DNA from: Bacteroidales bacterium
GTDB lineage: Bacteria > Bacteroidota > Bacteroidia > Bacteroidales > ML635J-15
DNA: 64,000 nt
Direction of reading: 5' to 3'
Assembly (NCBI GenBank): GCA_017617125.1
Contig: JAFZWY010000052.1
Span: 1,528 to 65,527, forward strand
A program made the position numbers and the translations under genes. This document shows, piece after piece, positions 1 to 64,000 of the stretch; within the stretch, counting starts at the first letter, position 1; each line of letters begins with the position of its first letter. Below the pieces are notes generated by a model. The model saw nothing but the letters and a program-made list of their open reading frames with translations, was not told the DNA's origin and did no database searches.

Positions 1-1
1 G

Positions 2-388
2 ATGGATTTTATAAAGCTTACTCGTCTCGAAGGCAAAATTGATACAAGTTATGCCTGCGACGGTTTTCTCGGACGCTACGAGGGCGAGGTTAGACGCAAG
101 TATTTCAACTGCAGTTCGGGCGTGAATGTGGCTTCCATCCGAGCCGACGGTGCTATTTCGGGCTGCCTGAGCATACGTAGTGACTACAATCAGGGCAACA
201 TATACACCGATTCGTTTTGGGATGTGTGGGAAAAACGTTTCGAGAAGTTCCGCAACCGCAAATGGATGCGCACCGGCGACTGCAAGTCGTGCAAGGTGTG
301 GCGTTATTGTCAGGGCAACGGCATGCATCTCCGTGACGAAAATGGCGAACTGAAAATGTGCCAGTATCAGATGATAAATGGGAAATAA
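2..388 (+). CDS. Radical SAM/SPASM-type protein, C-terminal fragment (N-terminus lies upstream of the window)
   Basis: The reading frame is open to the window edge. The Cys-rich tail ...SGCLSIRSD...DCKSCKVWRYCQGNG...MCQ fits the Cx2Cx5C auxiliary Fe-S cluster pattern of SPASM/twitch domains. Stop TAA at 386-388. The ATG at 2 is probably internal. Confidence 0.55.
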   Translation: MDFIKLTRLEGKIDTSYACDGFLGRYEGEVRRKYFNCSSGVNVASIRADGAISGCLSIRSDYNQGNIYTDSFWDVWEKRFEKFRNRKWMRTGDCKSCKVWRYCQGNGMHLRDENGELKMCQYQMINGK

Positions 389-390
389 AT

Positions 391-843
391 ATGGATTATA
401 AGCATTACATTGAAAAACTAGGCCTTATGCCTCATCCCGAGGGCGGCTATTATCGCCAGGTTTACGGAAACGACGAGAGTGGCGAAAAGCAAATCTCCAC
501 CATATATTATATGCTTTGTGGCGATGAGTTTTCGGCTTTCCACAAATTGCACGGCATGTCCGAAATATGGTACTACCATGCTGGCGAATGCCTTGATATT
601 TATGTTATTGATGCTAAGGGAGAACTTGTTGTTCATCATTTGTCTGCTGATGATGAAATGCAGGTTGTAATTGAACCCGAACAATGGTTTGCTGCAGAAT
701 TGCCCGGCAAGAAGGGGTTTTCTCTTGTGGGATGCGCTGTGGCTCCTGCATTTAAATTCGATAATTTCGAACTGGCTAAAAAAGAAGACCTTTTGCGTGA
801 GTTTCCACAGCATGGTGCATTAATAGAAAGATTGTGCAGATAA
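391..843 (+). CDS. Cupin-fold protein, DUF985 family
   Basis: ATG at 391, 2 nt after the upstream stop. The track start at 358 is a GTG extension. N-terminal LMPHPEGGYYRQVY is the characteristic DUF985 cupin motif. Confidence 0.75.
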   Translation: MDYKHYIEKLGLMPHPEGGYYRQVYGNDESGEKQISTIYYMLCGDEFSAFHKLHGMSEIWYYHAGECLDIYVIDAKGELVVHHLSADDEMQVVIEPEQWFAAELPGKKGFSLVGCAVAPAFKFDNFELAKKEDLLREFPQHGALIERLCR

Positions 844-869
844 TTTTTCTCTATTTTCCGATAAAAAAA

Positions 870-877
870 TAATTTTG
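870..877 (+). promoter_or_regulatory. Bacteroidota sigma-A -7 box (TAatTTTG)
   Basis: Matches the TAnnTTTG consensus and lies 22 nt upstream of the ATG at 900. Confidence 0.45.
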
Positions 878-899
878 TACCCGTTAATACTTAAAAATT

Positions 900-1673
900 A
901 TGAATAAAAGAAGATTACTTAATGTTATTGCCTCACTGGCATTGTGCGTATTGGCTTTTTCGTGCCAAAACAAAGAAAATACTAATGTTACAGAGGAAGA
1001 AACCGTAGTTAAGGAAGAAGCTACATCGGTTGAACCTGCTGCCGATACAACCGTTTCCGAGGCTTTGAAAAATGGTTTTGTTGTTGTTACTGATGTCGTT
1101 CCCGATGCAATTCTCGAAATCCGCTATTTCAGTACGTTTAATTTTATGGGTGTGCGTGTCGATGGTTACAATGCGCCTATCGCTTATCTTACCAAGGAGG
1201 CTGCCGACAGTCTAAAGGCTGTTAGCGACGATGTAAAGGCAATGGGCTACCGTCTGAAAATATACGATGCATATCGTCCGCAATGCGCTGTGGATCATTT
1301 TGTTCGCTGGTCGCAAGAAGCTGCCGACACTCTTATGAAACGCTATTTCTACCCCGATATCGACAAGCCTCGTCTGTTCGAAGAAGGCTATATTGCAAAG
1401 AAAAGCAGACATACCTGCGGTTCTACAATCGACCTTACTCTATTCGATATGAATACCGAAAAAGAGGTTGACATGGGTTCTCCGTTCGATTGGCTAGGTG
1501 AAGAAAGCCATCCAGATTATCCTGGTGTAACTCCCGAACAGCACAAGAATCGTATGATTTTGCGCGATGCAATGGTTCGTCACGGATTCAGAGGCATTAG
1601 CACCGAGTGGTGGCATTTTGTACTCAAGAACGAACCGTATCCAAATACATATTTTACATTCCCGATAGAGTAG
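900..1673 (+). CDS. D-alanyl-D-alanine dipeptidase (VanX/DdpX-like, peptidase M15D), exported/lipoprotein
   Basis: Signal/lipobox-like N-terminus LALCVLAFSCQ. VanX-type zinc motifs SRHTCGSTIDLTL (SxHxxGxAxD) and EWWHF are present. Confidence 0.8.
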   Translation: MNKRRLLNVIASLALCVLAFSCQNKENTNVTEEETVVKEEATSVEPAADTTVSEALKNGFVVVTDVVPDAILEIRYFSTFNFMGVRVDGYNAPIAYLTKEAADSLKAVSDDVKAMGYRLKIYDAYRPQCAVDHFVRWSQEAADTLMKRYFYPDIDKPRLFEEGYIAKKSRHTCGSTIDLTLFDMNTEKEVDMGSPFDWLGEESHPDYPGVTPEQHKNRMILRDAMVRHGFRGISTEWWHFVLKNEPYPNTYFTFPIE

Positions 1674-1705
1674 GGATTTTCAACAAGATACGCAATATTA
1701 TGCAT

Positions 1706-1747
1706 AATTAGGGGATGGGAGCAACTCATCCCCTAATTATGTTTTTT
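1706..1747 (+). terminator. Rho-independent terminator
   Basis: 12-bp stem AATTAGGGGATG / CATCCCCTAATT with a 9-nt loop, followed by ATGTTTTTT. Confidence 0.7.
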
Positions 1748-1783
1748 GATGAACAATATTGTATTTTATAAGGCATTTTTTTG

Positions 1784-1791
1784 TACTTTTG
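1784..1791 (+). promoter_or_regulatory. -7 box (TActTTTG)
   Basis: Matches TAnnTTTG, 22 nt upstream of the ATG at 1814. Confidence 0.45.
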
Positions 1792-1813
1792 CGTTATGAT
1801 TTAGACTCTTAGT

Positions 1814-2671
1814 ATGGTAAAGGATTATTCTTCGTTTGGTCCGGCTTATCGCAATTTCAAGGTTAGGGAAGATGTGTATGTTCCAGAGCCTGTAGCAGAA
1901 TTTTCTGGTGATAATCCTTTCACAAGAATGGCCGCAATACGAGGAAAGAATAAGGACATAAAGTTTGATGAAACTTATACATATCTAGATAAGTCATTTA
2001 AATTCAATATATTGAATGCTTTTATGTATTTTGTTGCGTGGTTTGTGGCTTTCCCGTTAAACCGTATCCGCTTTGGTCTTAAGATTGAAGGTCGTGATAA
2101 AATACGTAAAAACCGCAAACTCTTTGCTAACGGTGTGATGACTGTATGCAACCATGTTCACAGATGGGATATGATTTGCGTTTTGCAGGCAATGCGCTAC
2201 CGTAAAGCATGGATTCCAATGTATTCGCAACCGTTCAATGGTAAGGACGGCTTTGTTATGAAAGCCGTTGGCGGTATTGCCATTCCTGATAACTACAATG
2301 GACTAAGAAAGTTTGAGCAGGCATTGAATGAATTGCGCTCCAAAAATCAATGGATACACATATTCCCGGAAAGTTGCAGCTGGAACTTCTATGCGCCGCT
2401 CCGACCTTTCAAAACAGGTGCGTTCAATATGGCATACAGATATTCGCTGCCGGTGATTCCAATGATTATATCGTTTCGTCCTCGTACCGGTTGGCGTAAA
2501 TTGTTTGGAAAAGGCGAGCCTCTGCTTACCATTCATGTGGGCGATCCTATAATTCCAGACCTCAGCAAAAACAGAAAGGAAGAGTCCGCACGTATGTGCG
2601 ACCTTGCCCACAAGACTATGCTCGATATGGCGGGTATTGTTTCTAATCCCTGGCCATCTTATATTGATTGA
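1814..2671 (+). CDS. PlsC-type lysophospholipid O-acyltransferase (GlsA-like)
   Basis: HX4D acyltransferase motif CNHVHRWD and a downstream FPE motif (IFPESC). The N-terminal hydrophobic segment suggests membrane association. It is immediately followed by an OlsB-like N-acyltransferase gene. Confidence 0.7.
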   Translation: MVKDYSSFGPAYRNFKVREDVYVPEPVAEFSGDNPFTRMAAIRGKNKDIKFDETYTYLDKSFKFNILNAFMYFVAWFVAFPLNRIRFGLKIEGRDKIRKNRKLFANGVMTVCNHVHRWDMICVLQAMRYRKAWIPMYSQPFNGKDGFVMKAVGGIAIPDNYNGLRKFEQALNELRSKNQWIHIFPESCSWNFYAPLRPFKTGAFNMAYRYSLPVIPMIISFRPRTGWRKLFGKGEPLLTIHVGDPIIPDLSKNRKEESARMCDLAHKTMLDMAGIVSNPWPSYID

Positions 2672-2685
2672 CAATTTACATCCCA

Positions 2686-3750
2686 ATGAAAGCAATAATT
2701 GATCCCGTACCTGTAGAACTTATTAAAGCCGAACTTACAAAATCCAAGAAATTGGAAGATACGAACAGGGGGCATAACGAACTTTATATAGTTACGTGGC
2801 AGGATTCCCCCAATGTTGTCACTGAGATTGGAAGGCTTCGCGAGGTGACTTTCCGCGATGCTGGTGGCTCTACCGGCAATGATATCGATCTTGACGAATA
2901 CGACAAGATGGAAAATCCATATAAGCAGTTGGTTGTATGGGATCCCGACAACGAGGCGATTGTCGGCGGTTATCGCTTTTTCTACGGTTCCGATGCTAAG
3001 TTCGATGAGAAAGGTCAGCCAATTATGGCAAGTTCCCACCAATTCCGCTTTTCACAGAAATTTATCGATGAGTACCTGCCATACGTTTTAGAAGTTGGGC
3101 GCAATTTTGTTGTTCCTGAATATCAAAGCTCAAAGAGTGGCGCCAAGTCCATATATGCCATGGACAATCTATGGGATGGCATGGTAGCCATTATAATGAA
3201 GAATCCGAACCTGCTTTATTTCTTCGGCAAGATAACCATGTATCCTTCATACGACCATATCATTAGAGATTTGATTTATCATTTTCTGTGGAAGCATTTC
3301 GGTGACAAGGATGAACTTGTTCGTCCATGGGATGACTTGTCGGTAATGCCTAAATCCGATCCGGAATTGATGAATCTGGTAGTTAATAAGGATGACCTTA
3401 CCGAAGATTACAAGTTGCTTAAAATGGCAGCCCGAATGAGAGGTGTAAATGTGCCTCCGAATATAACGGCTTATTTTTCAATTACTTCTCAAATGCTAAT
3501 GTTTGGAACATCTGTTAATCGCTTAATGAACAACATTGAGGATACAGGACTGCTTATTCCGTTCGATGCAATCTATCATGAAAAGAAGAGCCGTCATATT
3601 GGCGCATATATTCGTTTTTCTATTGCTAAAAGACGCAATAATGAGGTTATGCTTGACCCAGAGATCGAAAAACGTATGATCGAGGATTGGTTGAATAAAC
3701 GATTCCGCAAGGTAAGACGATTGCTCAGAAGGGCAGGAAGAGATATATAA
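2686..3750 (+). CDS. GNAT-fold N-acyltransferase of the OlsB/hemolysin-like family (GlsB-like N-acyl amino acid synthase)
   Basis: ATG at 2686; the track start at 2668 is TTG. The size and arrangement (14 nt after a PlsC-type gene) match the Bacteroidales two-gene glycine-lipid pathway. The family call is by recollection of that family, not by alignment. Confidence 0.6.
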   Translation: MKAIIDPVPVELIKAELTKSKKLEDTNRGHNELYIVTWQDSPNVVTEIGRLREVTFRDAGGSTGNDIDLDEYDKMENPYKQLVVWDPDNEAIVGGYRFFYGSDAKFDEKGQPIMASSHQFRFSQKFIDEYLPYVLEVGRNFVVPEYQSSKSGAKSIYAMDNLWDGMVAIIMKNPNLLYFFGKITMYPSYDHIIRDLIYHFLWKHFGDKDELVRPWDDLSVMPKSDPELMNLVVNKDDLTEDYKLLKMAARMRGVNVPPNITAYFSITSQMLMFGTSVNRLMNNIEDTGLLIPFDAIYHEKKSRHIGAYIRFSIAKRRNNEVMLDPEIEKRMIEDWLNKRFRKVRRLLRRAGRDI

Positions 3751-4047
3751 GCTTCGCTGTTTCTGAGTTTCTATGGGCTGCGCCCGTTTCAATGCCTGCG
3801 GCGTTTGAATGGCTTCGCCGTTTCTGCGCTTCTTTGTTTCAATGCCTGCGGCGTTTATGAGTTTCTGGGTTTGAATGGCTTCGCCGTTTCTGTGCTTCGC
3901 TGTTTCTATGGGCTGGCGCCCATTTCTGAGTTTCTTGTTTCTGTGGCTTCGCCGTTTCAAAGTTTGTACGTTACAAAACAACCTCAAACCATTTCAAACA
4001 ACCAGAAACAAAAAACTAGAAACCAGAAACCATCAAACTAGAAACAT
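3751..4047. repeat. Degenerate short-unit repeat tract (GC-rich units ending in GTTTC) followed by a GAAAC-rich tract
   Basis: Exact duplicates: GTTTCAATGCCTGCGGCGTTT at 3786 and 3836; GAATGGCTTCGCCGTTTCTG at 3807 and 3873; GCTTCGCTGTTTCT at 3751 and 3894. About ten units of the form GCYKCGCYGTTTC are visible. CAGAAAC/CTAGAAAC occurs four times at 4003-4045, and CAGAAAC is the reverse complement of the GTTTCTG present at the end of several left-hand units. Confidence 0.8.
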
Positions 4048-5031
4048 TTAAACCGTTCCGCAAATCGCATAATCCTGACTTTCCTCCAGATATTCCTTTA
4101 GTGCTTTCCCATATTCTGGGAAAATGTTGCCTACTCGGCCTAGTCCGCTGATATACGGATTTATATGGCGTTTCTTGGCGTAGATAACTCTTGAATCTGG
4201 ATTGTCGGCTGTGTGTACTATGGTCGAATAGCTTCTGAATTTCTGCCATTCCTTTGCCGAAAAATCGTTATTCATAAGTTTCTCAATTACAGGCGTTTCT
4301 CCAAGATATAAGTCGCTTTCGGTAATTATTCCGCGGATTATGCATTCCTTTAATATTTCGGCCAGACGCTGCATGGAGTAGCGGTCTTCGTCGGCAACGT
4401 ATATGCGAGAGCATTGCAACGACAGCTTTGCAAATTCCAGAGCTTTGTCCTTGTCGCTAAACATTATTTCGGGCTGACCTTCCTCGTTTGTGCCGACTAT
4501 GAGGTCGTCGTACAGTTCCTTTGCCTTTTCGTAGCTTGCGAGTTTGTAGTTTACGATGTTGCCTATTGTGTATTCGAGTCTGTCGGCCGAAAGGCGCGGC
4601 GTGTCGTTGTCGGCAATGGGGTAGAGGTGGTAATCGGCGACTTCGGAGGTTTGCATGCCGTATTTTTTGAGGCTTTGCTGTATCTCGGCAGAATTTTCAA
4701 TTATCGACTGCGTGCCGTTTTCTGTTGATTCCTGCGTTAGGTAGTCGCCGTGCATGAAGTCGATTACATGTGCGAAAGCAGGCGACGAGATGTCGTGCAG
4801 CAGTCCTGCCGTGCTTTGCTTTTTGTCGTGTGTGAAGTGCCATACAATAAGCGCAACTCCAATGCTATGATAGTATCGTGAGTATTTCTCAAGTCCGGCA
4901 AACATCGGAAAACTGGTGTATTCGCATCCGCAGTTCATGCCTATGTCGTCGAGACGGAGCATTGCGGGCGATTGGGCTATTTCTTTTATAAATTCCGGAA
5001 AGTCGCTGGAGTATATTGGGTGAATGTTCAT
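4048..5031 (-). CDS. HD-domain metal-dependent phosphohydrolase
   Basis: HSIGVALIVWH...GLLHDISSPAFAH (H...HD motif). ATG at 5031; the track start at 5064 is TTG. Confidence 0.7.
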   Translation of the reverse strand: MNIHPIYSSDFPEFIKEIAQSPAMLRLDDIGMNCGCEYTSFPMFAGLEKYSRYYHSIGVALIVWHFTHDKKQSTAGLLHDISSPAFAHVIDFMHGDYLTQESTENGTQSIIENSAEIQQSLKKYGMQTSEVADYHLYPIADNDTPRLSADRLEYTIGNIVNYKLASYEKAKELYDDLIVGTNEEGQPEIMFSDKDKALEFAKLSLQCSRIYVADEDRYSMQRLAEILKECIIRGIITESDLYLGETPVIEKLMNNDFSAKEWQKFRSYSTIVHTADNPDSRVIYAKKRHINPYISGLGRVGNIFPEYGKALKEYLEESQDYAICGTV

Positions 5032-5079
5032 TGCGATAGCTGTTTGCAAATGTTTGATAATCAAATTTCTATATAAACG

Positions 5080-5109
5080 AAAAAAGACGGATACAAGTCC
5101 GTCTTTTTC
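5080..5109 (-). terminator. Hairpin terminator downstream of tRNA-Asn (bidirectional shape)
   Basis: Stem AAGACGGA / TCCGTCTT with a 6-nt loop, flanked by an A-run on one side and a T-run on the other. Confidence 0.65.
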
Positions 5110-5111
5110 TG

Positions 5112-5185
5112 CTCCCCAGGTAGGACTTGAACCTACGACCCCCTGATTAACAGTCAGGTGCTCTAACCAACTGAGCTACTGAGGA
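5112..5185 (-). tRNA. tRNA-Asn (anticodon GTT)
   Basis: 74-nt cloverleaf on the minus strand. Acceptor TCCTCAG/CTGGGGA, D-arm GCTC-AGTTGGTTA-GAGC, anticodon stem CCTGA/TCAGG with loop CTGTTAA, T-arm GTAGG-TTCAAGT-CCTAC. CCA is not encoded. Confidence 0.92.
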
Positions 5186-5194
5186 AAAGCGGTG

Positions 5195-5202
5195 CAAAGA
5201 TA
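5195..5202 (-). promoter_or_regulatory. -7 box (TAtcTTTG on minus strand) for tRNA-Asn
   Basis: CAAAGATA on the plus strand, ending 10 nt upstream of the tRNA 5' end. Confidence 0.5.
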
Positions 5203-5353
5203 GTGCATCATTTTTAACTGACAAACATTTTTTTTACTTTTTTTCAAAAAAATCAATTTGTTGAATTGTAGAATGTTATCCTTGCTAAATGTGATTGTCG
5301 CGTGCAGATTTAGTGATTTTGAGTCTCTTTTTTGCTCGCGAATCTTCGCGTTT

Positions 5354-6796
5354 TTACTTCTTCTTGTATATTTTCAGTTTTTGTCCAATCTGTAACTTCG
5401 ACGGGTCGGCAATGTTGTTCCATTTCAGAATCTCGTCGGCGGTGGCCCAACTGTAGCGCTTGGCTATGTTGTACGGATTGTCACCCGATTTTACTGTGTA
5501 GGTTTCATACAAAGTGTAGTCCTTCGCGTTGAATGTTACCGTAGATGCAGAATTGCTTGAACTTGACTGCGTTGCAGGCTTTGTCGTGGTCGAACTTGCT
5601 TTCGGTTGCGAAGTCTGGCTGCTTGCGCTCGGCTTCTTGCCCGTCCAGATGACAAGTGTCTTGCCAGCGGTTATGTTGGTGTTGCTCAGTCCGTTCCATG
5701 CCTGTATGTCGCTGACTTTCACGCCAAATTTCTGCGCAATCTTACCCAAATAGTCGCCCTGCTGTATCTTGTAAATAATCTTGTCGCCGTTGCCTTCTAC
5801 GACGTAGTTTTGGGGTTCTACTGGCGGCTTTGGCGGCGGGAAGTATATCGTGTCGTTGTACTTCACAATGCTGTCGTGGAGCGTTGCAAAATCGTTCTTG
5901 CGACCTGCTGGTAGTCTGTATGTTACGGGAACTCTGCGTCCGTCAATAACTTCGCAGCTGAAAGTGGCGTTGAGCGATTTAAGTTCATTGATGCTTATGC
6001 CCATCACCTTGGAAATCTGCTCAATATGAATGCGGTCGCTGATGCGGATGGTGTCGTATTGCAGTTCGATTTCCTTGATTTCGATTTTGCTGTTTTTGTA
6101 GTTCTCGGCCCACGAAATCACAGCGCACCAGATGTCGAAAATATTCTTGCCGTAAGGGTCGAGCGAGGTGTAAATTTCGGAGGTTTGCTTGCCTTGGACC
6201 TGCATCAGCTTTAAGTTCGATGGTCCGAAAAGATAGGCGGCTAAAGCGATGTCCCATTTTTTGAACTTTTCATGGAAATATTCCAACTGGCGGATTGCTG
6301 CCTTGGTCGATTGCATTATATCGTGACGTCCGTCGGTGCATTCGCTTATTTCTACACCATATTTTATTGCATATAGGTATTGCAAGCCCCAGAACCCGCA
6401 GTTGCCATCTTGTTCGTAGTACTTGTTGAATGCTGAAATTGCAAATGGTAGCCATAAAACTTCGCCGGGGTAGGTGAGTCCTGATTTTTGGGCGGCAAAT
6501 GCGACTTCAGAATGTGCCTTCAGTATGGCTGTTTTGGTTTCGGTTGGCATTGCCGAAATTGCATCGTAGTATGATATTGCGTTCTGTGTCAGTGTGTAAG
6601 ATTCCTCCGAAATGAGCACTTTTGGGTATAGATGCTCGCTTGTCGTTGTGGATTCTACTTTGGCTTCTATGTAATACGGATTGTAGTTGGCGAGATTCTT
6701 TTTCAGCGATGATACGAAATCGCTTTGTCCGAATACTGTTACAATCGGTAGCGTAATAGTTATAAATGTTAATATGTATCTATAAATCAGCGACAT
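5354..6796 (-). CDS. Exported SLT/MltD-like domain protein with two C-terminal LysM peptidoglycan-binding domains
   Basis: Signal peptide. SLT-like block LPFAISAFN...GFWGLQ...AAYLFGPSN. A Ser/Thr-rich linker. Two LysM repeats (YKIQQGDYLGKIAQKFGVKVSDIQAWNGL; YTVKSGDNPYNIAKRYSWATADEILKWNNI). Confidence 0.8.
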   Translation of the reverse strand: MSLIYRYILTFITITLPIVTVFGQSDFVSSLKKNLANYNPYYIEAKVESTTTSEHLYPKVLISEESYTLTQNAISYYDAISAMPTETKTAILKAHSEVAFAAQKSGLTYPGEVLWLPFAISAFNKYYEQDGNCGFWGLQYLYAIKYGVEISECTDGRHDIMQSTKAAIRQLEYFHEKFKKWDIALAAYLFGPSNLKLMQVQGKQTSEIYTSLDPYGKNIFDIWCAVISWAENYKNSKIEIKEIELQYDTIRISDRIHIEQISKVMGISINELKSLNATFSCEVIDGRRVPVTYRLPAGRKNDFATLHDSIVKYNDTIYFPPPKPPVEPQNYVVEGNGDKIIYKIQQGDYLGKIAQKFGVKVSDIQAWNGLSNTNITAGKTLVIWTGKKPSASSQTSQPKASSTTTKPATQSSSSNSASTVTFNAKDYTLYETYTVKSGDNPYNIAKRYSWATADEILKWNNIADPSKLQIGQKLKIYKKK

Positions 6797-6817
6797 TATT
6801 TAGAATAAAAATAGGAT

Positions 6818-7009
6818 GTCATTCCACAAAGCAGAGTGAACCGACAAAGGAACGTGTCGTGTGAACTCGCTTATGCGGAACGCTGCTTGCAGCCTCGCGA
6901 AACGAAGTGAGCAATCTCCTAATAGATAGCCGCACTTCGACTACGCTCAGTGAGCGGCTACAACGCTCTCCGTACCGTATCGCGTGTCTGTTCTGACTTG
7001 CGGAATGAC
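6818..7009. repeat. Imperfect palindromic intergenic repeat element, copy 1
   Basis: The termini GTCATTCCACAAAGCAGA and TCTGACTTGCGGAATGAC are inverted repeats. Sequence blocks (TTATGCGGAAC, CAATCTCCT, CCGTATCGCGT, GTTCTGACTTGCGGAA) are shared with the element at 11404-11667. Confidence 0.7.
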
Positions 7010-7032
7010 GTAAAAAGTAAATCATTATAAGT

Positions 7033-8667
7033 TTAGAATTTTTCATCGTATTTTGTCCAAAGGAAGTCGCCGAGTTTCCATGCTTTGTCAACTACCTTTT
7101 GTCCCCACATGTTTGAATATTCGGTCAGTTTTGCAATTGCTTCCTTACGACCGTTCTTCTTGTCCATCAGGGTTTTGACTTCGTTTTCAATGTTCTTCTG
7201 GTTGTCAAATAGCTCTTTTTGCCATGGAATCCACACTGCGTCAACCACGTCCTTGCGCATGTCGCCCCAGCGCTGGTGAGTGAGCGTGCCTAGCCTGTTG
7301 AAAGCCCACCATGCCGATTCCTGAGTGTAACCGTTTGGACGTCCGGGTGTCTCGTAGCATTTTGGTAGTTGGGTTATTTGTGGATAAAACGGCACGTAAA
7401 TCGATGTTGCGACATTGTCGAGGGCAATCCAAGCCACACCGCCTATTTCGTCGGGCAGCCACGAGCGGCATTGCAAGATGGTGGCGTACATTGTGTACCA
7501 ACGTGCTATCGTACGTTCGCCTAGCATTTCGATTTTGCCAGTTTTCGAATCAACATCGTACCAAGAGCCGCGAACGTTCTCAATTTTCATTTGGTCGTAA
7601 GGCATTTGTGGATTTGCCATCGGCGAAATCACTTCGTTGCCGTTTTTGTCGGTGACTGTGAGTGCGTGGGTAATGTCGTATGGCGTGCCTTCGTAGTAGT
7701 CGCGGAAAATCATCGAAAGTTGCTCGATAGTCACTGGTTTGTCGGGTTTTACCGAAAATGGATAGTCCTTGTCGTTGGCGTCGAGTTTAAGAGAAGGTGC
7801 TACGAGGTCGAAAACGCGCCATTCGCGGCGACGTGCGGCTATGCTGTTGCGGCTTTCGGGAGCGTAGGCGTGGCAGAACTCAAAGTCGGCTTCCGATTTG
7901 CACCAGCCCGAATCCAAAGCCATCTTGAAGATGTTTTCGCTTGCCATAAACATGTCGCTGTTGCTGAGGTCTATGTGTTTGATAGTGCTGGCGTTGGCAT
8001 TTACGGCAACGTGGTCGTCGGGGACGCGTTGTGCAACCCAGATTCCACCTTTCTTGCCTTTGCCGGGACCAATTATTTCAAGGTGCCAAACTTCGTTTTT
8101 GTCGGCTATTGTGAGGCACTCGCCGACATCAATCCAGCCGTATTCCTTTATAAGTTCGCCTGCGAGCTTTATGGCTTCGCGGGCTGAAGAACAACGTTCG
8201 AGCATCAGTTGGCAGAGTTGTGTGCAGTCGATGATGCCGTTTTCGGAAACTAACGACTTGCGTCCGCCAAAGGTCGATTCGCCAATGCCGAGCTGCTTTT
8301 CGTTCATGCAGGGGTAGGCGGTGTTTATATAGCGGTATGTGTGTGCAACCTGCGGAATTTCACCAACTTCCTCAAATTCGTATGTTGGCATTGCGTAGAT
8401 GTTTTTCGACACACGCTTGTATATTTTCTTAGTTGCGCCTTTGGGATAGTCTCTTGCCGGCTCAATGTTGAATTCCGATTTCGAACGGTGGCTGTCGTCG
8501 GTGTGCGAGGTGAATACCGAGCCATCGGCACTGGCTTTTTTGCCAACAGTTATGCTTGTGCAACCGTCGGGGTAGTTGCCAACCCAGTCGGTGTAATCAA
8601 TTTGTGCGGATGCGATGGTTGCCGAAATGGTGCAAACGATTATTGCTGTGAGGAATTTTTGAGTCAT
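7033..8667 (-). CDS. C69-family dipeptidase, exported
   Basis: Signal peptide followed by DGCTSITVGKKASADGSVFTSHTDD, the typical N-terminal nucleophile Cys region of peptidase C69. The length (544 aa) is typical for the family. Confidence 0.85.
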   Translation of the reverse strand: MTQKFLTAIIVCTISATIASAQIDYTDWVGNYPDGCTSITVGKKASADGSVFTSHTDDSHRSKSEFNIEPARDYPKGATKKIYKRVSKNIYAMPTYEFEEVGEIPQVAHTYRYINTAYPCMNEKQLGIGESTFGGRKSLVSENGIIDCTQLCQLMLERCSSAREAIKLAGELIKEYGWIDVGECLTIADKNEVWHLEIIGPGKGKKGGIWVAQRVPDDHVAVNANASTIKHIDLSNSDMFMASENIFKMALDSGWCKSEADFEFCHAYAPESRNSIAARRREWRVFDLVAPSLKLDANDKDYPFSVKPDKPVTIEQLSMIFRDYYEGTPYDITHALTVTDKNGNEVISPMANPQMPYDQMKIENVRGSWYDVDSKTGKIEMLGERTIARWYTMYATILQCRSWLPDEIGGVAWIALDNVATSIYVPFYPQITQLPKCYETPGRPNGYTQESAWWAFNRLGTLTHQRWGDMRKDVVDAVWIPWQKELFDNQKNIENEVKTLMDKKNGRKEAIAKLTEYSNMWGQKVVDKAWKLGDFLWTKYDEKF

Positions 8668-8680
8668 TGTTTTGATATTA

Positions 8681-9319
8681 TTATTTATTCTGGGAGTTAC
8701 GATAATTAGCTCTTGCGTTGTACATTTGTTCTTTTATCCCACCCTCGGTAACAAAGCGATTCTGCATTGTTATTAATAATTTGTGTAATAAATAAGTTGC
8801 TTGATGGATAAGCGTAATGCAAAGATTGGATATTTCTTCATCGTTCAATCGTTTTATTTGTTGTGCATAGTCCTGCATAATTTTTTCGCTACGAGCGTAT
8901 TGGCGAAGTGCGTCGTATCTTGGATGTAGTTGACCCCATTGTTGCAAGTTGCGTACACGCAGGTAATCTTCGTAGTCGGTTAATAGCTCTTCCAAACTTG
9001 CCTTTGCAACATTAGTCAATTTTATTTCTGTTTCACTTGATGTAGCCGCGGCTTGGTTGCCTTCGGCAATGTTTTGTTTGCCGCTGCGAGCAGCTTGAAC
9101 CATTTGGTCTATAGTACGGTCTCCTCTGTGTAAATATTTTTGTGTAAAATAGTATGTGATATCGTAGATTATTTCTGTTATTTGATAAACTCGCAGATTG
9201 CGGTAGTGTCCGTGTTGTGGAAGAAAGATGTTTGCAGTGTTGTCTTTCGGAATATTCTGAGCATTCAGACTATCCCGTACAGACATATCATTTTTATTAT
9301 TTTTATCGTTTGGGACCAT
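8681..9319 (-). CDS. Four-helix-bundle protein (23S rRNA intervening-sequence protein family, with suffix domain)
   Basis: LRVYQITEIIYDITYYFTQKYL...QMVQAARSGKQNIAEG is the family signature. The track start at 9343 is a TTG lying inside a -7 box. ATG at 9319 is preferred; ATG at 9286 is also possible. Confidence 0.6.
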   Translation of the reverse strand: MVPNDKNNKNDMSVRDSLNAQNIPKDNTANIFLPQHGHYRNLRVYQITEIIYDITYYFTQKYLHRGDRTIDQMVQAARSGKQNIAEGNQAAATSSETEIKLTNVAKASLEELLTDYEDYLRVRNLQQWGQLHPRYDALRQYARSEKIMQDYAQQIKRLNDEEISNLCITLIHQATYLLHKLLITMQNRFVTEGGIKEQMYNARANYRNSQNK

Positions 9320-9340
9320 TTGTCTTGTATTTTTGTACTG

Positions 9341-9348
9341 CAAAAATA
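9341..9348 (-). promoter_or_regulatory. -7 box (TAttTTTG on minus strand)
   Basis: CAAAAATA on the plus strand, 22 nt upstream of the ATG at 9319. Confidence 0.4.
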
Positions 9349-9407
9349 CGAACTTCTTTTGTTTCTAATCTATATTTTGTTTTGAGTTTTCAACATAAAA
9401 CTAAAAC

Positions 9408-9441
9408 AAAAAACGCAGGCTTGGGCGGCCTGCGTTTTTTT
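9408..9441 (-). terminator. Bidirectional hairpin terminator after the acyl-CoA ligase gene
   Basis: Stem CGCAGGC / GCCTGCG with a 7-nt loop, an A-run on the left and a T7 run on the right. Confidence 0.65.
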
Positions 9442-9467
9442 CATTCATTAGGAGTTTGTTGTTGTGT

Positions 9468-11087
9468 TTATTCATATAAGTATCGTTTGATACTCTTTTT
9501 AGGAGTCTTTTCGAATTCTTCGTTGCGAACCTGTATTCTGTTTATTTGCATATAGGCTGGCATTTCCGAATTAATTTGTTTCTGGTATTCTGCAAGTTCG
9601 GTTTCGATCTGTTCCGACGACATTCCCTTGGTGAGGTCTGGGTTCGGGTAGATAATCGATACAATCTTAGCGGCACGGCTTACAACTACGCATTCCGAAA
9701 CCAATGGGAAGTTGCAGAGTCTCGATTCGATTTCTTCTGGATATACATTCTGTCCTGAGCTGGTGAGAATCATGGTCTTGCTACGACCCTTGAGCGAAAT
9801 GAAGCCTTCGTTGTTGATAATTCCGAGGTCACCAGTATGAAGCCAGCCTTCAGAGTCGAGTGCTCTTGCGGTTTCTTCTGGGTTCTTGTAGTAGCCCGAC
9901 ATTATGTTTTCGCCACGGAGAAGGATTTCTCCAATCTTGCCAGGAGCGCTCGATTCTACCTTTGCTTCGAGGCAGTCAACCAGCTTGCCTGCTGCATACA
10001 TTGGGTTGGTCTTCCAGCTGCTGTATGCAACCAGTGGTCCGCATTCGGTCATACCGTAACCTACTGTGAAGCGGAATCCTATCTTCTTGAGGAAGGTTTC
10101 TACTTCGCGGTTAACCTTTGCGCCACCGAGGATGAGTTCGATGAAGTTTCCTCCGAATGCGTCTTCGAGGGTCTTGCGGATCTTGCGGTAGATGAGACTG
10201 CGGATTCCCGGAACTTTTGTCATGAACTTAACCGCCGGCTTTTCGAGTGTGGGCTTAATCTTGCCTTTGTATATCTTTTCGAGGATCAGCGGAACCGAAA
10301 GTATAAGTCTTGGCTTGTATTCGCCGAAAGCCTTTAATATTATTTGTGGCGACGGCAACTTGCCGAGGAATACAATGTGGCAGCCTTCGGTAAGAGGGTA
10401 GAGGAAGTCGAATGCACAGCCGTAGCAGTGTGCAAGCGGCAGGAACGATACCAGCTTGTCGCCGCTTACGAGGAACATGTTCTCGCGTGCGAACTTAATG
10501 TTTGCTGCCAAGGCGTTGAGTGTTAGCATTACACCTTTCGGCTTGCCTGATGTGCCTGATGTGTAGAGGATTACGCCAAGCTTGTCGTTTGGAATTGCTG
10601 GCAATGTGAAGTCCTTTGCCGAAACTTCGGGCATGTTCTTGTCGAAATTGTGCTTTTCGCCGTTGCGTACGAAATATGACTCGAAGTTGTCGAGTTTGAA
10701 GATTTCTTCGAGCAAGGTGAAATTGCTGACATCCATTTTATTTAATATGTATTCCGAAACAAATGCTATGCGTGCGTCGGAGTGGTTTGTCAGCGCATAT
10801 ATATCTTTAGGTGTGAAGTCCTGAAGCAGAGGAACGATTACTGCTCCGTAGGTAGTTGCTGCGAGATATACGCAACCCCAGTTTACAGAGTTCTTGCCTA
10901 CAACTATAATCTTGTCGCCCTCATTTATACCACAGTCCTTAAATAATTTGTGTAATCTGAGGATGTTATTTCCTAAAGTTCCGTAGGTAATTGCGGATTC
11001 TTTATTGTCGTAATCTTGAAGTGATGGGAGGTCCCAGTTTTTTACAATAGTGTTCTTGTAATAATCAACGAATAATTCCTTTATCAT
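9468..11087 (-). CDS. AMP-dependent long-chain acyl-CoA synthetase/ligase
   Basis: Adenylate-forming motifs ILYTSGTSGKPKGVML, GYGMTE and TGDLG are present. 539 aa. Confidence 0.85.
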   Translation of the reverse strand: MIKELFVDYYKNTIVKNWDLPSLQDYDNKESAITYGTLGNNILRLHKLFKDCGINEGDKIIVVGKNSVNWGCVYLAATTYGAVIVPLLQDFTPKDIYALTNHSDARIAFVSEYILNKMDVSNFTLLEEIFKLDNFESYFVRNGEKHNFDKNMPEVSAKDFTLPAIPNDKLGVILYTSGTSGKPKGVMLTLNALAANIKFARENMFLVSGDKLVSFLPLAHCYGCAFDFLYPLTEGCHIVFLGKLPSPQIILKAFGEYKPRLILSVPLILEKIYKGKIKPTLEKPAVKFMTKVPGIRSLIYRKIRKTLEDAFGGNFIELILGGAKVNREVETFLKKIGFRFTVGYGMTECGPLVAYSSWKTNPMYAAGKLVDCLEAKVESSAPGKIGEILLRGENIMSGYYKNPEETARALDSEGWLHTGDLGIINNEGFISLKGRSKTMILTSSGQNVYPEEIESRLCNFPLVSECVVVSRAAKIVSIIYPNPDLTKGMSSEQIETELAEYQKQINSEMPAYMQINRIQVRNEEFEKTPKKSIKRYLYE

Positions 11088-11213
11088 TTCAATAATTTTT
11101 TAATTGTTCGGTTTGTTTTTGAAAATTTTGTGATGCAAAGAAACGGACTATAAATATACTGCTAAAATAAATGTGGTAACGGGGTGTGTGGCAGGTTTAA
11201 AACTGCGTTTTTA

Positions 11214-11310
11214 GGGGTGAAATTTTTCTATGAGGGGTGAAATTGTTTCGGTGGGGCGAAATTTTTAGGGCTTTCAGGGGTGAAATTTTGTATGCTGTGG
11301 GGAAGAAATT
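11214..11310 (+). repeat. Five phased direct repeats of GGGGTGAAATT (iteron-like array)
   Basis: Copies start at 11214, 11234, 11253 (GGGGCGAAATT), 11277 and 11299 (GGGGAAGAAATT), giving spacings of 20, 19, 24 and 22 nt. A weaker sixth copy, GGGAATCTGAAATT, lies at 11333. Confidence 0.85.
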
Positions 11311-11376
11311 TGGAAAATGAATCGGGATATGTGGGAATCTGAAATTCGGCGTCTTTGCCTGAATTATTTTTGGATT

Positions 11377-11705
11377 CTATATACATGTTGACTAATCCTT
11401 TTAGTCATTACTCGCAAGCTTCGTGAACCGTGTTTCCGCAAAACAGAACGAACAGCATAAGGTACGTTGCTTGAGAGTTCGTTTATGCGGTACCTTTAGC
11501 TCGGCGGAGCCAATCTCCTACAGAAACGTTTTCAATTGGAGATTGTTCGCTTTGCTTCACGAGGCTGTGCGTTCCGCACAGTTGAACAATATTACGCTCC
11601 CCGTTCCGTATCGCGTTATTGTTCTAACTTGTGGAACCTTTAGCTCGCGCAGTGAAACAGGCAATGACGGAAGAGAGTCTTAAATTTTAGTCAACTTGTA
11701 TATAG
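11377..11705. repeat. 329-bp palindromic element bounded by 19-bp inverted repeats (MITE-like or candidate invertible segment); its core is copy 2 of the 6818-7009 repeat family
   Basis: CTATATACATGTTGACTAA at 11377-11395 versus the reverse complement of TTAGTCAACTTGTATATAG at 11687-11705 (18/19 match). The interior (11404-11667) is itself an imperfect palindrome with a central hairpin CAATCTCC...GGAGATTG. Confidence 0.75.
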
Positions 11706-11740
11706 TTGCCTTATTTTTTGTGTGTGACGTTGCTGTATCT

Positions 11741-11767
11741 GTTGGCACGCAATCATTGCGTGCCAAC
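11741..11767. promoter_or_regulatory. Perfect 27-bp palindrome (13-bp arms, 1-nt centre): candidate operator or hairpin
   Basis: GTTGGCACGCAAT C ATTGCGTGCCAAC, about 225 bp upstream of the giant ORF start. Confidence 0.6.
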
Positions 11768-11890
11768 AATAATTATTAATCATCCATTATTAATTTTCTT
11801 ATTTTCAGTACGTTCGCTTGGTTGTGAAAATTTCTTTATTTTATAAGGTATATTTATTAACTTTTGCTTGTTAATTTGTGCTGTATTTTG

Positions 11891-11898
11891 TAACTTTG
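11891..11898 (+). promoter_or_regulatory. -7 box (TAacTTTG) upstream of giant gene 1
   Basis: The only TAnnTTTG match I found in the ~100 nt immediately upstream of the start (about 11890-11992; the rest of the interval after the palindromic element was not scanned base by base). It lies 95 nt before the ATG at 11993. Confidence 0.4.
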
Positions 11899-11992
11899 CA
11901 CGTTTTTATTTTGAATTTGAGAAGGTATTTTGTATAAATAATGGATTTGTAAATCCTTGATTTATAGGTTGAAATAAATAATTTCTATAGAT

Positions 11993-14900
11993 ATGAGAAG
12001 AAAAATACGCTTTGGTATTTTGCTAATGATGGCTGTGACGCTATCGAGTGTTACTGCCTTGGGTCAAATTTTTGAGAACTATAGGTTCGACACGGGAACA
12101 ACAACTTCGTGGAATGCCGTAACCGATGAACTTATAGGTTCGGGTGTGGATGACGGTGTTTCGGCAGTGACCGACATTGGTTTTACGTTTTATTATGACG
12201 GTGTCCCTTATACACAGTTTTCGGTGAACTCCAATGGTAATCTGAAACTTGGTAGTGAAGTTATAGCTTCTGGTGGTTATTCTTCTCCATTGGGGAGTAA
12301 TTATACCACTAATGCCCCGAAGATTGTTGGTGTAGGAAGAGATTGTAGTACTGGTGCCGCCGGTTATGTGAAGACTGGATATACTGGGAATAATAACAAT
12401 AAGATAAGGACAGTCGATTTCCTTCTTCATAAAACTGCTTCGTCATCGGGAACCGATTATATTCAATTCCAAATCCTTTTGTTCCAGGGGTCTAATGAAA
12501 TTAGAATTGTGTATTCAAAAGATACGGCTCATCAAAGTGTGCCGTCCTCATATCAGATCGGTTTGGTAAATGCCGATGCTAGCAAGATGTGGGTGGTAAA
12601 TCCTAGCACTCACGAAGCAAGCTATTTTACTTCTGCAAATAGCTCTACGTATTCGGTATTCCCGGGAACTGGACGATACTATTCGTTTATTCCCGACCCG
12701 TTGAAGACTATCGGCGCGGCAACATCGCTTCCTTATGCCTGCGATTTCGAGAATACTACCGAAAATGGCAGGTGGGCGTTCGGTAACTCTGTTGACGGAT
12801 GGAGTATTGGTTCTGCAACAAACAATGGCGGATCAAAATCGCTCTATGTGTCGAATGATGGGGGAACAACAAACGCTTATAACAGTGCTACTCAGTTTAT
12901 TTATGCTATTAGAGCCTTGAATGTCCAAGCTACTGGAACTTATACGGTTTCATACAATTGGAAATGTCAGGGTGAAAACGGTTATGATTTTTTACGTGCG
13001 TTTCTTGTACCTGCCTCATTGTCTCCTAATTTGTCGGGATATACGCAGGTGTATGCTAATAACATTACAAAGACATCATATCCAAGCGGATGGATTTCCA
13101 TTGATGGAGAGACTTATCTAGGACGACAGACCGAATGGCAGACGATTTCTCAAACGGTAACACTGTCATCAACAGGAACCTACTATCTTGTATTTTATTG
13201 GAGAAGCGATGGTTCGAATCAGGGTGGCGACTACAATCCTCCTGCTGCTGTCGATAATGTAAGTGTGAGGTATTTGCCTGTGGCGGCTTCTGTTCCTTAT
13301 ACATGCAATTTCGAAACCGCTTCCGAAAACAGCAAATGGACTCTTGCAAACGGCTTGCAGACAAACTACTGGATGATAGGAGGCTCAACTTATAACAGCT
13401 CGTCAAATTCGTTGTATATTACCAACGATGGGTCGTCAAACAGCTATACAATAGCATCGGCAATTTCTTATGTATATGCATATAGGAATCTTACATTTGC
13501 TAGTGCTGGCGACTATGTGGTTTCGTTTAAATGGAAAGGATATGGCGAGGGCAACTATGACTACTTGCGTGCTTTCCTTGTTCCGGCTTCGGTCGAAACC
13601 CTTGATGCTGGAAATACCAATAGTATATCAACAGCGAATACTCCTACGGATTGGATTGCGGTGGATGGCGGTTCTAAACTGAACGTGCAATCCGGTTGGC
13701 AAGTAAATTCACAGACTGTAAATGTCCCGACTGCTGGCGAATACAACCTTGTGTTCTATTGGCGGAACGACAATTCGCAAGGAACCCAACCGCCAGTTGC
13801 TATCGACGACATAGAGGTGGCTGCGCCATGTACTGCTACAGCAACAGTGCTTGCCGACGTTCAAGGTTCTTCATCTGTGATTATCAATCGCACTAATGGC
13901 AGCGACGGCGACTATCAGCTTCTTATTACATCATCTACCGACCCTACAACGGCAACCGAAACACCACTCATGATGACTTCGTCAAGCATGACAATAACCG
14001 GTCTCGCTGAACATACTTATTACAACTACTACATTCGTAGCTATTGTAGCGAATACAGGGTAGGCGAGTGGAGCAGCCGTAGAGGATTCTGGACTCGTCA
14101 TGTTCCTACAACCATTCCATATACCTGCGATTTTGAAAATTCTACCGAAAATTCTAAGTGGGTCTTGGCAAACGATGGTCAGGCAAACACTTGGGAAATA
14201 GGAGGTTATACATATAGTAGCGCCTCTAATTCGTTGTATATCACTGGTGGAGAAGGTGAATATGAATACAATTATACAGGAATTGCCAATGTGTATGCAT
14301 ATAGGAATATTAACTTTACAAGTGCTGGCGACTATGTGGTTTCGTTCAAGTGGAAAGGATATGGCGAGGGCAACTACGACTTCATGCGTGCTTTCCTTGT
14401 TCCAGTATCTGTTCAAACGCTTGTCGCTGCAAATACTAGTGGCATAACTACAACGAATACTCCTTCGGGATGGATTGCTGTAGATGGCGGTTCCAAATTG
14501 AATTTGCAATCCGACTGGCAGGTATGTTCGCATACCGTAACAGTTCCAACTGCTGGTGAGTACTATCTTGCGTTCTATTGGAGAAACAACACTAGTTCAG
14601 GAACTCAGCCTCCAGCAGCTGTCGATGACATAGAGGTGGATACTCCTTGTACTGCTTCTGCCGCAATAACAGCCAGTGCAGATGGCTACACTTCGGCGAC
14701 GATCACCCGTACCTCGGGTAGTGGAATAAAGTACGAAATTCTTGTCTCCACTTCGTCCGACCCCGATGCAGCAACCGAAACACCTGTCGAGATGACTTCA
14801 ACGACACAAGCCGTAACAAATTTGACCGAGGGAACTCAGTACTACGCATTTATCCGTAGCTATTGCTCCGAATACAGACCGGGTCCATGGAGTTCTCCTG

Positions 14901-17900
14901 TAAGCTTCGAAACCGAATCGGCTTTCCGTTTGCCTTACTATCAGGATTTTGAGAGCGGAGTGGCTGATGGCTGGACTTTGAGTGTCGGCTCGTATGGCTC
15001 AAACGATTGGCATGTAGGTTCATCAACAGCAAACGAAAGTGAATATTCAATGTATATATCTCAATATGGGATTGGAAATTCTTATGATAATGTAACATCA
15101 AATTCGTATGCGTATTGTAAGTTGTTAGTTGAAGAATCGGGTCTTATTAATGTGGCATTTGATTGGAAGGCAAATGGTGAAGCCAATTATGATGTACTTC
15201 GTGCATTTATGGTGCCTGTTTCTGCAAATCCTGTGTTTGAAGGGGATAATGGAATGGCTGGTAGTTTGAACACCGCTCCAGACGGTTGGATTGAGGCTTC
15301 TCAATACAATTCTGGAATGATGTACTATAATATAAATTGGCGGCATAGTTCAAAGAATCTGGTACTTTCTGATGCCGGTCAATATTACCTTGTTTTCTTT
15401 TGGAAGAATAATGCAACTAATGCCTCACAGCCACCTGCTGCTGTAGATAACATAAGTGTGGAGTTCTTAACTTCATGCTTGCCGGTTACAAACGTAACAG
15501 CATCTAATATTACTAAGAGGTCTGTGGATTTGTCGTGGACTGCCGGTGGTAGCGAAACACAGTGGCAGGTGCTTGTTGGAACTTCTACGCCCGAAAACTC
15601 TACAGAAACGCCAATGCTTGTAAATACAAATTCTACTACAGTTTCTGGTCTTAATAATACCACATATTATAAAGCATACGTTCGAGCCTACTGTTCCGAA
15701 TCGGACCAGAGTCCATGGAGTTCTGTTTGTAGTTTCAAAACTTTGGATTCGTGCAAGAACGTAAGTGATTTAACTATTACTGAGGTAATGCCAACTACTG
15801 CCACATTAACGTGGACAAGCCCAGATACCGAAGCTTCGCAATGGGAAGTGGTTGTTAATCAATCATCAGAAGCTACAGAGGGAGTTGTCGCTTCTATGGT
15901 TGTAAACAGCACTACTGCAACAATTACAGGGTTGACACCGAGTACAGATTATTATGTGCATGTGCGTTGCGATTGCGGTGAGGATGGTTATTCAAGATGG
16001 ATTACGGAGCATATCACTACTCTCGATGAAGCTATCACTTTGCCATATACCGAGAATTTTGAAGGACAACTTCCTTCTCAATGGGTACTTACCCATGATG
16101 CAACTAACAATTGGTATGTCGGCAGAGCAACGAATAATGGCGGATCGCGAGCTATGTATGTTTCTAATAATGATGGAGCGTCATATAGTTATAACATAGG
16201 ATCAAGTTCCGATTCATACGCCTATTTCTCTTTTGGGGTCGAAGAAACTTGTTTGTTGAATGTTTCGTACGACTGGAAGTGCAATGGAGAGAGTGAATAC
16301 GATTTTGCTCGTGCTTTCGTCGTTCCAATTTCCCTCGGTCCTACGTCTGATGGAATAACATATTATAGTGAGCCAAGTGATTGGATTCCTGTCGATGATG
16401 GGCAGATGGTGGGTTCGGAGTCGTGGACTCGCATGTCGAAAAATGTGCTGTTGGACCCAGGATATTATTATTTGGTATTCTATTGGGAAAATGACGGCTC
16501 TGTGGGCACTCAACCTCCTGCAGCAATCGACAATCTGAGTGTTTCGGTTGCTACTACTTGTATATATAGTACCGATGTAGATGTTTCCGATGAAGGCAAG
16601 ACTACGGCCTATGCTTATTGGGGTGGCGGTAGCGGAAGCGTATCGCACTACGAGATGTTGGTTACTACTGCAAGCAATCCCGACGAGGCAACCGAAACGC
16701 CAATAACTGTGAACACAGATTATTATGAACTTTCCGGACTGGAGCCTGATACTCATTATTATTTATATGTACGTGGCGTTTGCTCTGAGTCGAGCAAGGG
16801 CGTATGGTATAGCACCGACTTTACAACATTGCCTTCGTGCATACCGCTAAGTGGTGTCAACTTTGGTGTAATTACAAAGACCACTATCGAAATGTTTTTG
16901 GAGAACGAAGATCCCGATGCTTCGCAGTGGGAGGTGCTGGTAACGACAGCTTCAAGCATAGAGAATGCAACCGAATCTTCGCATATTGTCGATAACCTTA
17001 ACCCTACAATCGAAGGTTTGACTCCTGGTACGCAATATTCGGTATATGCACGAACCTATTGTTCTGCTACCGACCAGAGCGAATGGCTTTCGGTAGGAAC
17101 CTTTACTACTTCGCCAGCATGTATTGATGTGATGGATGTAACTGTTGATAGCTATGGTAAAACTTGGGTTACTGCATCGTGGACAAATATTGACTCGGAT
17201 GCTACACAGTGGCAGGTGCTGGTATCAACAGCTACAAATGCTACTAATGCAACAGAAGATCCTGTACTTGTAAGTACAAATCCTGCAACTATCGATAATC
17301 TCGAAACGAACACAACATACTATGTGTATGTTCGTGCATATTGTTCCGAATCGGCTCAGAGCGAGTGGGTGAGAAGCAGTTCTTTCAAAACCTATCCGCC
17401 ATGTGTGCCGCCAACCAATATTTCTGCTGTAGTTAATTCTAATGAGGTAAACTTAACATGGAAACATGATTATCTACATTCGATATCTCAAATGTATCAC
17501 TTGTACTTGTCGGAAGTGGAAATGTCAGAGGCAGAATTGAATGCTTTGACTTCGTCAGAGTATATTTCTAGAAACTGCAAAAGACATAATTATTCCGGAC
17601 TAATTGGAGGACAGACATATCATTTGTATTTAAGAGCTGTATGCGTTGAGGGTGATTATAGCGACTGGACTCATTTCCCGTTTACAACTCCAACCGATGA
17701 GGTTATGCCTTTGCCATACTATCAGGATTTTGAGGGTGATATTGTCGAAAATTGGCATCTTGCAAATGGTACTAGTAACAACTGTTGGTTTTTTGGTGCA
17801 GCGGTTGGTAAGGATAGTGATAAATCATTGTATGTTACAAGCTTAAGTTATTCTGATGTGGGTTGGGCTACGGTTTCTGGAACATCGTATGTGTATGCAT

Positions 17901-20900
17901 ATTGTCGTCTGCATGTAGATCAGCCTTGCGTTATAAATGTTTCCTTCGATTGGAATTGTCAAGGTAGTTCTAATGGCGCTGGTGCTCTCCGTGCTTTTAT
18001 GATACCCTCATCTGTAGGTCCACATATATATGGTGGAACTAATGTTAGTAATGCTAATGGTATGAATGGTACTAGCACAGCTACGCCTGATGGGTGGATT
18101 GATGTCTCGGAAGGCGTTTCTGATGGGTTGATGTGGGGAGCTAATTCGTGGGTAAGAAATTCCAAAAATTTGGTATTGTCAGAACCTGATGATTATTATT
18201 TTGTGTTGTTTAATAGAACTTATTCTACAGGAAGACCTGCCGCTGTAGATAACCTTAGCGTCGAGGTTGTTTCTACTTGCATATATCCACAAAACGTTTC
18301 GCTGGATAGCTTTGGCAAGACAACTGCAACCTTATCGTGGGAAAGAGTTACCGATGAATCTCAATGGCAGGTACTTGCAACAACGGCCGACTCTCCAGAA
18401 GAAGCTACCGAAACTCCAGTACTTGTCGATAATCTTAATCCTACAATCGAAGGCTTGATACCGGGTACACAATATTCTATATATGTACGTACATATTGTT
18501 CTTCTACCAACCAGAGCGAATGGGTTTCGGGTGGAACCTTTACAACATTGCCAGCATGTATTCCTGTTCAATATGTACATTTGGATGATTATGGTAAAAC
18601 TTGGTGTGCTGTATCGTGGACAAATGTTGACGAAGATGCTTCGCAGTGGCAGGTGCTTGCAACAACTGCCGATTCTCCCGAGGAGGCTACCGAAACACCA
18701 ATGCTTGTCGATGATACGACAGCAACTATAAGCAATCTCGAAATGAATACACATTATAATGTGTATGTCCGTTCATATTGTTCCGAATCGAGCCAAAGTA
18801 CATGGAAATGGGGCGCTTCGTTTACTACAATGCCTCCTTGCGAGCCTGTGTATGATTTGAATGCTGTCGTTACACCTACTTCGGCTAAGATAAGATGGTT
18901 GCATCCATACAATAGAGCAAATTATTATACTATATTCTCCGAAACAGCACTGACAGCTGAACAACTTGCAGTTGCTTCGTATCAGACTACAAGTGACCGA
19001 TATTGGAATCTCAACGATTTGACTCCCGGAACAACCTACCACGAATACGTTGCCGTAGATTGTTACGACGGCGATATGAGCGATTGGGTACATCTCGAAT
19101 TCACAACCCCTGAGCAGGAAGCTATGCCGTTGCCATATTATGAGAATTTCGACGACGGTGTTGCACAAAACTGGATAACCAGCAATAACGGTAATGGTTG
19201 GTTCCTTGGTTCTGCTATCGCTGACGAAAGTCCGATGTCGATGTATATTTCACCCGATTATGGTGCAACATATATGTATAGCGAATCTTATCATTCATTT
19301 TCGTATGCATACTGCCGCTTGAATATCGACCATCCATGTCTTATAAACTTATCGTACGACTGGACTGGTGAAGGACATGGCGTTAATGCTCACATGCGTA
19401 CTTTCTTGATTCCAACCAGCCTGAATCCAAATCTTACTGCAGGCAATCTTAATGGCATAAGTGCAATCGCGATGTCTATAACTACACCCGAAGGATGGAT
19501 TGAAATGGGTACTCCATATCCAGTGCAGAGCGCATTCTTCAATTCTGGTGCAGATACAGGTTGGTTGAGAAGCAACAAGGACGTAACTATTAGCGAGCCA
19601 GGTGATTACTACCTTGTATATTTCTGGGGTAACAATGCTTGGAATGGTTCCCGTTTGTCGGCAGCTGTCGATAACATAAGCGTTACCCATGTGTCCGACT
19701 GCATATTCGTCGGCAATATTTCTGTAGACGAAGTACGCCGCGAAGATGCCACGGTTTCGTGGACTTACCTCGACGGTTCGCAGTGGGAGGTGCTTGTTTC
19801 GCGTTCAAGCAATGCTGCTTCGGCTACCGAAACTCCTGTTTTGGTTTCGTCGCCATCGTATACTGCTCAGAACCTTGTGGCAAGTACTACATATTATGTA
19901 TATGTCCGCACTTATTGCTCCGAGTCGGAACAAAGCCCCTGGTCTGGCAGCGTAAGCTTTACAACCTTGCCTCCATGTGAGACTATTAATGGTATTGTAA
20001 ATGCATATATAAATGGAGATGAAGCTGCTGTTTTCTGGTCGCAGCCATTTTCATACAACAACTTCCACGTTATCTTGTCGCAAACCGAAATGTCGGAAGA
20101 AGAACTCAATGCAAGTGCATACGAATTAATTGATGAAACCAGATACTACGCCGATGGACTTACTCCTGGTCAAGGATATCATGTTTACATCTCATCTGTA
20201 TGCAGTAGCTTCGATAATAGCGAATGGTACGATTACTATTTCGAAACTCCAGAATACTTCACAATTCCTTATCACGAGGATTTCGATTCTAACGTTATTT
20301 ATGGATGGTATTCCCAACCTGATGGTTACAATTGGTGGACTATAGGTTCGGCAACTTCGACAAATGGAAGCCAGTCGTTGTATATTACAAATGATGGTAA
20401 TGCTAATGAGTATAATGTTGGTAGTACCACTTATGCTTATGCATATTGCCCGATATATATCGATAGGGCAGGATTGATTAAGGCGTCGTTTGATTGGAGG
20501 GCCAATGGCGAATGGAATTACGATTATATGCGAGTTTTCCTCGCACCTGCCGACATAAATTTGTCGGGTAATATTGGTATCGGTTTCGATGTAAACTCAT
20601 CCTCTTCACTTCCTAGCGGTTGTATGTCGCTTGAAGGTGGTGCCAATTTCTGTACTGTCGAGGATTGGGCACATGTATCGAATGTTGTAAGGATAAACGA
20701 ACCTGGACTTTACAATCTGGTATATTACTGGAAGAACGATAATTCTATGGGAGGCAATCCTCCAGGTGCTGTAGATGATATTACAATTGTCTGGATATCA
20801 GAGGAAAACGATATTCTTTCGTTCAATTTCGATGGTGCCGAAAATGTGCAGATCGATACTGAGAGCCATACCGTTACATGCTTAGTGCCTTATTCAATGA

Positions 20901-23900
20901 ATTTGCGTGCTGTACGTCCGACAATCACGATTTCCGATTATGCAACAATTAGTCCGGCAAGCGGAGCAACTGTAAACCTCAATAATCCGTTCGTATATAC
21001 TGTAACTGCCGAGTCGGGCGATGCTCAGGAATGGACGGTGGTTGTTTCAAGGAATGTGGCTCTTGTCGATGCCGAGATATTGTCGTTCTGGACAGAGGGC
21101 TTGGTTGACGTTACTATAGATTCCGAGAATGCAACTGTCAACGCTACAATAAGCCGTATGTACGACATCTCTTCTCTTGTTCCTACAATTGAAATTTCGG
21201 ATTTGGCAAGCATCGACCAGGTTGTCGGTCGTGCATACGATTTCTCCGAACCGGTTGTGTTTGCTGTTACCGCCGAGGACGGAATCACAACAAAGTTATG
21301 GACAATAAATGTTTCATACTATGATACTCCGCTGGGTGTTGATTGCACAAATCCTTATATTGTTGATGCCGAGAACGACTTGCCGTACGTTCATACGTCT
21401 TCAACAGAGGGCATGATGAATATGCTCAATACTTATTTCTCCGATTCGCCAAGCAATCAGATGACTCTTCCTGGAAATGATGTCGTATATAGAATCGATG
21501 TCGAGAACAGAAAGATGCTTGTTGTAAGTACTCAGTCGTATAGCGGAAACTTCAGTGTATTTGTAATGAATACTTGCGGTACTCGTTACTCGGATAAGGT
21601 TGCTTCAAACGTGGATGCTAGCGATGCTTCATTCACTATCGATTGCCGTCCTGGTTCCTACTTTGTGATTATTGATAGCAATAATGATGATGTATCGTAC
21701 GAAATCCAGATTCAGGAACAGCCATACTGCTATGTTGTGGAAGATCTCGATGTCACCCGCTTGCAGGATGAACTCGATGTGGCATGGTCATCGGATAATA
21801 TTGGCGATACATGGACAGTAAAATATGGTCTTTCGGGCTTCGACGTTGAGACTGAAGGTTCGCTTGTGAATGTAAGTGCACCGCACTGCGAAATTACCGG
21901 TCTCACCGAATCGACTCTCTATGACATTTATGTACGTGCAAATTGTGCTGGTGCAAACGGCAATAGCGAGTGGACTTTGATTTCTGCTTCAACCATCGCA
22001 TCTTGCCAAACTCCCGAAGCTTTGACTGCTGATGTAATTATGGACAACGAAGCAACCATCTCGTGGAACGGCTTCAACATGACTCAGTGGGAGTTCGGCT
22101 ACAAGTTGTCATCTGAAACTGAATACAGTACAATGATTGTCAATGAAAATTCTGTCAACTTAACCGACCTGCAGTACTCGACCACATACAATGTAAGGGT
22201 CCGCTCAGTTTGCGACGGCGACTATTCCGGCTATGCCGAATATACATTCACAACCATGTGCTTTATTGTTAGAACCTACCCATATACCGAAGACTTTGGT
22301 TCTGGAACATTCCCGCCATTGTGCTGGTCGCAGGAGAGAACTGCTGCAGGTTCGGGTATGGGCGTAGGTTATGCCAACGGTGCATGGATGAGCGCGTCGG
22401 CAACTGTTGGCGGCAATGCAACTACAAAGGCTATGCTCGCCGACACAAAGGCTGGTTCGGTTCACAATTTGGTTACTACTGGAATGATCTTTGCCGACAA
22501 CCTCAACGGTTACAGCATAAGCCTTGATATTTACCGCTCGTCGGTTTCCGTAGCTTCGTTTGACGAAGGCGTTGAGGTTTGGGTCAACTCTTCGCCCGAC
22601 ATTGTAAACGGAAATCCACAGATGCTCGGCTATGTCTCCAAGAACTACCAGCATTCGAGTGGTACTATTGCAGCGGAAGATGCTCCAGGTTGGTACACCT
22701 ATAATTTTATAGCAAGAAACAGAACCGGACTCAACTATGTGATACTCGTCGGTAAGTCAAATAATGCCGGCGGCGTTTACGTTGATAATCTTGTCATCGA
22801 CAAGACCGTCGATTGTCTGCCGCCTAGCAGCCTAGTACTTCAGTCGTCGGGCGACGACAATGTGGTACTTACTTGGTCCGACGATAATGCGATTACAGGA
22901 AACTGGACAATCAACTATTCGCTCAATGGCGGCGATGAGGTTGAGGCAACTGTCGATGTGCCTGCAATTACAATAAACGGACTGCTTCCGAATACTACCT
23001 ACCAGATTAGCGCACAGATACAATCGGTTTGCGCTGCAGGTATGGAGAGCGAATTGTATGAAGCTTCGATAGAAGCTACTACCGGATGCGCAATCATGGA
23101 TATTCCATATTCTGAAAACTTCGACGAAGATGGTGAAACTATCGATTGCTGGACTTCTGTAAGCGATGGAAACAATGTTTGGGATATAATCAATGGCATG
23201 GCTCATATTGCTTCGGCAAGTGTCCAGAACAATGCCCACTTGATTTCACCGCGCTTCAATATGTCGGGCGACGAAAGGTATATGGTGGAATTCGACGTTT
23301 TGCAGTCGAGACTCAATGTTTCGCGTCCCGATTCATTGTTCGTATTGTTCATCAAGGATGAAACCGAAATAGATACCCTTAGATCTGTTGCAATACAGAA
23401 TGCTGCAATCAACGGAATGACACAAATCAGTGTTGCTGTTCCGCAAACCGATGGCATCGGACGTTTCGATTTCGCACTTAACGGCTACCGTGAATGCTCA
23501 ATCGATAATTTCGTATTGAGAACTTTGTCAAACCAAGCCGAAATCCTCACATTTGAAATTGAAGAGCAGACTGAAGAACCTGTTATAGATTCTGATAATG
23601 CTACCATTTCGGTTAGTGTTGTTTTAGGACCAGAACAACAAATGTATTTGGCTCCTACATTCACAATCTCGGAAAATGCTACTGTGGATGTGCCATCTGG
23701 CACTTGGCGCTATTTCGATGAACCTGTTGAGTATGTAGTTACAGCCGAGGATGGCGTAACAACTAAGACATGGACAGTGTCAGTTACTATTGACCAAACC
23801 TACTGCGAAAATCCGTCTGCTGAAAGTATAGAATTTGAGGCGTATAACGATTCTGCAGTGATATTCGTTTATTCGGATTATTACGAAGAATCATACAACT

Positions 23901-26842
23901 TGAAGATTTCGTCCCAGCCTATTGATCCTGAAACAGAAACCGCTGATTTGTTTGATGGAACAATTGAACCTGATTGGAATGATGAAGGTTGGGGCAGGTC
24001 GGTAATAGAAGCTTTGGAGGCTTATTCCAATTATTATCTATATATTCAGTCGAATTGCGGGACAACAGAATGGACGGGAAAAACCGTCTGCGGTGTGTTG
24101 TCGCTTCCTTACGAACAGGATTTCTTATCCGATGATTGTTGGAGAATATACGACAACAACAATGATAACAAGACTTGGGATGTAGTAAATGGCGAAGCCA
24201 TGTATTCATTCTCTCGTATAAATCAGGCCGACGACTATCTTGTTTCTCCGCTGTTGAGGATTGTTCAAAACTCTAAGATGGAGTTCAAGTACAAGGTCGG
24301 CAATTTCAATTATCCTGAATCATTCTCGGTGTATGTCATAAATGGAGCCGACTCGGTTAAGTTGGATTCGCTGACTGTAAACAACGAGGCATATCATACA
24401 TACGGACCAGTTGACCTTTCCGATTTTGCAGGTATGCATGTTAGAATTGGAATAAGATGTGAGTCGGAAGCTTATAGGTATCGTTTGTATGTTGACGATT
24501 TCAAGGTCGAAGTTTCCAACTATGTTCTCGAAGCATCGGCTGTAGGTAGGGGAACAATAACTCCTAACGGACTTATCGAAGTTGCTCCTGGCGAAAGTGC
24601 CGAGTTTGTAATGACCGCCGACGAATACAACGAGTTTGTTTCGCTTACCGTCGATGGCGAGGATGTTACTGCCGATGTTGTGGACGGTGCATATACTCTT
24701 GCCGAAGTTTACGATGAACACAGCATTGTGGCTACCTTTACCGAACGCTATCATGTAGTTGCTTCTTCGGGTCAGGGCGGACATCTTGAGCCGGAAGGCG
24801 AATTTGTTGTCGAAGCCGGCGACACAAAGAGGTTTATCATTGTTCCCGATGAGGGTTATAGATTTGTTTCGCTCTCAGTTGATGGCGTTGCTGTAGAACT
24901 CGAAGCAGGAAACTTCATTTACTCGTTGGATAGCGTAACTGCCGACCATAATGTATATGCAAACTTTGCTCCTAGAGTATATTACACAATTAATGTTTCT
25001 GCGTCCGAAAATGGTGTTGTTACTCCTAACGGTAGCATATCGGCAGAGGAGGGTACAAGCCTTACGCTTTATGTCCTGCCCGACGAAGGATTCATGATTG
25101 GTGATTTCATCGTTGATGGTGTTGATGTTAGTGCTGATATCGTAAACGGAGAATATACATTCGAGAATATCACATCTAACCATACCGTTAATGTGAACTT
25201 CGTAGAGAATGTATACTATACGATTACTGCAGTTAGCGGCGAACATGGAACAATAACCCCCGAAGGCGAATCTCAGGTTGTAAACGGCGGCTCGATTTCG
25301 TTTGAGGTTGTTCCCGATGAGGGCTACTACATAGCTTCGTTTACTGTCGATGGCAACGACGCAATGTCTGGTCTGGTAAATGGCGTATATGTTCTCAACA
25401 ATGTTACTGCCGACCACGAGGTATATGTCGACTTTGCTATCTATACCTATAATATATTTGCATACGCAGTCGGCGGAACAATATCGCCAAGTGGAACAAC
25501 AACTGTTGAATACGGACAAAGCCAGACTTACATACTGACACCTAACAACGAGTACGAACTTTCCAACGTATTCATTGATAACCATGTTGTAGAATTGGAA
25601 GGCAATACCTATACGTTCGAAAATGTTACGGCCAGCCATAATATTGTGGCAGTGTTCACACCGATGAATATAACCAGATACACTATTTCGGCATCGGCAG
25701 GCGAGCACGGAAGCATTTCGCCGAGCGGTAATGTAAGGGTTGTAGAAGGCGATGCCCAGACATTCGACATTGTTCCAGACGAGCACTACTACATTTCTTC
25801 GTTGCTTGTCGATGGCGAGTCGGTAGATGTTGCCGGATCATACACATTCGAGAATGTTGCAGCCAACCATACTATTGTGGCTTCGTTCGAAGTTTACAAG
25901 CACACTGTTACAGCAACTGCTGGCGAAAACGGCTCTGTAAGTCCTGCTGGTGAAACCGTGGTTGACGAAGGCGACAATGTAGAATTGCAATTCTTGCCAG
26001 ACGAAGGCTACTGGGTATCGGAGGTCGTTGTCGATGGCGATACCATAGCAACTCATAGCAACGGATATGTTATTGAGAATGTCCTTGCCGACATGGAAGT
26101 TGTTGTTAACTTCGAGCCTCTGCCACAGTGGACTATCACGGCTATGTCTAGTGAATATGGTAGCATCTCGCCCGAAGGCATGCTGTATGTAACCCATGGT
26201 TCAAGCATCGAGTTTGTCTTCACACCCGAAGACGGATATATGGTCGAAAGGGTAGTGGTTGATGGAGCTACTGTCGCAACAAACGGCAACTCGTATACCT
26301 TCGAGAACGTAACTGGCGACCATTACATTTTAGTATCATTCAGGACACTTGCATACTTCATCACAACTGTGGTTGGAGAACATGGACGTATTACTCCGTC
26401 GGGAGTTGTCGAGGTTCAGCCTGGCGAATCGAAGATGTTCCGCTTTGTTCCTAATGTTGGCTACGAGGTCGACAGTGTACGCGTCGATGGCATGAATGTA
26501 ATATATAGCAACAACATGTACACATTTAATAATGTTACCGAAAACCATGTTCTCGAGGTTACGTTCAGGCATATCAATGTTGCAGTCGATGAGGTTGCCG
26601 ATATGAATGTGTCGCTCTATCCAAATCCGAACGACGGACATTTCAGTGTCGACTTTGCTGGAATCAGCGGCGAGGTTGTATTCCAGCTGGTTGATGCCGG
26701 CGGAGCACTTGTCGATGTTCGCGACATATATGTCGACGAAGGCTCGACTGCGGAATTTTTCTACAATCTGACACCTGGTGTATACTTTGCTAGATTTATT
26801 TCAGAAGGCAAGGTTTGGGTAGAGAAGTTTGTAGTGGAATAA
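11993..26842 (+). CDS. Giant (4949 aa) modular cell-surface protein, T9SS cargo with type-A C-terminal sorting domain
   Basis: Uninterrupted 14.85-kb ORF with signal peptide MRRKIRFGILLMMAVTLSSVTALGQ. Domain content in order: a NIDO-like N-terminal region (IGFTFYYDGVPYTQFSVNSNGNLKLG); 8 canonical plus 3 divergent ~190-aa modules (LPYxxDFE...YD[FY]LRAFLVP...PPAAVDN[IV]SV); 17 Cys-bracketed Fn3-like modules (SQWQVLV..ATETP..YYVYVR.YCSES.QS.WS); three ~80-aa beta-sandwich modules; a PPC-like segment; 9 InlB-B-repeat-like modules; and a C-terminal 77 aa ending LYPNPNDGHFSV...VEKFVVE. Confidence 0.9.
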   Translation: MRRKIRFGILLMMAVTLSSVTALGQIFENYRFDTGTTTSWNAVTDELIGSGVDDGVSAVTDIGFTFYYDGVPYTQFSVNSNGNLKLGSEVIASGGYSSPLGSNYTTNAPKIVGVGRDCSTGAAGYVKTGYTGNNNNKIRTVDFLLHKTASSSGTDYIQFQILLFQGSNEIRIVYSKDTAHQSVPSSYQIGLVNADASKMWVVNPSTHEASYFTSANSSTYSVFPGTGRYYSFIPDPLKTIGAATSLPYACDFENTTENGRWAFGNSVDGWSIGSATNNGGSKSLYVSNDGGTTNAYNSATQFIYAIRALNVQATGTYTVSYNWKCQGENGYDFLRAFLVPASLSPNLSGYTQVYANNITKTSYPSGWISIDGETYLGRQTEWQTISQTVTLSSTGTYYLVFYWRSDGSNQGGDYNPPAAVDNVSVRYLPVAASVPYTCNFETASENSKWTLANGLQTNYWMIGGSTYNSSSNSLYITNDGSSNSYTIASAISYVYAYRNLTFASAGDYVVSFKWKGYGEGNYDYLRAFLVPASVETLDAGNTNSISTANTPTDWIAVDGGSKLNVQSGWQVNSQTVNVPTAGEYNLVFYWRNDNSQGTQPPVAIDDIEVAAPCTATATVLADVQGSSSVIINRTNGSDGDYQLLITSSTDPTTATETPLMMTSSSMTITGLAEHTYYNYYIRSYCSEYRVGEWSSRRGFWTRHVPTTIPYTCDFENSTENSKWVLANDGQANTWEIGGYTYSSASNSLYITGGEGEYEYNYTGIANVYAYRNINFTSAGDYVVSFKWKGYGEGNYDFMRAFLVPVSVQTLVAANTSGITTTNTPSGWIAVDGGSKLNLQSDWQVCSHTVTVPTAGEYYLAFYWRNNTSSGTQPPAAVDDIEVDTPCTASAAITASADGYTSATITRTSGSGIKYEILVSTSSDPDAATETPVEMTSTTQAVTNLTEGTQYYAFIRSYCSEYRPGPWSSPVSFETESAFRLPYYQDFESGVADGWTLSVGSYGSNDWHVGSSTANESEYSMYISQYGIGNSYDNVTSNSYAYCKLLVEESGLINVAFDWKANGEANYDVLRAFMVPVSANPVFEGDNGMAGSLNTAPDGWIEASQYNSGMMYYNINWRHSSKNLVLSDAGQYYLVFFWKNNATNASQPPAAVDNISVEFLTSCLPVTNVTASNITKRSVDLSWTAGGSETQWQVLVGTSTPENSTETPMLVNTNSTTVSGLNNTTYYKAYVRAYCSESDQSPWSSVCSFKTLDSCKNVSDLTITEVMPTTATLTWTSPDTEASQWEVVVNQSSEATEGVVASMVVNSTTATITGLTPSTDYYVHVRCDCGEDGYSRWITEHITTLDEAITLPYTENFEGQLPSQWVLTHDATNNWYVGRATNNGGSRAMYVSNNDGASYSYNIGSSSDSYAYFSFGVEETCLLNVSYDWKCNGESEYDFARAFVVPISLGPTSDGITYYSEPSDWIPVDDGQMVGSESWTRMSKNVLLDPGYYYLVFYWENDGSVGTQPPAAIDNLSVSVATTCIYSTDVDVSDEGKTTAYAYWGGGSGSVSHYEMLVTTASNPDEATETPITVNTDYYELSGLEPDTHYYLYVRGVCSESSKGVWYSTDFTTLPSCIPLSGVNFGVITKTTIEMFLENEDPDASQWEVLVTTASSIENATESSHIVDNLNPTIEGLTPGTQYSVYARTYCSATDQSEWLSVGTFTTSPACIDVMDVTVDSYGKTWVTASWTNIDSDATQWQVLVSTATNATNATEDPVLVSTNPATIDNLETNTTYYVYVRAYCSESAQSEWVRSSSFKTYPPCVPPTNISAVVNSNEVNLTWKHDYLHSISQMYHLYLSEVEMSEAELNALTSSEYISRNCKRHNYSGLIGGQTYHLYLRAVCVEGDYSDWTHFPFTTPTDEVMPLPYYQDFEGDIVENWHLANGTSNNCWFFGAAVGKDSDKSLYVTSLSYSDVGWATVSGTSYVYAYCRLHVDQPCVINVSFDWNCQGSSNGAGALRAFMIPSSVGPHIYGGTNVSNANGMNGTSTATPDGWIDVSEGVSDGLMWGANSWVRNSKNLVLSEPDDYYFVLFNRTYSTGRPAAVDNLSVEVVSTCIYPQNVSLDSFGKTTATLSWERVTDESQWQVLATTADSPEEATETPVLVDNLNPTIEGLIPGTQYSIYVRTYCSSTNQSEWVSGGTFTTLPACIPVQYVHLDDYGKTWCAVSWTNVDEDASQWQVLATTADSPEEATETPMLVDDTTATISNLEMNTHYNVYVRSYCSESSQSTWKWGASFTTMPPCEPVYDLNAVVTPTSAKIRWLHPYNRANYYTIFSETALTAEQLAVASYQTTSDRYWNLNDLTPGTTYHEYVAVDCYDGDMSDWVHLEFTTPEQEAMPLPYYENFDDGVAQNWITSNNGNGWFLGSAIADESPMSMYISPDYGATYMYSESYHSFSYAYCRLNIDHPCLINLSYDWTGEGHGVNAHMRTFLIPTSLNPNLTAGNLNGISAIAMSITTPEGWIEMGTPYPVQSAFFNSGADTGWLRSNKDVTISEPGDYYLVYFWGNNAWNGSRLSAAVDNISVTHVSDCIFVGNISVDEVRREDATVSWTYLDGSQWEVLVSRSSNAASATETPVLVSSPSYTAQNLVASTTYYVYVRTYCSESEQSPWSGSVSFTTLPPCETINGIVNAYINGDEAAVFWSQPFSYNNFHVILSQTEMSEEELNASAYELIDETRYYADGLTPGQGYHVYISSVCSSFDNSEWYDYYFETPEYFTIPYHEDFDSNVIYGWYSQPDGYNWWTIGSATSTNGSQSLYITNDGNANEYNVGSTTYAYAYCPIYIDRAGLIKASFDWRANGEWNYDYMRVFLAPADINLSGNIGIGFDVNSSSSLPSGCMSLEGGANFCTVEDWAHVSNVVRINEPGLYNLVYYWKNDNSMGGNPPGAVDDITIVWISEENDILSFNFDGAENVQIDTESHTVTCLVPYSMNLRAVRPTITISDYATISPASGATVNLNNPFVYTVTAESGDAQEWTVVVSRNVALVDAEILSFWTEGLVDVTIDSENATVNATISRMYDISSLVPTIEISDLASIDQVVGRAYDFSEPVVFAVTAEDGITTKLWTINVSYYDTPLGVDCTNPYIVDAENDLPYVHTSSTEGMMNMLNTYFSDSPSNQMTLPGNDVVYRIDVENRKMLVVSTQSYSGNFSVFVMNTCGTRYSDKVASNVDASDASFTIDCRPGSYFVIIDSNNDDVSYEIQIQEQPYCYVVEDLDVTRLQDELDVAWSSDNIGDTWTVKYGLSGFDVETEGSLVNVSAPHCEITGLTESTLYDIYVRANCAGANGNSEWTLISASTIASCQTPEALTADVIMDNEATISWNGFNMTQWEFGYKLSSETEYSTMIVNENSVNLTDLQYSTTYNVRVRSVCDGDYSGYAEYTFTTMCFIVRTYPYTEDFGSGTFPPLCWSQERTAAGSGMGVGYANGAWMSASATVGGNATTKAMLADTKAGSVHNLVTTGMIFADNLNGYSISLDIYRSSVSVASFDEGVEVWVNSSPDIVNGNPQMLGYVSKNYQHSSGTIAAEDAPGWYTYNFIARNRTGLNYVILVGKSNNAGGVYVDNLVIDKTVDCLPPSSLVLQSSGDDNVVLTWSDDNAITGNWTINYSLNGGDEVEATVDVPAITINGLLPNTTYQISAQIQSVCAAGMESELYEASIEATTGCAIMDIPYSENFDEDGETIDCWTSVSDGNNVWDIINGMAHIASASVQNNAHLISPRFNMSGDERYMVEFDVLQSRLNVSRPDSLFVLFIKDETEIDTLRSVAIQNAAINGMTQISVAVPQTDGIGRFDFALNGYRECSIDNFVLRTLSNQAEILTFEIEEQTEEPVIDSDNATISVSVVLGPEQQMYLAPTFTISENATVDVPSGTWRYFDEPVEYVVTAEDGVTTKTWTVSVTIDQTYCENPSAESIEFEAYNDSAVIFVYSDYYEESYNLKISSQPIDPETETADLFDGTIEPDWNDEGWGRSVIEALEAYSNYYLYIQSNCGTTEWTGKTVCGVLSLPYEQDFLSDDCWRIYDNNNDNKTWDVVNGEAMYSFSRINQADDYLVSPLLRIVQNSKMEFKYKVGNFNYPESFSVYVINGADSVKLDSLTVNNEAYHTYGPVDLSDFAGMHVRIGIRCESEAYRYRLYVDDFKVEVSNYVLEASAVGRGTITPNGLIEVAPGESAEFVMTADEYNEFVSLTVDGEDVTADVVDGAYTLAEVYDEHSIVATFTERYHVVASSGQGGHLEPEGEFVVEAGDTKRFIIVPDEGYRFVSLSVDGVAVELEAGNFIYSLDSVTADHNVYANFAPRVYYTINVSASENGVVTPNGSISAEEGTSLTLYVLPDEGFMIGDFIVDGVDVSADIVNGEYTFENITSNHTVNVNFVENVYYTITAVSGEHGTITPEGESQVVNGGSISFEVVPDEGYYIASFTVDGNDAMSGLVNGVYVLNNVTADHEVYVDFAIYTYNIFAYAVGGTISPSGTTTVEYGQSQTYILTPNNEYELSNVFIDNHVVELEGNTYTFENVTASHNIVAVFTPMNITRYTISASAGEHGSISPSGNVRVVEGDAQTFDIVPDEHYYISSLLVDGESVDVAGSYTFENVAANHTIVASFEVYKHTVTATAGENGSVSPAGETVVDEGDNVELQFLPDEGYWVSEVVVDGDTIATHSNGYVIENVLADMEVVVNFEPLPQWTITAMSSEYGSISPEGMLYVTHGSSIEFVFTPEDGYMVERVVVDGATVATNGNSYTFENVTGDHYILVSFRTLAYFITTVVGEHGRITPSGVVEVQPGESKMFRFVPNVGYEVDSVRVDGMNVIYSNNMYTFNNVTENHVLEVTFRHINVAVDEVADMNVSLYPNPNDGHFSVDFAGISGEVVFQLVDAGGALVDVRDIYVDEGSTAEFFYNLTPGVYFARFISEGKVWVEKFVVE
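12728..20800 (+). repeat. In-frame coding super-repeat: ~190-aa module plus 1-4 Fn3-like modules, iterated 8 times
   Basis: The module-end motif (PPAAVDNVSV, PPVAIDDIEV, PPAAVDDIEV, PPAAVDNISV, PPAAIDNLSV, RPAAVDNLSV, LSAAVDNISV, PPGAVDDITI) recurs 8 times. DNA-level near-identity is visible: 13502-13583 versus 14321-14402 shows about 5 mismatches in 82 nt, and 16990-17110 resembles 18425-18545. Confidence 0.85.
24521..26570 (+). repeat. Nine tandem ~76-aa InlB-B-repeat-like (divergent Listeria-Bacteroides repeat) modules, in frame
   Basis: Each unit fits Y.I.A.AG.HG.ISP.G...V..G....F.I.PDEGY.I.S..VDG..V......YTFENVT..H.I...F. Nine successive units were counted in the translation. Confidence 0.75.
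26609..26839 (+). other. T9SS type-A C-terminal sorting domain (Por_Secre_tail-like)
   Basis: VSLYPNPNDGHFSVDF...VVFQLVDAGGALV...LTPGVYFARFISEGKVWVEKFVVE at the extreme C-terminus. Confidence 0.8.
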
Positions 26843-26870
26843 AATAAGATTATAGTCGCACAAAGAAAAT

Positions 26871-26905
26871 GATAGCCGGCGCAAACGTCGGCTATCATTT
26901 TTTTT
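26871..26905 (+). terminator. Rho-independent terminator after giant gene 1
   Basis: Stem GATAGCCG / CGGCTATC with a 10-nt loop, followed by ATTTTTTTT. Confidence 0.7.
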
Positions 26906-27000
26906 GTCATAATGACTTTAAAACCTTTTATTTACCTAATGACCATTTAAAAATTCTTTAAAAATTTTTAAATTTTTTTTTGCAATTAATTTTTTTTGTG

Positions 27001-27008
27001 TAAATTTG
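27001..27008 (+). promoter_or_regulatory. -7 box (TAaaTTTG) for the small-ORF/giant-gene-2 unit
   Basis: Matches TAnnTTTG. A TTTG at 26979-26982 lies 18 nt upstream (-33-like). The spacer holds T9 and T8 homopolymer runs. Confidence 0.45.
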
Positions 27009-27103
27009 GTACGTCATTTTGGGTAGATTTTTCTTGATTGCCTCAAAGTGTAGAGTATATAGTAGATTGTTAGGTTTATAGTTGAAAATAAATATAGTAG
27101 AGT

Positions 27104-27613
27104 ATGAACAGATATTTATTAAGAGTATTAGTTAGTGTGGTGTTGTTTACGTTGAGTGCATCTGCATTCTCGCAAGTTAAGCTGGCAGAGAATAGCGAAG
27201 TAACAAAGTTTTACGACGGAGGTACACGTATCACCTATATCGAGGTGAAAGGTTTTCCGAATTCGGAAGAGGTGCGAGATTTCGTAAGCAAGAAGGTTTT
27301 GGAGCATCCTGATGTAAGTAGAGTTATCGTTTATAAGGATGGCAAGACATTCATGTATGATGCCAAGGCTGCAATAGAGCCAGATATGGTTGTAGATATG
27401 GTAAACGATGCTCTGAATGAGTATAGGCTGGTGATGGGTGATTTCCCAGAGTGGAAAGAGTTCGATGATGTCAAGCCAAAAACTACGCCGGCACAATATA
27501 CAATAAAAGAAGATAATAGTGAGGTGGCTCCAGGTTCGTATACTGCAGTGCCAGTAGAAAGACCGCAGAAGTCTAGTACGCAAAAGCCAACCGATAATGT
27601 TAATACGAAATAA
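27104..27613 (+). CDS. Small exported protein of unknown function (169 aa), co-oriented 11 nt upstream of giant gene 2
   Basis: Signal peptide MNRYLLRVLVSVVLFTLSASAFSQ, a ~100-aa globular part, then a Pro/Lys/Thr-rich and probably disordered tail. I recognise no family motif. Confidence 0.6.
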   Translation: MNRYLLRVLVSVVLFTLSASAFSQVKLAENSEVTKFYDGGTRITYIEVKGFPNSEEVRDFVSKKVLEHPDVSRVIVYKDGKTFMYDAKAAIEPDMVVDMVNDALNEYRLVMGDFPEWKEFDDVKPKTTPAQYTIKEDNSEVAPGSYTAVPVERPQKSSTQKPTDNVNTK

Positions 27614-27624
27614 TTGTTGCGATT

Positions 27625-30600
27625 ATGAGAAACTTATACCATATATTAAAAAGCAAAGTTATGCTAATGCAGAAGCACTTTATTGCAGCATGCTGTCTTG
27701 TCATGCTGTTGTGTTGTGGGGATATTTTTGCTCAGACAACAGTAAACTATAATTTTGAAGGTGCGGATAGAAGTTCGTGGACCTTTGTAAATGGATCAGT
27801 CACTAACAAATGGTGTATAAGCAAGAATACAAATGCCCAGAATGGGGGCACTTATTCTTTGTATGTTACCAATGGTACTGGCGGTCTTCAGACAGGAACT
27901 ACACAGGACTATGCGTATACAATATCTTCTAGTTCAGTTGTTTGGGCTTATATGGATATAACATTTCCTGTGACAACCAATGATTTTACGTTCTCGTTTG
28001 ACTGGAAGTGTTATGGCGAATCGTCGTTGGATTTCTTCAGCGCATATTTAGGTCCAACAACCAGTACTGTTACCGCAGGAACAACTTTAACGGCACCGAC
28101 AGGCGCTGTGGCGTTTGTTAATACTTTGCGAACGTCCAACAATACGTATTTCAACGATTATAACGGCAGCGCGTATATGACGACAACAGCGTCTAATGTT
28201 CCATGGAGGACTTTCTCGACAACCTTGGATGCTGCTACATATTCAGGACAGACAAAAAGACTATTTTTTGCATGGAAGAATGATGGATCTGTAGGTGCCG
28301 GTTATCCTGCAGCAATTGATAATATCAAATTGATATACACGCAGCCAACATGTGACGAGACAATTACTTTGTCAAGTAATTTGTCAAGGACAATAAACTG
28401 TAATACAACGTATTGCTTCTACGACTCGGGAGGCGCTTCAGGAAATTATGGTAATAGCCAGGATTATACCGCAACATTTACCTCAAATGGAGCAATAACC
28501 ATTACGTTTGAATCGTTTGCAACTCAGTCAACCCAGGATTATCTTACAGTATACGATGGTAATGCGACGACAGGAATTGTGTTGATTCAAAATGCGAGCG
28601 GAACAACCGTTCCTGCAGGTGTTACGGCTGTTAGCGGTACAATGACTGTAGTATGGCATTCTAATCAATCCCAAAATAATACTGGATGGAAGGCTTATAT
28701 AACAGGATGTGGATATGTAGATCCATGTCCAGTAATAGGAGCAACTGAAACAGCATCTTCTTCTGGTATTTATGGCGGTATTTATACATGGGGAAACTCG
28801 TATGCGTATACACAGCAGGTATATTTGGCTTCTGAACTTTTGGCTGCCGGTGTGCGTCCTGGTGTGCTCGAGAGCATTGCTCTTAACTACGCAGAGACAA
28901 CTGCCAGCTCATTGACATTTGAGGTGTATATTGGACAGACGAGTCAGTCTACAGTGCCGACATCGTGGATTACAGATGCAGGCCTGACACTTGCATATGC
29001 TGGAACAATAAGTTTTACAACAGGGTGGAATACAATAGATGTCAGTGGCGCTAACTTTGTATGGGATGGTTCCAGCAATATTGTATTGGCATTCCGTCGT
29101 ACATCAAGTACTTCTGGAGCGGTATCGTATCCAGATTTCTACTATACGTCTAGTACCGGTATGGTTGCATACTATACTAGTTCGAGTTCTGTTACATTAA
29201 ATGGTAGCAATGTCGCAACTTCATCAGGAACCGCAACAGCTCAGCGTCCGAATGTTAAATTCTGTATAGACGATTGTACTCAGCTGACGGGCACTTTTTC
29301 GTTGTCACAGTCTTCTGCTGTCGTAATGCTTGGACAAACATTGAATCTTAGCACTTTGCTGACGAATAGTCTGTCTCCGGCTGGTACAGTTTCTTATACT
29401 TCATCAGCTACTGGAGTGGCAAATGTTAATTCTAGCGGTGTGGTAACTGGCGTATCTACAGGATCCGCAACTATTACTATTACATATACTCCTAATAATC
29501 CTGATTACTGCTCTAGGTCATTGACCTTTGCAGTAAACGTATCCGATGGATGCCCGGTAATAGGAGAAGGGTCATCATGTGGCTATACCTATGGCCCGGT
29601 TAATAATTTTTACCATTATGGATATTACCAGTATATATTCCCGTTGCCTGATTATTCAGCAGGTGGCGATATAACATCAATAGCTTTCCAGTATTGCTAT
29701 ACCACAGCAATGACTGACAAGACTAATGTTAATATATATATGGGGTTGACATCTAATTCGACTTTTGCTTCAGCAACAAGCTGGATTCCTCTTTCCCAAT
29801 TGACGTTGGTATATTCCGGTCCGCTAAATTGTACTCAGGGATGGAATACTTATACTCTGGATCATCCGTTCTATTTCGATGGTACAAGCAATCTTGTCGT
29901 TGCAATAGACGATAACTCTAATGCATATGACGGTTCGTCATACACATTTTATTATACATCTGGTACAGATAATGTCACTTTGTACAATTATAGCGATTCA
30001 AGTGATCCAGATCCTTCAAATCCACCATCAGGAACTTTGTCGGCAAATCGTCCCAATGTTAAGTTCTGTATTGAGAATTGTACACCACGTACTCTAACAT
30101 TTGCACAGCAAACCTACAACCTTACAAGTTGTTCAAATATATCTCAGACTCCTACTATTTCTCCGGTACAAGGTGGAGCAATTACATATACCTCGTCGAA
30201 TCCGATGGTGGCAACAGTATCTTCGGCCGGCGTTGTTACTCCTATATCGTCAGGTACTACAGTAATAACAGCAACCGTTGCTACTTATAATGGACATTGC
30301 CAGGCATCGGGTTCTTACACGGTTAATGTTGATGTGTCTGGAACAGCACACACTCTTACTTATAATACAACTGCAAATTGTAGTGGTACGGCAAGTGCAG
30401 CTCCGGCAAGCGTAACTGGAACTTCTGCAATAGTAACATCTACAACTCCGACTTGTTCGGGTAAATATTTCATAGGTTGGAATACAGCCATCGATGGTTC
30501 TGGAGCATCTTATGCAGCAGGAGCTACCGTAGATATGGCATGTACGAATGTTACACTATATGCTCAGTATAGTACAGTGCCACCATCTATCACTGGTTCT

Positions 30601-33600
30601 TCAGATTGTGAAAATGCAATGGCATTCTGTGCATCAAACGAAGCCGATGCAGCATATAATTTGGCAATTAGTGCAACTGGAACCGACTCTATAGGTGGAA
30701 TAGGAAGCTACCTTACTCGTAATCCTACTTGGTGGTTCTTGCGAATTTCCGAACCCGGTCCTATAAATATGACAATTCATTCATCATGCGGTGATGTCGA
30801 TTTTGGCTGCTGGGGTCCATTTGACAATGTTACATGTGACCGCGAGAACGACTTGACAAACGGCACGGACTACTCATATTATTCCGGAAATAGTATGGCG
30901 GAGTATTATGGTGCATCGTATAATGGCACTACGCCGACATCGTCAACAACATCTGTTGGAACTCCGATTAATGGAACGTTCGCATTGGCTGTACCTTGCG
31001 GAAATCTTGTAGATTATGGAGGTTCAAGTTCCGAAGATGAATATCTGCAAATTCCAAATGCACAGGTCGGCGAAATATATATTGTAGTTATCGCCAATTA
31101 TGCTGGATGTACAGGTAACATTACGTTTGAACAGTCCAATATTAGTAGTGCAGGGGCAGGTCGTTCCGACTGTACCATTGTAAACGACTGTGCAATTACT
31201 AATGTTACAACTAATGTTGGAGATTGTAATGGCAACCAGACATTCTCTGTAAGTGGTAATATATACTTTACCGATGCTCCGAGCGATGGTACACTTATAG
31301 TTTCCGACGGAGCAATTAGTGAAACTTTTTATCCGCCGTTCACAAGTCCTTTGTCATATTCTCTCGAAGGTCTTACTGGCGATGGACAGGAACATACGAT
31401 AACGGCAGCCTTCTCGACATCTTCTGTAAATTGTAGCAAGATTGCTTATATCGATGCTCCTACTTGCGAAATCAACTGCCCGGATGCAACCGTTACACTC
31501 AGTGGATACAGCGAACAGGTTGGCGATATATATTATTATAATGTATGTCTTAATTCTGGTGTAAATATGTCTGCAACTCAGACCGGATATACTAGTCCGT
31601 CGTGGACTTGGAGTGTTAATCCTCACCATGGCATTGCTCCAAGAATACTTACAGGACAGTCGGTTTCGTACACACCAACAGCAGAACAGGGTTACGATGT
31701 TTCCCTCACGGTGGCTGAAGGCCAGTGCCGAACCGTAGCCCATGCACGTATCCGTGTGTCGGCTGGTCCGCAAACCGATGCAACTTCGGTTGACGCAGGA
31801 ACAATTTGTGTCGGAAATACAGGAACTGTAACTATTGGCGGGGCAGGTTCTGCTATAGTTGTAACAGATACTACATACGATATCGAATCGACTTTGGGTA
31901 GAGCTGGTGAAACTTTTATCCCCGACGGTCCTAATTGTACCGACCAGTGCTATACATCCAGTGTTACTTTCTACGACTACGAAGATGGTGCAACAGTCCA
32001 GAACGTAGATGCAATCGAATACCTGAGGATAAACATGGAACACTCGTTTATCGGTGATATCCAGATAAAACTTACTTGCCCGTCGGGACGTTCGGCTGTA
32101 ATATTGCAGGACTTGTATTCTACCGATACTTCAAATCATTCGATGTATAACTCACAGGCAATTGATCCATATACCTACACATGGCCAGATAGGGAAACCA
32201 CTACACGTTGGCATATTGGTTCGTCGGCAACTAACTGGTACACAGGTCTGCATATGTTGGGAAGAACTGCTTACCAGAGCCAGAACGATTCTTATTATTA
32301 TAGTGATGACGGTAATACATATTACCTGGCATCGTTTGGAAGTGCTGAAGATGCAAACGATTTTATAGAGAATTACCTTGCATTATATTATACAGGAAAT
32401 ACGTATGCTATATATAGTATAGGTGGCGGCAGTTACTATGCAATAGCATTTACCAGTGGTTCCTATACATTATTCGTATGGCTTACATTTGATAACACAA
32501 CTTCAAGCAATGCATATTCATTCCCGTCGCAGTCTGCAGCACAATATTTTATCAACAATGTACATGGTGGCAGTGGCGTCGCTTCTTCGTATGCAGATTT
32601 GGGCGCATATAACCGTATATATTTCGGTGAACCGGATATCTATGATGTCGTTGATGGTGCAAACCTTTCAACCTCCCAGATATGCGATGGCGACGATGCT
32701 CACAATCTTGCAGGTATTGGTTACGACTATGCATGGACAAGCAACTCCAACTATAATACCGTCGGCTATGTATACGATGTCGCAAATATGAGTTCTAGTA
32801 CAACTTTATACAACAACGGAACAGCTTCGACGAATACTCTTCATCATGTTATTCCTTCGGATGTAGAAGCAGGTACTCATATATATCAGCCGTTCAATAG
32901 CTTCTCCAACTTTATCGGATGTCCTCTCAATGGTACATGGACAATTTCGGTATGTGATAGCTGGGCAAAGGATAACGGATATATCTTCAATTGGGAACTT
33001 GCTCTTGATCCAGCATTGCTTCCAAACGACTGGTCTTATACAGTAGGTCTCGAAAGCGTAACTGTAGACTGCGGTTCTATGGTTGCTGTAAGTGGTAACG
33101 ACGTTGTTATTACTCCTGAATCAGGTTCTACAATGCCATCTACATGCAATATCACACTTCACGACAGATATGGTTGCGAAACTGTTGTTCCTTTGACATT
33201 TAATGTAGTTGAACCAACTATTGTTCTTACTTCTGGAGCAAACGATCAGGAGGTATGCGAAGGTATGGATATTGAAAATATCGTATATACAATAGGTGGA
33301 TCTGCATCCAGCGCAACAGCTTTCGGTTTGCCGGATGGAGTAACATTGACGGTTTCTGGAACAACAGCTACTATCTCTGGCGCTCCTACAACAGCAGGTA
33401 GATATAATTATACTATATATACAGAAAGCGGTGACGCTCTCCATTGCGAGGAAGTTTATCTCTCGGGATCAATAGTAGTCAATGTCGGTAATATAGTTCC
33501 TGAGTTTGATCAGGCTGGTCCATACTGCGAAGGTACTACTGTGGCCGCCTTGCCAACTACTTCGACAAATGGAATATCAGGTACATGGTCACCTCGAATA

Positions 33601-36600
33601 ACTAACGAAACCAATAGGTACACGTTTACTCCAAATCCTGGACAATGTGCAACTACTACAACAATGGATATTACCGTAAATCCATTGCCGACATTGGAAT
33701 ATACTTCGGGAAGCGAAACTTTGTGTGCTAACATAGCACCAACAAGCAATATAGTCTTCACATTCGGAGGCGGTGCAAATGGTGCCGATGTTACCGGTCT
33801 TCCAGCAGGTATGGAATTCAATATTGTCGGTAGCACTGTTGTAATATCAGGAACACCAACAGCGTCGGGTACATTCCCATATGTTGTTACTACAACTGGT
33901 GCTGTTTCTCCATGTGAAAACGAATCATTGTCACGTACAATCACTGTCAACGAATCGCCTACACTCGTACTGAGATCGGGAAGCAATAACCAGACAGTAT
34001 GTGCAGGTTCTGCAATTGAATCGTTGGTATATGCTTATGGCGGTGGCGCAACTGGTGCTAATGCAACTATGCCTGCCGGTTTGACGCAGAGCCTAAATAC
34101 TACTGACCATACTCTTACTATTAGTGGTACACCAACTGCATCAGGAACTATTACAGTAGTTACTACTGGAGTAAATGCTCCTTGCGAGGATAGAACCTTG
34201 TCCGCAACCATTACGGTAAACGAACAAGCTCAGTTGGACCTTGCATCTGCATCTTCCGATGTAGACCTTTGCCGTGAAGTTCCGTGGTCTGGAAATATCC
34301 AGTACACCTTTGGTGGTTCTGCAACAGGTGCAAATGTAACAGGCTTGCCTTTAGGTGTTACTTATTCTGTATCTGGTACAACGGTGACAATCTCTGGTAA
34401 TCCTACCGATGAAGCCGGTTCATATACCTATACAGTTACGACAACAGGTGCAGTAAGCCCATGCGAAAACATCTCATTGACGGGTATTATTAGAGTATCC
34501 GAAAATGCAACTCTCGAACTTACCTCTGCAGCAGGTACCGACGATCAGTCGATATGTTTGCCAGGCGATTTCGAAGATATTGAATATACATTCGGTGGTG
34601 GAGCTACAAGTGTTGACCTCGTCGCTCTTAATAATGCATTACCAAACGGTGTTACCGCTTCTGTAAATACGGTTGCACAAACTGTTATTATTTCGGGTAC
34701 ACCGACAGAAACAGGAACATTCTTATATGCAGTTACAACTACAGGATCTGTCGATCCTTGTAAGTCGGAAACAATGACTGGTACTATTGTCGTTAATAGA
34801 ATGCCAGAGCTTATTGCTACAGGTAACGACAACCAGAATTTCTGCTTCGGTAATGCAATGACTGATCTTGTGTTCACATATGGTGGCGGTGCAACAAGCG
34901 CAGTTATAAGCGGAACAATGCCTGCAGGCGTATCAATTTCTTATGGTACAAATACAATGACTCTGAGCGGAACTCCAACCGAAACAGGTGATTTTAACTT
35001 CTCTGTGGTTACAACTGGTGCTGCTGGAACTTGTACTAATGTAGAATTGCCTGTTTCTATAAAGGTATTCGACAATCCTACTGTTGGAATTACTTCGACA
35101 GCAACTCAGATTTGCAATGGCTCGACAGCAACTTTGACTTCTAATCCAGCATCTTTCCAATCGTACGCATGGACTTGCGAAACATCGAGCAATGCAACAT
35201 ATACTATCACTTCGGGTATGCCCGCAACAACTACAGGTTCGTCAATAGAGGTGAATCCGACAGTTACTCCAGGTAGCACGAATATTACATATGCGTTGAC
35301 CGTTTCCGATGCAAACGGATGTACTGCAAATGTGGAACAGTCGATAATTGTATCGGATATACCGGAAGCCGAAGTTAGCGTAACTCCTAATACAAAGTGT
35401 GAAGTTCCATACAACGGTACAATAACCGTAGGCAACTTCTCAGGTGCGCTTACAGGTGGAACTTATACGATATTTGCTAATGGAGAAACCCTTACTTCGA
35501 CAGGTGCCAATGTGGTATTTGACGGCTTAACTCCTGGCGATTATGTTGTAAGAGTCTCGAGCGAATCGACTTCGGATAACTGTTACTCAGAATATAATGT
35601 TACAATAGGGGATGAGCCGACTCATCCTACAGTAGCTATTGTCGGTCAGCTTTCTATCTGCGACAATACTAGTACAACTCTTACTGCTCATGCCGACGAC
35701 GGTTTGGGTACATTTACTTACCTTTGGTCGGACAACTCTACAGCAGAAACACTTGTAACACCAAACTTGACAAGTTCGACGATGTATTACGTTTTGGCAA
35801 CCGATGAAAACGGATGTACTGCATACAACGAAGTAACCGTCGCAATAGGTGATACTCCAGAAGTAAGCGCAACAGCAACCTCGCCTATATGCTTGGGTAA
35901 GAATACAATCTTGCAGGCTGCTGTTTCGAATGCAGGAAGCGGATATACACTGGAATGGACAGCAAACCCATCAGAAAATTCTGGCTTGCCAGCTAATTCT
36001 ACTGGAGCACGTATTACTGTAACTCCGACAGCTCAAGGTACTTATAATTATCAGGTAAAGCTTACTACAAGTTCATGTAATGATGGTAACGATTATGTGG
36101 TTTACGCCGATGTCGATGTTGTTGTTAATCCGTTGCCAACCCCAGGTATTACAAACAATACTGGAACACAAACAATGACATGTGATGTGACTTCTATATC
36201 TCTGACCGCAACAGGCGGAACTTCTTACGCATGGTCAAATAATATAAATGTGGCTGCAAATACGATTAGTACAACAGGAACATATACTGTAACTGTTACC
36301 GATGCAAACTCTTGCTCGGCAACTACTACAATCGCAATTGACAATGATGTTACACAGCCACAGGTTGCAATAACCGAGCCAGCTACTAGAATTCTTACTT
36401 GTGACGTTCAGTCTATTGCCCTTAATGTAACTTCGACAACTCTAGGAACAACATTCGATTGGTCATCACAAACAGTTACAACTCCAGGTACATATACCGT
36501 GGTTGCAACTGGTCCTAACGGATGTGAAAATTCTGCTTCTATCGAAATAACCAGAGATGTTGCTTTGCCAACTGTAGGTATCAATAACCCGGCAACAACG

Positions 36601-39600
36601 ATATTAACATGTGCAAATCCGGAAATAACTCTTACTGCATATGGAACTGGAACTCTTTCGTGGACTACACAAACCGTCGACCATGAAGATACATATGAGG
36701 TTGTTGCAACTGCAGCCAATGGTTGTTCCGCTACGGCAAGTATTTACATAGGCATCGATAAGGCCGCACCGACTGTTGGTATTACTTCTAGCGGTGATAT
36801 TTTGTCGTGTAGAATCCAGAATGTAACATTGACAGCAAGTGGCGCAAGAACTTATATCTGGAGCGATGCAAACTCTTCGGCAGGTACAACTCTCAGTGTT
36901 ACCACCCCTGGTACATATTATGTAACAGGTACGGGTACAAACGGATGTACGGCAGAAACATTATATACTATTAATCCGGACTATGATTTGCCAAACGTAT
37001 CGATTGTTGCACCGACTAACACTCTTACTTGCGATGTTAGATCTATTGCGTTGACTGCACAAACACAAACTCCAGGTACAACTTTCGACTGGACAACACG
37101 TACGGTAAGTACTCCTGGTACATATACAGTTGTAGCAACAGGTCCTAATGGATGTACGGCTTCTGCAGATTTTGAAATTTTACAGAATGTCGATTTGCCT
37201 GATGTCGGTATCACTGCTACCGATACTATGTTGACATGTAATAACCCAACAATAACTTTGACCGGTTCTGGTACAGGTTCGTTGTCGTGGGCTTCTGGTT
37301 CTTTGGATGTGACAACTCCGGGTGTATATACACTTATAGCTTCTGGTGACAATGGCTGTAGCAATACAGATCAGATAACTATTTACCAGAACATATCTAC
37401 TCCAAATGTAAGCCTATTGAATAATACAGGTACAGATATACTAACATGTGACATCCGTTCTATTTCTGTTTCGGTTGAAGATGATAGTGATGCCGATGTT
37501 TATGTATGGTCTGCTGGAGGTGAAAATACTACTGGTACTGGTAATGCCTTTACTGCTCCTGGTACATATTATGTAACAGCAACTGCTCCTAATGGATGCG
37601 AAAGCATTGCATCAATAACTATTGGCCAAGATATTGTACCTCCAACCGTGTCAATAACAAATAATACCGGAACAAATACATTGACATGTGATTTGACCCA
37701 GATCTCTGTTACAGCAGTGGGTTCTGCAACCGTTGATAACTACCAGTGGTCGCAGGGTACAACACAGATGTCGGCAAATAATACACTTGTAACAATTGGT
37801 ACGTACGTCGTCACTGCAACTGCTACAAACGGTTGTACGGCAACTGCTCAGATTATAATTGACGAAAGTGTTAACCGTCCAAATATCGATTTCATAAATG
37901 TTACAGGAACTACCGTTCTTACTTGTGATGTAACTTACATCGAAGTAACAGCAACTGGAACAGGAGCTAGCTACCAGTGGTCTGGCGGATCATCGCCAAG
38001 TACTGCAAATAATAGATTCGATGCAATCGGTACTTATTATGTAACAGCAACTGGTGATAATGGTTGTACAAATTCGAAACCATTCTCCATAACTGAAAAT
38101 ATTGTTCCTCCAACAGTGACGATAACAAATGAGAGCGGTTTCAACGAAATCAATTGTAACCATGCTTTGGTTAATGTAACAGCTGTTCAGGCAGGTTCTG
38201 TTCCTATTGTATCATATCTGTGGTCTAATGGCGTCGATGTGGCTGCCAATACATTTACAACTCCTGGCACTTATACGGTAAGTGCAACTGCAAATAATGG
38301 TTGTGAAAGTACAGCAAACGTTGTAATCACCGAAGATCATAATCCTCCAAGACCATCAATCTTGAGCGCTAATGGAATATATATAATCGATTGCGCACAC
38401 CCGTCGTTGATACTCAATGCAACCGGTGGCGTATCATACCTGTGGACTCCAGGTGGACAGACAACTTCCGAAATTGCAGTTACTACTCCAGGTACATATG
38501 TTGTTGAAGCAACCGGTACTAATGGTTGTACAGCAACAACATCTGTGGAAATCGGTATCAATACAGAACCACCAGCAGTGGCTATAAACAATATTACAGG
38601 AGAAGATCAAATCAATTGTAATGTTACTAACATACATATTATAGCTCAAGGTGGTTATATATATTCATGGGACAATTCTCTGTGGGGCGGTGGCGCCGAA
38701 CAATACATTACTGAAGCAGGTCTTTATTCAGTAACTGTTACGGCTCGCAATGGTTGTACGGCATCGGCAGCTATTACAATAACACAAGATACAGATCCGC
38801 CAACACTTCAGGCCAACAGTACAACAGGATTCTACGAACTGAACTGCAATGTTCCTCAGATAACTGTTAATGCGACAGGAAACGGCGAGTCTTATGCTTG
38901 GTCTGGCGGAACAAATCCGACAGGTAGTACAAATGTATTCACCAGCGCAGGTATTTACACTGTAACCTCTACTGGTTTCAATGGATGTACATCAAGCGTT
39001 AGCGTACAGCAGATAACGACCAATTACACTGCTCCTACAATTTCGATTGTCGATCAGCTTGGTACTGCAGTCCAGGTGGTAACCCTGAATTGTACAAATC
39101 CAGAAGCAACCTTGACGGTTCAGAGCAATGGTATCGCATATACATGGAACGACTATCAAACATCTTCGTCTCGCACATTTACTCAGCAGGGCGTATATAC
39201 AGTAACTGTTACAGGTAGCAATGGATGTAACACTGCTGCATCTGTCGAAATTCGTGAAGATTTCGCAACTCCTGCAGCACAGATTGTTAATAGTTCAAAC
39301 GCTACAGAATTGACTTGTACTACAAGTTCAATAACACTCTCCGCTAATGGTGGTGCAGGGGCAACATACTTGTGGTCAAATGGTTCAAGCAGTCGAACTA
39401 TTACGGTTACAACTCCTGATAGGTATACAGTAGTAGTAACAGGAACTAATGGATGTACAAATTCGAATTATGTTGACATTACCCAGGCTCCTGTATTCGA
39501 TGCTTCTATTACAAATGTTGGTACTATCAGTTGTAATGGCGGTTCAACATCTGCAACTGTGACTGCAACCGGCGGTAATCCAGGATACCATTACACATGG

Positions 39601-41127
39601 AACGACGGTCAGACATCTGCTACTGCAAACAACCTTGTTGCTGGTGCTTATACCGTGACAGTTCGCGATAATGGTGGATGTTCTGCTGTATTGTCGTGCA
39701 GTATTAACCAGCCACAGCCACTGGTTGTCGGATTGAATCCTCACGATTTGTACTGCGGTGTTTCGCTTGGTTCTATCGATGCTGCTGTTACTGGTGGTAC
39801 TCAGCCATACACATATATGTGGTCTAGCGGTTCTTCGGCAACATCACTTTCTAACCTTAACACTGGAACATATGGTTTGTCGGTAACTGATGCCAATGGA
39901 TGTGTGTCATCTTCAACCGCAACAATCAGAATGCTCGGTATGCTTGCTGTTAATGCTTCTGTTACACATGCTATCAGCTGTTATGGATTAAACGATGGTG
40001 TAGTCGCTGCAACATGCGAAAACGGTGCGGCTCCATTGATGTATTCATGGAGTACCGGACATGCAGTATACGAAGTGAACAATATGTTCGCAGGTTCGTA
40101 TCAGGTTACTGTAACCGATGCATGGGGATGCTCTGGTCAGTCTAGCGTAACACTCGTTACACCTTCGGCAATGGTTGTCGAAATGACACCTGTATCTCCT
40201 AAGTGCTACAATACTCATGACGGTCAGGTTAACGTACTGACTACTGGCGGTGTTTCCCCATATACTTATGCATGGAACAACGCTTCGACAAGCCAGACGC
40301 TTACCAATGTGGCAGCAGGAACATATTCTCTCACAATTACCGATGCTGCAGGTTGCTCCACTTCAAGGAATGTGACCATCGATGCTCCAGATGCAATTGC
40401 AATGGAAGTTGTTGTTACCGATGTGAAGTGTTATGGCGATAGAGATGGTAAGGTAGAGGTAACTGCTAATGGCGGTACCGAGCCGTATCGTTATTCTGTA
40501 GAAAGAATTCTCGAACTCTCAACATCGAGCCTGTTTACTAACATCGGTGCTGGCTACTACAATGTCCGCGTTACCGATGCTAATGGTTGCGAAGTTACGA
40601 AGTCGGCAGTTGTTAAGCAGCCTGAAGAAATAAAGGTAGAAGCCGTAACCGAGGATCCGTTCTGTAAGAATAGCCGTACAGGTTGGATTTCAGTATCGGC
40701 AATCGGTGGTGTCGTTCCTTATCAGTATTACTGGGATAACTACATGTCAGATTCTTCGCTTATGCTTAATATCCCCGAAGGTCAATATACAGTAGGCGTA
40801 GTTGATGCTAACGGATGTAAATCTTTGAATGTAAAGGTTACTCTTGTAGACGTTGACGTTGACTGCTTGCGCATACCGAATGTATTTACACCTAACGGCG
40901 ATGGTATTAACGACGAATGGATAATTGCAAATCTCAACATGTTCCCAGAAGCTCAGATCTACGTGTTCAACCGTTGGGGCCAGTTGATGTATAAGACTAC
41001 TGGCGACGGCGAACCATGGGATGGTAGCTACAGAGGACATTACGTACCTGCAGGAACCTACATTTATGTTATCGATCTCTTCAACGATGATGAACCGTAC
41101 AAGGGAACGGTAACAATTGTTTACTAA
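27625..41127 (+). CDS. Giant (4500 aa) SprB-like cell-surface adhesin, T9SS cargo with type-B C-terminal sorting domain
   Basis: Uninterrupted 13.5-kb ORF. The signal peptide is ...HFIAACCLVMLLCCGDIFAQ, and the true start may be M13/M15 at 27661/27667. Domain content in order:
- Head module related to the giant-1 module (...YPAAIDNIKLIY).
- CUB-like domain (CFYDSGGASGNYG...DYLTVYDGN).
- Two copies of an unassigned ~185-aa domain ending RPNVKFCI, each followed by a Big_2-like domain.
- A Listeria-Bacteroides repeat (YFIGWNTAIDGSGASY).
- A proprotein-convertase P-domain (HSFIGDIQIKLTCPSGRSAVIL...NGTWTISVCD).
- Six He_PIG-like Ig repeats (GLP.G......ISGTPT..G).
- About 19 PKD/Ig-like ~75-aa repeats (L[TN]C....I.LTA.G...Y.WS...G.Y.VT.T..NGC).
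- Six SprB repeats (C.G...G.....A.GG..PY.Y.W......AG.Y.VTV.DA.GC).
- A CHU_C-type tail. Confidence 0.9.
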   Translation: MRNLYHILKSKVMLMQKHFIAACCLVMLLCCGDIFAQTTVNYNFEGADRSSWTFVNGSVTNKWCISKNTNAQNGGTYSLYVTNGTGGLQTGTTQDYAYTISSSSVVWAYMDITFPVTTNDFTFSFDWKCYGESSLDFFSAYLGPTTSTVTAGTTLTAPTGAVAFVNTLRTSNNTYFNDYNGSAYMTTTASNVPWRTFSTTLDAATYSGQTKRLFFAWKNDGSVGAGYPAAIDNIKLIYTQPTCDETITLSSNLSRTINCNTTYCFYDSGGASGNYGNSQDYTATFTSNGAITITFESFATQSTQDYLTVYDGNATTGIVLIQNASGTTVPAGVTAVSGTMTVVWHSNQSQNNTGWKAYITGCGYVDPCPVIGATETASSSGIYGGIYTWGNSYAYTQQVYLASELLAAGVRPGVLESIALNYAETTASSLTFEVYIGQTSQSTVPTSWITDAGLTLAYAGTISFTTGWNTIDVSGANFVWDGSSNIVLAFRRTSSTSGAVSYPDFYYTSSTGMVAYYTSSSSVTLNGSNVATSSGTATAQRPNVKFCIDDCTQLTGTFSLSQSSAVVMLGQTLNLSTLLTNSLSPAGTVSYTSSATGVANVNSSGVVTGVSTGSATITITYTPNNPDYCSRSLTFAVNVSDGCPVIGEGSSCGYTYGPVNNFYHYGYYQYIFPLPDYSAGGDITSIAFQYCYTTAMTDKTNVNIYMGLTSNSTFASATSWIPLSQLTLVYSGPLNCTQGWNTYTLDHPFYFDGTSNLVVAIDDNSNAYDGSSYTFYYTSGTDNVTLYNYSDSSDPDPSNPPSGTLSANRPNVKFCIENCTPRTLTFAQQTYNLTSCSNISQTPTISPVQGGAITYTSSNPMVATVSSAGVVTPISSGTTVITATVATYNGHCQASGSYTVNVDVSGTAHTLTYNTTANCSGTASAAPASVTGTSAIVTSTTPTCSGKYFIGWNTAIDGSGASYAAGATVDMACTNVTLYAQYSTVPPSITGSSDCENAMAFCASNEADAAYNLAISATGTDSIGGIGSYLTRNPTWWFLRISEPGPINMTIHSSCGDVDFGCWGPFDNVTCDRENDLTNGTDYSYYSGNSMAEYYGASYNGTTPTSSTTSVGTPINGTFALAVPCGNLVDYGGSSSEDEYLQIPNAQVGEIYIVVIANYAGCTGNITFEQSNISSAGAGRSDCTIVNDCAITNVTTNVGDCNGNQTFSVSGNIYFTDAPSDGTLIVSDGAISETFYPPFTSPLSYSLEGLTGDGQEHTITAAFSTSSVNCSKIAYIDAPTCEINCPDATVTLSGYSEQVGDIYYYNVCLNSGVNMSATQTGYTSPSWTWSVNPHHGIAPRILTGQSVSYTPTAEQGYDVSLTVAEGQCRTVAHARIRVSAGPQTDATSVDAGTICVGNTGTVTIGGAGSAIVVTDTTYDIESTLGRAGETFIPDGPNCTDQCYTSSVTFYDYEDGATVQNVDAIEYLRINMEHSFIGDIQIKLTCPSGRSAVILQDLYSTDTSNHSMYNSQAIDPYTYTWPDRETTTRWHIGSSATNWYTGLHMLGRTAYQSQNDSYYYSDDGNTYYLASFGSAEDANDFIENYLALYYTGNTYAIYSIGGGSYYAIAFTSGSYTLFVWLTFDNTTSSNAYSFPSQSAAQYFINNVHGGSGVASSYADLGAYNRIYFGEPDIYDVVDGANLSTSQICDGDDAHNLAGIGYDYAWTSNSNYNTVGYVYDVANMSSSTTLYNNGTASTNTLHHVIPSDVEAGTHIYQPFNSFSNFIGCPLNGTWTISVCDSWAKDNGYIFNWELALDPALLPNDWSYTVGLESVTVDCGSMVAVSGNDVVITPESGSTMPSTCNITLHDRYGCETVVPLTFNVVEPTIVLTSGANDQEVCEGMDIENIVYTIGGSASSATAFGLPDGVTLTVSGTTATISGAPTTAGRYNYTIYTESGDALHCEEVYLSGSIVVNVGNIVPEFDQAGPYCEGTTVAALPTTSTNGISGTWSPRITNETNRYTFTPNPGQCATTTTMDITVNPLPTLEYTSGSETLCANIAPTSNIVFTFGGGANGADVTGLPAGMEFNIVGSTVVISGTPTASGTFPYVVTTTGAVSPCENESLSRTITVNESPTLVLRSGSNNQTVCAGSAIESLVYAYGGGATGANATMPAGLTQSLNTTDHTLTISGTPTASGTITVVTTGVNAPCEDRTLSATITVNEQAQLDLASASSDVDLCREVPWSGNIQYTFGGSATGANVTGLPLGVTYSVSGTTVTISGNPTDEAGSYTYTVTTTGAVSPCENISLTGIIRVSENATLELTSAAGTDDQSICLPGDFEDIEYTFGGGATSVDLVALNNALPNGVTASVNTVAQTVIISGTPTETGTFLYAVTTTGSVDPCKSETMTGTIVVNRMPELIATGNDNQNFCFGNAMTDLVFTYGGGATSAVISGTMPAGVSISYGTNTMTLSGTPTETGDFNFSVVTTGAAGTCTNVELPVSIKVFDNPTVGITSTATQICNGSTATLTSNPASFQSYAWTCETSSNATYTITSGMPATTTGSSIEVNPTVTPGSTNITYALTVSDANGCTANVEQSIIVSDIPEAEVSVTPNTKCEVPYNGTITVGNFSGALTGGTYTIFANGETLTSTGANVVFDGLTPGDYVVRVSSESTSDNCYSEYNVTIGDEPTHPTVAIVGQLSICDNTSTTLTAHADDGLGTFTYLWSDNSTAETLVTPNLTSSTMYYVLATDENGCTAYNEVTVAIGDTPEVSATATSPICLGKNTILQAAVSNAGSGYTLEWTANPSENSGLPANSTGARITVTPTAQGTYNYQVKLTTSSCNDGNDYVVYADVDVVVNPLPTPGITNNTGTQTMTCDVTSISLTATGGTSYAWSNNINVAANTISTTGTYTVTVTDANSCSATTTIAIDNDVTQPQVAITEPATRILTCDVQSIALNVTSTTLGTTFDWSSQTVTTPGTYTVVATGPNGCENSASIEITRDVALPTVGINNPATTILTCANPEITLTAYGTGTLSWTTQTVDHEDTYEVVATAANGCSATASIYIGIDKAAPTVGITSSGDILSCRIQNVTLTASGARTYIWSDANSSAGTTLSVTTPGTYYVTGTGTNGCTAETLYTINPDYDLPNVSIVAPTNTLTCDVRSIALTAQTQTPGTTFDWTTRTVSTPGTYTVVATGPNGCTASADFEILQNVDLPDVGITATDTMLTCNNPTITLTGSGTGSLSWASGSLDVTTPGVYTLIASGDNGCSNTDQITIYQNISTPNVSLLNNTGTDILTCDIRSISVSVEDDSDADVYVWSAGGENTTGTGNAFTAPGTYYVTATAPNGCESIASITIGQDIVPPTVSITNNTGTNTLTCDLTQISVTAVGSATVDNYQWSQGTTQMSANNTLVTIGTYVVTATATNGCTATAQIIIDESVNRPNIDFINVTGTTVLTCDVTYIEVTATGTGASYQWSGGSSPSTANNRFDAIGTYYVTATGDNGCTNSKPFSITENIVPPTVTITNESGFNEINCNHALVNVTAVQAGSVPIVSYLWSNGVDVAANTFTTPGTYTVSATANNGCESTANVVITEDHNPPRPSILSANGIYIIDCAHPSLILNATGGVSYLWTPGGQTTSEIAVTTPGTYVVEATGTNGCTATTSVEIGINTEPPAVAINNITGEDQINCNVTNIHIIAQGGYIYSWDNSLWGGGAEQYITEAGLYSVTVTARNGCTASAAITITQDTDPPTLQANSTTGFYELNCNVPQITVNATGNGESYAWSGGTNPTGSTNVFTSAGIYTVTSTGFNGCTSSVSVQQITTNYTAPTISIVDQLGTAVQVVTLNCTNPEATLTVQSNGIAYTWNDYQTSSSRTFTQQGVYTVTVTGSNGCNTAASVEIREDFATPAAQIVNSSNATELTCTTSSITLSANGGAGATYLWSNGSSSRTITVTTPDRYTVVVTGTNGCTNSNYVDITQAPVFDASITNVGTISCNGGSTSATVTATGGNPGYHYTWNDGQTSATANNLVAGAYTVTVRDNGGCSAVLSCSINQPQPLVVGLNPHDLYCGVSLGSIDAAVTGGTQPYTYMWSSGSSATSLSNLNTGTYGLSVTDANGCVSSSTATIRMLGMLAVNASVTHAISCYGLNDGVVAATCENGAAPLMYSWSTGHAVYEVNNMFAGSYQVTVTDAWGCSGQSSVTLVTPSAMVVEMTPVSPKCYNTHDGQVNVLTTGGVSPYTYAWNNASTSQTLTNVAAGTYSLTITDAAGCSTSRNVTIDAPDAIAMEVVVTDVKCYGDRDGKVEVTANGGTEPYRYSVERILELSTSSLFTNIGAGYYNVRVTDANGCEVTKSAVVKQPEEIKVEAVTEDPFCKNSRTGWISVSAIGGVVPYQYYWDNYMSDSSLMLNIPEGQYTVGVVDANGCKSLNVKVTLVDVDVDCLRIPNVFTPNGDGINDEWIIANLNMFPEAQIYVFNRWGQLMYKTTGDGEPWDGSYRGHYVPAGTYIYVIDLFNDDEPYKGTVTIVY
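28351..28715 (+). other. CUB-like domain within giant gene 2
   Basis: CNTTYCFYDSGGASGNYGNSQDYTATFTSNGAITITFESFATQSTQDYLTVYDGNATTG follows the CUB pattern (G.I.SP.YP..Y....C.W.I....I.L.F..F..E...D.L.VYDG). Called by eye only. Confidence 0.5.
31906..33010 (+). other. Proprotein-convertase P-domain split by a ~270-aa Tyr/Ser/Asn-rich insertion
   Basis: The N-terminal half is LRINMEHSFIGDIQIKLTCPSGRSAVILQD. The C-terminal half is CPLNGTWTISVCDSWAKDNGYIFNWELAL. About 270 residues separate them, where canonical P-domains have a short loop. Confidence 0.55.
33214..35070 (+). repeat. Six ~90-aa He_PIG-like Ig repeats (one unrelated module interposed)
   Basis: The recurrent pattern is ...C......I.YT.GGGATGA.VTGLP.G.......T..ISGTPT..G...Y.VTTTG....C.... 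Confidence 0.6.
35071..39490 (+). repeat. About 19 tandem ~75-aa PKD/Ig-like repeats
   Basis: 15 regular units were counted between 36120 and 39490, plus about 4 divergent ones before that. DNA-level similarity is visible, for example 36441-36540 versus 37075-37170. Confidence 0.7.
39490..40860 (+). repeat. Six SprB-type repeats
   Basis: Example: ISCNGGSTSATVTATGGNPGYHYTWNDGQTSATANNLVAGAYTVTVRDNGGC. Five further units carry the same Cys/Gly/Tyr pattern. Confidence 0.75.
40867..41124 (+). other. T9SS type-B C-terminal sorting domain (gliding-motility-associated CTD, CHU_C-like)
   Basis: RIPNVFTPNGDGINDEWIIANLNMFPEAQIYVFNRWGQLMYKTTG...WDGSYRGHYVPAGTYIYVIDL...YKGTVTIVY. Confidence 0.85.
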
Positions 41128-41152
41128 ATTAATATACTCTACTATCATTTTT

Positions 41153-41187
41153 AAGGCGAACCTCCCAAAGGTTCGCCTTATTTTTTT
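41153..41187 (+). terminator. Rho-independent terminator after giant gene 2
   Basis: Stem AAGGCGAACC / GGTTCGCCTT with a 7-nt loop, followed by ATTTTTTT. Confidence 0.75.
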
Positions 41188-41201
41188 GTTGGTATGTGTA
41201 C

Positions 41202-41227
41202 AAAAAAAGGCTGCCATTCGGCAGCCT
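41202..41227 (-). terminator. Rho-independent terminator after fba
   Basis: Stem AGGCTGCC / GGCAGCCT with loop ATTC. The plus strand has an A7 run upstream, which is a T-run on the minus strand. Confidence 0.75.
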
Positions 41228-41248
41228 AATGATAATAATTAATTTTAA

Positions 41249-42250
41249 TTATTCAGCCTTGCCAGCACTGCCAAGAACGTTGATAATCTTGTGCATATAA
41301 AGTTTCTTCATGCTGTCGCGAGCTGGACCTAAATATTTTCTTGGGTCGAATTCTGCAGGCTTTTCTGCAAATACCTTGCGGATTGCAGCAGTCATTGCAA
41401 GACGGCTGTCGGAGTCGATGTTGATTTTGCAAACTGCCGACTTTGCTGCTTCGCGGAGCTGTTCCTCTGGAATACCTACTGCAGCCTTCAATGCTCCACC
41501 ATATTTATTAATAGTGTCAACTTCTTCCTGTGGAACCGACGATGATCCGTGCAATACAATCGGGAATCCTGGAAGCTTCTTTTCAATTTCGTGAAGAACG
41601 TCGAATGCCAGTGGCGGAGGAACCAAACGACCAGTCTTTGGATCAACCTTGCACTGTTCTGGTTTGAACTTGTATGCTCCGTGCGATGTGCCAATCGAGA
41701 TTGCCAACGAGTCGCATCCGCTGCGTGTAGCAAATTCAATTACTTCTTCTGGCTTGGTGTAGTGAGATTCCTCTGCTGCTACATCATCTTCAACACCAGC
41801 AAGAACACCGAGTTCGGCTTCTACTGTAACATCGTACTTGTGTGCGTATTCAACAACCTGCTTTGTGAGCTTGATGTTTTCCTCAAATGGCAACGATGAT
41901 GCATCAATCATTACCGACGAGAATCCCATGTCAACGCAGCTCTTGCACAATTCGAATGTGTCGCCGTGATCGAGGTGGAGGCAAATTTGAGGATGCTCCC
42001 AGCCAAGTTCCTTTGCATATTCTACAGCACCTTCAGCCATGTACCTCAAAATGGTCTGGTTTGCGTACTTGCGTGCTCCGCTCGAAACCTGAAGTATTAC
42101 AGGCGACTTTGTTTCAGCACAAGCTTGGATGATAGCCTGCATCTGTTCCATGTTGTTAAAGTTGAATGCGGGGATTGCATATCCGCCAGCAACTGCTTTC
42201 TTGAACATCTCAACGGTGTTGACAAGACCTAATTCCTTATAGCTTACCAT
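41249..42250 (-). CDS. fba: Class II fructose-1,6-bisphosphate aldolase
   Basis: IPAFNFNNMEQ, LHLDHG, VLHGSSSVP and a 333-aa length are typical of class IIa/b FBA. Confidence 0.9.
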   Translation of the reverse strand: MVSYKELGLVNTVEMFKKAVAGGYAIPAFNFNNMEQMQAIIQACAETKSPVILQVSSGARKYANQTILRYMAEGAVEYAKELGWEHPQICLHLDHGDTFELCKSCVDMGFSSVMIDASSLPFEENIKLTKQVVEYAHKYDVTVEAELGVLAGVEDDVAAEESHYTKPEEVIEFATRSGCDSLAISIGTSHGAYKFKPEQCKVDPKTGRLVPPPLAFDVLHEIEKKLPGFPIVLHGSSSVPQEEVDTINKYGGALKAAVGIPEEQLREAAKSAVCKINIDSDSRLAMTAAIRKVFAEKPAEFDPRKYLGPARDSMKKLYMHKIINVLGSAGKAE

Positions 42251-42298
42251 AATAAATTTTATTGTTTTTAATTACGTTTTTTGATATTTAATTTTCCA

Positions 42299-42306
42299 CA
42301 AAGATA
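42299..42306 (-). promoter_or_regulatory. -7 box (TAtcTTTG on minus strand) for fba
   Basis: CAAAGATA on the plus strand, 48 nt upstream of the ATG at 42250. Confidence 0.4.
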
Positions 42307-42395
42307 AGAATATTTGTAATATGAAAACGATTAAATAAAAATCTTCCTAAACAAAAAAAAATGTAAATCTAAAATTGTAACTCATAAATTAGTTT

Positions 42396-42403
42396 TACCT
42401 TTG
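42396..42403 (+). promoter_or_regulatory. -7 box (TAccTTTG)
   Basis: 22 nt upstream of the ATG at 42426. Confidence 0.45.
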
Positions 42404-42425
42404 CACAACGTTTATTAGGTTAATT

Positions 42426-43418
42426 ATGTTACAAAGCAATGTGTTTCTAAAACAAGCCGATACAATCATGTCCGATTCGGTAGTAAGTGATTCTGCGAGA
42501 TGTTTGCGGAATGTGCTCAATTATGTCGATCCTAAGGCAGGTGTTGATAGCGCAAAGGAAACCGCAAAAGGAATGATGGAACAGAGTTTCTCCTGGTTCG
42601 ATTCGATAGTGAATTGGATTACAACAGAGGGACTTTCGTTCTGTGTGTCGCTTCTCGGCGCTTTGCTCTTCCTCGGAATCGGATTTTGGGTATCGAAGCT
42701 CATTGTTAAGGCGTTGCGCAAGATGATGACCCGCAAGAATGCGGATCCTGGCCTTATTTCATTTGTGTCGAGTCTTGCAAATATTGCACTTAAGATAATG
42801 ATTATCATTAGTGTAATGGGCATGGTCGGCATACAGATGACTTCGTTTATAGCTGTACTTGGTGCTGCAGGTATTGCCATAGGTATGGCATTGCAGGGAA
42901 CCTTGTCTAACTTTGCAAGCGGGGTCATGATATTGATATTCAAGCCATACAAGGTAGATGATTACATAGAGGCACAAGGTGTGGCTGGTTTTGTTAAGGA
43001 AATACAGATTTTTAATACCATAATTACAACGTTTGACAACAAAACAATAATAGTGCCCAACGGCTCGCTTGCAACAAACTTGCTTACCAATTACTCGAAA
43101 CAGCCTACACGAAGGGTCGACTGGAAAGTGAGTGTGTCGTATGGAACCGATTTCAACGTTGCAAAAGATTCAATAATGCGCATACTGAATGCCGACAACA
43201 GGGTGCTGAAAGATCCTGAGGTTTTTGTGTCGATTACGGCATTGTCCGATTCGTCGGTTGACATTGTGGTAAGAGCATGGGTTAACTCTCCTGATTATTG
43301 GGGCGTTTTCTTCGATTTTTACAATAGTGTGTATGCTAGGTTCAACGAGGAAGGTATTTCGTTCCCGTTCCCGCAAATGGATGTTCATATTAAAGAAAAT
43401 AATAATAAAAATAATTGA
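42426..43418 (+). CDS. Small-conductance mechanosensitive channel (MscS family)
   Basis: Three transmembrane segments followed by the MscS beta-domain [50 protein letters not shown]. Confidence 0.85.
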
Positions 43419-43420
43419 TT

Positions 43421-44407
43421 ATGAAGAAGTTATTACTTGTATTTTTGTCATTGATGTTGAGCGGAACATTGGTGTTTGCTCAGGAAGCTGCCGATTCGTC
43501 TTCAGATGCGCCGGCAAAGAAAAAGAATGAGAACTGGAAACTCGGCGGTGCTGCCTCGTTGAATTTCTCGCAGGTGACGTTCAGAAACTGGGCTGGTGGT
43601 GGTGAACCATCGATTTCCGGAAATATGTTCTTCAACGCATTTGCCAACTATGCAAAGGACAAAACCACATGGGATAATACTTTGGATTTGGGTTACGGTA
43701 TGATGCGTCAGGGAACCAAGAAGACTCAGGTTCTTTTCTACAAGACCGACGATAAAATAGATTTCGCTTCTAAGTACGGACGCTATGCATTCAAATACTG
43801 GTACTATTCGGCATTGGTCGGCTTCAAGACTCAGTTTGCTGATGGTTACAAGTCGATTACCGATTCTACAAGAATTTCATCGTGGATGTCGCCGGCTTAC
43901 TTGAACATAGCTCTTGGTATGGACTTCAAGCCAACATTCGAAAAACACCCGAACATTACGTTCTCTCTCTTCATCGCTCCGTTGTCGGGCAGGATGACAT
44001 TCGTTCTCGATTCGGCTCTCTCGGCTGCTGGTGCTTACGGTGTTGAAGGTGCTGTATTCGATGATAATGGTGTGATGTTGAGTCCTGGTAAGAAGTTCCG
44101 TCCTGAATTTGGTGGATACGTTAAGGCTCAGTTCAAGATCGACTTCTGGAAGGTATTCACTTATAATTCGAAACTCGACTTATTCTCCAACTATATTGTT
44201 AAAGCTCAGAATGTCGATATGAACTGGGAGAACTTGCTTACTATTAAGTTGAGCGACTGGTTCTCGGCTAACCTCAGCATCACTCTCGCATACGACGACG
44301 ATATTGACGTTCCAGTTGACCGCGACGGCGACGGCGTTTACGAAGGTTTGGGTAAGAGATTGCAGTTTAAGGAATTACTCGGATTAGGATTTACGTATAA
44401 GTTCTAA
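43421..44407 (+). CDS. DUF3078-family outer-membrane beta-barrel protein
   Basis: Signal peptide MKKLLLVFLSLMLSGTLVFAQ. NWKLGGAASLNFSQVTFRNWAGGGEPSIS is the DUF3078 signature. C-terminal aromatic residue (YKF). The track start at 43415 is TTG. Confidence 0.75.
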   Translation: MKKLLLVFLSLMLSGTLVFAQEAADSSSDAPAKKKNENWKLGGAASLNFSQVTFRNWAGGGEPSISGNMFFNAFANYAKDKTTWDNTLDLGYGMMRQGTKKTQVLFYKTDDKIDFASKYGRYAFKYWYYSALVGFKTQFADGYKSITDSTRISSWMSPAYLNIALGMDFKPTFEKHPNITFSLFIAPLSGRMTFVLDSALSAAGAYGVEGAVFDDNGVMLSPGKKFRPEFGGYVKAQFKIDFWKVFTYNSKLDLFSNYIVKAQNVDMNWENLLTIKLSDWFSANLSITLAYDDDIDVPVDRDGDGVYEGLGKRLQFKELLGLGFTYKF

Positions 44408-44433
44408 GTCCGAAAAACATAAATCATACAAAA

Positions 44434-44458
44434 AGGCTGAGAAATTCAGCCTTTTTTG
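44434..44458 (+). terminator. Rho-independent terminator
   Basis: Stem AGGCTGA / TCAGCCT with a 5-nt loop, followed by TTTTTT. Confidence 0.7.
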
Positions 44459-44554
44459 TTTGTATGCCAGTGTTCCATGCGTCCATCAAATCTTTGATTT
44501 GTTGAATTGTCAAATTATATAAATTATTCCCTTGTATTATCAATAATTTATGAT

Positions 44555-44562
44555 TAACTTTG
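44555..44562 (+). promoter_or_regulatory. -7 box (TAacTTTG)
   Basis: 52 nt upstream of the ATG at 44615. Confidence 0.4.
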
Positions 44563-44614
44563 CGCTCCAAAAAAAATAGAAAATATATTCATTAATAAAA
44601 AGTAAAGAAATTGT

Positions 44615-46768
44615 ATGAAAAATTATCAAACCCAACAGATTAGAAACTTATCGCTAGTCGGTAATTCTGGTGCAGGAAAAACGACTTTGGCTGAAAGTAT
44701 GTTGCAGGTTGGTGGTGTTATCACTCGTAAGGGCGACATCGCTAGCAAGAACACCGTTTCCGACTACAGACTCATCGAGCAGGAAAACGGCAACTCTCTT
44801 TATTCAACCGTAATGTATGCTGAACTCGGAAATACTAAGTTCAACATCCTCGACTGCCCAGGTATGGACGACTTTATCGGTGGCGTTGTTTCTTCTTTGT
44901 TCGCTACAGATATAGCAGTAATGGTCGTTAACGCTCAGAACGGCGTTGAAGTTGGTACCGAAATCCACGGTCGTTACCTCGAACAGGCAGGTAAGCCTAT
45001 GATTATCGCTCTCAACCAGCTCGACCACGAAAAGACAAACTTCGATCATACTATCGAAACTATCCGCGAGGCTTTCGGACAGAACGCAGTAGTTGCTCAG
45101 TTCCCAGTTAACCCTGGCGTTGGCTGCACTTCGTTCATCGACGTTATCAGCCACAAGATGTATGTTCAGAATGGAAACAACATCGAAGTTAAGGACATCC
45201 CTGCTGAATACGAAGAAAAGGCTCAGGAATACAAGAACCAGATTATCGAAATCGCTGCAGAAGCAGACGAAGAACTCATGGACATCTTCTTCACCAACGA
45301 CACTCTTACCGAAGAGGAAATGATGAAGGGTATTGTAAAGGGTCTTCCAGCTCGCGGAATTTTCCCGATTTTCTGCGTTAACGCTCGCACCGACCTCGGT
45401 GTTAAGAGACTTATGGAATTCATCGCCGACGTAGTTCCTTCACCAGACAAGATGGAGCACATTAAGGATACCGAAGGCCGCGAAATCAAGTGCGATTCAA
45501 GCGCAAAGCCGGTTCTTTACATCTTCAAGACTTCAACCGAAGAACATATCGGTGAAATTTGCTACTTCAAGGTTCTCAGCGGTACTATCACCGAAGGTAT
45601 CGACCTCTATAACCCAAAGACCAACACCAAGGAAAGACTTTCGGCTATCTACGCTTGCGCAGGTAAGACCAAGAACAAAGTTGATTCTCTCGCTGCTGGT
45701 GATATAGGTGCTACCGTTAAGTTGAAAGGTACTAAGTACGGACAGACCCTTGTTGCAATTGGCGAAGACAATGAAATCCCAGCTATCGAATATCCTGCAT
45801 ACAAGTACAGAGTAGCTGTTAAGGCTGTTAACGAAAGCGAATCTGAAAAGCTCATCGCTGCTATCAACAGCATGAAGGACGAAGATCCTACTTTGCTTTC
45901 TGAAAACAATATCGAATTGCGTCAGCTCATCGTTATGGGTCAGGGCGAATACCACATCAACATCATGAAGTGGCACCTCGACAATGTTTACAAGATTGCT
46001 GCTCAGTTCGACAAGCCAAGAATCGAATACCGCGAAACTATTACTAAGGTGGCTAATGCAACCTACCGTCACAAGAAACAGTCGGGTGGTGCTGGTCAGT
46101 TTGGTGAAGTTGCCCTCCTTATCGAACCTATCGTTGAAGGTGTTGACACAACTGGTAAGTTCAAGATCGACGGTAAGGAACAGGTTATGACCATCAAGGC
46201 TAAGGAAGAAATTCCTCTGAAGTGGGGTGGTCGCCTCGAGTTCTACAACTGCGTAGTTGGTGGTGCTATCGATGCTAGCTTCATGCCTGCAATTAAGAAG
46301 GGTTTGATGCAGAAGATGGAAGAAGGTCCTTTGACTGGTTCTTACGCTCGCGACATCAGAGTATTCGTTTACGACGGTAAGATGCACCCGGTTGATTCAA
46401 AGGAAATCGCATTCATCATCGCTGCTCGTAATGCATTCAGCCAGGCATTTAAGCTTGCTGGTCCTAAGATCATGGAACCTGTTTACGACCTCGAAGTTCT
46501 CGTTCCAGGCGACAGAATGGGTGATGTTATCAGCGACTTGAACGGTCGTCGTGCTATCGTTCAGGGTATGTCGAGCGAAAAGGGATTCCAGAAGATCACC
46601 GCTCGCGTTCCACTGGCAGAAATGTCAACATTCTCTACTTCACTTCGCGCTAATACCGGCGGTCGTGCAATGTACAGCATGAGCTTTGCTGAATACCAGC
46701 AGGTTCCACCTGATGTACAGGATGCATTGCTTAAGGAATACGAAGCAAACAAGCAGGAAGAAGACTAA
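44615..46768 (+). CDS. Elongation factor G paralogue (EF-G2-like) with a non-canonical GTPase centre
   Basis: Full five-domain EF-G length (717 aa). The P-loop GNSGAGKTT is retained. Switch II reads DCPGMDDF rather than DTPGHVDF, and G4 reads NQLD rather than NKxD. Confidence 0.85.
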   Translation: MKNYQTQQIRNLSLVGNSGAGKTTLAESMLQVGGVITRKGDIASKNTVSDYRLIEQENGNSLYSTVMYAELGNTKFNILDCPGMDDFIGGVVSSLFATDIAVMVVNAQNGVEVGTEIHGRYLEQAGKPMIIALNQLDHEKTNFDHTIETIREAFGQNAVVAQFPVNPGVGCTSFIDVISHKMYVQNGNNIEVKDIPAEYEEKAQEYKNQIIEIAAEADEELMDIFFTNDTLTEEEMMKGIVKGLPARGIFPIFCVNARTDLGVKRLMEFIADVVPSPDKMEHIKDTEGREIKCDSSAKPVLYIFKTSTEEHIGEICYFKVLSGTITEGIDLYNPKTNTKERLSAIYACAGKTKNKVDSLAAGDIGATVKLKGTKYGQTLVAIGEDNEIPAIEYPAYKYRVAVKAVNESESEKLIAAINSMKDEDPTLLSENNIELRQLIVMGQGEYHINIMKWHLDNVYKIAAQFDKPRIEYRETITKVANATYRHKKQSGGAGQFGEVALLIEPIVEGVDTTGKFKIDGKEQVMTIKAKEEIPLKWGGRLEFYNCVVGGAIDASFMPAIKKGLMQKMEEGPLTGSYARDIRVFVYDGKMHPVDSKEIAFIIAARNAFSQAFKLAGPKIMEPVYDLEVLVPGDRMGDVISDLNGRRAIVQGMSSEKGFQKITARVPLAEMSTFSTSLRANTGGRAMYSMSFAEYQQVPPDVQDALLKEYEANKQEED

Positions 46769-46792
46769 TGAATTATTTTTCATACAAGGAAA

Positions 46793-46816
46793 GGGGAAGT
46801 TCGCTTCCCCTTTTTT
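46793..46816 (+). terminator. Rho-independent terminator
   Basis: Stem GGGGAAG / CTTCCCC with a 4-nt loop, followed by TTTTTT. Confidence 0.75.
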
Positions 46817-46852
46817 GTTGCTTGTATGAGCAATGATTTCAACTAAAAAGAT

Positions 46853-46860
46853 TATCTTTG
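46853..46860 (+). promoter_or_regulatory. -7 box (TAtcTTTG)
   Basis: 22 nt upstream of the ATG at 46883. Confidence 0.45.
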
Positions 46861-46882
46861 CCCAATAATTTACGACATAAAA

Positions 46883-48043
46883 ATGGCAAAAATTCTTGTT
46901 ATTGATGATGAGCGTAGTATCAGAAATACGCTAAAAGATATACTTGGACTTGAGGGTCATAAAGTAGAAGTGGCCGAAGACGGCGAACAGGGCTTTACAA
47001 TGGCGTCGGGAACTAAATTCGATGCTGTGTTCTGCGATATTAAGATGCCAAAGATGGATGGCATGGAAGTGTTGGAAAAACTTCGCGAAAATTCTCCCGA
47101 AACACCAGTGGTCATGATTTCTGGTCATGGTGACGTAGATACCGCTGTGGAATCGATAAAGAAAGGCGCTTTCGACTACATACAGAAGCCGCTGGACCTT
47201 AACAGGTTGCTCGTTACTCTGCGCAACGCCCTTGATAGGTCTAACCTGGTTGTGGAAACAAAGAACCTGAAGAAAAAGATTAGCCCTAAATACAAGATGA
47301 TTGGCGAAACCCCGGCAATGCTGAAGGTTAAGGAACTTATCGACCGTGTTGCTCCAACCGATGCGAGAGTGCTTATAACCGGTAGCAACGGAACAGGAAA
47401 AGAAGCTGTTGCACATTGGATTCATGAGAAGAGCAACCGCGCATCTGCACCTTTTGTAGAGGTCAACTGCGCTGCAATCCCATCAGAACTTATCGAAAGC
47501 GAACTGTTCGGTCACATGAAAGGTTCGTTTACTGGTGCTGTAAAGGACAAGGCTGGTAAATTTGAGCAGGCCGACGGCGGAACTTTGTTCCTCGATGAGA
47601 TTGGTGACATGAGCCTTGCCGCACAGGCAAAGGTTCTCAGGGCTTTGCAGGAAAACCGCATCACTCGTATTGGTAGTGATAAGGATGTGACTGTGAATGT
47701 GAGAGTTATTGCCGCAACAAACAAGAATCTGCGCGATGAAATTGAGAAAAACAATTTCCGCGAGGACTTGTACCACAGGTTGAGCGTCATTATTATACAC
47801 ATGCCGGCTCTAAACGAGCGCACCGACGATATTCCGCTGTTGGTCGACGATTTTATCAAGACTTGTTGCGAGGAACAGAATTTCCCGACAAAGAAGATTT
47901 CTCCAGAGGCTTTGGAGGAACTAAAAAAGATAAACTGGCGTGGAAATGTGCGCGAACTTAAGAATGTCATCGAAAGACTTGTGATTTTGTGCGGACCCGA
48001 AATAACCGCCGAGGATGTGAAAGTTTATGCAAATGTATTTTAA
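46883..48043 (+). CDS. Sigma-54-dependent response regulator (REC + AAA+ activator domains) lacking a C-terminal HTH
   Basis: REC domain (ILVIDDE...DIKMPKMDG...GAFDYIQKP). AAA+ domain (ITGSNGTGKE Walker A, ESELFGH, GSFTGA sigma-54 contact loop, LFLDEIG Walker B, RGNVRELKN). The protein ends about 25 aa after the sensor-II region. Confidence 0.85.
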   Translation: MAKILVIDDERSIRNTLKDILGLEGHKVEVAEDGEQGFTMASGTKFDAVFCDIKMPKMDGMEVLEKLRENSPETPVVMISGHGDVDTAVESIKKGAFDYIQKPLDLNRLLVTLRNALDRSNLVVETKNLKKKISPKYKMIGETPAMLKVKELIDRVAPTDARVLITGSNGTGKEAVAHWIHEKSNRASAPFVEVNCAAIPSELIESELFGHMKGSFTGAVKDKAGKFEQADGGTLFLDEIGDMSLAAQAKVLRALQENRITRIGSDKDVTVNVRVIAATNKNLRDEIEKNNFREDLYHRLSVIIIHMPALNERTDDIPLLVDDFIKTCCEEQNFPTKKISPEALEELKKINWRGNVRELKNVIERLVILCGPEITAEDVKVYANVF

Positions 48044-48056
48044 TAGATAATAGGTA

Positions 48057-48710
48057 ATGAAGAAGATTATAGTTTCCCCGTCCTTGCTTTCTGCCGATTT
48101 TAATAATCTTGGCAAGGATATTGAAATGATAAATAGGAGTGAGGCCGACTGGTTCCATCTCGATATTATGGACGGTGTGTTTGTGCCCAACATTTCGTTT
48201 GGTTTGCCAGTGGTGAAAAGTGTGAAGAAATTGGCTCAAAAGCCTTTGGACGTACATTTGATGATTGTTCAGCCCGAAAGATACATTACTGCATTCAAGA
48301 ATGCAGGTACCGACATACTTACAGTTCATTATGAGGCATGCACACATCTGCATCGTACAATACAGGAAATCAAGGCTGCTGGTATGAAGGCTGGCGTATC
48401 GGTAAACCCGCACACTTCTGTAAAACTTCTCGAAGATATTCTACCCGAAATCGATTTGGTATTGATAATGTCGGTAAATCCAGGATTTGGCGGACAGTCG
48501 TTCATAAAGAACAGCCTGAAGAAGATTTCCGAAATCAGAAATCTTGCCGATGTTGTAAATCCAGAGGTTATCGTCGAGGTGGACGGCGGTGTAGATACCA
48601 ACAACCATCGTGAAATTGTGAAGGCTGGCGCAAATGCTCTCGTTGCAGGTAGTGCCGTGTTTGGCGCTGAGAATCCAACCGAGGCTATTGCAAAGCTGAA
48701 GACCATCTAA
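48057..48710 (+). CDS. rpe: Ribulose-phosphate 3-epimerase
   Basis: PSLLSADFNNLGKDI...HLDIMDGVFVPNISFG...MSVNPGFGGQSFI...VDGG. Confidence 0.92.
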   Translation: MKKIIVSPSLLSADFNNLGKDIEMINRSEADWFHLDIMDGVFVPNISFGLPVVKSVKKLAQKPLDVHLMIVQPERYITAFKNAGTDILTVHYEACTHLHRTIQEIKAAGMKAGVSVNPHTSVKLLEDILPEIDLVLIMSVNPGFGGQSFIKNSLKKISEIRNLADVVNPEVIVEVDGGVDTNNHREIVKAGANALVAGSAVFGAENPTEAIAKLKTI

Positions 48711-48714
48711 TGGA

Positions 48715-49593
48715 ATGAAGTTTCTCGAGTATATATCGTTCCGCTTTCTTGTACTCTGTTCCAGGATAACCCCTTTCTTCTTGGTTTATTTCTGGGCTGA
48801 TGTGTTCTATTTCATAATTTATTATGTGGCAGGATATCGCAAGAAGGTGGTAATCGATAACTTGAGAAAATCTTTCCCCGATAAGTCGGAAAAGGAGATA
48901 AAAGCACTTGCCAAGAAATTCTACCATCATCTTGCCGATGTTACTTTGGAGGCAATAAAGGCCATGACAATCTCACGCAAGCAGATACAGAAACGCTATG
49001 TGGTTGAGAATGTCGAAATTCCGAACGAATATTTTGATCGCGGACAGTCGGTTTTGCTACTTACCAGTCATTATGGAAACTGGGAGTACGGAATGCTAGC
49101 AACCGACATGGCTATCAAGCATCAGACTGTGGCTTTGTATTTGCCGCTTACCAACAAGTATTCGGAGAAGTATGGCGTTACAAGACGCGGCAGATTTGGA
49201 ATGAAAATGGTGGCTGTGCAGCAGACCAAGTCGGTTTTCGATGGTAGCATTGGAAGCGGTCCGTTTGGTGTGATTATGGCTGCCGACCAAAGCCCGTCGA
49301 ATGTTGAACGTGCAATATGGCTCGATTTCCTAAACCACGATACAGCATGTATACATGGACCTGAGGCTTATGCACGCAAAATGAATATGCCTGCGCTGTA
49401 TATGAGGATTTCGAAGCCTCGCCGCGGACATTACAAGCTGACGTTCGAAAAACTGATAGACAATCCGCAGCAATACGAGCAGGGCGAAATAACTAGATTG
49501 TATTTTTCGCGGCTCGAGAAGGATATTCTGGAGTGTCCCGAGTTTTGGCTCTGGTCGCATAGGCGATGGAAGCATTCAAGAAATAAGGAATAA
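48715..49593 (+). CDS. Lipid A late acyltransferase-like (LpxL/HtrB family lysophospholipid acyltransferase)
   Basis: N-terminal membrane anchor, TSHYGNWEYG (the HX4E/D motif of the LpxL family), 292 aa. Confidence 0.7.
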   Translation: MKFLEYISFRFLVLCSRITPFFLVYFWADVFYFIIYYVAGYRKKVVIDNLRKSFPDKSEKEIKALAKKFYHHLADVTLEAIKAMTISRKQIQKRYVVENVEIPNEYFDRGQSVLLLTSHYGNWEYGMLATDMAIKHQTVALYLPLTNKYSEKYGVTRRGRFGMKMVAVQQTKSVFDGSIGSGPFGVIMAADQSPSNVERAIWLDFLNHDTACIHGPEAYARKMNMPALYMRISKPRRGHYKLTFEKLIDNPQQYEQGEITRLYFSRLEKDILECPEFWLWSHRRWKHSRNKE

Positions 49594-49598
49594 TATTT

Positions 49599-50234
49599 AT
49601 GATTGAGTATAATACATTTGTTTTCAATGCGTTTGGCGTAAATGCCTACATAGTGTACGATGAAACTCGCGAAGCTGTTATTATCGACGGAGCAGTGAAT
49701 TCCGATGGTGAGATGTCGTTGCTCAGGCAGTTTGTGTCCAGCAAGGGATTGCAAGTGAAGTACATTGTCAACACACACGGCCATCTCGACCATATTTGTG
49801 GCAACGATCGTCTCAAAGCTGAGTATAATGTTCCTGTGTTGGCAAATTTCAAGGATAACGACCTGATTGAGAATGTCGGCAGGGAAGCTGCAATGTTTGG
49901 TTTCCGTATGAATCGGCAGTCGTTGCCGGACCAGAATATTGCCGATGGCGATATAATCAAGTTTGGAAAGTCGTCGTTGAAAGTGCTTGAAGTTCCAGGA
50001 CATTCGCAGGGGAGTGTTGCTTTGTATTCCGAAGCGGGGAATTTTGTCGTTTGTGGTGATGCTTTGTTTTGCGGTGGGATAGGGCGTACCGATTTGCCAG
50101 GCGGCAGTTATGCCCAGCTTATAAAGAGCATCTCCGAGAAATTGTTTACCTTGCCTGCCAATTGCAAGGCTTTGCCTGGACATGGTGGTAGTACAACGAT
50201 AGGCTACGAAGTCGAGAATAATCCGTTTTTCTGA
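49599..50234 (+). CDS. MBL-fold metallo-hydrolase (glyoxalase II-like)
   Basis: NTHGHLDH metal-binding motif, VPGHSQGS, GDALF..GIGRTDLPGG. Confidence 0.8.
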   Translation: MIEYNTFVFNAFGVNAYIVYDETREAVIIDGAVNSDGEMSLLRQFVSSKGLQVKYIVNTHGHLDHICGNDRLKAEYNVPVLANFKDNDLIENVGREAAMFGFRMNRQSLPDQNIADGDIIKFGKSSLKVLEVPGHSQGSVALYSEAGNFVVCGDALFCGGIGRTDLPGGSYAQLIKSISEKLFTLPANCKALPGHGGSTTIGYEVENNPFF

Positions 50235-50340
50235 TGAAAAATGAGTGGGGAATAATGTTTGATATATGCAGAGAAGAATATAAAATCTAGATTTGTTACT
50301 AATATTATATTTACAATACTCGAATTGAGATTATCATAGA

Positions 50341-50835
50341 ATGAATAAGCGTATATTATTGCTCATATCGGTTATAAATTTATTGTTGGCGTGTTCCGCG
50401 TTTGCACAAAATGTTGATATAATGCAGATGTCATGTGATATAGTTGTCGCAGGCAAAATTTCGACAAACTCAGCAAGCCGAATATACGATGATACAATAA
50501 AAGAATTGTGTACGATAAGAAATGTCAAAAAAGCAAAAGGTTTTAATGTCATTTTTGCTAAAGTAAAGAGTAATGATTATTTGATAGTAATATTGTCAAA
50601 AAGTCATTATAAGCGAAAAAATATAGTTGATAAAATAGAATGTGGTAAGGATTATAATTTTGTATTGCATCCGCTTTATAATTTTTCTGAAAAATATTTT
50701 CCGATGATTGTGGATGTAAAAAAATATAAAATTATGGGGAAAACTTTACGAATCAAAGGATCTCATTATGTTTATGAGATTTATACTTCACCAAATCTAA
50801 TTGGTTTGTATTATTGCTCAGAAAAGAATGAATAA
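50341..50835 (+). CDS. Hypothetical exported protein (164 aa) in AT-rich islet
   Basis: Signal peptide MNKRILLLISVINLLLACSAFAQ. No recognisable motif. Visibly lower GC than the neighbouring genes. Confidence 0.5.
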   Translation: MNKRILLLISVINLLLACSAFAQNVDIMQMSCDIVVAGKISTNSASRIYDDTIKELCTIRNVKKAKGFNVIFAKVKSNDYLIVILSKSHYKRKNIVDKIECGKDYNFVLHPLYNFSEKYFPMIVDVKKYKIMGKTLRIKGSHYVYEIYTSPNLIGLYYCSEKNE

Positions 50836-50855
50836 ATTTTCCTATCTTTGTCACT

Positions 50856-51380
50856 ATGGGACTCCGAAATATATTATTCATAATTGCCACATTGTTGCCG
50901 TGTTTGGTTTCCTCGCAAGAAGATTCTATAATTATAATTGATACCGCTTCTGTTGAGATATTCAACAATAAAACAAATGAGTATGAGATATGGGGATATA
51001 TTAACATAATAAATAATACGGATGAAGAATATATTACTTGGATAACAAAAAATAGCGTGGCGGACAGAACAAATGATCAGAAAATTACTGACTATTTTTT
51101 TCATCATAAACCGCATTACGATTTTAGCCTTTTTAATCTCATGTGTGAAAATATTGTATTTGAAGGAGGATGGCGTCCGATTATCGATTATTCGTTATTG
51201 AAAAACATATTACCAGGACGAGAGTTTACGTATATGTTTATAAAAACAGACACTAATATGGACTTATATAAAGATAGAGTAGTGTTATTAAAAAGAAAGG
51301 ATGTTGAGGAATTTCTGAAGTTTGAAATTCAAGATTATTTTTTATTTCCTCAATCAAGCATAGTGATTGATATGGAATGA
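50856..51380 (+). CDS. Hypothetical exported protein (174 aa) in AT-rich islet
   Basis: Signal peptide MGLRNILFIIATLLPCLVSSQ. No recognisable motif. AT-rich. Confidence 0.5.
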   Translation: MGLRNILFIIATLLPCLVSSQEDSIIIIDTASVEIFNNKTNEYEIWGYINIINNTDEEYITWITKNSVADRTNDQKITDYFFHHKPHYDFSLFNLMCENIVFEGGWRPIIDYSLLKNILPGREFTYMFIKTDTNMDLYKDRVVLLKRKDVEEFLKFEIQDYFLFPQSSIVIDME

Positions 51381-51466
51381 GTTTATAATTTTATACATTA
51401 AGGCATTCCTAAGCATATTATTATTTGCTATATCGTTGCCATTATGACAAACAGAAAATAAAAAAA

Positions 51467-51487
51467 GGAGGCTTGCACCTCCTTTTT
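51467..51487. terminator. Bidirectional hairpin terminator between convergent genes
   Basis: Stem GGAGG / CCTCC with loop CTTGCA, an A-run on the left and a T-run on the right. Confidence 0.55.
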
Positions 51488-51488
51488 C

Positions 51489-54400
51489 TTATTTAACGCT
51501 AAAGTCGTTCTGTAGGTTCTCTTGTCGTGAGGTTGGTTGCTGCTTTCCTTCACTCATCTTCTTTACGCCGTCGAAAATGAAGCTACGCAATTCAGAAACT
51601 GATACCGACTTGTCCTTGTTCTTGTCGGCCTTGTTCTTCTTGAACGCATCCATGAGGCAGTAGGTGAAGATACCGTTTTCGATCGATTCGTTTTCCAAAG
51701 CGTAACCGCCACCCGAAGCAGCCGAGATTACAACTGTTCCCGTTCCCTTCTTGAGGTCGCTGAAGAGCAGACGCATAAGTTCGAACGAGTTTCCAAGGCT
51801 GTTCTTTGTCTTTTTACGCTTGTTTACTGTTACAGCACCACGGGTGTCGTCGCCTTCTGCCTTGTCGGCAATTTCTACACCGTCTTCTTTGTCAACTTCA
51901 CCAGAGTGGCAAGCATCCATCAAAAGGAGTTTGTTACGTGCCGGGATTCCATCGAGAACACTTTCAATCTCTTCGTACTTAAGGCCGTTTACCGACGGAT
52001 CGAAGAAGTCGATGTTCTGAGTAGCAAAGTACCAGTTGAGGTCGTCGTCGAGCAAGCCGTGGCCTGCGATGTGTACATATACATAGTCGTCGACGTTGGT
52101 CTTCAGAAGCTTTTCCTTGAGAGCAAGGAAGTTGTCCTTTGTACAGTTGTTGTTGTACAGCGAGTCGACAACAACATGGTCGAACTTGTCGGCATGTTCG
52201 CTGAACAGCTTGACAAATCCGCGGCCATCGTTGATGGTGTAGCGCAGGTTGTATTCCGACTGTGCGTATTCTGCTACTGCCAGAGAAATCAGGTAAAGAG
52301 TCGGTTTTTTCTTCTTGTTAGGATTGTCGTAGTAAACTTCAATCTCTTCCTTGAGCGATTCCATACCTTTCTCGTTGGTGCACGATAGCTGTATTACGTT
52401 TCTGTCCGACGACAGAGGAATTTCGATGTTTACAATGGTCTCACGCGAATACCTGTCGCTCAAATCCATACCGTTTGTACCATATACAGGAACGTCGTTT
52501 ACATAGACGTTGAGTCGGTTGAGGTTGTAGTTCGCATCCTTCATCGATAGTTTCATGTATGTGGTAGGCTGGTGGGTTGTGAGCTGTATCTCGTTAAGGT
52601 TCATAATCTTTATTTCAGGAAGCTCGAGTTCGCCGTTCAGCATGCTTTCGGTAAATCCGAGTTTCTGTATACGCTTGTTGTATGCCGACTTGTACATGGC
52701 GATAATTTCGTTGTCGAAAATATCAAGCGACTTAAGTACAAGGTCTGGGCGGTTGAACCTAAGGTCGAACTGCTCTGCGGGATAAATCTTGCCGTTGTGG
52801 TAGTATCCGAGACCTGTGATTGCATCACCTGTGGCCATGTAGTAGTGTTCGGGAGTTACGTAGATAAGCTTACCGCCATCGACAACGTAGATGCTCAACA
52901 GTTTTGTTCCCGACTGAATGTCGTAGATGTTGAGCGATGCATCCTTTGCCGAAGCGATCAGGAACTGCTGGCCCTTCATCAGAATGAAGTCGTTGATGAA
53001 TCCGTACTGGCCCTTGTAGGTTACGTTCTTGCCGTCCTTGCCGAGACGTTCGATTTCGTAGCCCTTGCATTTATATACATCGCCTGTCGACGGGTCGATC
53101 TTGATGAGGTAGTAGTCGTTCATTGTCGGTTCGTCTTTCTGACGGACGAGCAAGGTGTTGTCGAGCTGTGCATTTTCGGTGAGCGTACTCATCTCGCATT
53201 CGGTACCCACGCCAAATCCTGACATAGAAGCCTTGTACCTGTATATCTTTCTGTCTTCCTCGCCAATACCATAAAGCATATTTGTAGTATCGAAGCAGAG
53301 CTGCTTGAAGATGTGAGTGTTGTTTGCAACAGCCATGCCTTGACCAACGCCTTTTTTGGGAGTACGTTCGTCCTTATTTCCTAAAATATTGAGCGATGAG
53401 ATGTTTGCGAATTTGAGTACCGGGTCGGTCAAACCCCATTTTCCTGCAGAGTATGCAAGATACTTTCCATCGGGGCTAACTGCAACCGAATATACGTTTT
53501 CGTCGTAGATGCTGTTCTTTGCATCGTTGCCTTTCAGCGCCTGTTCCTGTATTGCCTTGATGTCGAATACTTGCTTTACTTTGCCAGAACCGCTCTGTGC
53601 TTTGAATTTCTGTAGTACGCACTTGTTTTCGAAGTCTACTACTGTGGCTGAATTGTCGCTACCGGCGGTAACAGCTACGTTGTTGTTTGGCGACATCTGT
53701 ATGTCGTTTATCTGTCCGTCGTGAGTATCAACGGCGTCGCATATAAGTTTGTCGATAGTGAAAGTAATTCTGTATGAATATCCAAGTTCATCGCCAAATG
53801 CGAACGATTGGTTGTTGCTGCTTGATGCAAGTGCCGAAATGTTGAAGCTTCTAGGAACGAAACGCTTTTCCATCTTGTACGATGGGAGACGCCAGATACT
53901 TACCGAACGGTCTGCCGATGCGACGGCTACCGTGTTGCCGTCTTTCGAGAATGAGATGTCGTTGATAGGTAGGCTGTGTACATTTTCGAAACTCTGAAGT
54001 GCAAGGTTGGTGTTGCAGAAATACAGACCGCCGTTTTCGTCACCGGCAATAATGTATTTGTGGTCTTCGGATTCGGCAACGTAGGTAAACTTTGTGTATG
54101 CGCTACGGTTGAAAAGGGTAGTGGCCCCACCTACTTTCTTGAGTGCCGAGCTTCTAACCTTGAAGTTAGGTGACATTTTCTTTGGTGGAACACCATGCGG
54201 AGCCTCGGTGGTTTGCAATGTCTGCGGGTCGAAGCATATTGCATAGTCGGTGTTGCTTGCATAAAGTTTGCCGTCATCGAAGAACTTTATTCCAGTAACC
54301 AGTTTTGTGCCGGGGAATTTTGTCCTGAAGAACACTTTACCTGCGATTATGTCGTATATAATGATTTCGTTATTGTCGTCGGCGCTTGCAATGTAGCGTC

Positions 54401-54539
54401 CTGTGTTGTCCCATTCAACAAACATGATGCTGCCCGAGTGACCCGACTGTATTACAGGAACGACATCCTGTGCATTTATGTTGGCCGATATGCAGAAAAC
54501 AGCAAATATCGATATTAATAACAAATTCCTCATAGCCAT
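51489..54539 (-). CDS. Exported WD40/beta-propeller protein fused to a C-terminal caspase-like (peptidase C14, orthocaspase) domain
   Basis: Signal peptide MAMRNLLLISIFAVFCISANINAQ. WD40-like repeats (SGHSGSIMFVEWDNTGRYIASADDNNEIIIYD; SFSKDGNTVAVASADRSVSIWRL; and others). C14 His-Cys dyad motifs YVHIAGHG and LLLMDACHSGE. Confidence 0.8.
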   Translation of the reverse strand: MAMRNLLLISIFAVFCISANINAQDVVPVIQSGHSGSIMFVEWDNTGRYIASADDNNEIIIYDIIAGKVFFRTKFPGTKLVTGIKFFDDGKLYASNTDYAICFDPQTLQTTEAPHGVPPKKMSPNFKVRSSALKKVGGATTLFNRSAYTKFTYVAESEDHKYIIAGDENGGLYFCNTNLALQSFENVHSLPINDISFSKDGNTVAVASADRSVSIWRLPSYKMEKRFVPRSFNISALASSSNNQSFAFGDELGYSYRITFTIDKLICDAVDTHDGQINDIQMSPNNNVAVTAGSDNSATVVDFENKCVLQKFKAQSGSGKVKQVFDIKAIQEQALKGNDAKNSIYDENVYSVAVSPDGKYLAYSAGKWGLTDPVLKFANISSLNILGNKDERTPKKGVGQGMAVANNTHIFKQLCFDTTNMLYGIGEEDRKIYRYKASMSGFGVGTECEMSTLTENAQLDNTLLVRQKDEPTMNDYYLIKIDPSTGDVYKCKGYEIERLGKDGKNVTYKGQYGFINDFILMKGQQFLIASAKDASLNIYDIQSGTKLLSIYVVDGGKLIYVTPEHYYMATGDAITGLGYYHNGKIYPAEQFDLRFNRPDLVLKSLDIFDNEIIAMYKSAYNKRIQKLGFTESMLNGELELPEIKIMNLNEIQLTTHQPTTYMKLSMKDANYNLNRLNVYVNDVPVYGTNGMDLSDRYSRETIVNIEIPLSSDRNVIQLSCTNEKGMESLKEEIEVYYDNPNKKKKPTLYLISLAVAEYAQSEYNLRYTINDGRGFVKLFSEHADKFDHVVVDSLYNNNCTKDNFLALKEKLLKTNVDDYVYVHIAGHGLLDDDLNWYFATQNIDFFDPSVNGLKYEEIESVLDGIPARNKLLLMDACHSGEVDKEDGVEIADKAEGDDTRGAVTVNKRKKTKNSLGNSFELMRLLFSDLKKGTGTVVISAASGGGYALENESIENGIFTYCLMDAFKKNKADKNKDKSVSVSELRSFIFDGVKKMSEGKQQPTSRQENLQNDFSVK

Positions 54540-55312
54540 TACTTTTTATATTGTTGTAAAATCTTTGCTTCTGTTATTTTGTTGGTTCTGATAAGATAGG
54601 TGACTCCAGCGCCTAATTCAAGTTTTACCGATTTGGTGCTGACGACGCTCTGAACGTCGGGAACTATTGCGAACAACGATATCATGAACGAATTCTGGAT
54701 ATAGAAGTCGAATCCCAAACGCGGGTCGATGTGGAATTTCAAATCGCGCAGACGCTGAGCTGCCACGTTGTCGCCGAAGTCGATGTAGTCTTCCTCGCCG
54801 GCTATACTCAGTTTGTTGTATGCGACAAGTGTTGCATTTTCTTTGTCACATATTTCCAAGGTCTTGTATGCGATGTACTTGAAGTTTGCACCTACTGTAA
54901 ACGACATGTGGATAGGTCCGAGGTAGAAATGCGGTCTGTACAGCACCTGTACGAGCGGTGTGTACGAGATTAATTTCAGCCCTATGCCTTCTTTAACCGT
55001 ACCGTCGCTACCGACAATGTCCTTGTTCGGGTCCATGTTAAGCATGCACGACCTGTATTCGAGACCTGGGGCTATTGTAACGCGGTTGCGCTTTATTCCC
55101 ATGTCGAACGGGAAATATACCGTACCGCCGAAAACGTCGGAAACTCCCGACATTGAACACTGGTATGTGTTCCCCGAATAGTTGAATTTCATAATGTCCG
55201 GCGATGTGTATGACCTTCCGAGGAATACTTCTACACCGAAGCCGTTCACCATCTTTTGTGAAAATACTGTAAGTGGCAACAGTACAATTAAAATTCCTAT
55301 AAATTTTCTCAT
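54539..55312 (-). CDS. Hypothetical exported protein, probable small outer-membrane beta-barrel (257 aa)
   Basis: Signal peptide MRKFIGILIVLLPLTVFSQ. Alternating hydrophobic beta-strand pattern throughout. Its stop overlaps the caspase gene ATG (TAATG). Confidence 0.5.
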   Translation of the reverse strand: MRKFIGILIVLLPLTVFSQKMVNGFGVEVFLGRSYTSPDIMKFNYSGNTYQCSMSGVSDVFGGTVYFPFDMGIKRNRVTIAPGLEYRSCMLNMDPNKDIVGSDGTVKEGIGLKLISYTPLVQVLYRPHFYLGPIHMSFTVGANFKYIAYKTLEICDKENATLVAYNKLSIAGEEDYIDFGDNVAAQRLRDLKFHIDPRLGFDFYIQNSFMISLFAIVPDVQSVVSTKSVKLELGAGVTYLIRTNKITEAKILQQYKK

Positions 55313-55364
55313 ATAAATCAGAGTTATGAAATAATATGCAAAGTTAAAATATTTTTTTTGTATC

Positions 55365-58300
55365 CTATTGTTTTATAATTACTTTTTTTATGATGTTGGG
55401 ATACGAAGCAATAAATGCACTGAACTCTTCCTTGTTTGCGTCGACTGTATTTTTCCTCGATACGAGTTTTATGCCTTTGTTGTCGAAATCGGAAAAGAGT
55501 GTGAGGTATAGTTCCGTCTTGCCGCTGCAACGGTTTATCACATCGTAGAAGTCGGTTCTGAATTTGCTGTCGATATCGTTGATGTTCAGGAACATGTTTA
55601 CAGATTTTATGTCGATGTCCTGCAGCATTCTTATGCCGGAGTATACAGCCGACAGGTTCACTTCTTTGTCGTCGGTTTTCTTGTCGTTCTTAAAGGCAAA
55701 CCTTTCCTTTATTTCAACGTCCATTATTATCGAGTAGCCTTCGTTGAGGACGGCCTTGTAGGCTGTGTAGTCTTTCCCGAACAGTGCGAATTTCAGCTCG
55801 CCGTAGTAGTCAATTATCGTGTATTCGCCAAAAAGGTTCCCGTTCTTGGATGTCCTTTCGGCAGCCTTGGTGACATAGCCGACGATAGTGAATTTTGTCT
55901 TTGCTTTCTTTTCTTCAATTATCTTTGACGCTATGTCGAGGTGCAGGATGTTCGAGTTGTTGATGAAAAACTTGAACTTGTCGAGCGGATGCGACGAAAG
56001 GTAGATGCCGAGCACCGAATATTCGTTCTTTAGCAATGTCGGCATGTATATCATCTTGTCCATTCGTGGTGGCAGTTTTGGAAACGCTATTGAGAACGAC
56101 GACGATGCGGCGCCGAACAGCGACATAGTATTGTCGTTTTTCTGTTGCTGTACCGAACGACCGAACTTTATCAGCATGTCGAGCGGGGTTTCGCCTTTTT
56201 CTCCGAAATCCGACACAATCTGGTCGCGGGAGGTCGCATTGGGATTGGTTGGCGAATCGAAGCTGTCGAATGTTCCGCCGAAAGTCAGAGCTTCGATGGT
56301 CTTCTTGTTCACCGCCTGCAGGTTTACACGCGATACGAAGTCGAAAATGTCCTTGTATGGTCCGTTTGCTTCGCGTTCTGATATTATTGCCATTACGGCG
56401 CCTTCGCCAACGCCTTTTACGCCTCCGAGTCCAAAGCGTATGTCACCGCTCTTAGTAACCGTAAAGTTTAGGTCACTTTCGTTGATATCTGGTGACAATA
56501 CGTTGATTTTCATGCTCTTGCACTCGCTCATCAGCTTTGTAACTTCGGTAATATCGTCCTTGTTGAGCGTAAGGTTGGCTGCCATGAATTCGGCAGGGTA
56601 GTGGGCCTTCAGGTATGCAGTCTGGTACGAAACCCATGCGTAGCATGCGGCATGCGACTTGTTGAATGCATACGAAGCAAAGCTCTCCCAGTCGCTCCAT
56701 ATCTTTTCAAGTATCTTCGGGTCGTGTCCATTGCGCTTGCCGCCTTCGATAAACTGAGGTTTCATCTTGTCGACGATATCCTTTTTCTTCTTACCCATTG
56801 CCTTACGCAATGCATCGCTTTCGCCTCGAGTGAAGTCGGCCAGCAGTCGCGACAGAAGCATCACCTGTTCCTGGTATACGGTGATTCCGTAGGTGTCCTT
56901 CAGGTATTTTTCCATTACTGGAATGTCGTATGTTATTGGCTCCTTGCCGTGCTTGCGGTTGATAAACTGCGGAATGTATGCCATAGGCCCCGGACGGTAT
57001 AGGGCATTCATTGCTATTAGGTCTTCGAATACCGAAGGTTGAAGCTCGCGTAGGTATTTCTGCATTCCTGCCGATTCAAACTGGAATATTGCAACCGTCT
57101 TGCCTGCGCAGTATATCTTGTATGTGTCGGGGTCGTCAATCGGGATGCTGTTGATGTCGAGGTCTATTCCTCTTGTCTTCTTGATGTTGGAAACGGCTTC
57201 CTTCATTATCGACAATGTGATTAGTCCGAGGAAGTCCATTTTTATAAGTCCCACGCTTTCGATGACATGCCCGTCGTACTGGGTTACAGGCAGTCGTCGT
57301 TCCGATACCTTGTCCTCGATGGTGCTTATGGGGGCGAACTTTGTAAGGTCGTCGGCACCGATAATGAATCCGCATGCGTGTATTCCGACCTGACGGATAG
57401 TACCTTCGAGTTCTTCGGCATATTCGATCATTGTAGCTGTATTGCGGTCATCGCCTTCGACAATCTGTTTTATTTCAGGGACATACTTTATGCAGTTCTT
57501 GAGGTTTACTTTTGGTGGTTTGCCTTTTTCATCCTTGATGTTGTCGGGGAAGTTGCGGTCGGGAATAAGCTTCTTTATTTCGTTGACACGTTCCAGTGGA
57601 ACTCCCTGCACGCGGCCTACATCGGCAATTGCCGACTTGGTAGCCATTGTTCCGTATGTTATAATGTGGGCAACCTTTTCTTCTCCGTATTTTTGTGTTA
57701 CCCAGTCGAGAACCTTGCCACGTCCAGCATCGTCGAAGTCGACGTCGATATCGGGCAGTGATATACGGTCGGGGTTGAGGAAACGCTCGAACAGCAGGTC
57801 GTATTTAAGCGGGTCGAGGTCGGTAATGTGCAGACAGTATGCAACAACCGAACCGGCGGCCGAACCACGGCCTGGACCTACCCATACGCCTAGTTCTTCG
57901 CGTGCTCCGCGTATATAGTCTTGTACTATAAGGAAGTAGCCAGGGAAACCCATGGTCTTCATTATGTGCAGTTCGAACTTTATTCTCTCAATCTGTTCCG
58001 GGGTTAGATTTTCGCCATAGCGCTTGTGTGCCCCTTCCCATGCTAGTTTTGCAAGGTAGTCGGCTTCGAGCTTTATGCGGTACAGCTTGTCGTAGCCGCC
58101 GATTTTCTTGATTTTTTTCTCGGCATCTTCCTGCGACATCACAACGTTTCCGTTTTCGTCGCGGGTGAATTCGTTGAAAAGGTCTTCGTGTGTGAATTTC
58201 TGGCGGTATTCCTCTTCGGTGCCGAAGTCTTCGGGAATCGGGAATGCCGGCATGATTGGTCCCGAGTCGATGTCGTACATTTCGACCTTATTGGCAATTT

Positions 58301-59279
58301 CCATTGTATTTTCCAATGCTTCGGGCAGGTCGGAGAAGATAGCTTCCATTTCTTCGGGCGACTTCAGCCATTCCTGCTTGGTGTATGCCATGCCTCGGTT
58401 TGGGTCGTTGAGTTCTGTCTGCGTGCTGAGGCAGATGAGCCTCTCGTGGGCTTCGCCATGTTCTTCCTCGACAAAATGCACATCGTTGGTGGCGATAATC
58501 TTGATATCGTGCTTGCGTGCAAGTTCAATCAGAACCTTGTTTACAGCAACCTGTTTTTCGTATGTGTCGCGTGCGCCACCGGGCTTGTCGGTCTTGTGGC
58601 GTTGCAATTCGATGTAGAAGTCGTCGCCAAATACGCGCTTGAACCAAAGTACGGTTTCTTCGGCTTTGTCGAGTTTGTTCGCCAATATGTGCTGCGGTAT
58701 TTCGCCACCGAGACAAGCGGAACTTGCAATTATGCCCTCGTGGTACATCTCGAGGACTTCCTTGTCGATACGGGGTGTGCTGTAGTAACCTTGGGTGAAA
58801 CCTATCGACGATAATTTGCAAAGGTTCTGGTATCCCTTTTTGTTTTTTGCAAGCAATATAAGGTGGTATCCGCTGCTGTCTACGATTTTCATCTTGCCAG
58901 TTTCGGCCGATGCTTCGCGGTAGTCCTTGTCCTTGTCGTGCAAGGTTCGGCGGGCGCAATAAGCCTCGATGCCGATAATTGGCTTGAAAATCTGCATTTT
59001 CAGTTCCTCAATCTTTTTTGCAGCATCTGCTTTTTCTTCTTCGGTGGCATCTTCTTTTGCAAGAATCTTTTCCAGGTCTTTGATTTTTCCATTGGTCTTT
59101 CCGTTTACCCCATTTACAGTATCCATAAAGTCCTTGATACCGTACATGTTGCCATGGTCGGTTAGGGCAAGTGCGTACATGCCTGTTTTCATGGCTTTGT
59201 TAACCAAGTCGGGAACCTTCGACATTCCGTCGAGTACAGAGTAGTGTGAGTGAACGTGTAAGTGCGTGAAATTAACCAT
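55365..59279 (-). CDS. dnaE: DNA polymerase III alpha subunit
   Basis: PHP domain start FTHLHVHSHYSVLDGM, polymerase core GPGRGSAAGS / DIDVDF, OB-fold region. 1304 aa. Confidence 0.95.
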   Translation of the reverse strand: MVNFTHLHVHSHYSVLDGMSKVPDLVNKAMKTGMYALALTDHGNMYGIKDFMDTVNGVNGKTNGKIKDLEKILAKEDATEEEKADAAKKIEELKMQIFKPIIGIEAYCARRTLHDKDKDYREASAETGKMKIVDSSGYHLILLAKNKKGYQNLCKLSSIGFTQGYYSTPRIDKEVLEMYHEGIIASSACLGGEIPQHILANKLDKAEETVLWFKRVFGDDFYIELQRHKTDKPGGARDTYEKQVAVNKVLIELARKHDIKIIATNDVHFVEEEHGEAHERLICLSTQTELNDPNRGMAYTKQEWLKSPEEMEAIFSDLPEALENTMEIANKVEMYDIDSGPIMPAFPIPEDFGTEEEYRQKFTHEDLFNEFTRDENGNVVMSQEDAEKKIKKIGGYDKLYRIKLEADYLAKLAWEGAHKRYGENLTPEQIERIKFELHIMKTMGFPGYFLIVQDYIRGAREELGVWVGPGRGSAAGSVVAYCLHITDLDPLKYDLLFERFLNPDRISLPDIDVDFDDAGRGKVLDWVTQKYGEEKVAHIITYGTMATKSAIADVGRVQGVPLERVNEIKKLIPDRNFPDNIKDEKGKPPKVNLKNCIKYVPEIKQIVEGDDRNTATMIEYAEELEGTIRQVGIHACGFIIGADDLTKFAPISTIEDKVSERRLPVTQYDGHVIESVGLIKMDFLGLITLSIMKEAVSNIKKTRGIDLDINSIPIDDPDTYKIYCAGKTVAIFQFESAGMQKYLRELQPSVFEDLIAMNALYRPGPMAYIPQFINRKHGKEPITYDIPVMEKYLKDTYGITVYQEQVMLLSRLLADFTRGESDALRKAMGKKKKDIVDKMKPQFIEGGKRNGHDPKILEKIWSDWESFASYAFNKSHAACYAWVSYQTAYLKAHYPAEFMAANLTLNKDDITEVTKLMSECKSMKINVLSPDINESDLNFTVTKSGDIRFGLGGVKGVGEGAVMAIISEREANGPYKDIFDFVSRVNLQAVNKKTIEALTFGGTFDSFDSPTNPNATSRDQIVSDFGEKGETPLDMLIKFGRSVQQQKNDNTMSLFGAASSSFSIAFPKLPPRMDKMIYMPTLLKNEYSVLGIYLSSHPLDKFKFFINNSNILHLDIASKIIEEKKAKTKFTIVGYVTKAAERTSKNGNLFGEYTIIDYYGELKFALFGKDYTAYKAVLNEGYSIIMDVEIKERFAFKNDKKTDDKEVNLSAVYSGIRMLQDIDIKSVNMFLNINDIDSKFRTDFYDVINRCSGKTELYLTLFSDFDNKGIKLVSRKNTVDANKEEFSAFIASYPNIIKKVIIKQ

Positions 59280-59437
59280 CTTGCAAATCTTTAAATACCA
59301 GCTACGAAGTTAGTACGTTTGGCCTTTATCGGATGTATTTTTGACCCACTTTTTTTCAGAAAGTAATTAACAGATAGGTGTGATTTGTGAGTTGTTTGTG
59401 GTACAACGTTTTCGATTTTTTATCTATGGTATAAAAT

Positions 59438-59461
59438 AAAAAATGCCAGATTTCTCTGGCA
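59438..59461 (-). terminator. Rho-independent terminator after the prolyl oligopeptidase gene
   Basis: Stem TGCCAGA / TCTGGCA with loop TTTC. The plus strand has an A-run upstream, which is a T-run on the minus strand. Confidence 0.7.
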
Positions 59462-59487
59462 TTTTCTTTTTGTGTTATGGTATTGGC

Positions 59488-61623
59488 TTAGTACTTTGGT
59501 TCGATTCCCATGTTGTAGAAAATGAACGAGTAGATGTCAACAACCTCGTTGATTGCCTTGTCGAGAGGCTTGCCGCTTCCGTGGCCAGCATTGCTTTCGA
59601 TGCGGATAAGGTGCGGCTTGCTGCCGATTTCGCTGTTCTGCAGGGTGGCTGCATACTTGAACGAGTGTGCCGGTACAACTCTGTCGTCGTGGTCGGCGGT
59701 GGTGACGAGGATTGCTGGGTATTCTACGCCATTCTTAACCGAATGCAACGGCGAATATTTATATATGTATTCGAACATTTCCTTGCTGTCCTCGCTTGTG
59801 CCGTAGTCAACAGCCCAGTATCTGCCGATAGTGAACTTGTGGTAGCGGAGCATATCCATTACGCCAACCTGTGGAATTGCAACTGCAAACAGGTCTGGAC
59901 GCTGGTTTACAACAGCTCCAACAAGCAAACCACCGTTAGAACCGCCCTGGATAGCAAGTTTTTCCTTGCAGGTGTATTTCTCGCTGATGAGGAACTCGGC
60001 AGCAGCAATGAAGTCGTCGAAGACATTCTGCTTCTGCATCTTGGTTCCTGCTTCGTGCCAGGTCTTGCCGTATTCGCCACCGCCACGGATGTTTGCAACT
60101 GCATAAACTCCGCCTTGTTCGAGCCAAGCAATGCGAGTAGCGCTGAAGCTCGGTGTGAGCGAAATGTTGAATCCTCCGTATCCGTATAGCAGGGTGGGGT
60201 TGTTGCCGTCAAGAGCGATGTCCTTCTTGTGTGTGAGGAAAATCGGAACTTTCGTGCCGTCCTTCGAGGTGTAGAACTTCTGCTCGGTGACATATTCGTC
60301 GGCGTTGAATTTGATTTCGGAGTTCTTGTAAAGTTCCGACTTGTTGTTGGTAATGTCGTACTTATAGATTGCGGCAGGAGTTGTGTAGGATGTCACGGTG
60401 TAGAAAGTTTCGGTATCTTCGGTGTCGCCACTGAATCCGCCGATAGTTCCAATCATATCGTTGTCGAGGTTGCTGATGAAGTGGCCTTCCTCGTCAAAAA
60501 TGCGGATTACCGAGTGAGCATCCTTGGTATAGTTTGCAATCAGCTTCTTGCCGATGTGGCTAACGCCAGTAAGTACGCCTGCGTCAGACTTTGGAATAAG
60601 GTCGAGCCATTTTGCTGGAGTCGGGTTGTCGAGGAAAATCTTGATAACCTTGTATTCTGGAGCAAAATAGTTTGTCATAACGATGAAGTTGCCGTCGATT
60701 TCGTCGATTACTGCATAGTCGTTGTCGAAATTGTCAACGAGCTTTACAAATTCTGAATTTGCCTTGTTCAAGTCTTTGTAGAACAAACAGTTGCCAGAAG
60801 TTGATTCGCTACCATATATAATAAGGTATCGTTTGTTGATTACATCGGCGTTGAAACTGATGTCAGGATTAGTCTTGTCTTCGTAAGCAAGCTGGTCTTC
60901 CTTCTGCTCGGTGCCAACCTTGTGGTAGTATAGCTGACCGTTTTCGTTTACACCCGAAAGTTCGTTCTTCGGTTCAGGGAAACGGCTATAGAAGAATCCG
61001 TCGTCTTTCCAAGCTATGCTGGTGAATTTCACCCACATAAGGTGGTCGTTGAGAGTTTCGCCGGTTTCGATGTTCTTGACGAAAATTTCTTCCCAGTCGC
61101 TGCCGTTGCGCGAGATGGCGTAACCGAGGTAGTTGCCGTCATCGGAAATGCCGAGATTCGAGAGTGCTACAGTGCCGTCATCCGACAGTTTGTTGGGGTC
61201 GAGGAGTTCTACAGCTTCACCATCAAGAGAGTTTTTGTAGTACAGAACGCTCTGGTTCTGAAGTCCGTCGTTGCGGTAGAAGAAATAGTGGTCGCCTTTT
61301 TTCGATGGCGCGCTTTCCTTAGGGTAGTTCATAATGTCCTTCAGGCGGTTCTTCATGTTTTCGCGATACGGAATCTTCGACAAGTAGTTGTTTGTGACTT
61401 CGTTCTGCGCTTTTACCCAGTTGGCGGTTTCTTCTGAGAAATCGTCTTCGAGCCATCTGTACGGGTCGGATACTGCCGTTCCGAAATAGTTGTCGATGGT
61501 GTCGCACTTCTTTGTTTCGGGGTACTTTAGCGGTTCGTCCCCGTTTGTTTTTGTCTCATTGTTGCACGATGATAACATAATCAAAACATTTAAGGTCAAA
61601 ATGCCGATACAATATTTCTTCAT
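59488..61623 (-). CDS. Prolyl oligopeptidase (S9A family serine endopeptidase), exported
   Basis: N-terminal lipoprotein-like signal (LIMLSSCN). YPETKK...DPYRWLED start of the S9A propeller region. Catalytic GGSNGGLL. 711 aa. Confidence 0.9.
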   Translation of the reverse strand: MKKYCIGILTLNVLIMLSSCNNETKTNGDEPLKYPETKKCDTIDNYFGTAVSDPYRWLEDDFSEETANWVKAQNEVTNNYLSKIPYRENMKNRLKDIMNYPKESAPSKKGDHYFFYRNDGLQNQSVLYYKNSLDGEAVELLDPNKLSDDGTVALSNLGISDDGNYLGYAISRNGSDWEEIFVKNIETGETLNDHLMWVKFTSIAWKDDGFFYSRFPEPKNELSGVNENGQLYYHKVGTEQKEDQLAYEDKTNPDISFNADVINKRYLIIYGSESTSGNCLFYKDLNKANSEFVKLVDNFDNDYAVIDEIDGNFIVMTNYFAPEYKVIKIFLDNPTPAKWLDLIPKSDAGVLTGVSHIGKKLIANYTKDAHSVIRIFDEEGHFISNLDNDMIGTIGGFSGDTEDTETFYTVTSYTTPAAIYKYDITNNKSELYKNSEIKFNADEYVTEQKFYTSKDGTKVPIFLTHKKDIALDGNNPTLLYGYGGFNISLTPSFSATRIAWLEQGGVYAVANIRGGGEYGKTWHEAGTKMQKQNVFDDFIAAAEFLISEKYTCKEKLAIQGGSNGGLLVGAVVNQRPDLFAVAIPQVGVMDMLRYHKFTIGRYWAVDYGTSEDSKEMFEYIYKYSPLHSVKNGVEYPAILVTTADHDDRVVPAHSFKYAATLQNSEIGSKPHLIRIESNAGHGSGKPLDKAINEVVDIYSFIFYNMGIEPKY

Positions 61624-61758
61624 TTGTGTACGAATTTTAAATTTTCCGCAAAATTACTTAATGCTATAATTGTATAGGTTGCTAATTCCTAAAAGAATGG
61701 TTAAAATTTAAGTAGTGAAAAATTATCCATAAAAATCTTGCATAATAAAAATTAATTG

Positions 61759-61766
61759 TATTTTTG
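61759..61766 (+). promoter_or_regulatory. -7 box (TAttTTTG)
   Basis: 52 nt upstream of the ATG at 61819. Confidence 0.35.
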
Positions 61767-61818
61767 TTGTCGATTTGGTGGTAATGTTACCACCGAAAAT
61801 GGTGGTAGATGTATAACT

Positions 61819-62889
61819 ATGGAAGATAAGAAATTGCAAGAGGCATTTGAAAAATGGCAAAAAATACAGTCATTGTCAGAAAACGACTTGAATAGATTGA
61901 GACGGAGGTTTACTATTGATTTCAATTACAACTCGAATCATATTGAAGGCAATACGCTCACTTACGGACAGACCGAAATCCTTTTGCTTTTTGGCAAAGT
62001 CATTGGCGAAGCCGATGTGAAGGATGTTCAGGATATGACAGCGAGCAATGTTACGCTCAAGATGATGGAAGAAGAGTCGACTATTAAGAATGTGCCACTT
62101 ACGCAGAACTTTATTCGTACATTGCATCGTACTTTGCTTCGCGAAGACTATACGGTTTATCGTAATCTTCCAGGAGGCGAGCAAACTAGTTATACCATAC
62201 ACGCAGGACAATACAAAACGCGACCCAATAGTGTAATTACCCGTTATGGCGATAGGTTTGAATATGCTTCGCCTGAGGAAACTCCAGCTTTGATGTCCGA
62301 TCTTGTCGATTGGTACAACAACGCAGAGATGGAAGGAAAATTGTCGCCAGTAGAATTGGCGATTTTGTTTCACTATCGCTACATACGTATTCACCCGTTT
62401 GAAGATGGCAACGGTCGTATCGCTCGATTGTTGTTCAATTATATTTTGGCTCGTCACGGTTATCCGATGGTAGTTGTGCGTAGTAGGTTGAAGCAAGATT
62501 ATTTGGAAGCATTGCATCAGGCGGATTTGATTGTAGGCAAAGCGCCGTATGATGGTGCGCACGCATCGTTAAAATCCATCCGTCCATTTTATAAGTATAT
62601 GGTAAATCTGATTGTGCGAGAATTTGAAAATGATGTGTTGTTTGTTACCGAGAAGAATGAAAATATTTGGTGGTACGATGGCGAGCGCATAGTATTTCGT
62701 ACACCTAGTTATGCAAAAATACTTCGTGAGTTGCAAATTGAACCGCAAGCTACATTCGCATATTTGCAAGAAGAAATAGGAATAAATCGTTCTGCAATCC
62801 AGAAAATGTTACAATCATTGCAAAACAAGGGATATATCGAGAAGGATGGCAAGGGTTCGTGGCGAGTGTTCATTACCCCGTCTGTGTGA
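61819..62889 (+). CDS. Fic-family protein (AMPylase-type) with C-terminal winged-helix domain
   Basis: Fic motif HPFEDGNGRIARLL. The C-terminal LQEEIGINRSAIQKMLQSLQNKGYIEKDGKGSWRV looks like a wHTH. ATG at 61819; the track start at 61756 is TTG. Confidence 0.85.
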   Translation: MEDKKLQEAFEKWQKIQSLSENDLNRLRRRFTIDFNYNSNHIEGNTLTYGQTEILLLFGKVIGEADVKDVQDMTASNVTLKMMEEESTIKNVPLTQNFIRTLHRTLLREDYTVYRNLPGGEQTSYTIHAGQYKTRPNSVITRYGDRFEYASPEETPALMSDLVDWYNNAEMEGKLSPVELAILFHYRYIRIHPFEDGNGRIARLLFNYILARHGYPMVVVRSRLKQDYLEALHQADLIVGKAPYDGAHASLKSIRPFYKYMVNLIVREFENDVLFVTEKNENIWWYDGERIVFRTPSYAKILRELQIEPQATFAYLQEEIGINRSAIQKMLQSLQNKGYIEKDGKGSWRVFITPSV

Positions 62890-62903
62890 ACGAATAGTGC
62901 TTT

Positions 62904-64000
62904 TTAGTACATCATTCCAAACAGCCACAGAGGAATCTTATTGTCTATGCCGATTTCGATTCCGTCTGCCACAACAAAACTGCCTTTTACTCCGCTTATC
63001 TGCTTATACCCCTTTCCGTGCCCGCCAACCTCGAATACATAGTCGGAATTTACAAGAAAGTCGCCTTTTTGTGGCATGGCAATGCGATTTTCGAGCGAAA
63101 GCTGGTTGGCAAAGAATGTTTCCCGCACTGTGCCAGTCTCAACTTTCTCCGATAGAGCGTCCATTATGTTGGTGTTGCCGAACACAATCTTTTCGGGCTT
63201 CACAAGTTGTTTCAATCCTTTGTCTTCCGAATATATCATGCGTATTACGCCAGCCCTGTCGAGAAGGTCGAAAAGCCGCATAAGCTGGTTCCTGCCGATT
63301 TGCATCATCGTGCAAAGCGACTGGATGTTGAGCGTATAAGGAACCGTCTCTGCCAGAATCACAAGCAGTTGCTTGGCCTTTTTCAGCGAGGCATACTCTA
63401 TTTCGGTTACGGCAGGAATGTCGTTGTCTATGATGGTATTTACAACTTGCTGAACTTTTGTGAGATATGTGATTTCCGAACTTCCCCTGTAGTATGGATA
63501 GTAGCCCCGTTTCAAATACTTCTCGAATTTAGGAAGCACTTTGCTTTTGGCGGTAATATGCGCTGCGATTTCGTAGTGCGACTTTATGATTTCTGACAGC
63601 GAATACACCTTGTCGAAATGCTCGCCTTCAAAGTTCAGGAACTCTCTGAACGACAGTCCGTGCATTTCGTAGATTACGCATCTCCTTGACAGGTCGGCTA
63701 TGGAATTGTCGATTTCGAGTAGCGATGAGCCAGTGAACACAATGTGCATATTGGGGTACGAGTCGTATATGTTTTTCACTTCTATCGACCAGTTGGGATA
63801 CCGGTGAACCTCGTCAAGGAAAAGGTATTCGCCACCATGTGCATTATGGTAGTCGGCAAGTTCGACCAATGTGTGCGCAGTAAACCAAATATTGTCAAGC
63901 GACACATACAGGGCTTTGCGTCTGTCGGCGATTTTCAGTTTGATGTATTGGAGCATTATCGTGGTTTTTCCGACACCCCGCGCACCCTTTATGCCAATCA
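62904..64000 (-). CDS. AAA-type ATP-binding protein (AAA_14/DUF4143 family), N-terminus beyond the window edge
   Basis: The frame stays open past the track start. Bases 63957-64000 translate to IGIKGARGVGKTTIM (Walker A). The Walker B-like motif is YLFLDEVH. The C-terminal part is DUF4143-like. Confidence 0.75.
   Translation of the reverse strand, partial: IGIKGARGVGKTTIMLQYIKLKIADRRKALYVSLDNIWFTAHTLVELADYHNAHGGEYLFLDEVHRYPNWSIEVKNIYDSYPNMHIVFTGSSLLEIDNSIADLSRRCVIYEMHGLSFREFLNFEGEHFDKVYSLSEIIKSHYEIAAHITAKSKVLPKFEKYLKRGYYPYYRGSSEITYLTKVQQVVNTIIDNDIPAVTEIEYASLKKAKQLLVILAETVPYTLNIQSLCTMMQIGRNQLMRLFDLLDRAGVIRMIYSEDKGLKQLVKPEKIVFGNTNIMDALSEKVETGTVRETFFANQLSLENRIAMPQKGDFLVNSDYVFEVGGHGKGYKQISGVKGSFVVADGIEIGIDNKIPLWLFGMMY

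What the first reader, a model, noticed from the sequence alone, without database searches (positions are those of the whole stretch)
11993..41127. Back-to-back giant T9SS cargo genes (4949 aa with type-A CTD, 4500 aa with type-B CTD) forming a 29-kb surface-protein locus
Two uninterrupted ORFs of 14.85 and 13.5 kb lie head to tail on the plus strand and fill about 44% of the window.
- The first ends in a type-A sorting domain (LYPNPNDGHFSV...VEKFVVE).
- The second ends in a type-B domain (IPNVFTPNGDGINDEW...GTVTIVY) preceded by six SprB repeats, which is the architecture of a SprB-like mobile gliding adhesin.
- A hairpin terminator (26871-26905) and a new TAaaTTTG box (27001-27008) lie between them, so they look like two adjacent transcription units rather than one operon.
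- The domain mix is unusual: NIDO-like, CUB-like, proprotein-convertase P-domain, He_PIG-like Ig, Big_2, InlB-B repeats, and at least two module types I cannot assign.

The function cannot be read from the sequence. The pair looks like a dedicated adhesion or surface-fibril locus that uses both T9SS cargo classes side by side.
Basis: partly seen in the sequence, partly recalled or inferred. Interest (0 to 1): 0.72.

Follow-up and report, generated by a model that had tools for sequence, protein, structure and literature searches.

The report
Two giant T9SS surface adhesin genes
Two intact, very large surface-protein genes of an uncultured rumen Bacteroidales bacterium carry the two different type IX secretion tags. 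The giants are ordinary for this phylum.

Summary
ORF A (11993-26842, 4949 aa) ends in a type-A T9SS sorting domain. ORF B (27625-41127, 4500 aa) ends in six SprB repeats and a type-B sorting domain. A strong hairpin terminator and a conserved Bacteroidetes-type promoter lie between them. Independent assemblies agree at 99.99-100%, and internal DNA repeats are at most 76% identical, so these are not artefacts or pseudogenes.

Corrections:
- A 169-aa signal-peptide gene, S (27104-27613), lies 11 nt upstream of B. The second transcription unit is therefore S-B.
- The "NIDO-like" label has no model support.
- The main unassigned module (8 copies in A, 1 in B) is predicted to be a MAM/CBM-like jelly roll.
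- No PorP/SprF gene is nearby, so B is an "orphan" type-B substrate.

The A-S-B cassette is present in all 10 species genomes that hold S, all uncultured rumen Bacteroidales. S belongs to a tiny family with no model (65 clusters among 1.84 billion). Elsewhere it is either encoded just upstream of B-like cargo or fused to its N-terminus.

Verdict: ordinary giant T9SS adhesins, probably glycan- or fibre-binding, with a new candidate cargo-specific partner domain. The SprB-like gliding role is unsupported.

The parts
11891..11898 (+). Candidate Bacteroidetes-type -7 box (TAACTTTG) for gene A, about 95 nt before its ATG
   Evidence: Read directly. The distance to the ATG resembles that of the S-B promoter. 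Its conservation was not tested because relatives' loci do not reach this region.
11993..26842 (+). Gene A: 4949-aa type-A T9SS cargo. It has a signal peptide (aa 1-24, ALG|Q) and an unassigned N-terminal domain (aa 25-242). Then come 8 units of MAM/CBM-like module plus 1-4 fn3, DUF5018-like domains, choice-of-anchor J, about 9 InlB B-repeats and the CTD.
12719..20806 (+). Array of eight roughly 185-aa MAM/CBM-like jelly-roll modules (aa 243-2938) interleaved with fn3 domains
   Evidence: Self-similarity of 30-74%. Alignment A1. HMM hits at 2e-65 to 6e-76. AF2 pLDDT 87.8. Foldseek top matches are meprin MAM, CBM22 and the Eph ligand-binding domain, E about 1e-5, TMq up to 0.63. No Pfam or NCBIfam hit.
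24131..24508 (+). Choice-of-anchor J domain in A (aa 4047-4172)
   Evidence: NF038128 scores 44 bits against a cutoff of 30. A weaker copy at aa 3706-3827 scores 21.8 bits.
24560..26581 (+). About nine divergent InlB B-repeat (Flg_new_2) units, period about 77 aa (aa ~4190-4863)
26615..26836 (+). Type-A T9SS C-terminal sorting domain of A (aa 4875-4948)
   Evidence: TIGR04183 scores 25.6 bits against a cutoff of 23. PF18962 scores 27.3 bits on a chunk. The C-terminal motif PGVYFARF...VE[KR]FVV[EK] is conserved in all orthologues.
26862..26905 (+). Intrinsic terminator of gene A: a 12-bp GC-rich stem extended by A/U pairs, then U8
   Evidence: -27.7 kcal/mol, z = -8.7. Every relative has a hairpin with a T-run at this place, with a different sequence.
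26979..27008 (+). Promoter of the S-B unit: TTTG (-33), 18-nt spacer, TAAATTTG (-7)
   Evidence: Read. Both elements are invariant in 10 species. The box lies 94-121 nt before the S ATG in relatives.
27104..27613 (+). Gene S: 169-aa secreted protein. It has a signal peptide (AFS|Q), a roughly 90-aa beta-beta-alpha-beta-beta-alpha domain, a disordered tail and a conserved basic C-terminus. It is a candidate partner, or split N-terminal domain, of B.
27625..41127 (+). Gene B: 4500-aa type-B T9SS cargo. In order: signal peptide (IFA|Q), MAM-like module, CUB, Big_2 units, Flg_new, a Cys-rich unassigned module, P-domain, He_PIG array, Ig_7/PKD-like array, 6 SprB repeats, CTD.
27724..28344 (+). B's single MAM/CBM-like module (aa 34-240), the same family as the eight in A
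   Evidence: E = 2e-48. Among B orthologues it is present only here and in UBA1184.
28465..28698 (+). CUB domain of B (aa 281-358)
   Evidence: PF00431 scores 31 bits against a cutoff of 21.4. It is shared with cargo that is fused to or adjacent to S-like domains.
30460..31560 (+). Cys-rich unassigned module of B (aa 946-1312). It is the signature shared with S-linked cargo elsewhere.
   Evidence: No Pfam hit and no PDB sequence relative. 47% identity to P0041 and 37% to P0082. Also matched in L105, L106 and L107.
32026..32145 (+). Proprotein-convertase P-domain match in B (best stretch aa 1468-1507). Pfam reported no protease (Peptidase_S8) hit for B.
   Evidence: PF01483 scores 46.9 bits
39520..40740 (+). 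Six SprB repeats (aa 3966-4372), period about 75 aa
   Evidence: PF13573 scores 128 bits on a chunk. Repeats listed.
40870..41118 (+). Type-B T9SS C-terminal sorting domain of B (aa 4416-4498)
   Evidence: TIGR04131 scores 72.5 bits against a cutoff of 35. PF13585 scores 79.8 bits.
41152..41190 (+). Intrinsic terminator of the S-B unit (12-bp stem, T7)

Best explanation
This is a chromosomal surface-adhesin cassette of an uncultured rumen Bacteroidales bacterium. It is made of two transcription units, [A] and [S-B].

Export (inferred from the families):
- All three products carry Sec/SPI signal peptides with Gln at +1.
- A would be taken from the T9SS translocon by PorV through its type-A CTD. 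It would then be cleaved and attached to anionic LPS, or released.
- B would be taken by a PorP/SprF-like shuttle encoded elsewhere in the genome, making it an 'orphan' type-B substrate. It would stay tethered to that barrel.

Function (inferred from fold and habitat):
- Both proteins are very long strings of fn3 and Ig-like spacers that present binding modules. These are MAM/CBM-like jelly rolls, choice-of-anchor J, CUB, a P-domain and a Cys-rich module.
- The most likely role is multivalent attachment to glycans, on plant fibre or on other cell surfaces in the rumen.

Role of S (inferred from gene order and gene fusions):
- S is the separately encoded counterpart of an N-terminal domain that is covalently fused to B-like cargo in other Bacteroidota.
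- It most likely binds B's N-terminal region. It could act as a periplasmic cap or chaperone, or as a tip subunit carried out with B.
For: Shown by tool results:
- Intact ORFs and CTD model hits.
- Signal peptides with Q at +1 in A, S and B (Q-rule in PMC5837995).
- Terminators and a conserved promoter.
- No catalytic family was matched in A or B, including chunked scans.
- The repeated module is predicted to be a jelly roll with MAM and CBM22/35/61 neighbours.
- The A-S-B order holds in all 10 GTDB species genomes that hold S, and in further metagenome contigs, all rumen Bacteroidales.
- The S family is tiny: 65 clusters at E<=1e-3 among 1.84 billion.
- Four distant S-like domains are N-terminal parts of larger secreted proteins that share B's Cys-rich module (two of them also share its CUB). 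At least one of the four has a type-A CTD at 43.5 bits.
- Five of five stand-alone distant S-like genes are followed 6-46 nt later by a large ORF with a signal peptide. Three of those five share B's CUB and Cys-rich module.
- No PorP/SprF or other T9SS gene was found among the window ORFs scanned.

From the literature:
- Type-B cargo anchors through PorP-like proteins (PMC9143113).
- Orphan type-B substrates use a shuttle encoded elsewhere (PMC12618676).
Against: - No T9SS machinery can be seen in this 64-kb window, so secretion is inferred from the tags alone.
- A's CTD score is close to the cutoffs.
- Ligand specificity is unknown. The jelly-roll fold is shared by protein-binding domains (MAM, Eph) and sugar-binding domains (CBM), and TM-scores are only 0.45-0.63.
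- S has no CTD, and no interaction with B was computed or measured.
- The S model is moderate in the domain (block means about 74-89) and has no informative structural neighbour.
- One distant S-like gene (L103) is followed by a protein with no BLAST similarity to B.
Confidence: 0.68

Rival explanations
1. B is a SprB-type mobile gliding adhesin that the gliding motor propels along the cell surface. The locus is a motility locus.
For: Six SprB repeats lie directly before a strong type-B CTD. In F. johnsoniae the SprB C-terminal region is what binds SprF and links the protein to the machinery (PMC9143113, PMC12618676).
Against: - SprB repeats cover only about 9% of B. The rest consists of CUB, Big_2, P-domain, He_PIG and Ig_7 modules.
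- There is no sprC, sprD or sprF-like neighbour. The gene downstream is a convergent aldolase.
- Most type-B substrates in F. johnsoniae are not SprB (12 type-B substrates, PMC12618676).
- The non-motile P. gingivalis also has a type-B cargo (PMC9143113).
- B's relatives that are fused to S carry type-A CTDs, so the CTD class is interchangeable in this cargo family.
Confidence: 0.12
2. A and B work together as one heteromeric surface structure, for example a co-fibril or paired adhesins for the same ligand. This would explain why the two cargo classes are kept side by side.
For: The A-S-B adjacency holds in 10 of 10 species. In the window and in UBA1184, B carries the same module family that A repeats eight times.
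Against: - The two are separate transcription units with a conserved terminator between them.
- Outside the rumen clade, S-B-like units occur without an A-like neighbour.
- Most B orthologues lack the shared module.
Confidence: 0.15
3. The giant ORFs are assembly artefacts or decaying pseudogenes.
For: One low-coverage contig (L004) has a single indel that breaks A's CTD and B's start.
Against: - Contigs assembled from other samples are 99.99-100% identical with no gaps over up to 20.5 kb (L002, L003).
- Orthologues of 4497-4843 aa (A) and 4173-4207 aa (B) are intact in other species.
- Internal DNA repeats are at most 76% identical over at most 547 nt, and there is no exact repeat of 30 nt or more.
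Confidence: 0.02

Closest known systems
[quoted passage not shown]
   Same: B has a TIGR04131/CHU_C sorting domain at its extreme C-terminus and a Sec signal peptide. No porP/sprF-like gene lies next to it. It is expected to use a shuttle or anchor encoded elsewhere (PMC12618676, PMC9143113).
   Different: B is about ten times larger than PG1035. It is preceded by a conserved small secreted-protein gene (S), which has not been described for those substrates. No shuttle has been identified here.
SprB, the gliding motility adhesin of Flavobacterium johnsoniae (sprCDBF operon)
   Same: Both are giant proteins with SprB repeats (PF13573) immediately before a type-B CTD.
   Different: B has only six SprB repeats, all at the C-terminal end. 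No sprC, sprD or sprF neighbours are present. The remaining 85-90% of B is made of other modules. Motility of the host is unknown.
Giant type-A CTD adhesins and multidomain surface proteins of Bacteroidota (fn3/Ig-rich, choice-of-anchor J-containing, TIGR04183 tail)
   Same: A has a signal peptide, long fn3/Ig arrays, a choice-of-anchor J domain and a type-A tail with the usual motifs.
   Different: A carries eight copies of a MAM/CBM-like module with no existing sequence model, and an N-terminal 218-aa domain for which the word-based search found only 3 relatives. It is fixed in position next to an S-B unit in one rumen clade.
MAM domain (meprin/neuropilin) and jelly-roll CBMs (CBM22, CBM35, CBM61)
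   Same: The predicted fold of the repeated module matches these. Foldseek gives E of 7e-6 to 1e-4 and TMq up to 0.63.
   Different: There is no sequence-model match. Identity to the matches is 10-19%. The ligand is unknown.

Membership tests
T9SS type-A cargo (TIGR04183 / PF18962) | Sorting domain of the family at the extreme C-terminus | tested here: met
   TIGR04183 scores 25.6 bits against a cutoff of 23, at aa 4875-4948 of 4949. PF18962 scores 24.7 on the whole protein and 27.3 on a chunk, against a cutoff of 27. This is borderline, but orthologues hit more strongly.
T9SS type-A cargo (TIGR04183 / PF18962) | N-terminal Sec signal peptide | tested here: met
   MRRKIRFGILLMMAVTLSSVTALG|QIF was read directly. 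No signal-peptide predictor was available.
T9SS type-A cargo (TIGR04183 / PF18962) | T9SS machinery in the genome (Sov/SprA, PorK/L/M/N, PorV, PorU) and secretion that depends on it | not testable with these tools
   Pfam matched no T9SS component in the window ORFs scanned, nor did NCBIfam in the seven it was run on. The rest of the genome could not be reached.
T9SS type-B cargo (TIGR04131 / PF13585 CHU_C) | Type-B sorting domain at the extreme C-terminus | tested here: met
   TIGR04131 scores 72.5 bits against a cutoff of 35. PF13585 scores 79.8 bits against a cutoff of 27. Both lie at aa 4416-4498 of 4500.
T9SS type-B cargo (TIGR04131 / PF13585 CHU_C) | Cognate porP/sprF-like shuttle gene directly downstream (common, not universal) | tested here: not met
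   Downstream lie a convergent class-II aldolase, then MscS, DUF3078 and an EF-G-like gene. Two more distant type-B relatives also lack such a gene. B is therefore an 'orphan' substrate in the sense of PMC12618676.
SprB gliding adhesin | SprB repeats plus a type-B CTD | tested here: met
   Six repeats at aa 3966-4372. CTD as above.
SprB gliding adhesin | sprC-sprD-sprB-sprF operon context | tested here: not met
   Upstream is S, which has no family. Downstream is the aldolase on the other strand.
SprB gliding adhesin | Gliding machinery (gld genes) and movement of the adhesin along the cell | not testable with these tools
   The organism is uncultured and only the window and 20-kb loci were available.
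MAM domain (PF00629) / CBM jelly rolls | Match to a family sequence model | tested here: not met
   No Pfam or NCBIfam hit for the modules. The PDB profile search gave only noise, E>=0.07.
MAM domain (PF00629) / CBM jelly rolls | Beta-sandwich jelly-roll fold | tested here: met
   AF2 pLDDT 87.8 and pTM 0.88. Foldseek matches 4gwm (meprin beta) at E = 6.8e-6 with TMq 0.62, and also CBM22, CBM61 and the Eph ligand-binding domain.
   No family at E<=1 for A aa 1-242, and none at E<=0.01 for aa 1-525.
Choice-of-anchor J domain (NF038128) | Match above the curated cutoff | tested here: met
   A aa 4047-4172 scores 44 bits against a cutoff of 30. A second copy scores 21.8 bits, below the cutoff. 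The eight MAM-like modules are not detectably related to this domain by hhalign.

The most novel reading that the evidence does not exclude
S defines a new class of cargo-specific T9SS accessory: a small secreted domain with no sorting tag of its own. It occurs either fused to the N-terminus of a family of cargo proteins that share the Cys-rich module (most also a CUB domain), or encoded immediately upstream. It would bind the cargo's N-terminal region in the periplasm as a cap or chaperone that keeps a 4500-aa fibril secretion-competent. Alternatively it would be carried out with the cargo to become the distal tip. This would be the first cargo partner of a type-B substrate that is not a PorP/SprF shuttle.
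Probability: 0.3. Interest if true: 0.6.

Novelty: new variant of a known kind. Interest (0 to 1): 0.4.

Why it matters
Giant T9SS adhesins are common, so the two ORFs alone add little. Three things are useful.

1. How giant orphan type-B substrates are handled is still an open question in T9SS biology. This locus offers a conserved, testable candidate partner (S), and natural gene fusions point to a physical link with the cargo.
2. The cassette is fixed in a clade of uncultured rumen Bacteroidales. It carries many copies of a CBM/MAM-like module that has no sequence model, which makes it a candidate fibre- or cell-attachment device in a habitat where attachment drives plant degradation.
3. 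Three module families deserve family models. They are the S domain, the MAM-like module and the Cys-rich module.

Tried and rejected
- A homologue search with B's N-terminal 480 aa returned only 2 hits because candidates saturated on low-complexity words.
- A homologue search with A's N-terminal domain returned 3 short fragments and no names.
- Profile searches of PDB sequences found nothing meaningful for the MAM-like module, the Cys-rich module or S.
- hhalign of the MAM-like profile against A's choice-of-anchor J region, and against A's N-terminal domain, showed no relation beyond a shared LPYxxDF start.
- Foldseek on the S model gave only weak alpha/beta matches (RNA polymerase Rpb11/L, LuxS; TM 0.3-0.5). 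I do not interpret these.
- The consensus terminator scanner missed the A terminator. Direct folding confirmed it.
- Rfam found only one tRNA in the window, and nothing credible in the 900-nt region upstream of A.
- The metagenome scan with B's C-terminus gave two close relatives that end at contig edges, so the region downstream of B in true orthologues could not be seen.
- I considered and rejected a protease function. The P-domain is present, but Pfam matched no catalytic domain.
- I rejected a toxin or contact-dependent system because no toxin domain was matched.
- I rejected horizontal-transfer island status. GC is 0.41-0.45, like the flanks, and the flanking genes are housekeeping genes.
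Full report
**Observation**

The window holds two uninterrupted plus-strand ORFs exactly where stated. ORF A is 11993..26842 (4949 aa) and ORF B is 27625..41127 (4500 aa). GC content across them (0.41-0.45) is the same as in the flanks.

A's last 74 residues match the type-A sorting domain.
- TIGR04183 scores 25.6 bits against a cutoff of 23.
- PF18962 scores 24.7 bits on the whole protein and 27.3 on a 524-aa chunk, against a cutoff of 27.
- The LYPNP, PGVYFARF and KFVVE motifs are visible.

B's residues 4416-4498 match TIGR04131 at 72.5 bits (cutoff 35) and PF13585 at 79.8 bits. Six clear SprB repeats precede this domain at aa 3966-4372.

'NIDO-like' has no support. Pfam gives no family at E<=1 for A aa 1-242.

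**Integrity**

The window is a rumen metagenome scaffold (ENA ERZ28653445, SAMN15830093). Contigs assembled elsewhere cover the A-S-B junction.
- Logan SRR12529212 is 100% identical over 20.5 kb.
- SAMN15830088 is 99.988% identical over 16.3 kb, with no gaps.
- One short low-coverage contig has a single indel.

Tandem Repeats Finder finds no tandem array inside the genes. The most similar internal DNA repeats are 75-76% identical over 374-547 nt, and there is no exact repeat of 30 nt or more. Collapse of repeats in a short-read assembly is therefore unlikely. The protein repeats are old and diverged, at 30-74% identity.

A 169-aa ORF, S (27104-27613), lies between the giants and ends 11 nt before B's ATG.
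- It has a signal peptide (…SASAFS|QVK).
- It has a conserved domain of about 90 aa, predicted as beta-beta-alpha-beta-beta-alpha with pLDDT mostly in the 80s.
- It has a disordered tail and a short conserved basic C-terminus.
- It has no Pfam or NCBIfam family.
- It has no PDB sequence relative and no informative structural neighbour.

**Transcription units**

The hairpin after A (26862-26905) folds at -27.7 kcal/mol with z = -8.7 and is followed by U8. Each of ten related loci has a hairpin with a T-run at the same place. The stem sequences differ, which argues for selection on the structure.

The promoter consists of TTTG (26979-26982), an 18-nt spacer and TAAATTTG (27001-27008). These elements, and the sequence AGTAGAGTATG at the S start, are invariant in the ten species aligned. 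This matches the Bacteroides TTTG/TAnnTTTG promoter type (my own knowledge: Bayley et al. 2000).

B has its own terminator at 41152-41190, and the convergent aldolase has another. The units are therefore [A] and [S-B], not [A] and [B].

**Anatomy of A**

| Region (aa) | Content |
|---|---|
| 1-24 | Signal peptide |
| 25-242 | Unassigned N-terminal domain |
| 243-2938 | Eight units of a ~185-aa module, each followed by 1-4 fn3 |
| 2940-3108 and 3849-3933 | DUF5018-like domains |
| 4047-4172 | Choice-of-anchor J, 44 bits (a weak second copy at 3706-3827) |
| ~4190-4863 | About nine InlB B-repeats |
| 4875-4948 | Type-A CTD |

The 185-aa module has no sequence model. AlphaFold2 on the nine window copies gives pLDDT 87.8 and pTM 0.88, with an all-beta jelly roll. 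Its best PDB neighbours are the meprin MAM domain, CBM22, CBM61, CBM35 and the Eph ligand-binding domain (E of 7e-6 to 1e-4, TMq 0.45-0.63).

**Anatomy of B**

In order, B contains the following:
- a signal peptide;
- one copy of the same MAM-like module (aa 34-240);
- CUB (aa 281-358);
- a duplicated ~270-aa Big_2 unit;
- Flg_new;
- a Cys-rich unassigned module (aa 946-1312);
- a P-domain with no protease family matched beside it;
- about seven He_PIG units;
- about fifteen Ig_7/PKD-like units;
- six SprB repeats;
- the type-B CTD.

Pfam and NCBIfam matched no catalytic family in either protein.

**Surroundings**

Pfam matched no T9SS or gliding family in any of the window ORFs of 150 aa or more that were scanned, and NCBIfam matched none in the seven it was run on. 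The flanks encode housekeeping functions: an acyl-CoA synthetase-like gene, peptidase C69, aldolase, MscS, an EF-G-like gene, a sigma-54 regulator, DnaE and others.

No porP/sprF-like gene follows B. In F. johnsoniae such a gene usually lies directly downstream of a type-B substrate, but 'orphan' substrates exist and use a shuttle encoded elsewhere (PMC12618676). P. gingivalis PG1035 is anchored by the general PorP (PMC9143113). B fits the orphan class.

**Relatives**

S has 26 close relatives in the 5.8-billion-protein set. Those that carry a source name are labelled as from 'Bacteroidales bacterium' MAGs.

A scan of one genome per GTDB species found S in 10 genomes. All are uncultured rumen Bacteroidales or Bacteroidia: RUG14538, RUG13712, RUG12182, UBA1184, RGIG9953, RGIG8023, RGIG7873, two red-deer MAGs and ruminal_MAG_341.

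In nine of the ten, S lies between a giant ORF ending in the same type-A tail and a giant downstream ORF. The tenth contig, a short one, ends just after S. Orthologue lengths vary:

| Gene | Window | Orthologues |
|---|---|---|
| A | 4949 aa | 4497-4843 aa |
| B | 4500 aa | 4173-4207 aa |

The MAM-like module at B's N-terminus occurs only in the window and in UBA1184. All A orthologues keep their copies. B therefore gained this module recently in one sub-lineage.

**The S link to cargo**

A profile of S, searched against 1.84 billion cluster representatives, found only 65 hits at E<=1e-3, of which 11 were at E<=1e-30.

Four of the distant hits are not small proteins. In these the S-like domain is the N-terminal domain, directly after the signal peptide, of a protein of 666-1183 aa (P0041, P0074, P0082, P0085).
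- All four also match B's Cys-rich module, and P0041 and P0082 also match its CUB domain. The module match is 47% identity over 329 aa for P0041 and 37% over 415 aa for P0082.
- P0082 ends in a type-A CTD at 43.5 bits.

Five distant stand-alone S-like genes were looked up. All five are followed on the same strand, 6-46 nt later, by a large ORF with a signal peptide. Three of these share B's CUB and Cys-rich module. One is too short to judge. One shows no similarity to B.

The neighbour upstream of S in those loci is not A-like; in L106, for example, it is a DNA ligase. The conserved core is thus S plus B-like cargo, either fused or adjacent. A is an addition specific to the rumen clade.

**Mechanism**

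Shown:
- the tags;
- the signal peptides, with Gln at +1 in all three proteins as in the Bacteroidetes Q-rule (PMC5837995);
- the two units;
- the module composition;
- the conservation;
- the gene fusions.

Inferred from established T9SS biology:
- All three proteins are exported by Sec.
- A is recognised by PorV and processed by the attachment complex.
- B is recognised by, and anchored to, a PorP-like barrel encoded elsewhere.

Inferred from fold and habitat: both proteins are long fibrils that present glycan- or protein-binding modules for attachment in the rumen.

Inferred from gene order and fusion: S binds B's N-terminal part, as a periplasmic cap or chaperone, or as a co-exported tip.

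**Comparison and verdict**

The giants are new members of well-known cargo classes. The SprB-type gliding reading fails the operon-context test and cannot otherwise be tested here.

What is new is the conserved S partner, together with three module families that lack models. I rate the locus as a new variant of a known kind, with interest 0.4. The most novel reading is that S is a new kind of cargo-specific T9SS accessory. I give this about 0.3 probability.

Noticed in passing
window 11377-11705: A ~330-nt element bounded by 19-nt inverted repeats (CTATATACATGTTGACTAA / TTAGTCAACTTGTATATAG, 1 mismatch) lies in the 900-nt region upstream of gene A. It folds far better than shuffles (-113.9 kcal/mol, z = -6.0). 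It could be MITE-like or a structured RNA. Rfam gives no match, there is no second copy in the window, and there is no copy in the 108 fetched loci.
   Followed up: partly
window 11214-11290: Four direct copies of GGGGTGAAATTT(T), spaced 19-24 nt apart, lie upstream of gene A. They may be an array of regulator-binding sites.
   Followed up: no
window 27724-28344; L009 versus L007, L011, L013-L022: B's N-terminal MAM-like module is present only in the window's B and in UBA1184's B. Other B orthologues lack it, while all A orthologues keep theirs. This looks like a lineage-specific module gain by B, possibly from its neighbour A.
   Followed up: partly
P0041, P0074, P0082, P0085 (distant S-like fusions): Among the cargo proteins that carry a fused S-like domain and B's Cys-rich module, P0082 ends in a type-A CTD by Pfam, and P0074 and P0085 end in type-A-like tails by eye. 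The window's B ends in a type-B CTD. The CTD class therefore appears interchangeable within this cargo family.
   Followed up: partly
window 51489-54539 (-): A 1016-aa protein combines an N-terminal WD40 beta-propeller with a C-terminal caspase domain (Peptidase_C14). It matches the EACC1-associated caspase model below its cutoff. It is followed by a 257-aa ORF with no family.
   Followed up: no
window 8681-9343 (-): A four-helix-bundle protein of the family of proteins encoded in 23S rRNA intervening sequences, with a TIGR04258 'suffix' domain, sits between a C69 peptidase and an AMP-binding enzyme.
   Followed up: no
L004 (ENA ERZ28653971 scaffold_20858), equivalent to window 24699-30325: This short contig from another sample differs from the window by one indel and two substitutions. 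In the gene calls the end of A's CTD is truncated and B's start is split. It is either a low-coverage assembly error or a strain with broken genes.
   Followed up: partly
window 43415-44407 (+): A DUF3078 protein (330 aa) lies two genes downstream of B. It has no NCBIfam name and no PorP/SprF match. Whether it is an outer-membrane barrel relevant to B was not resolved.
   Followed up: no
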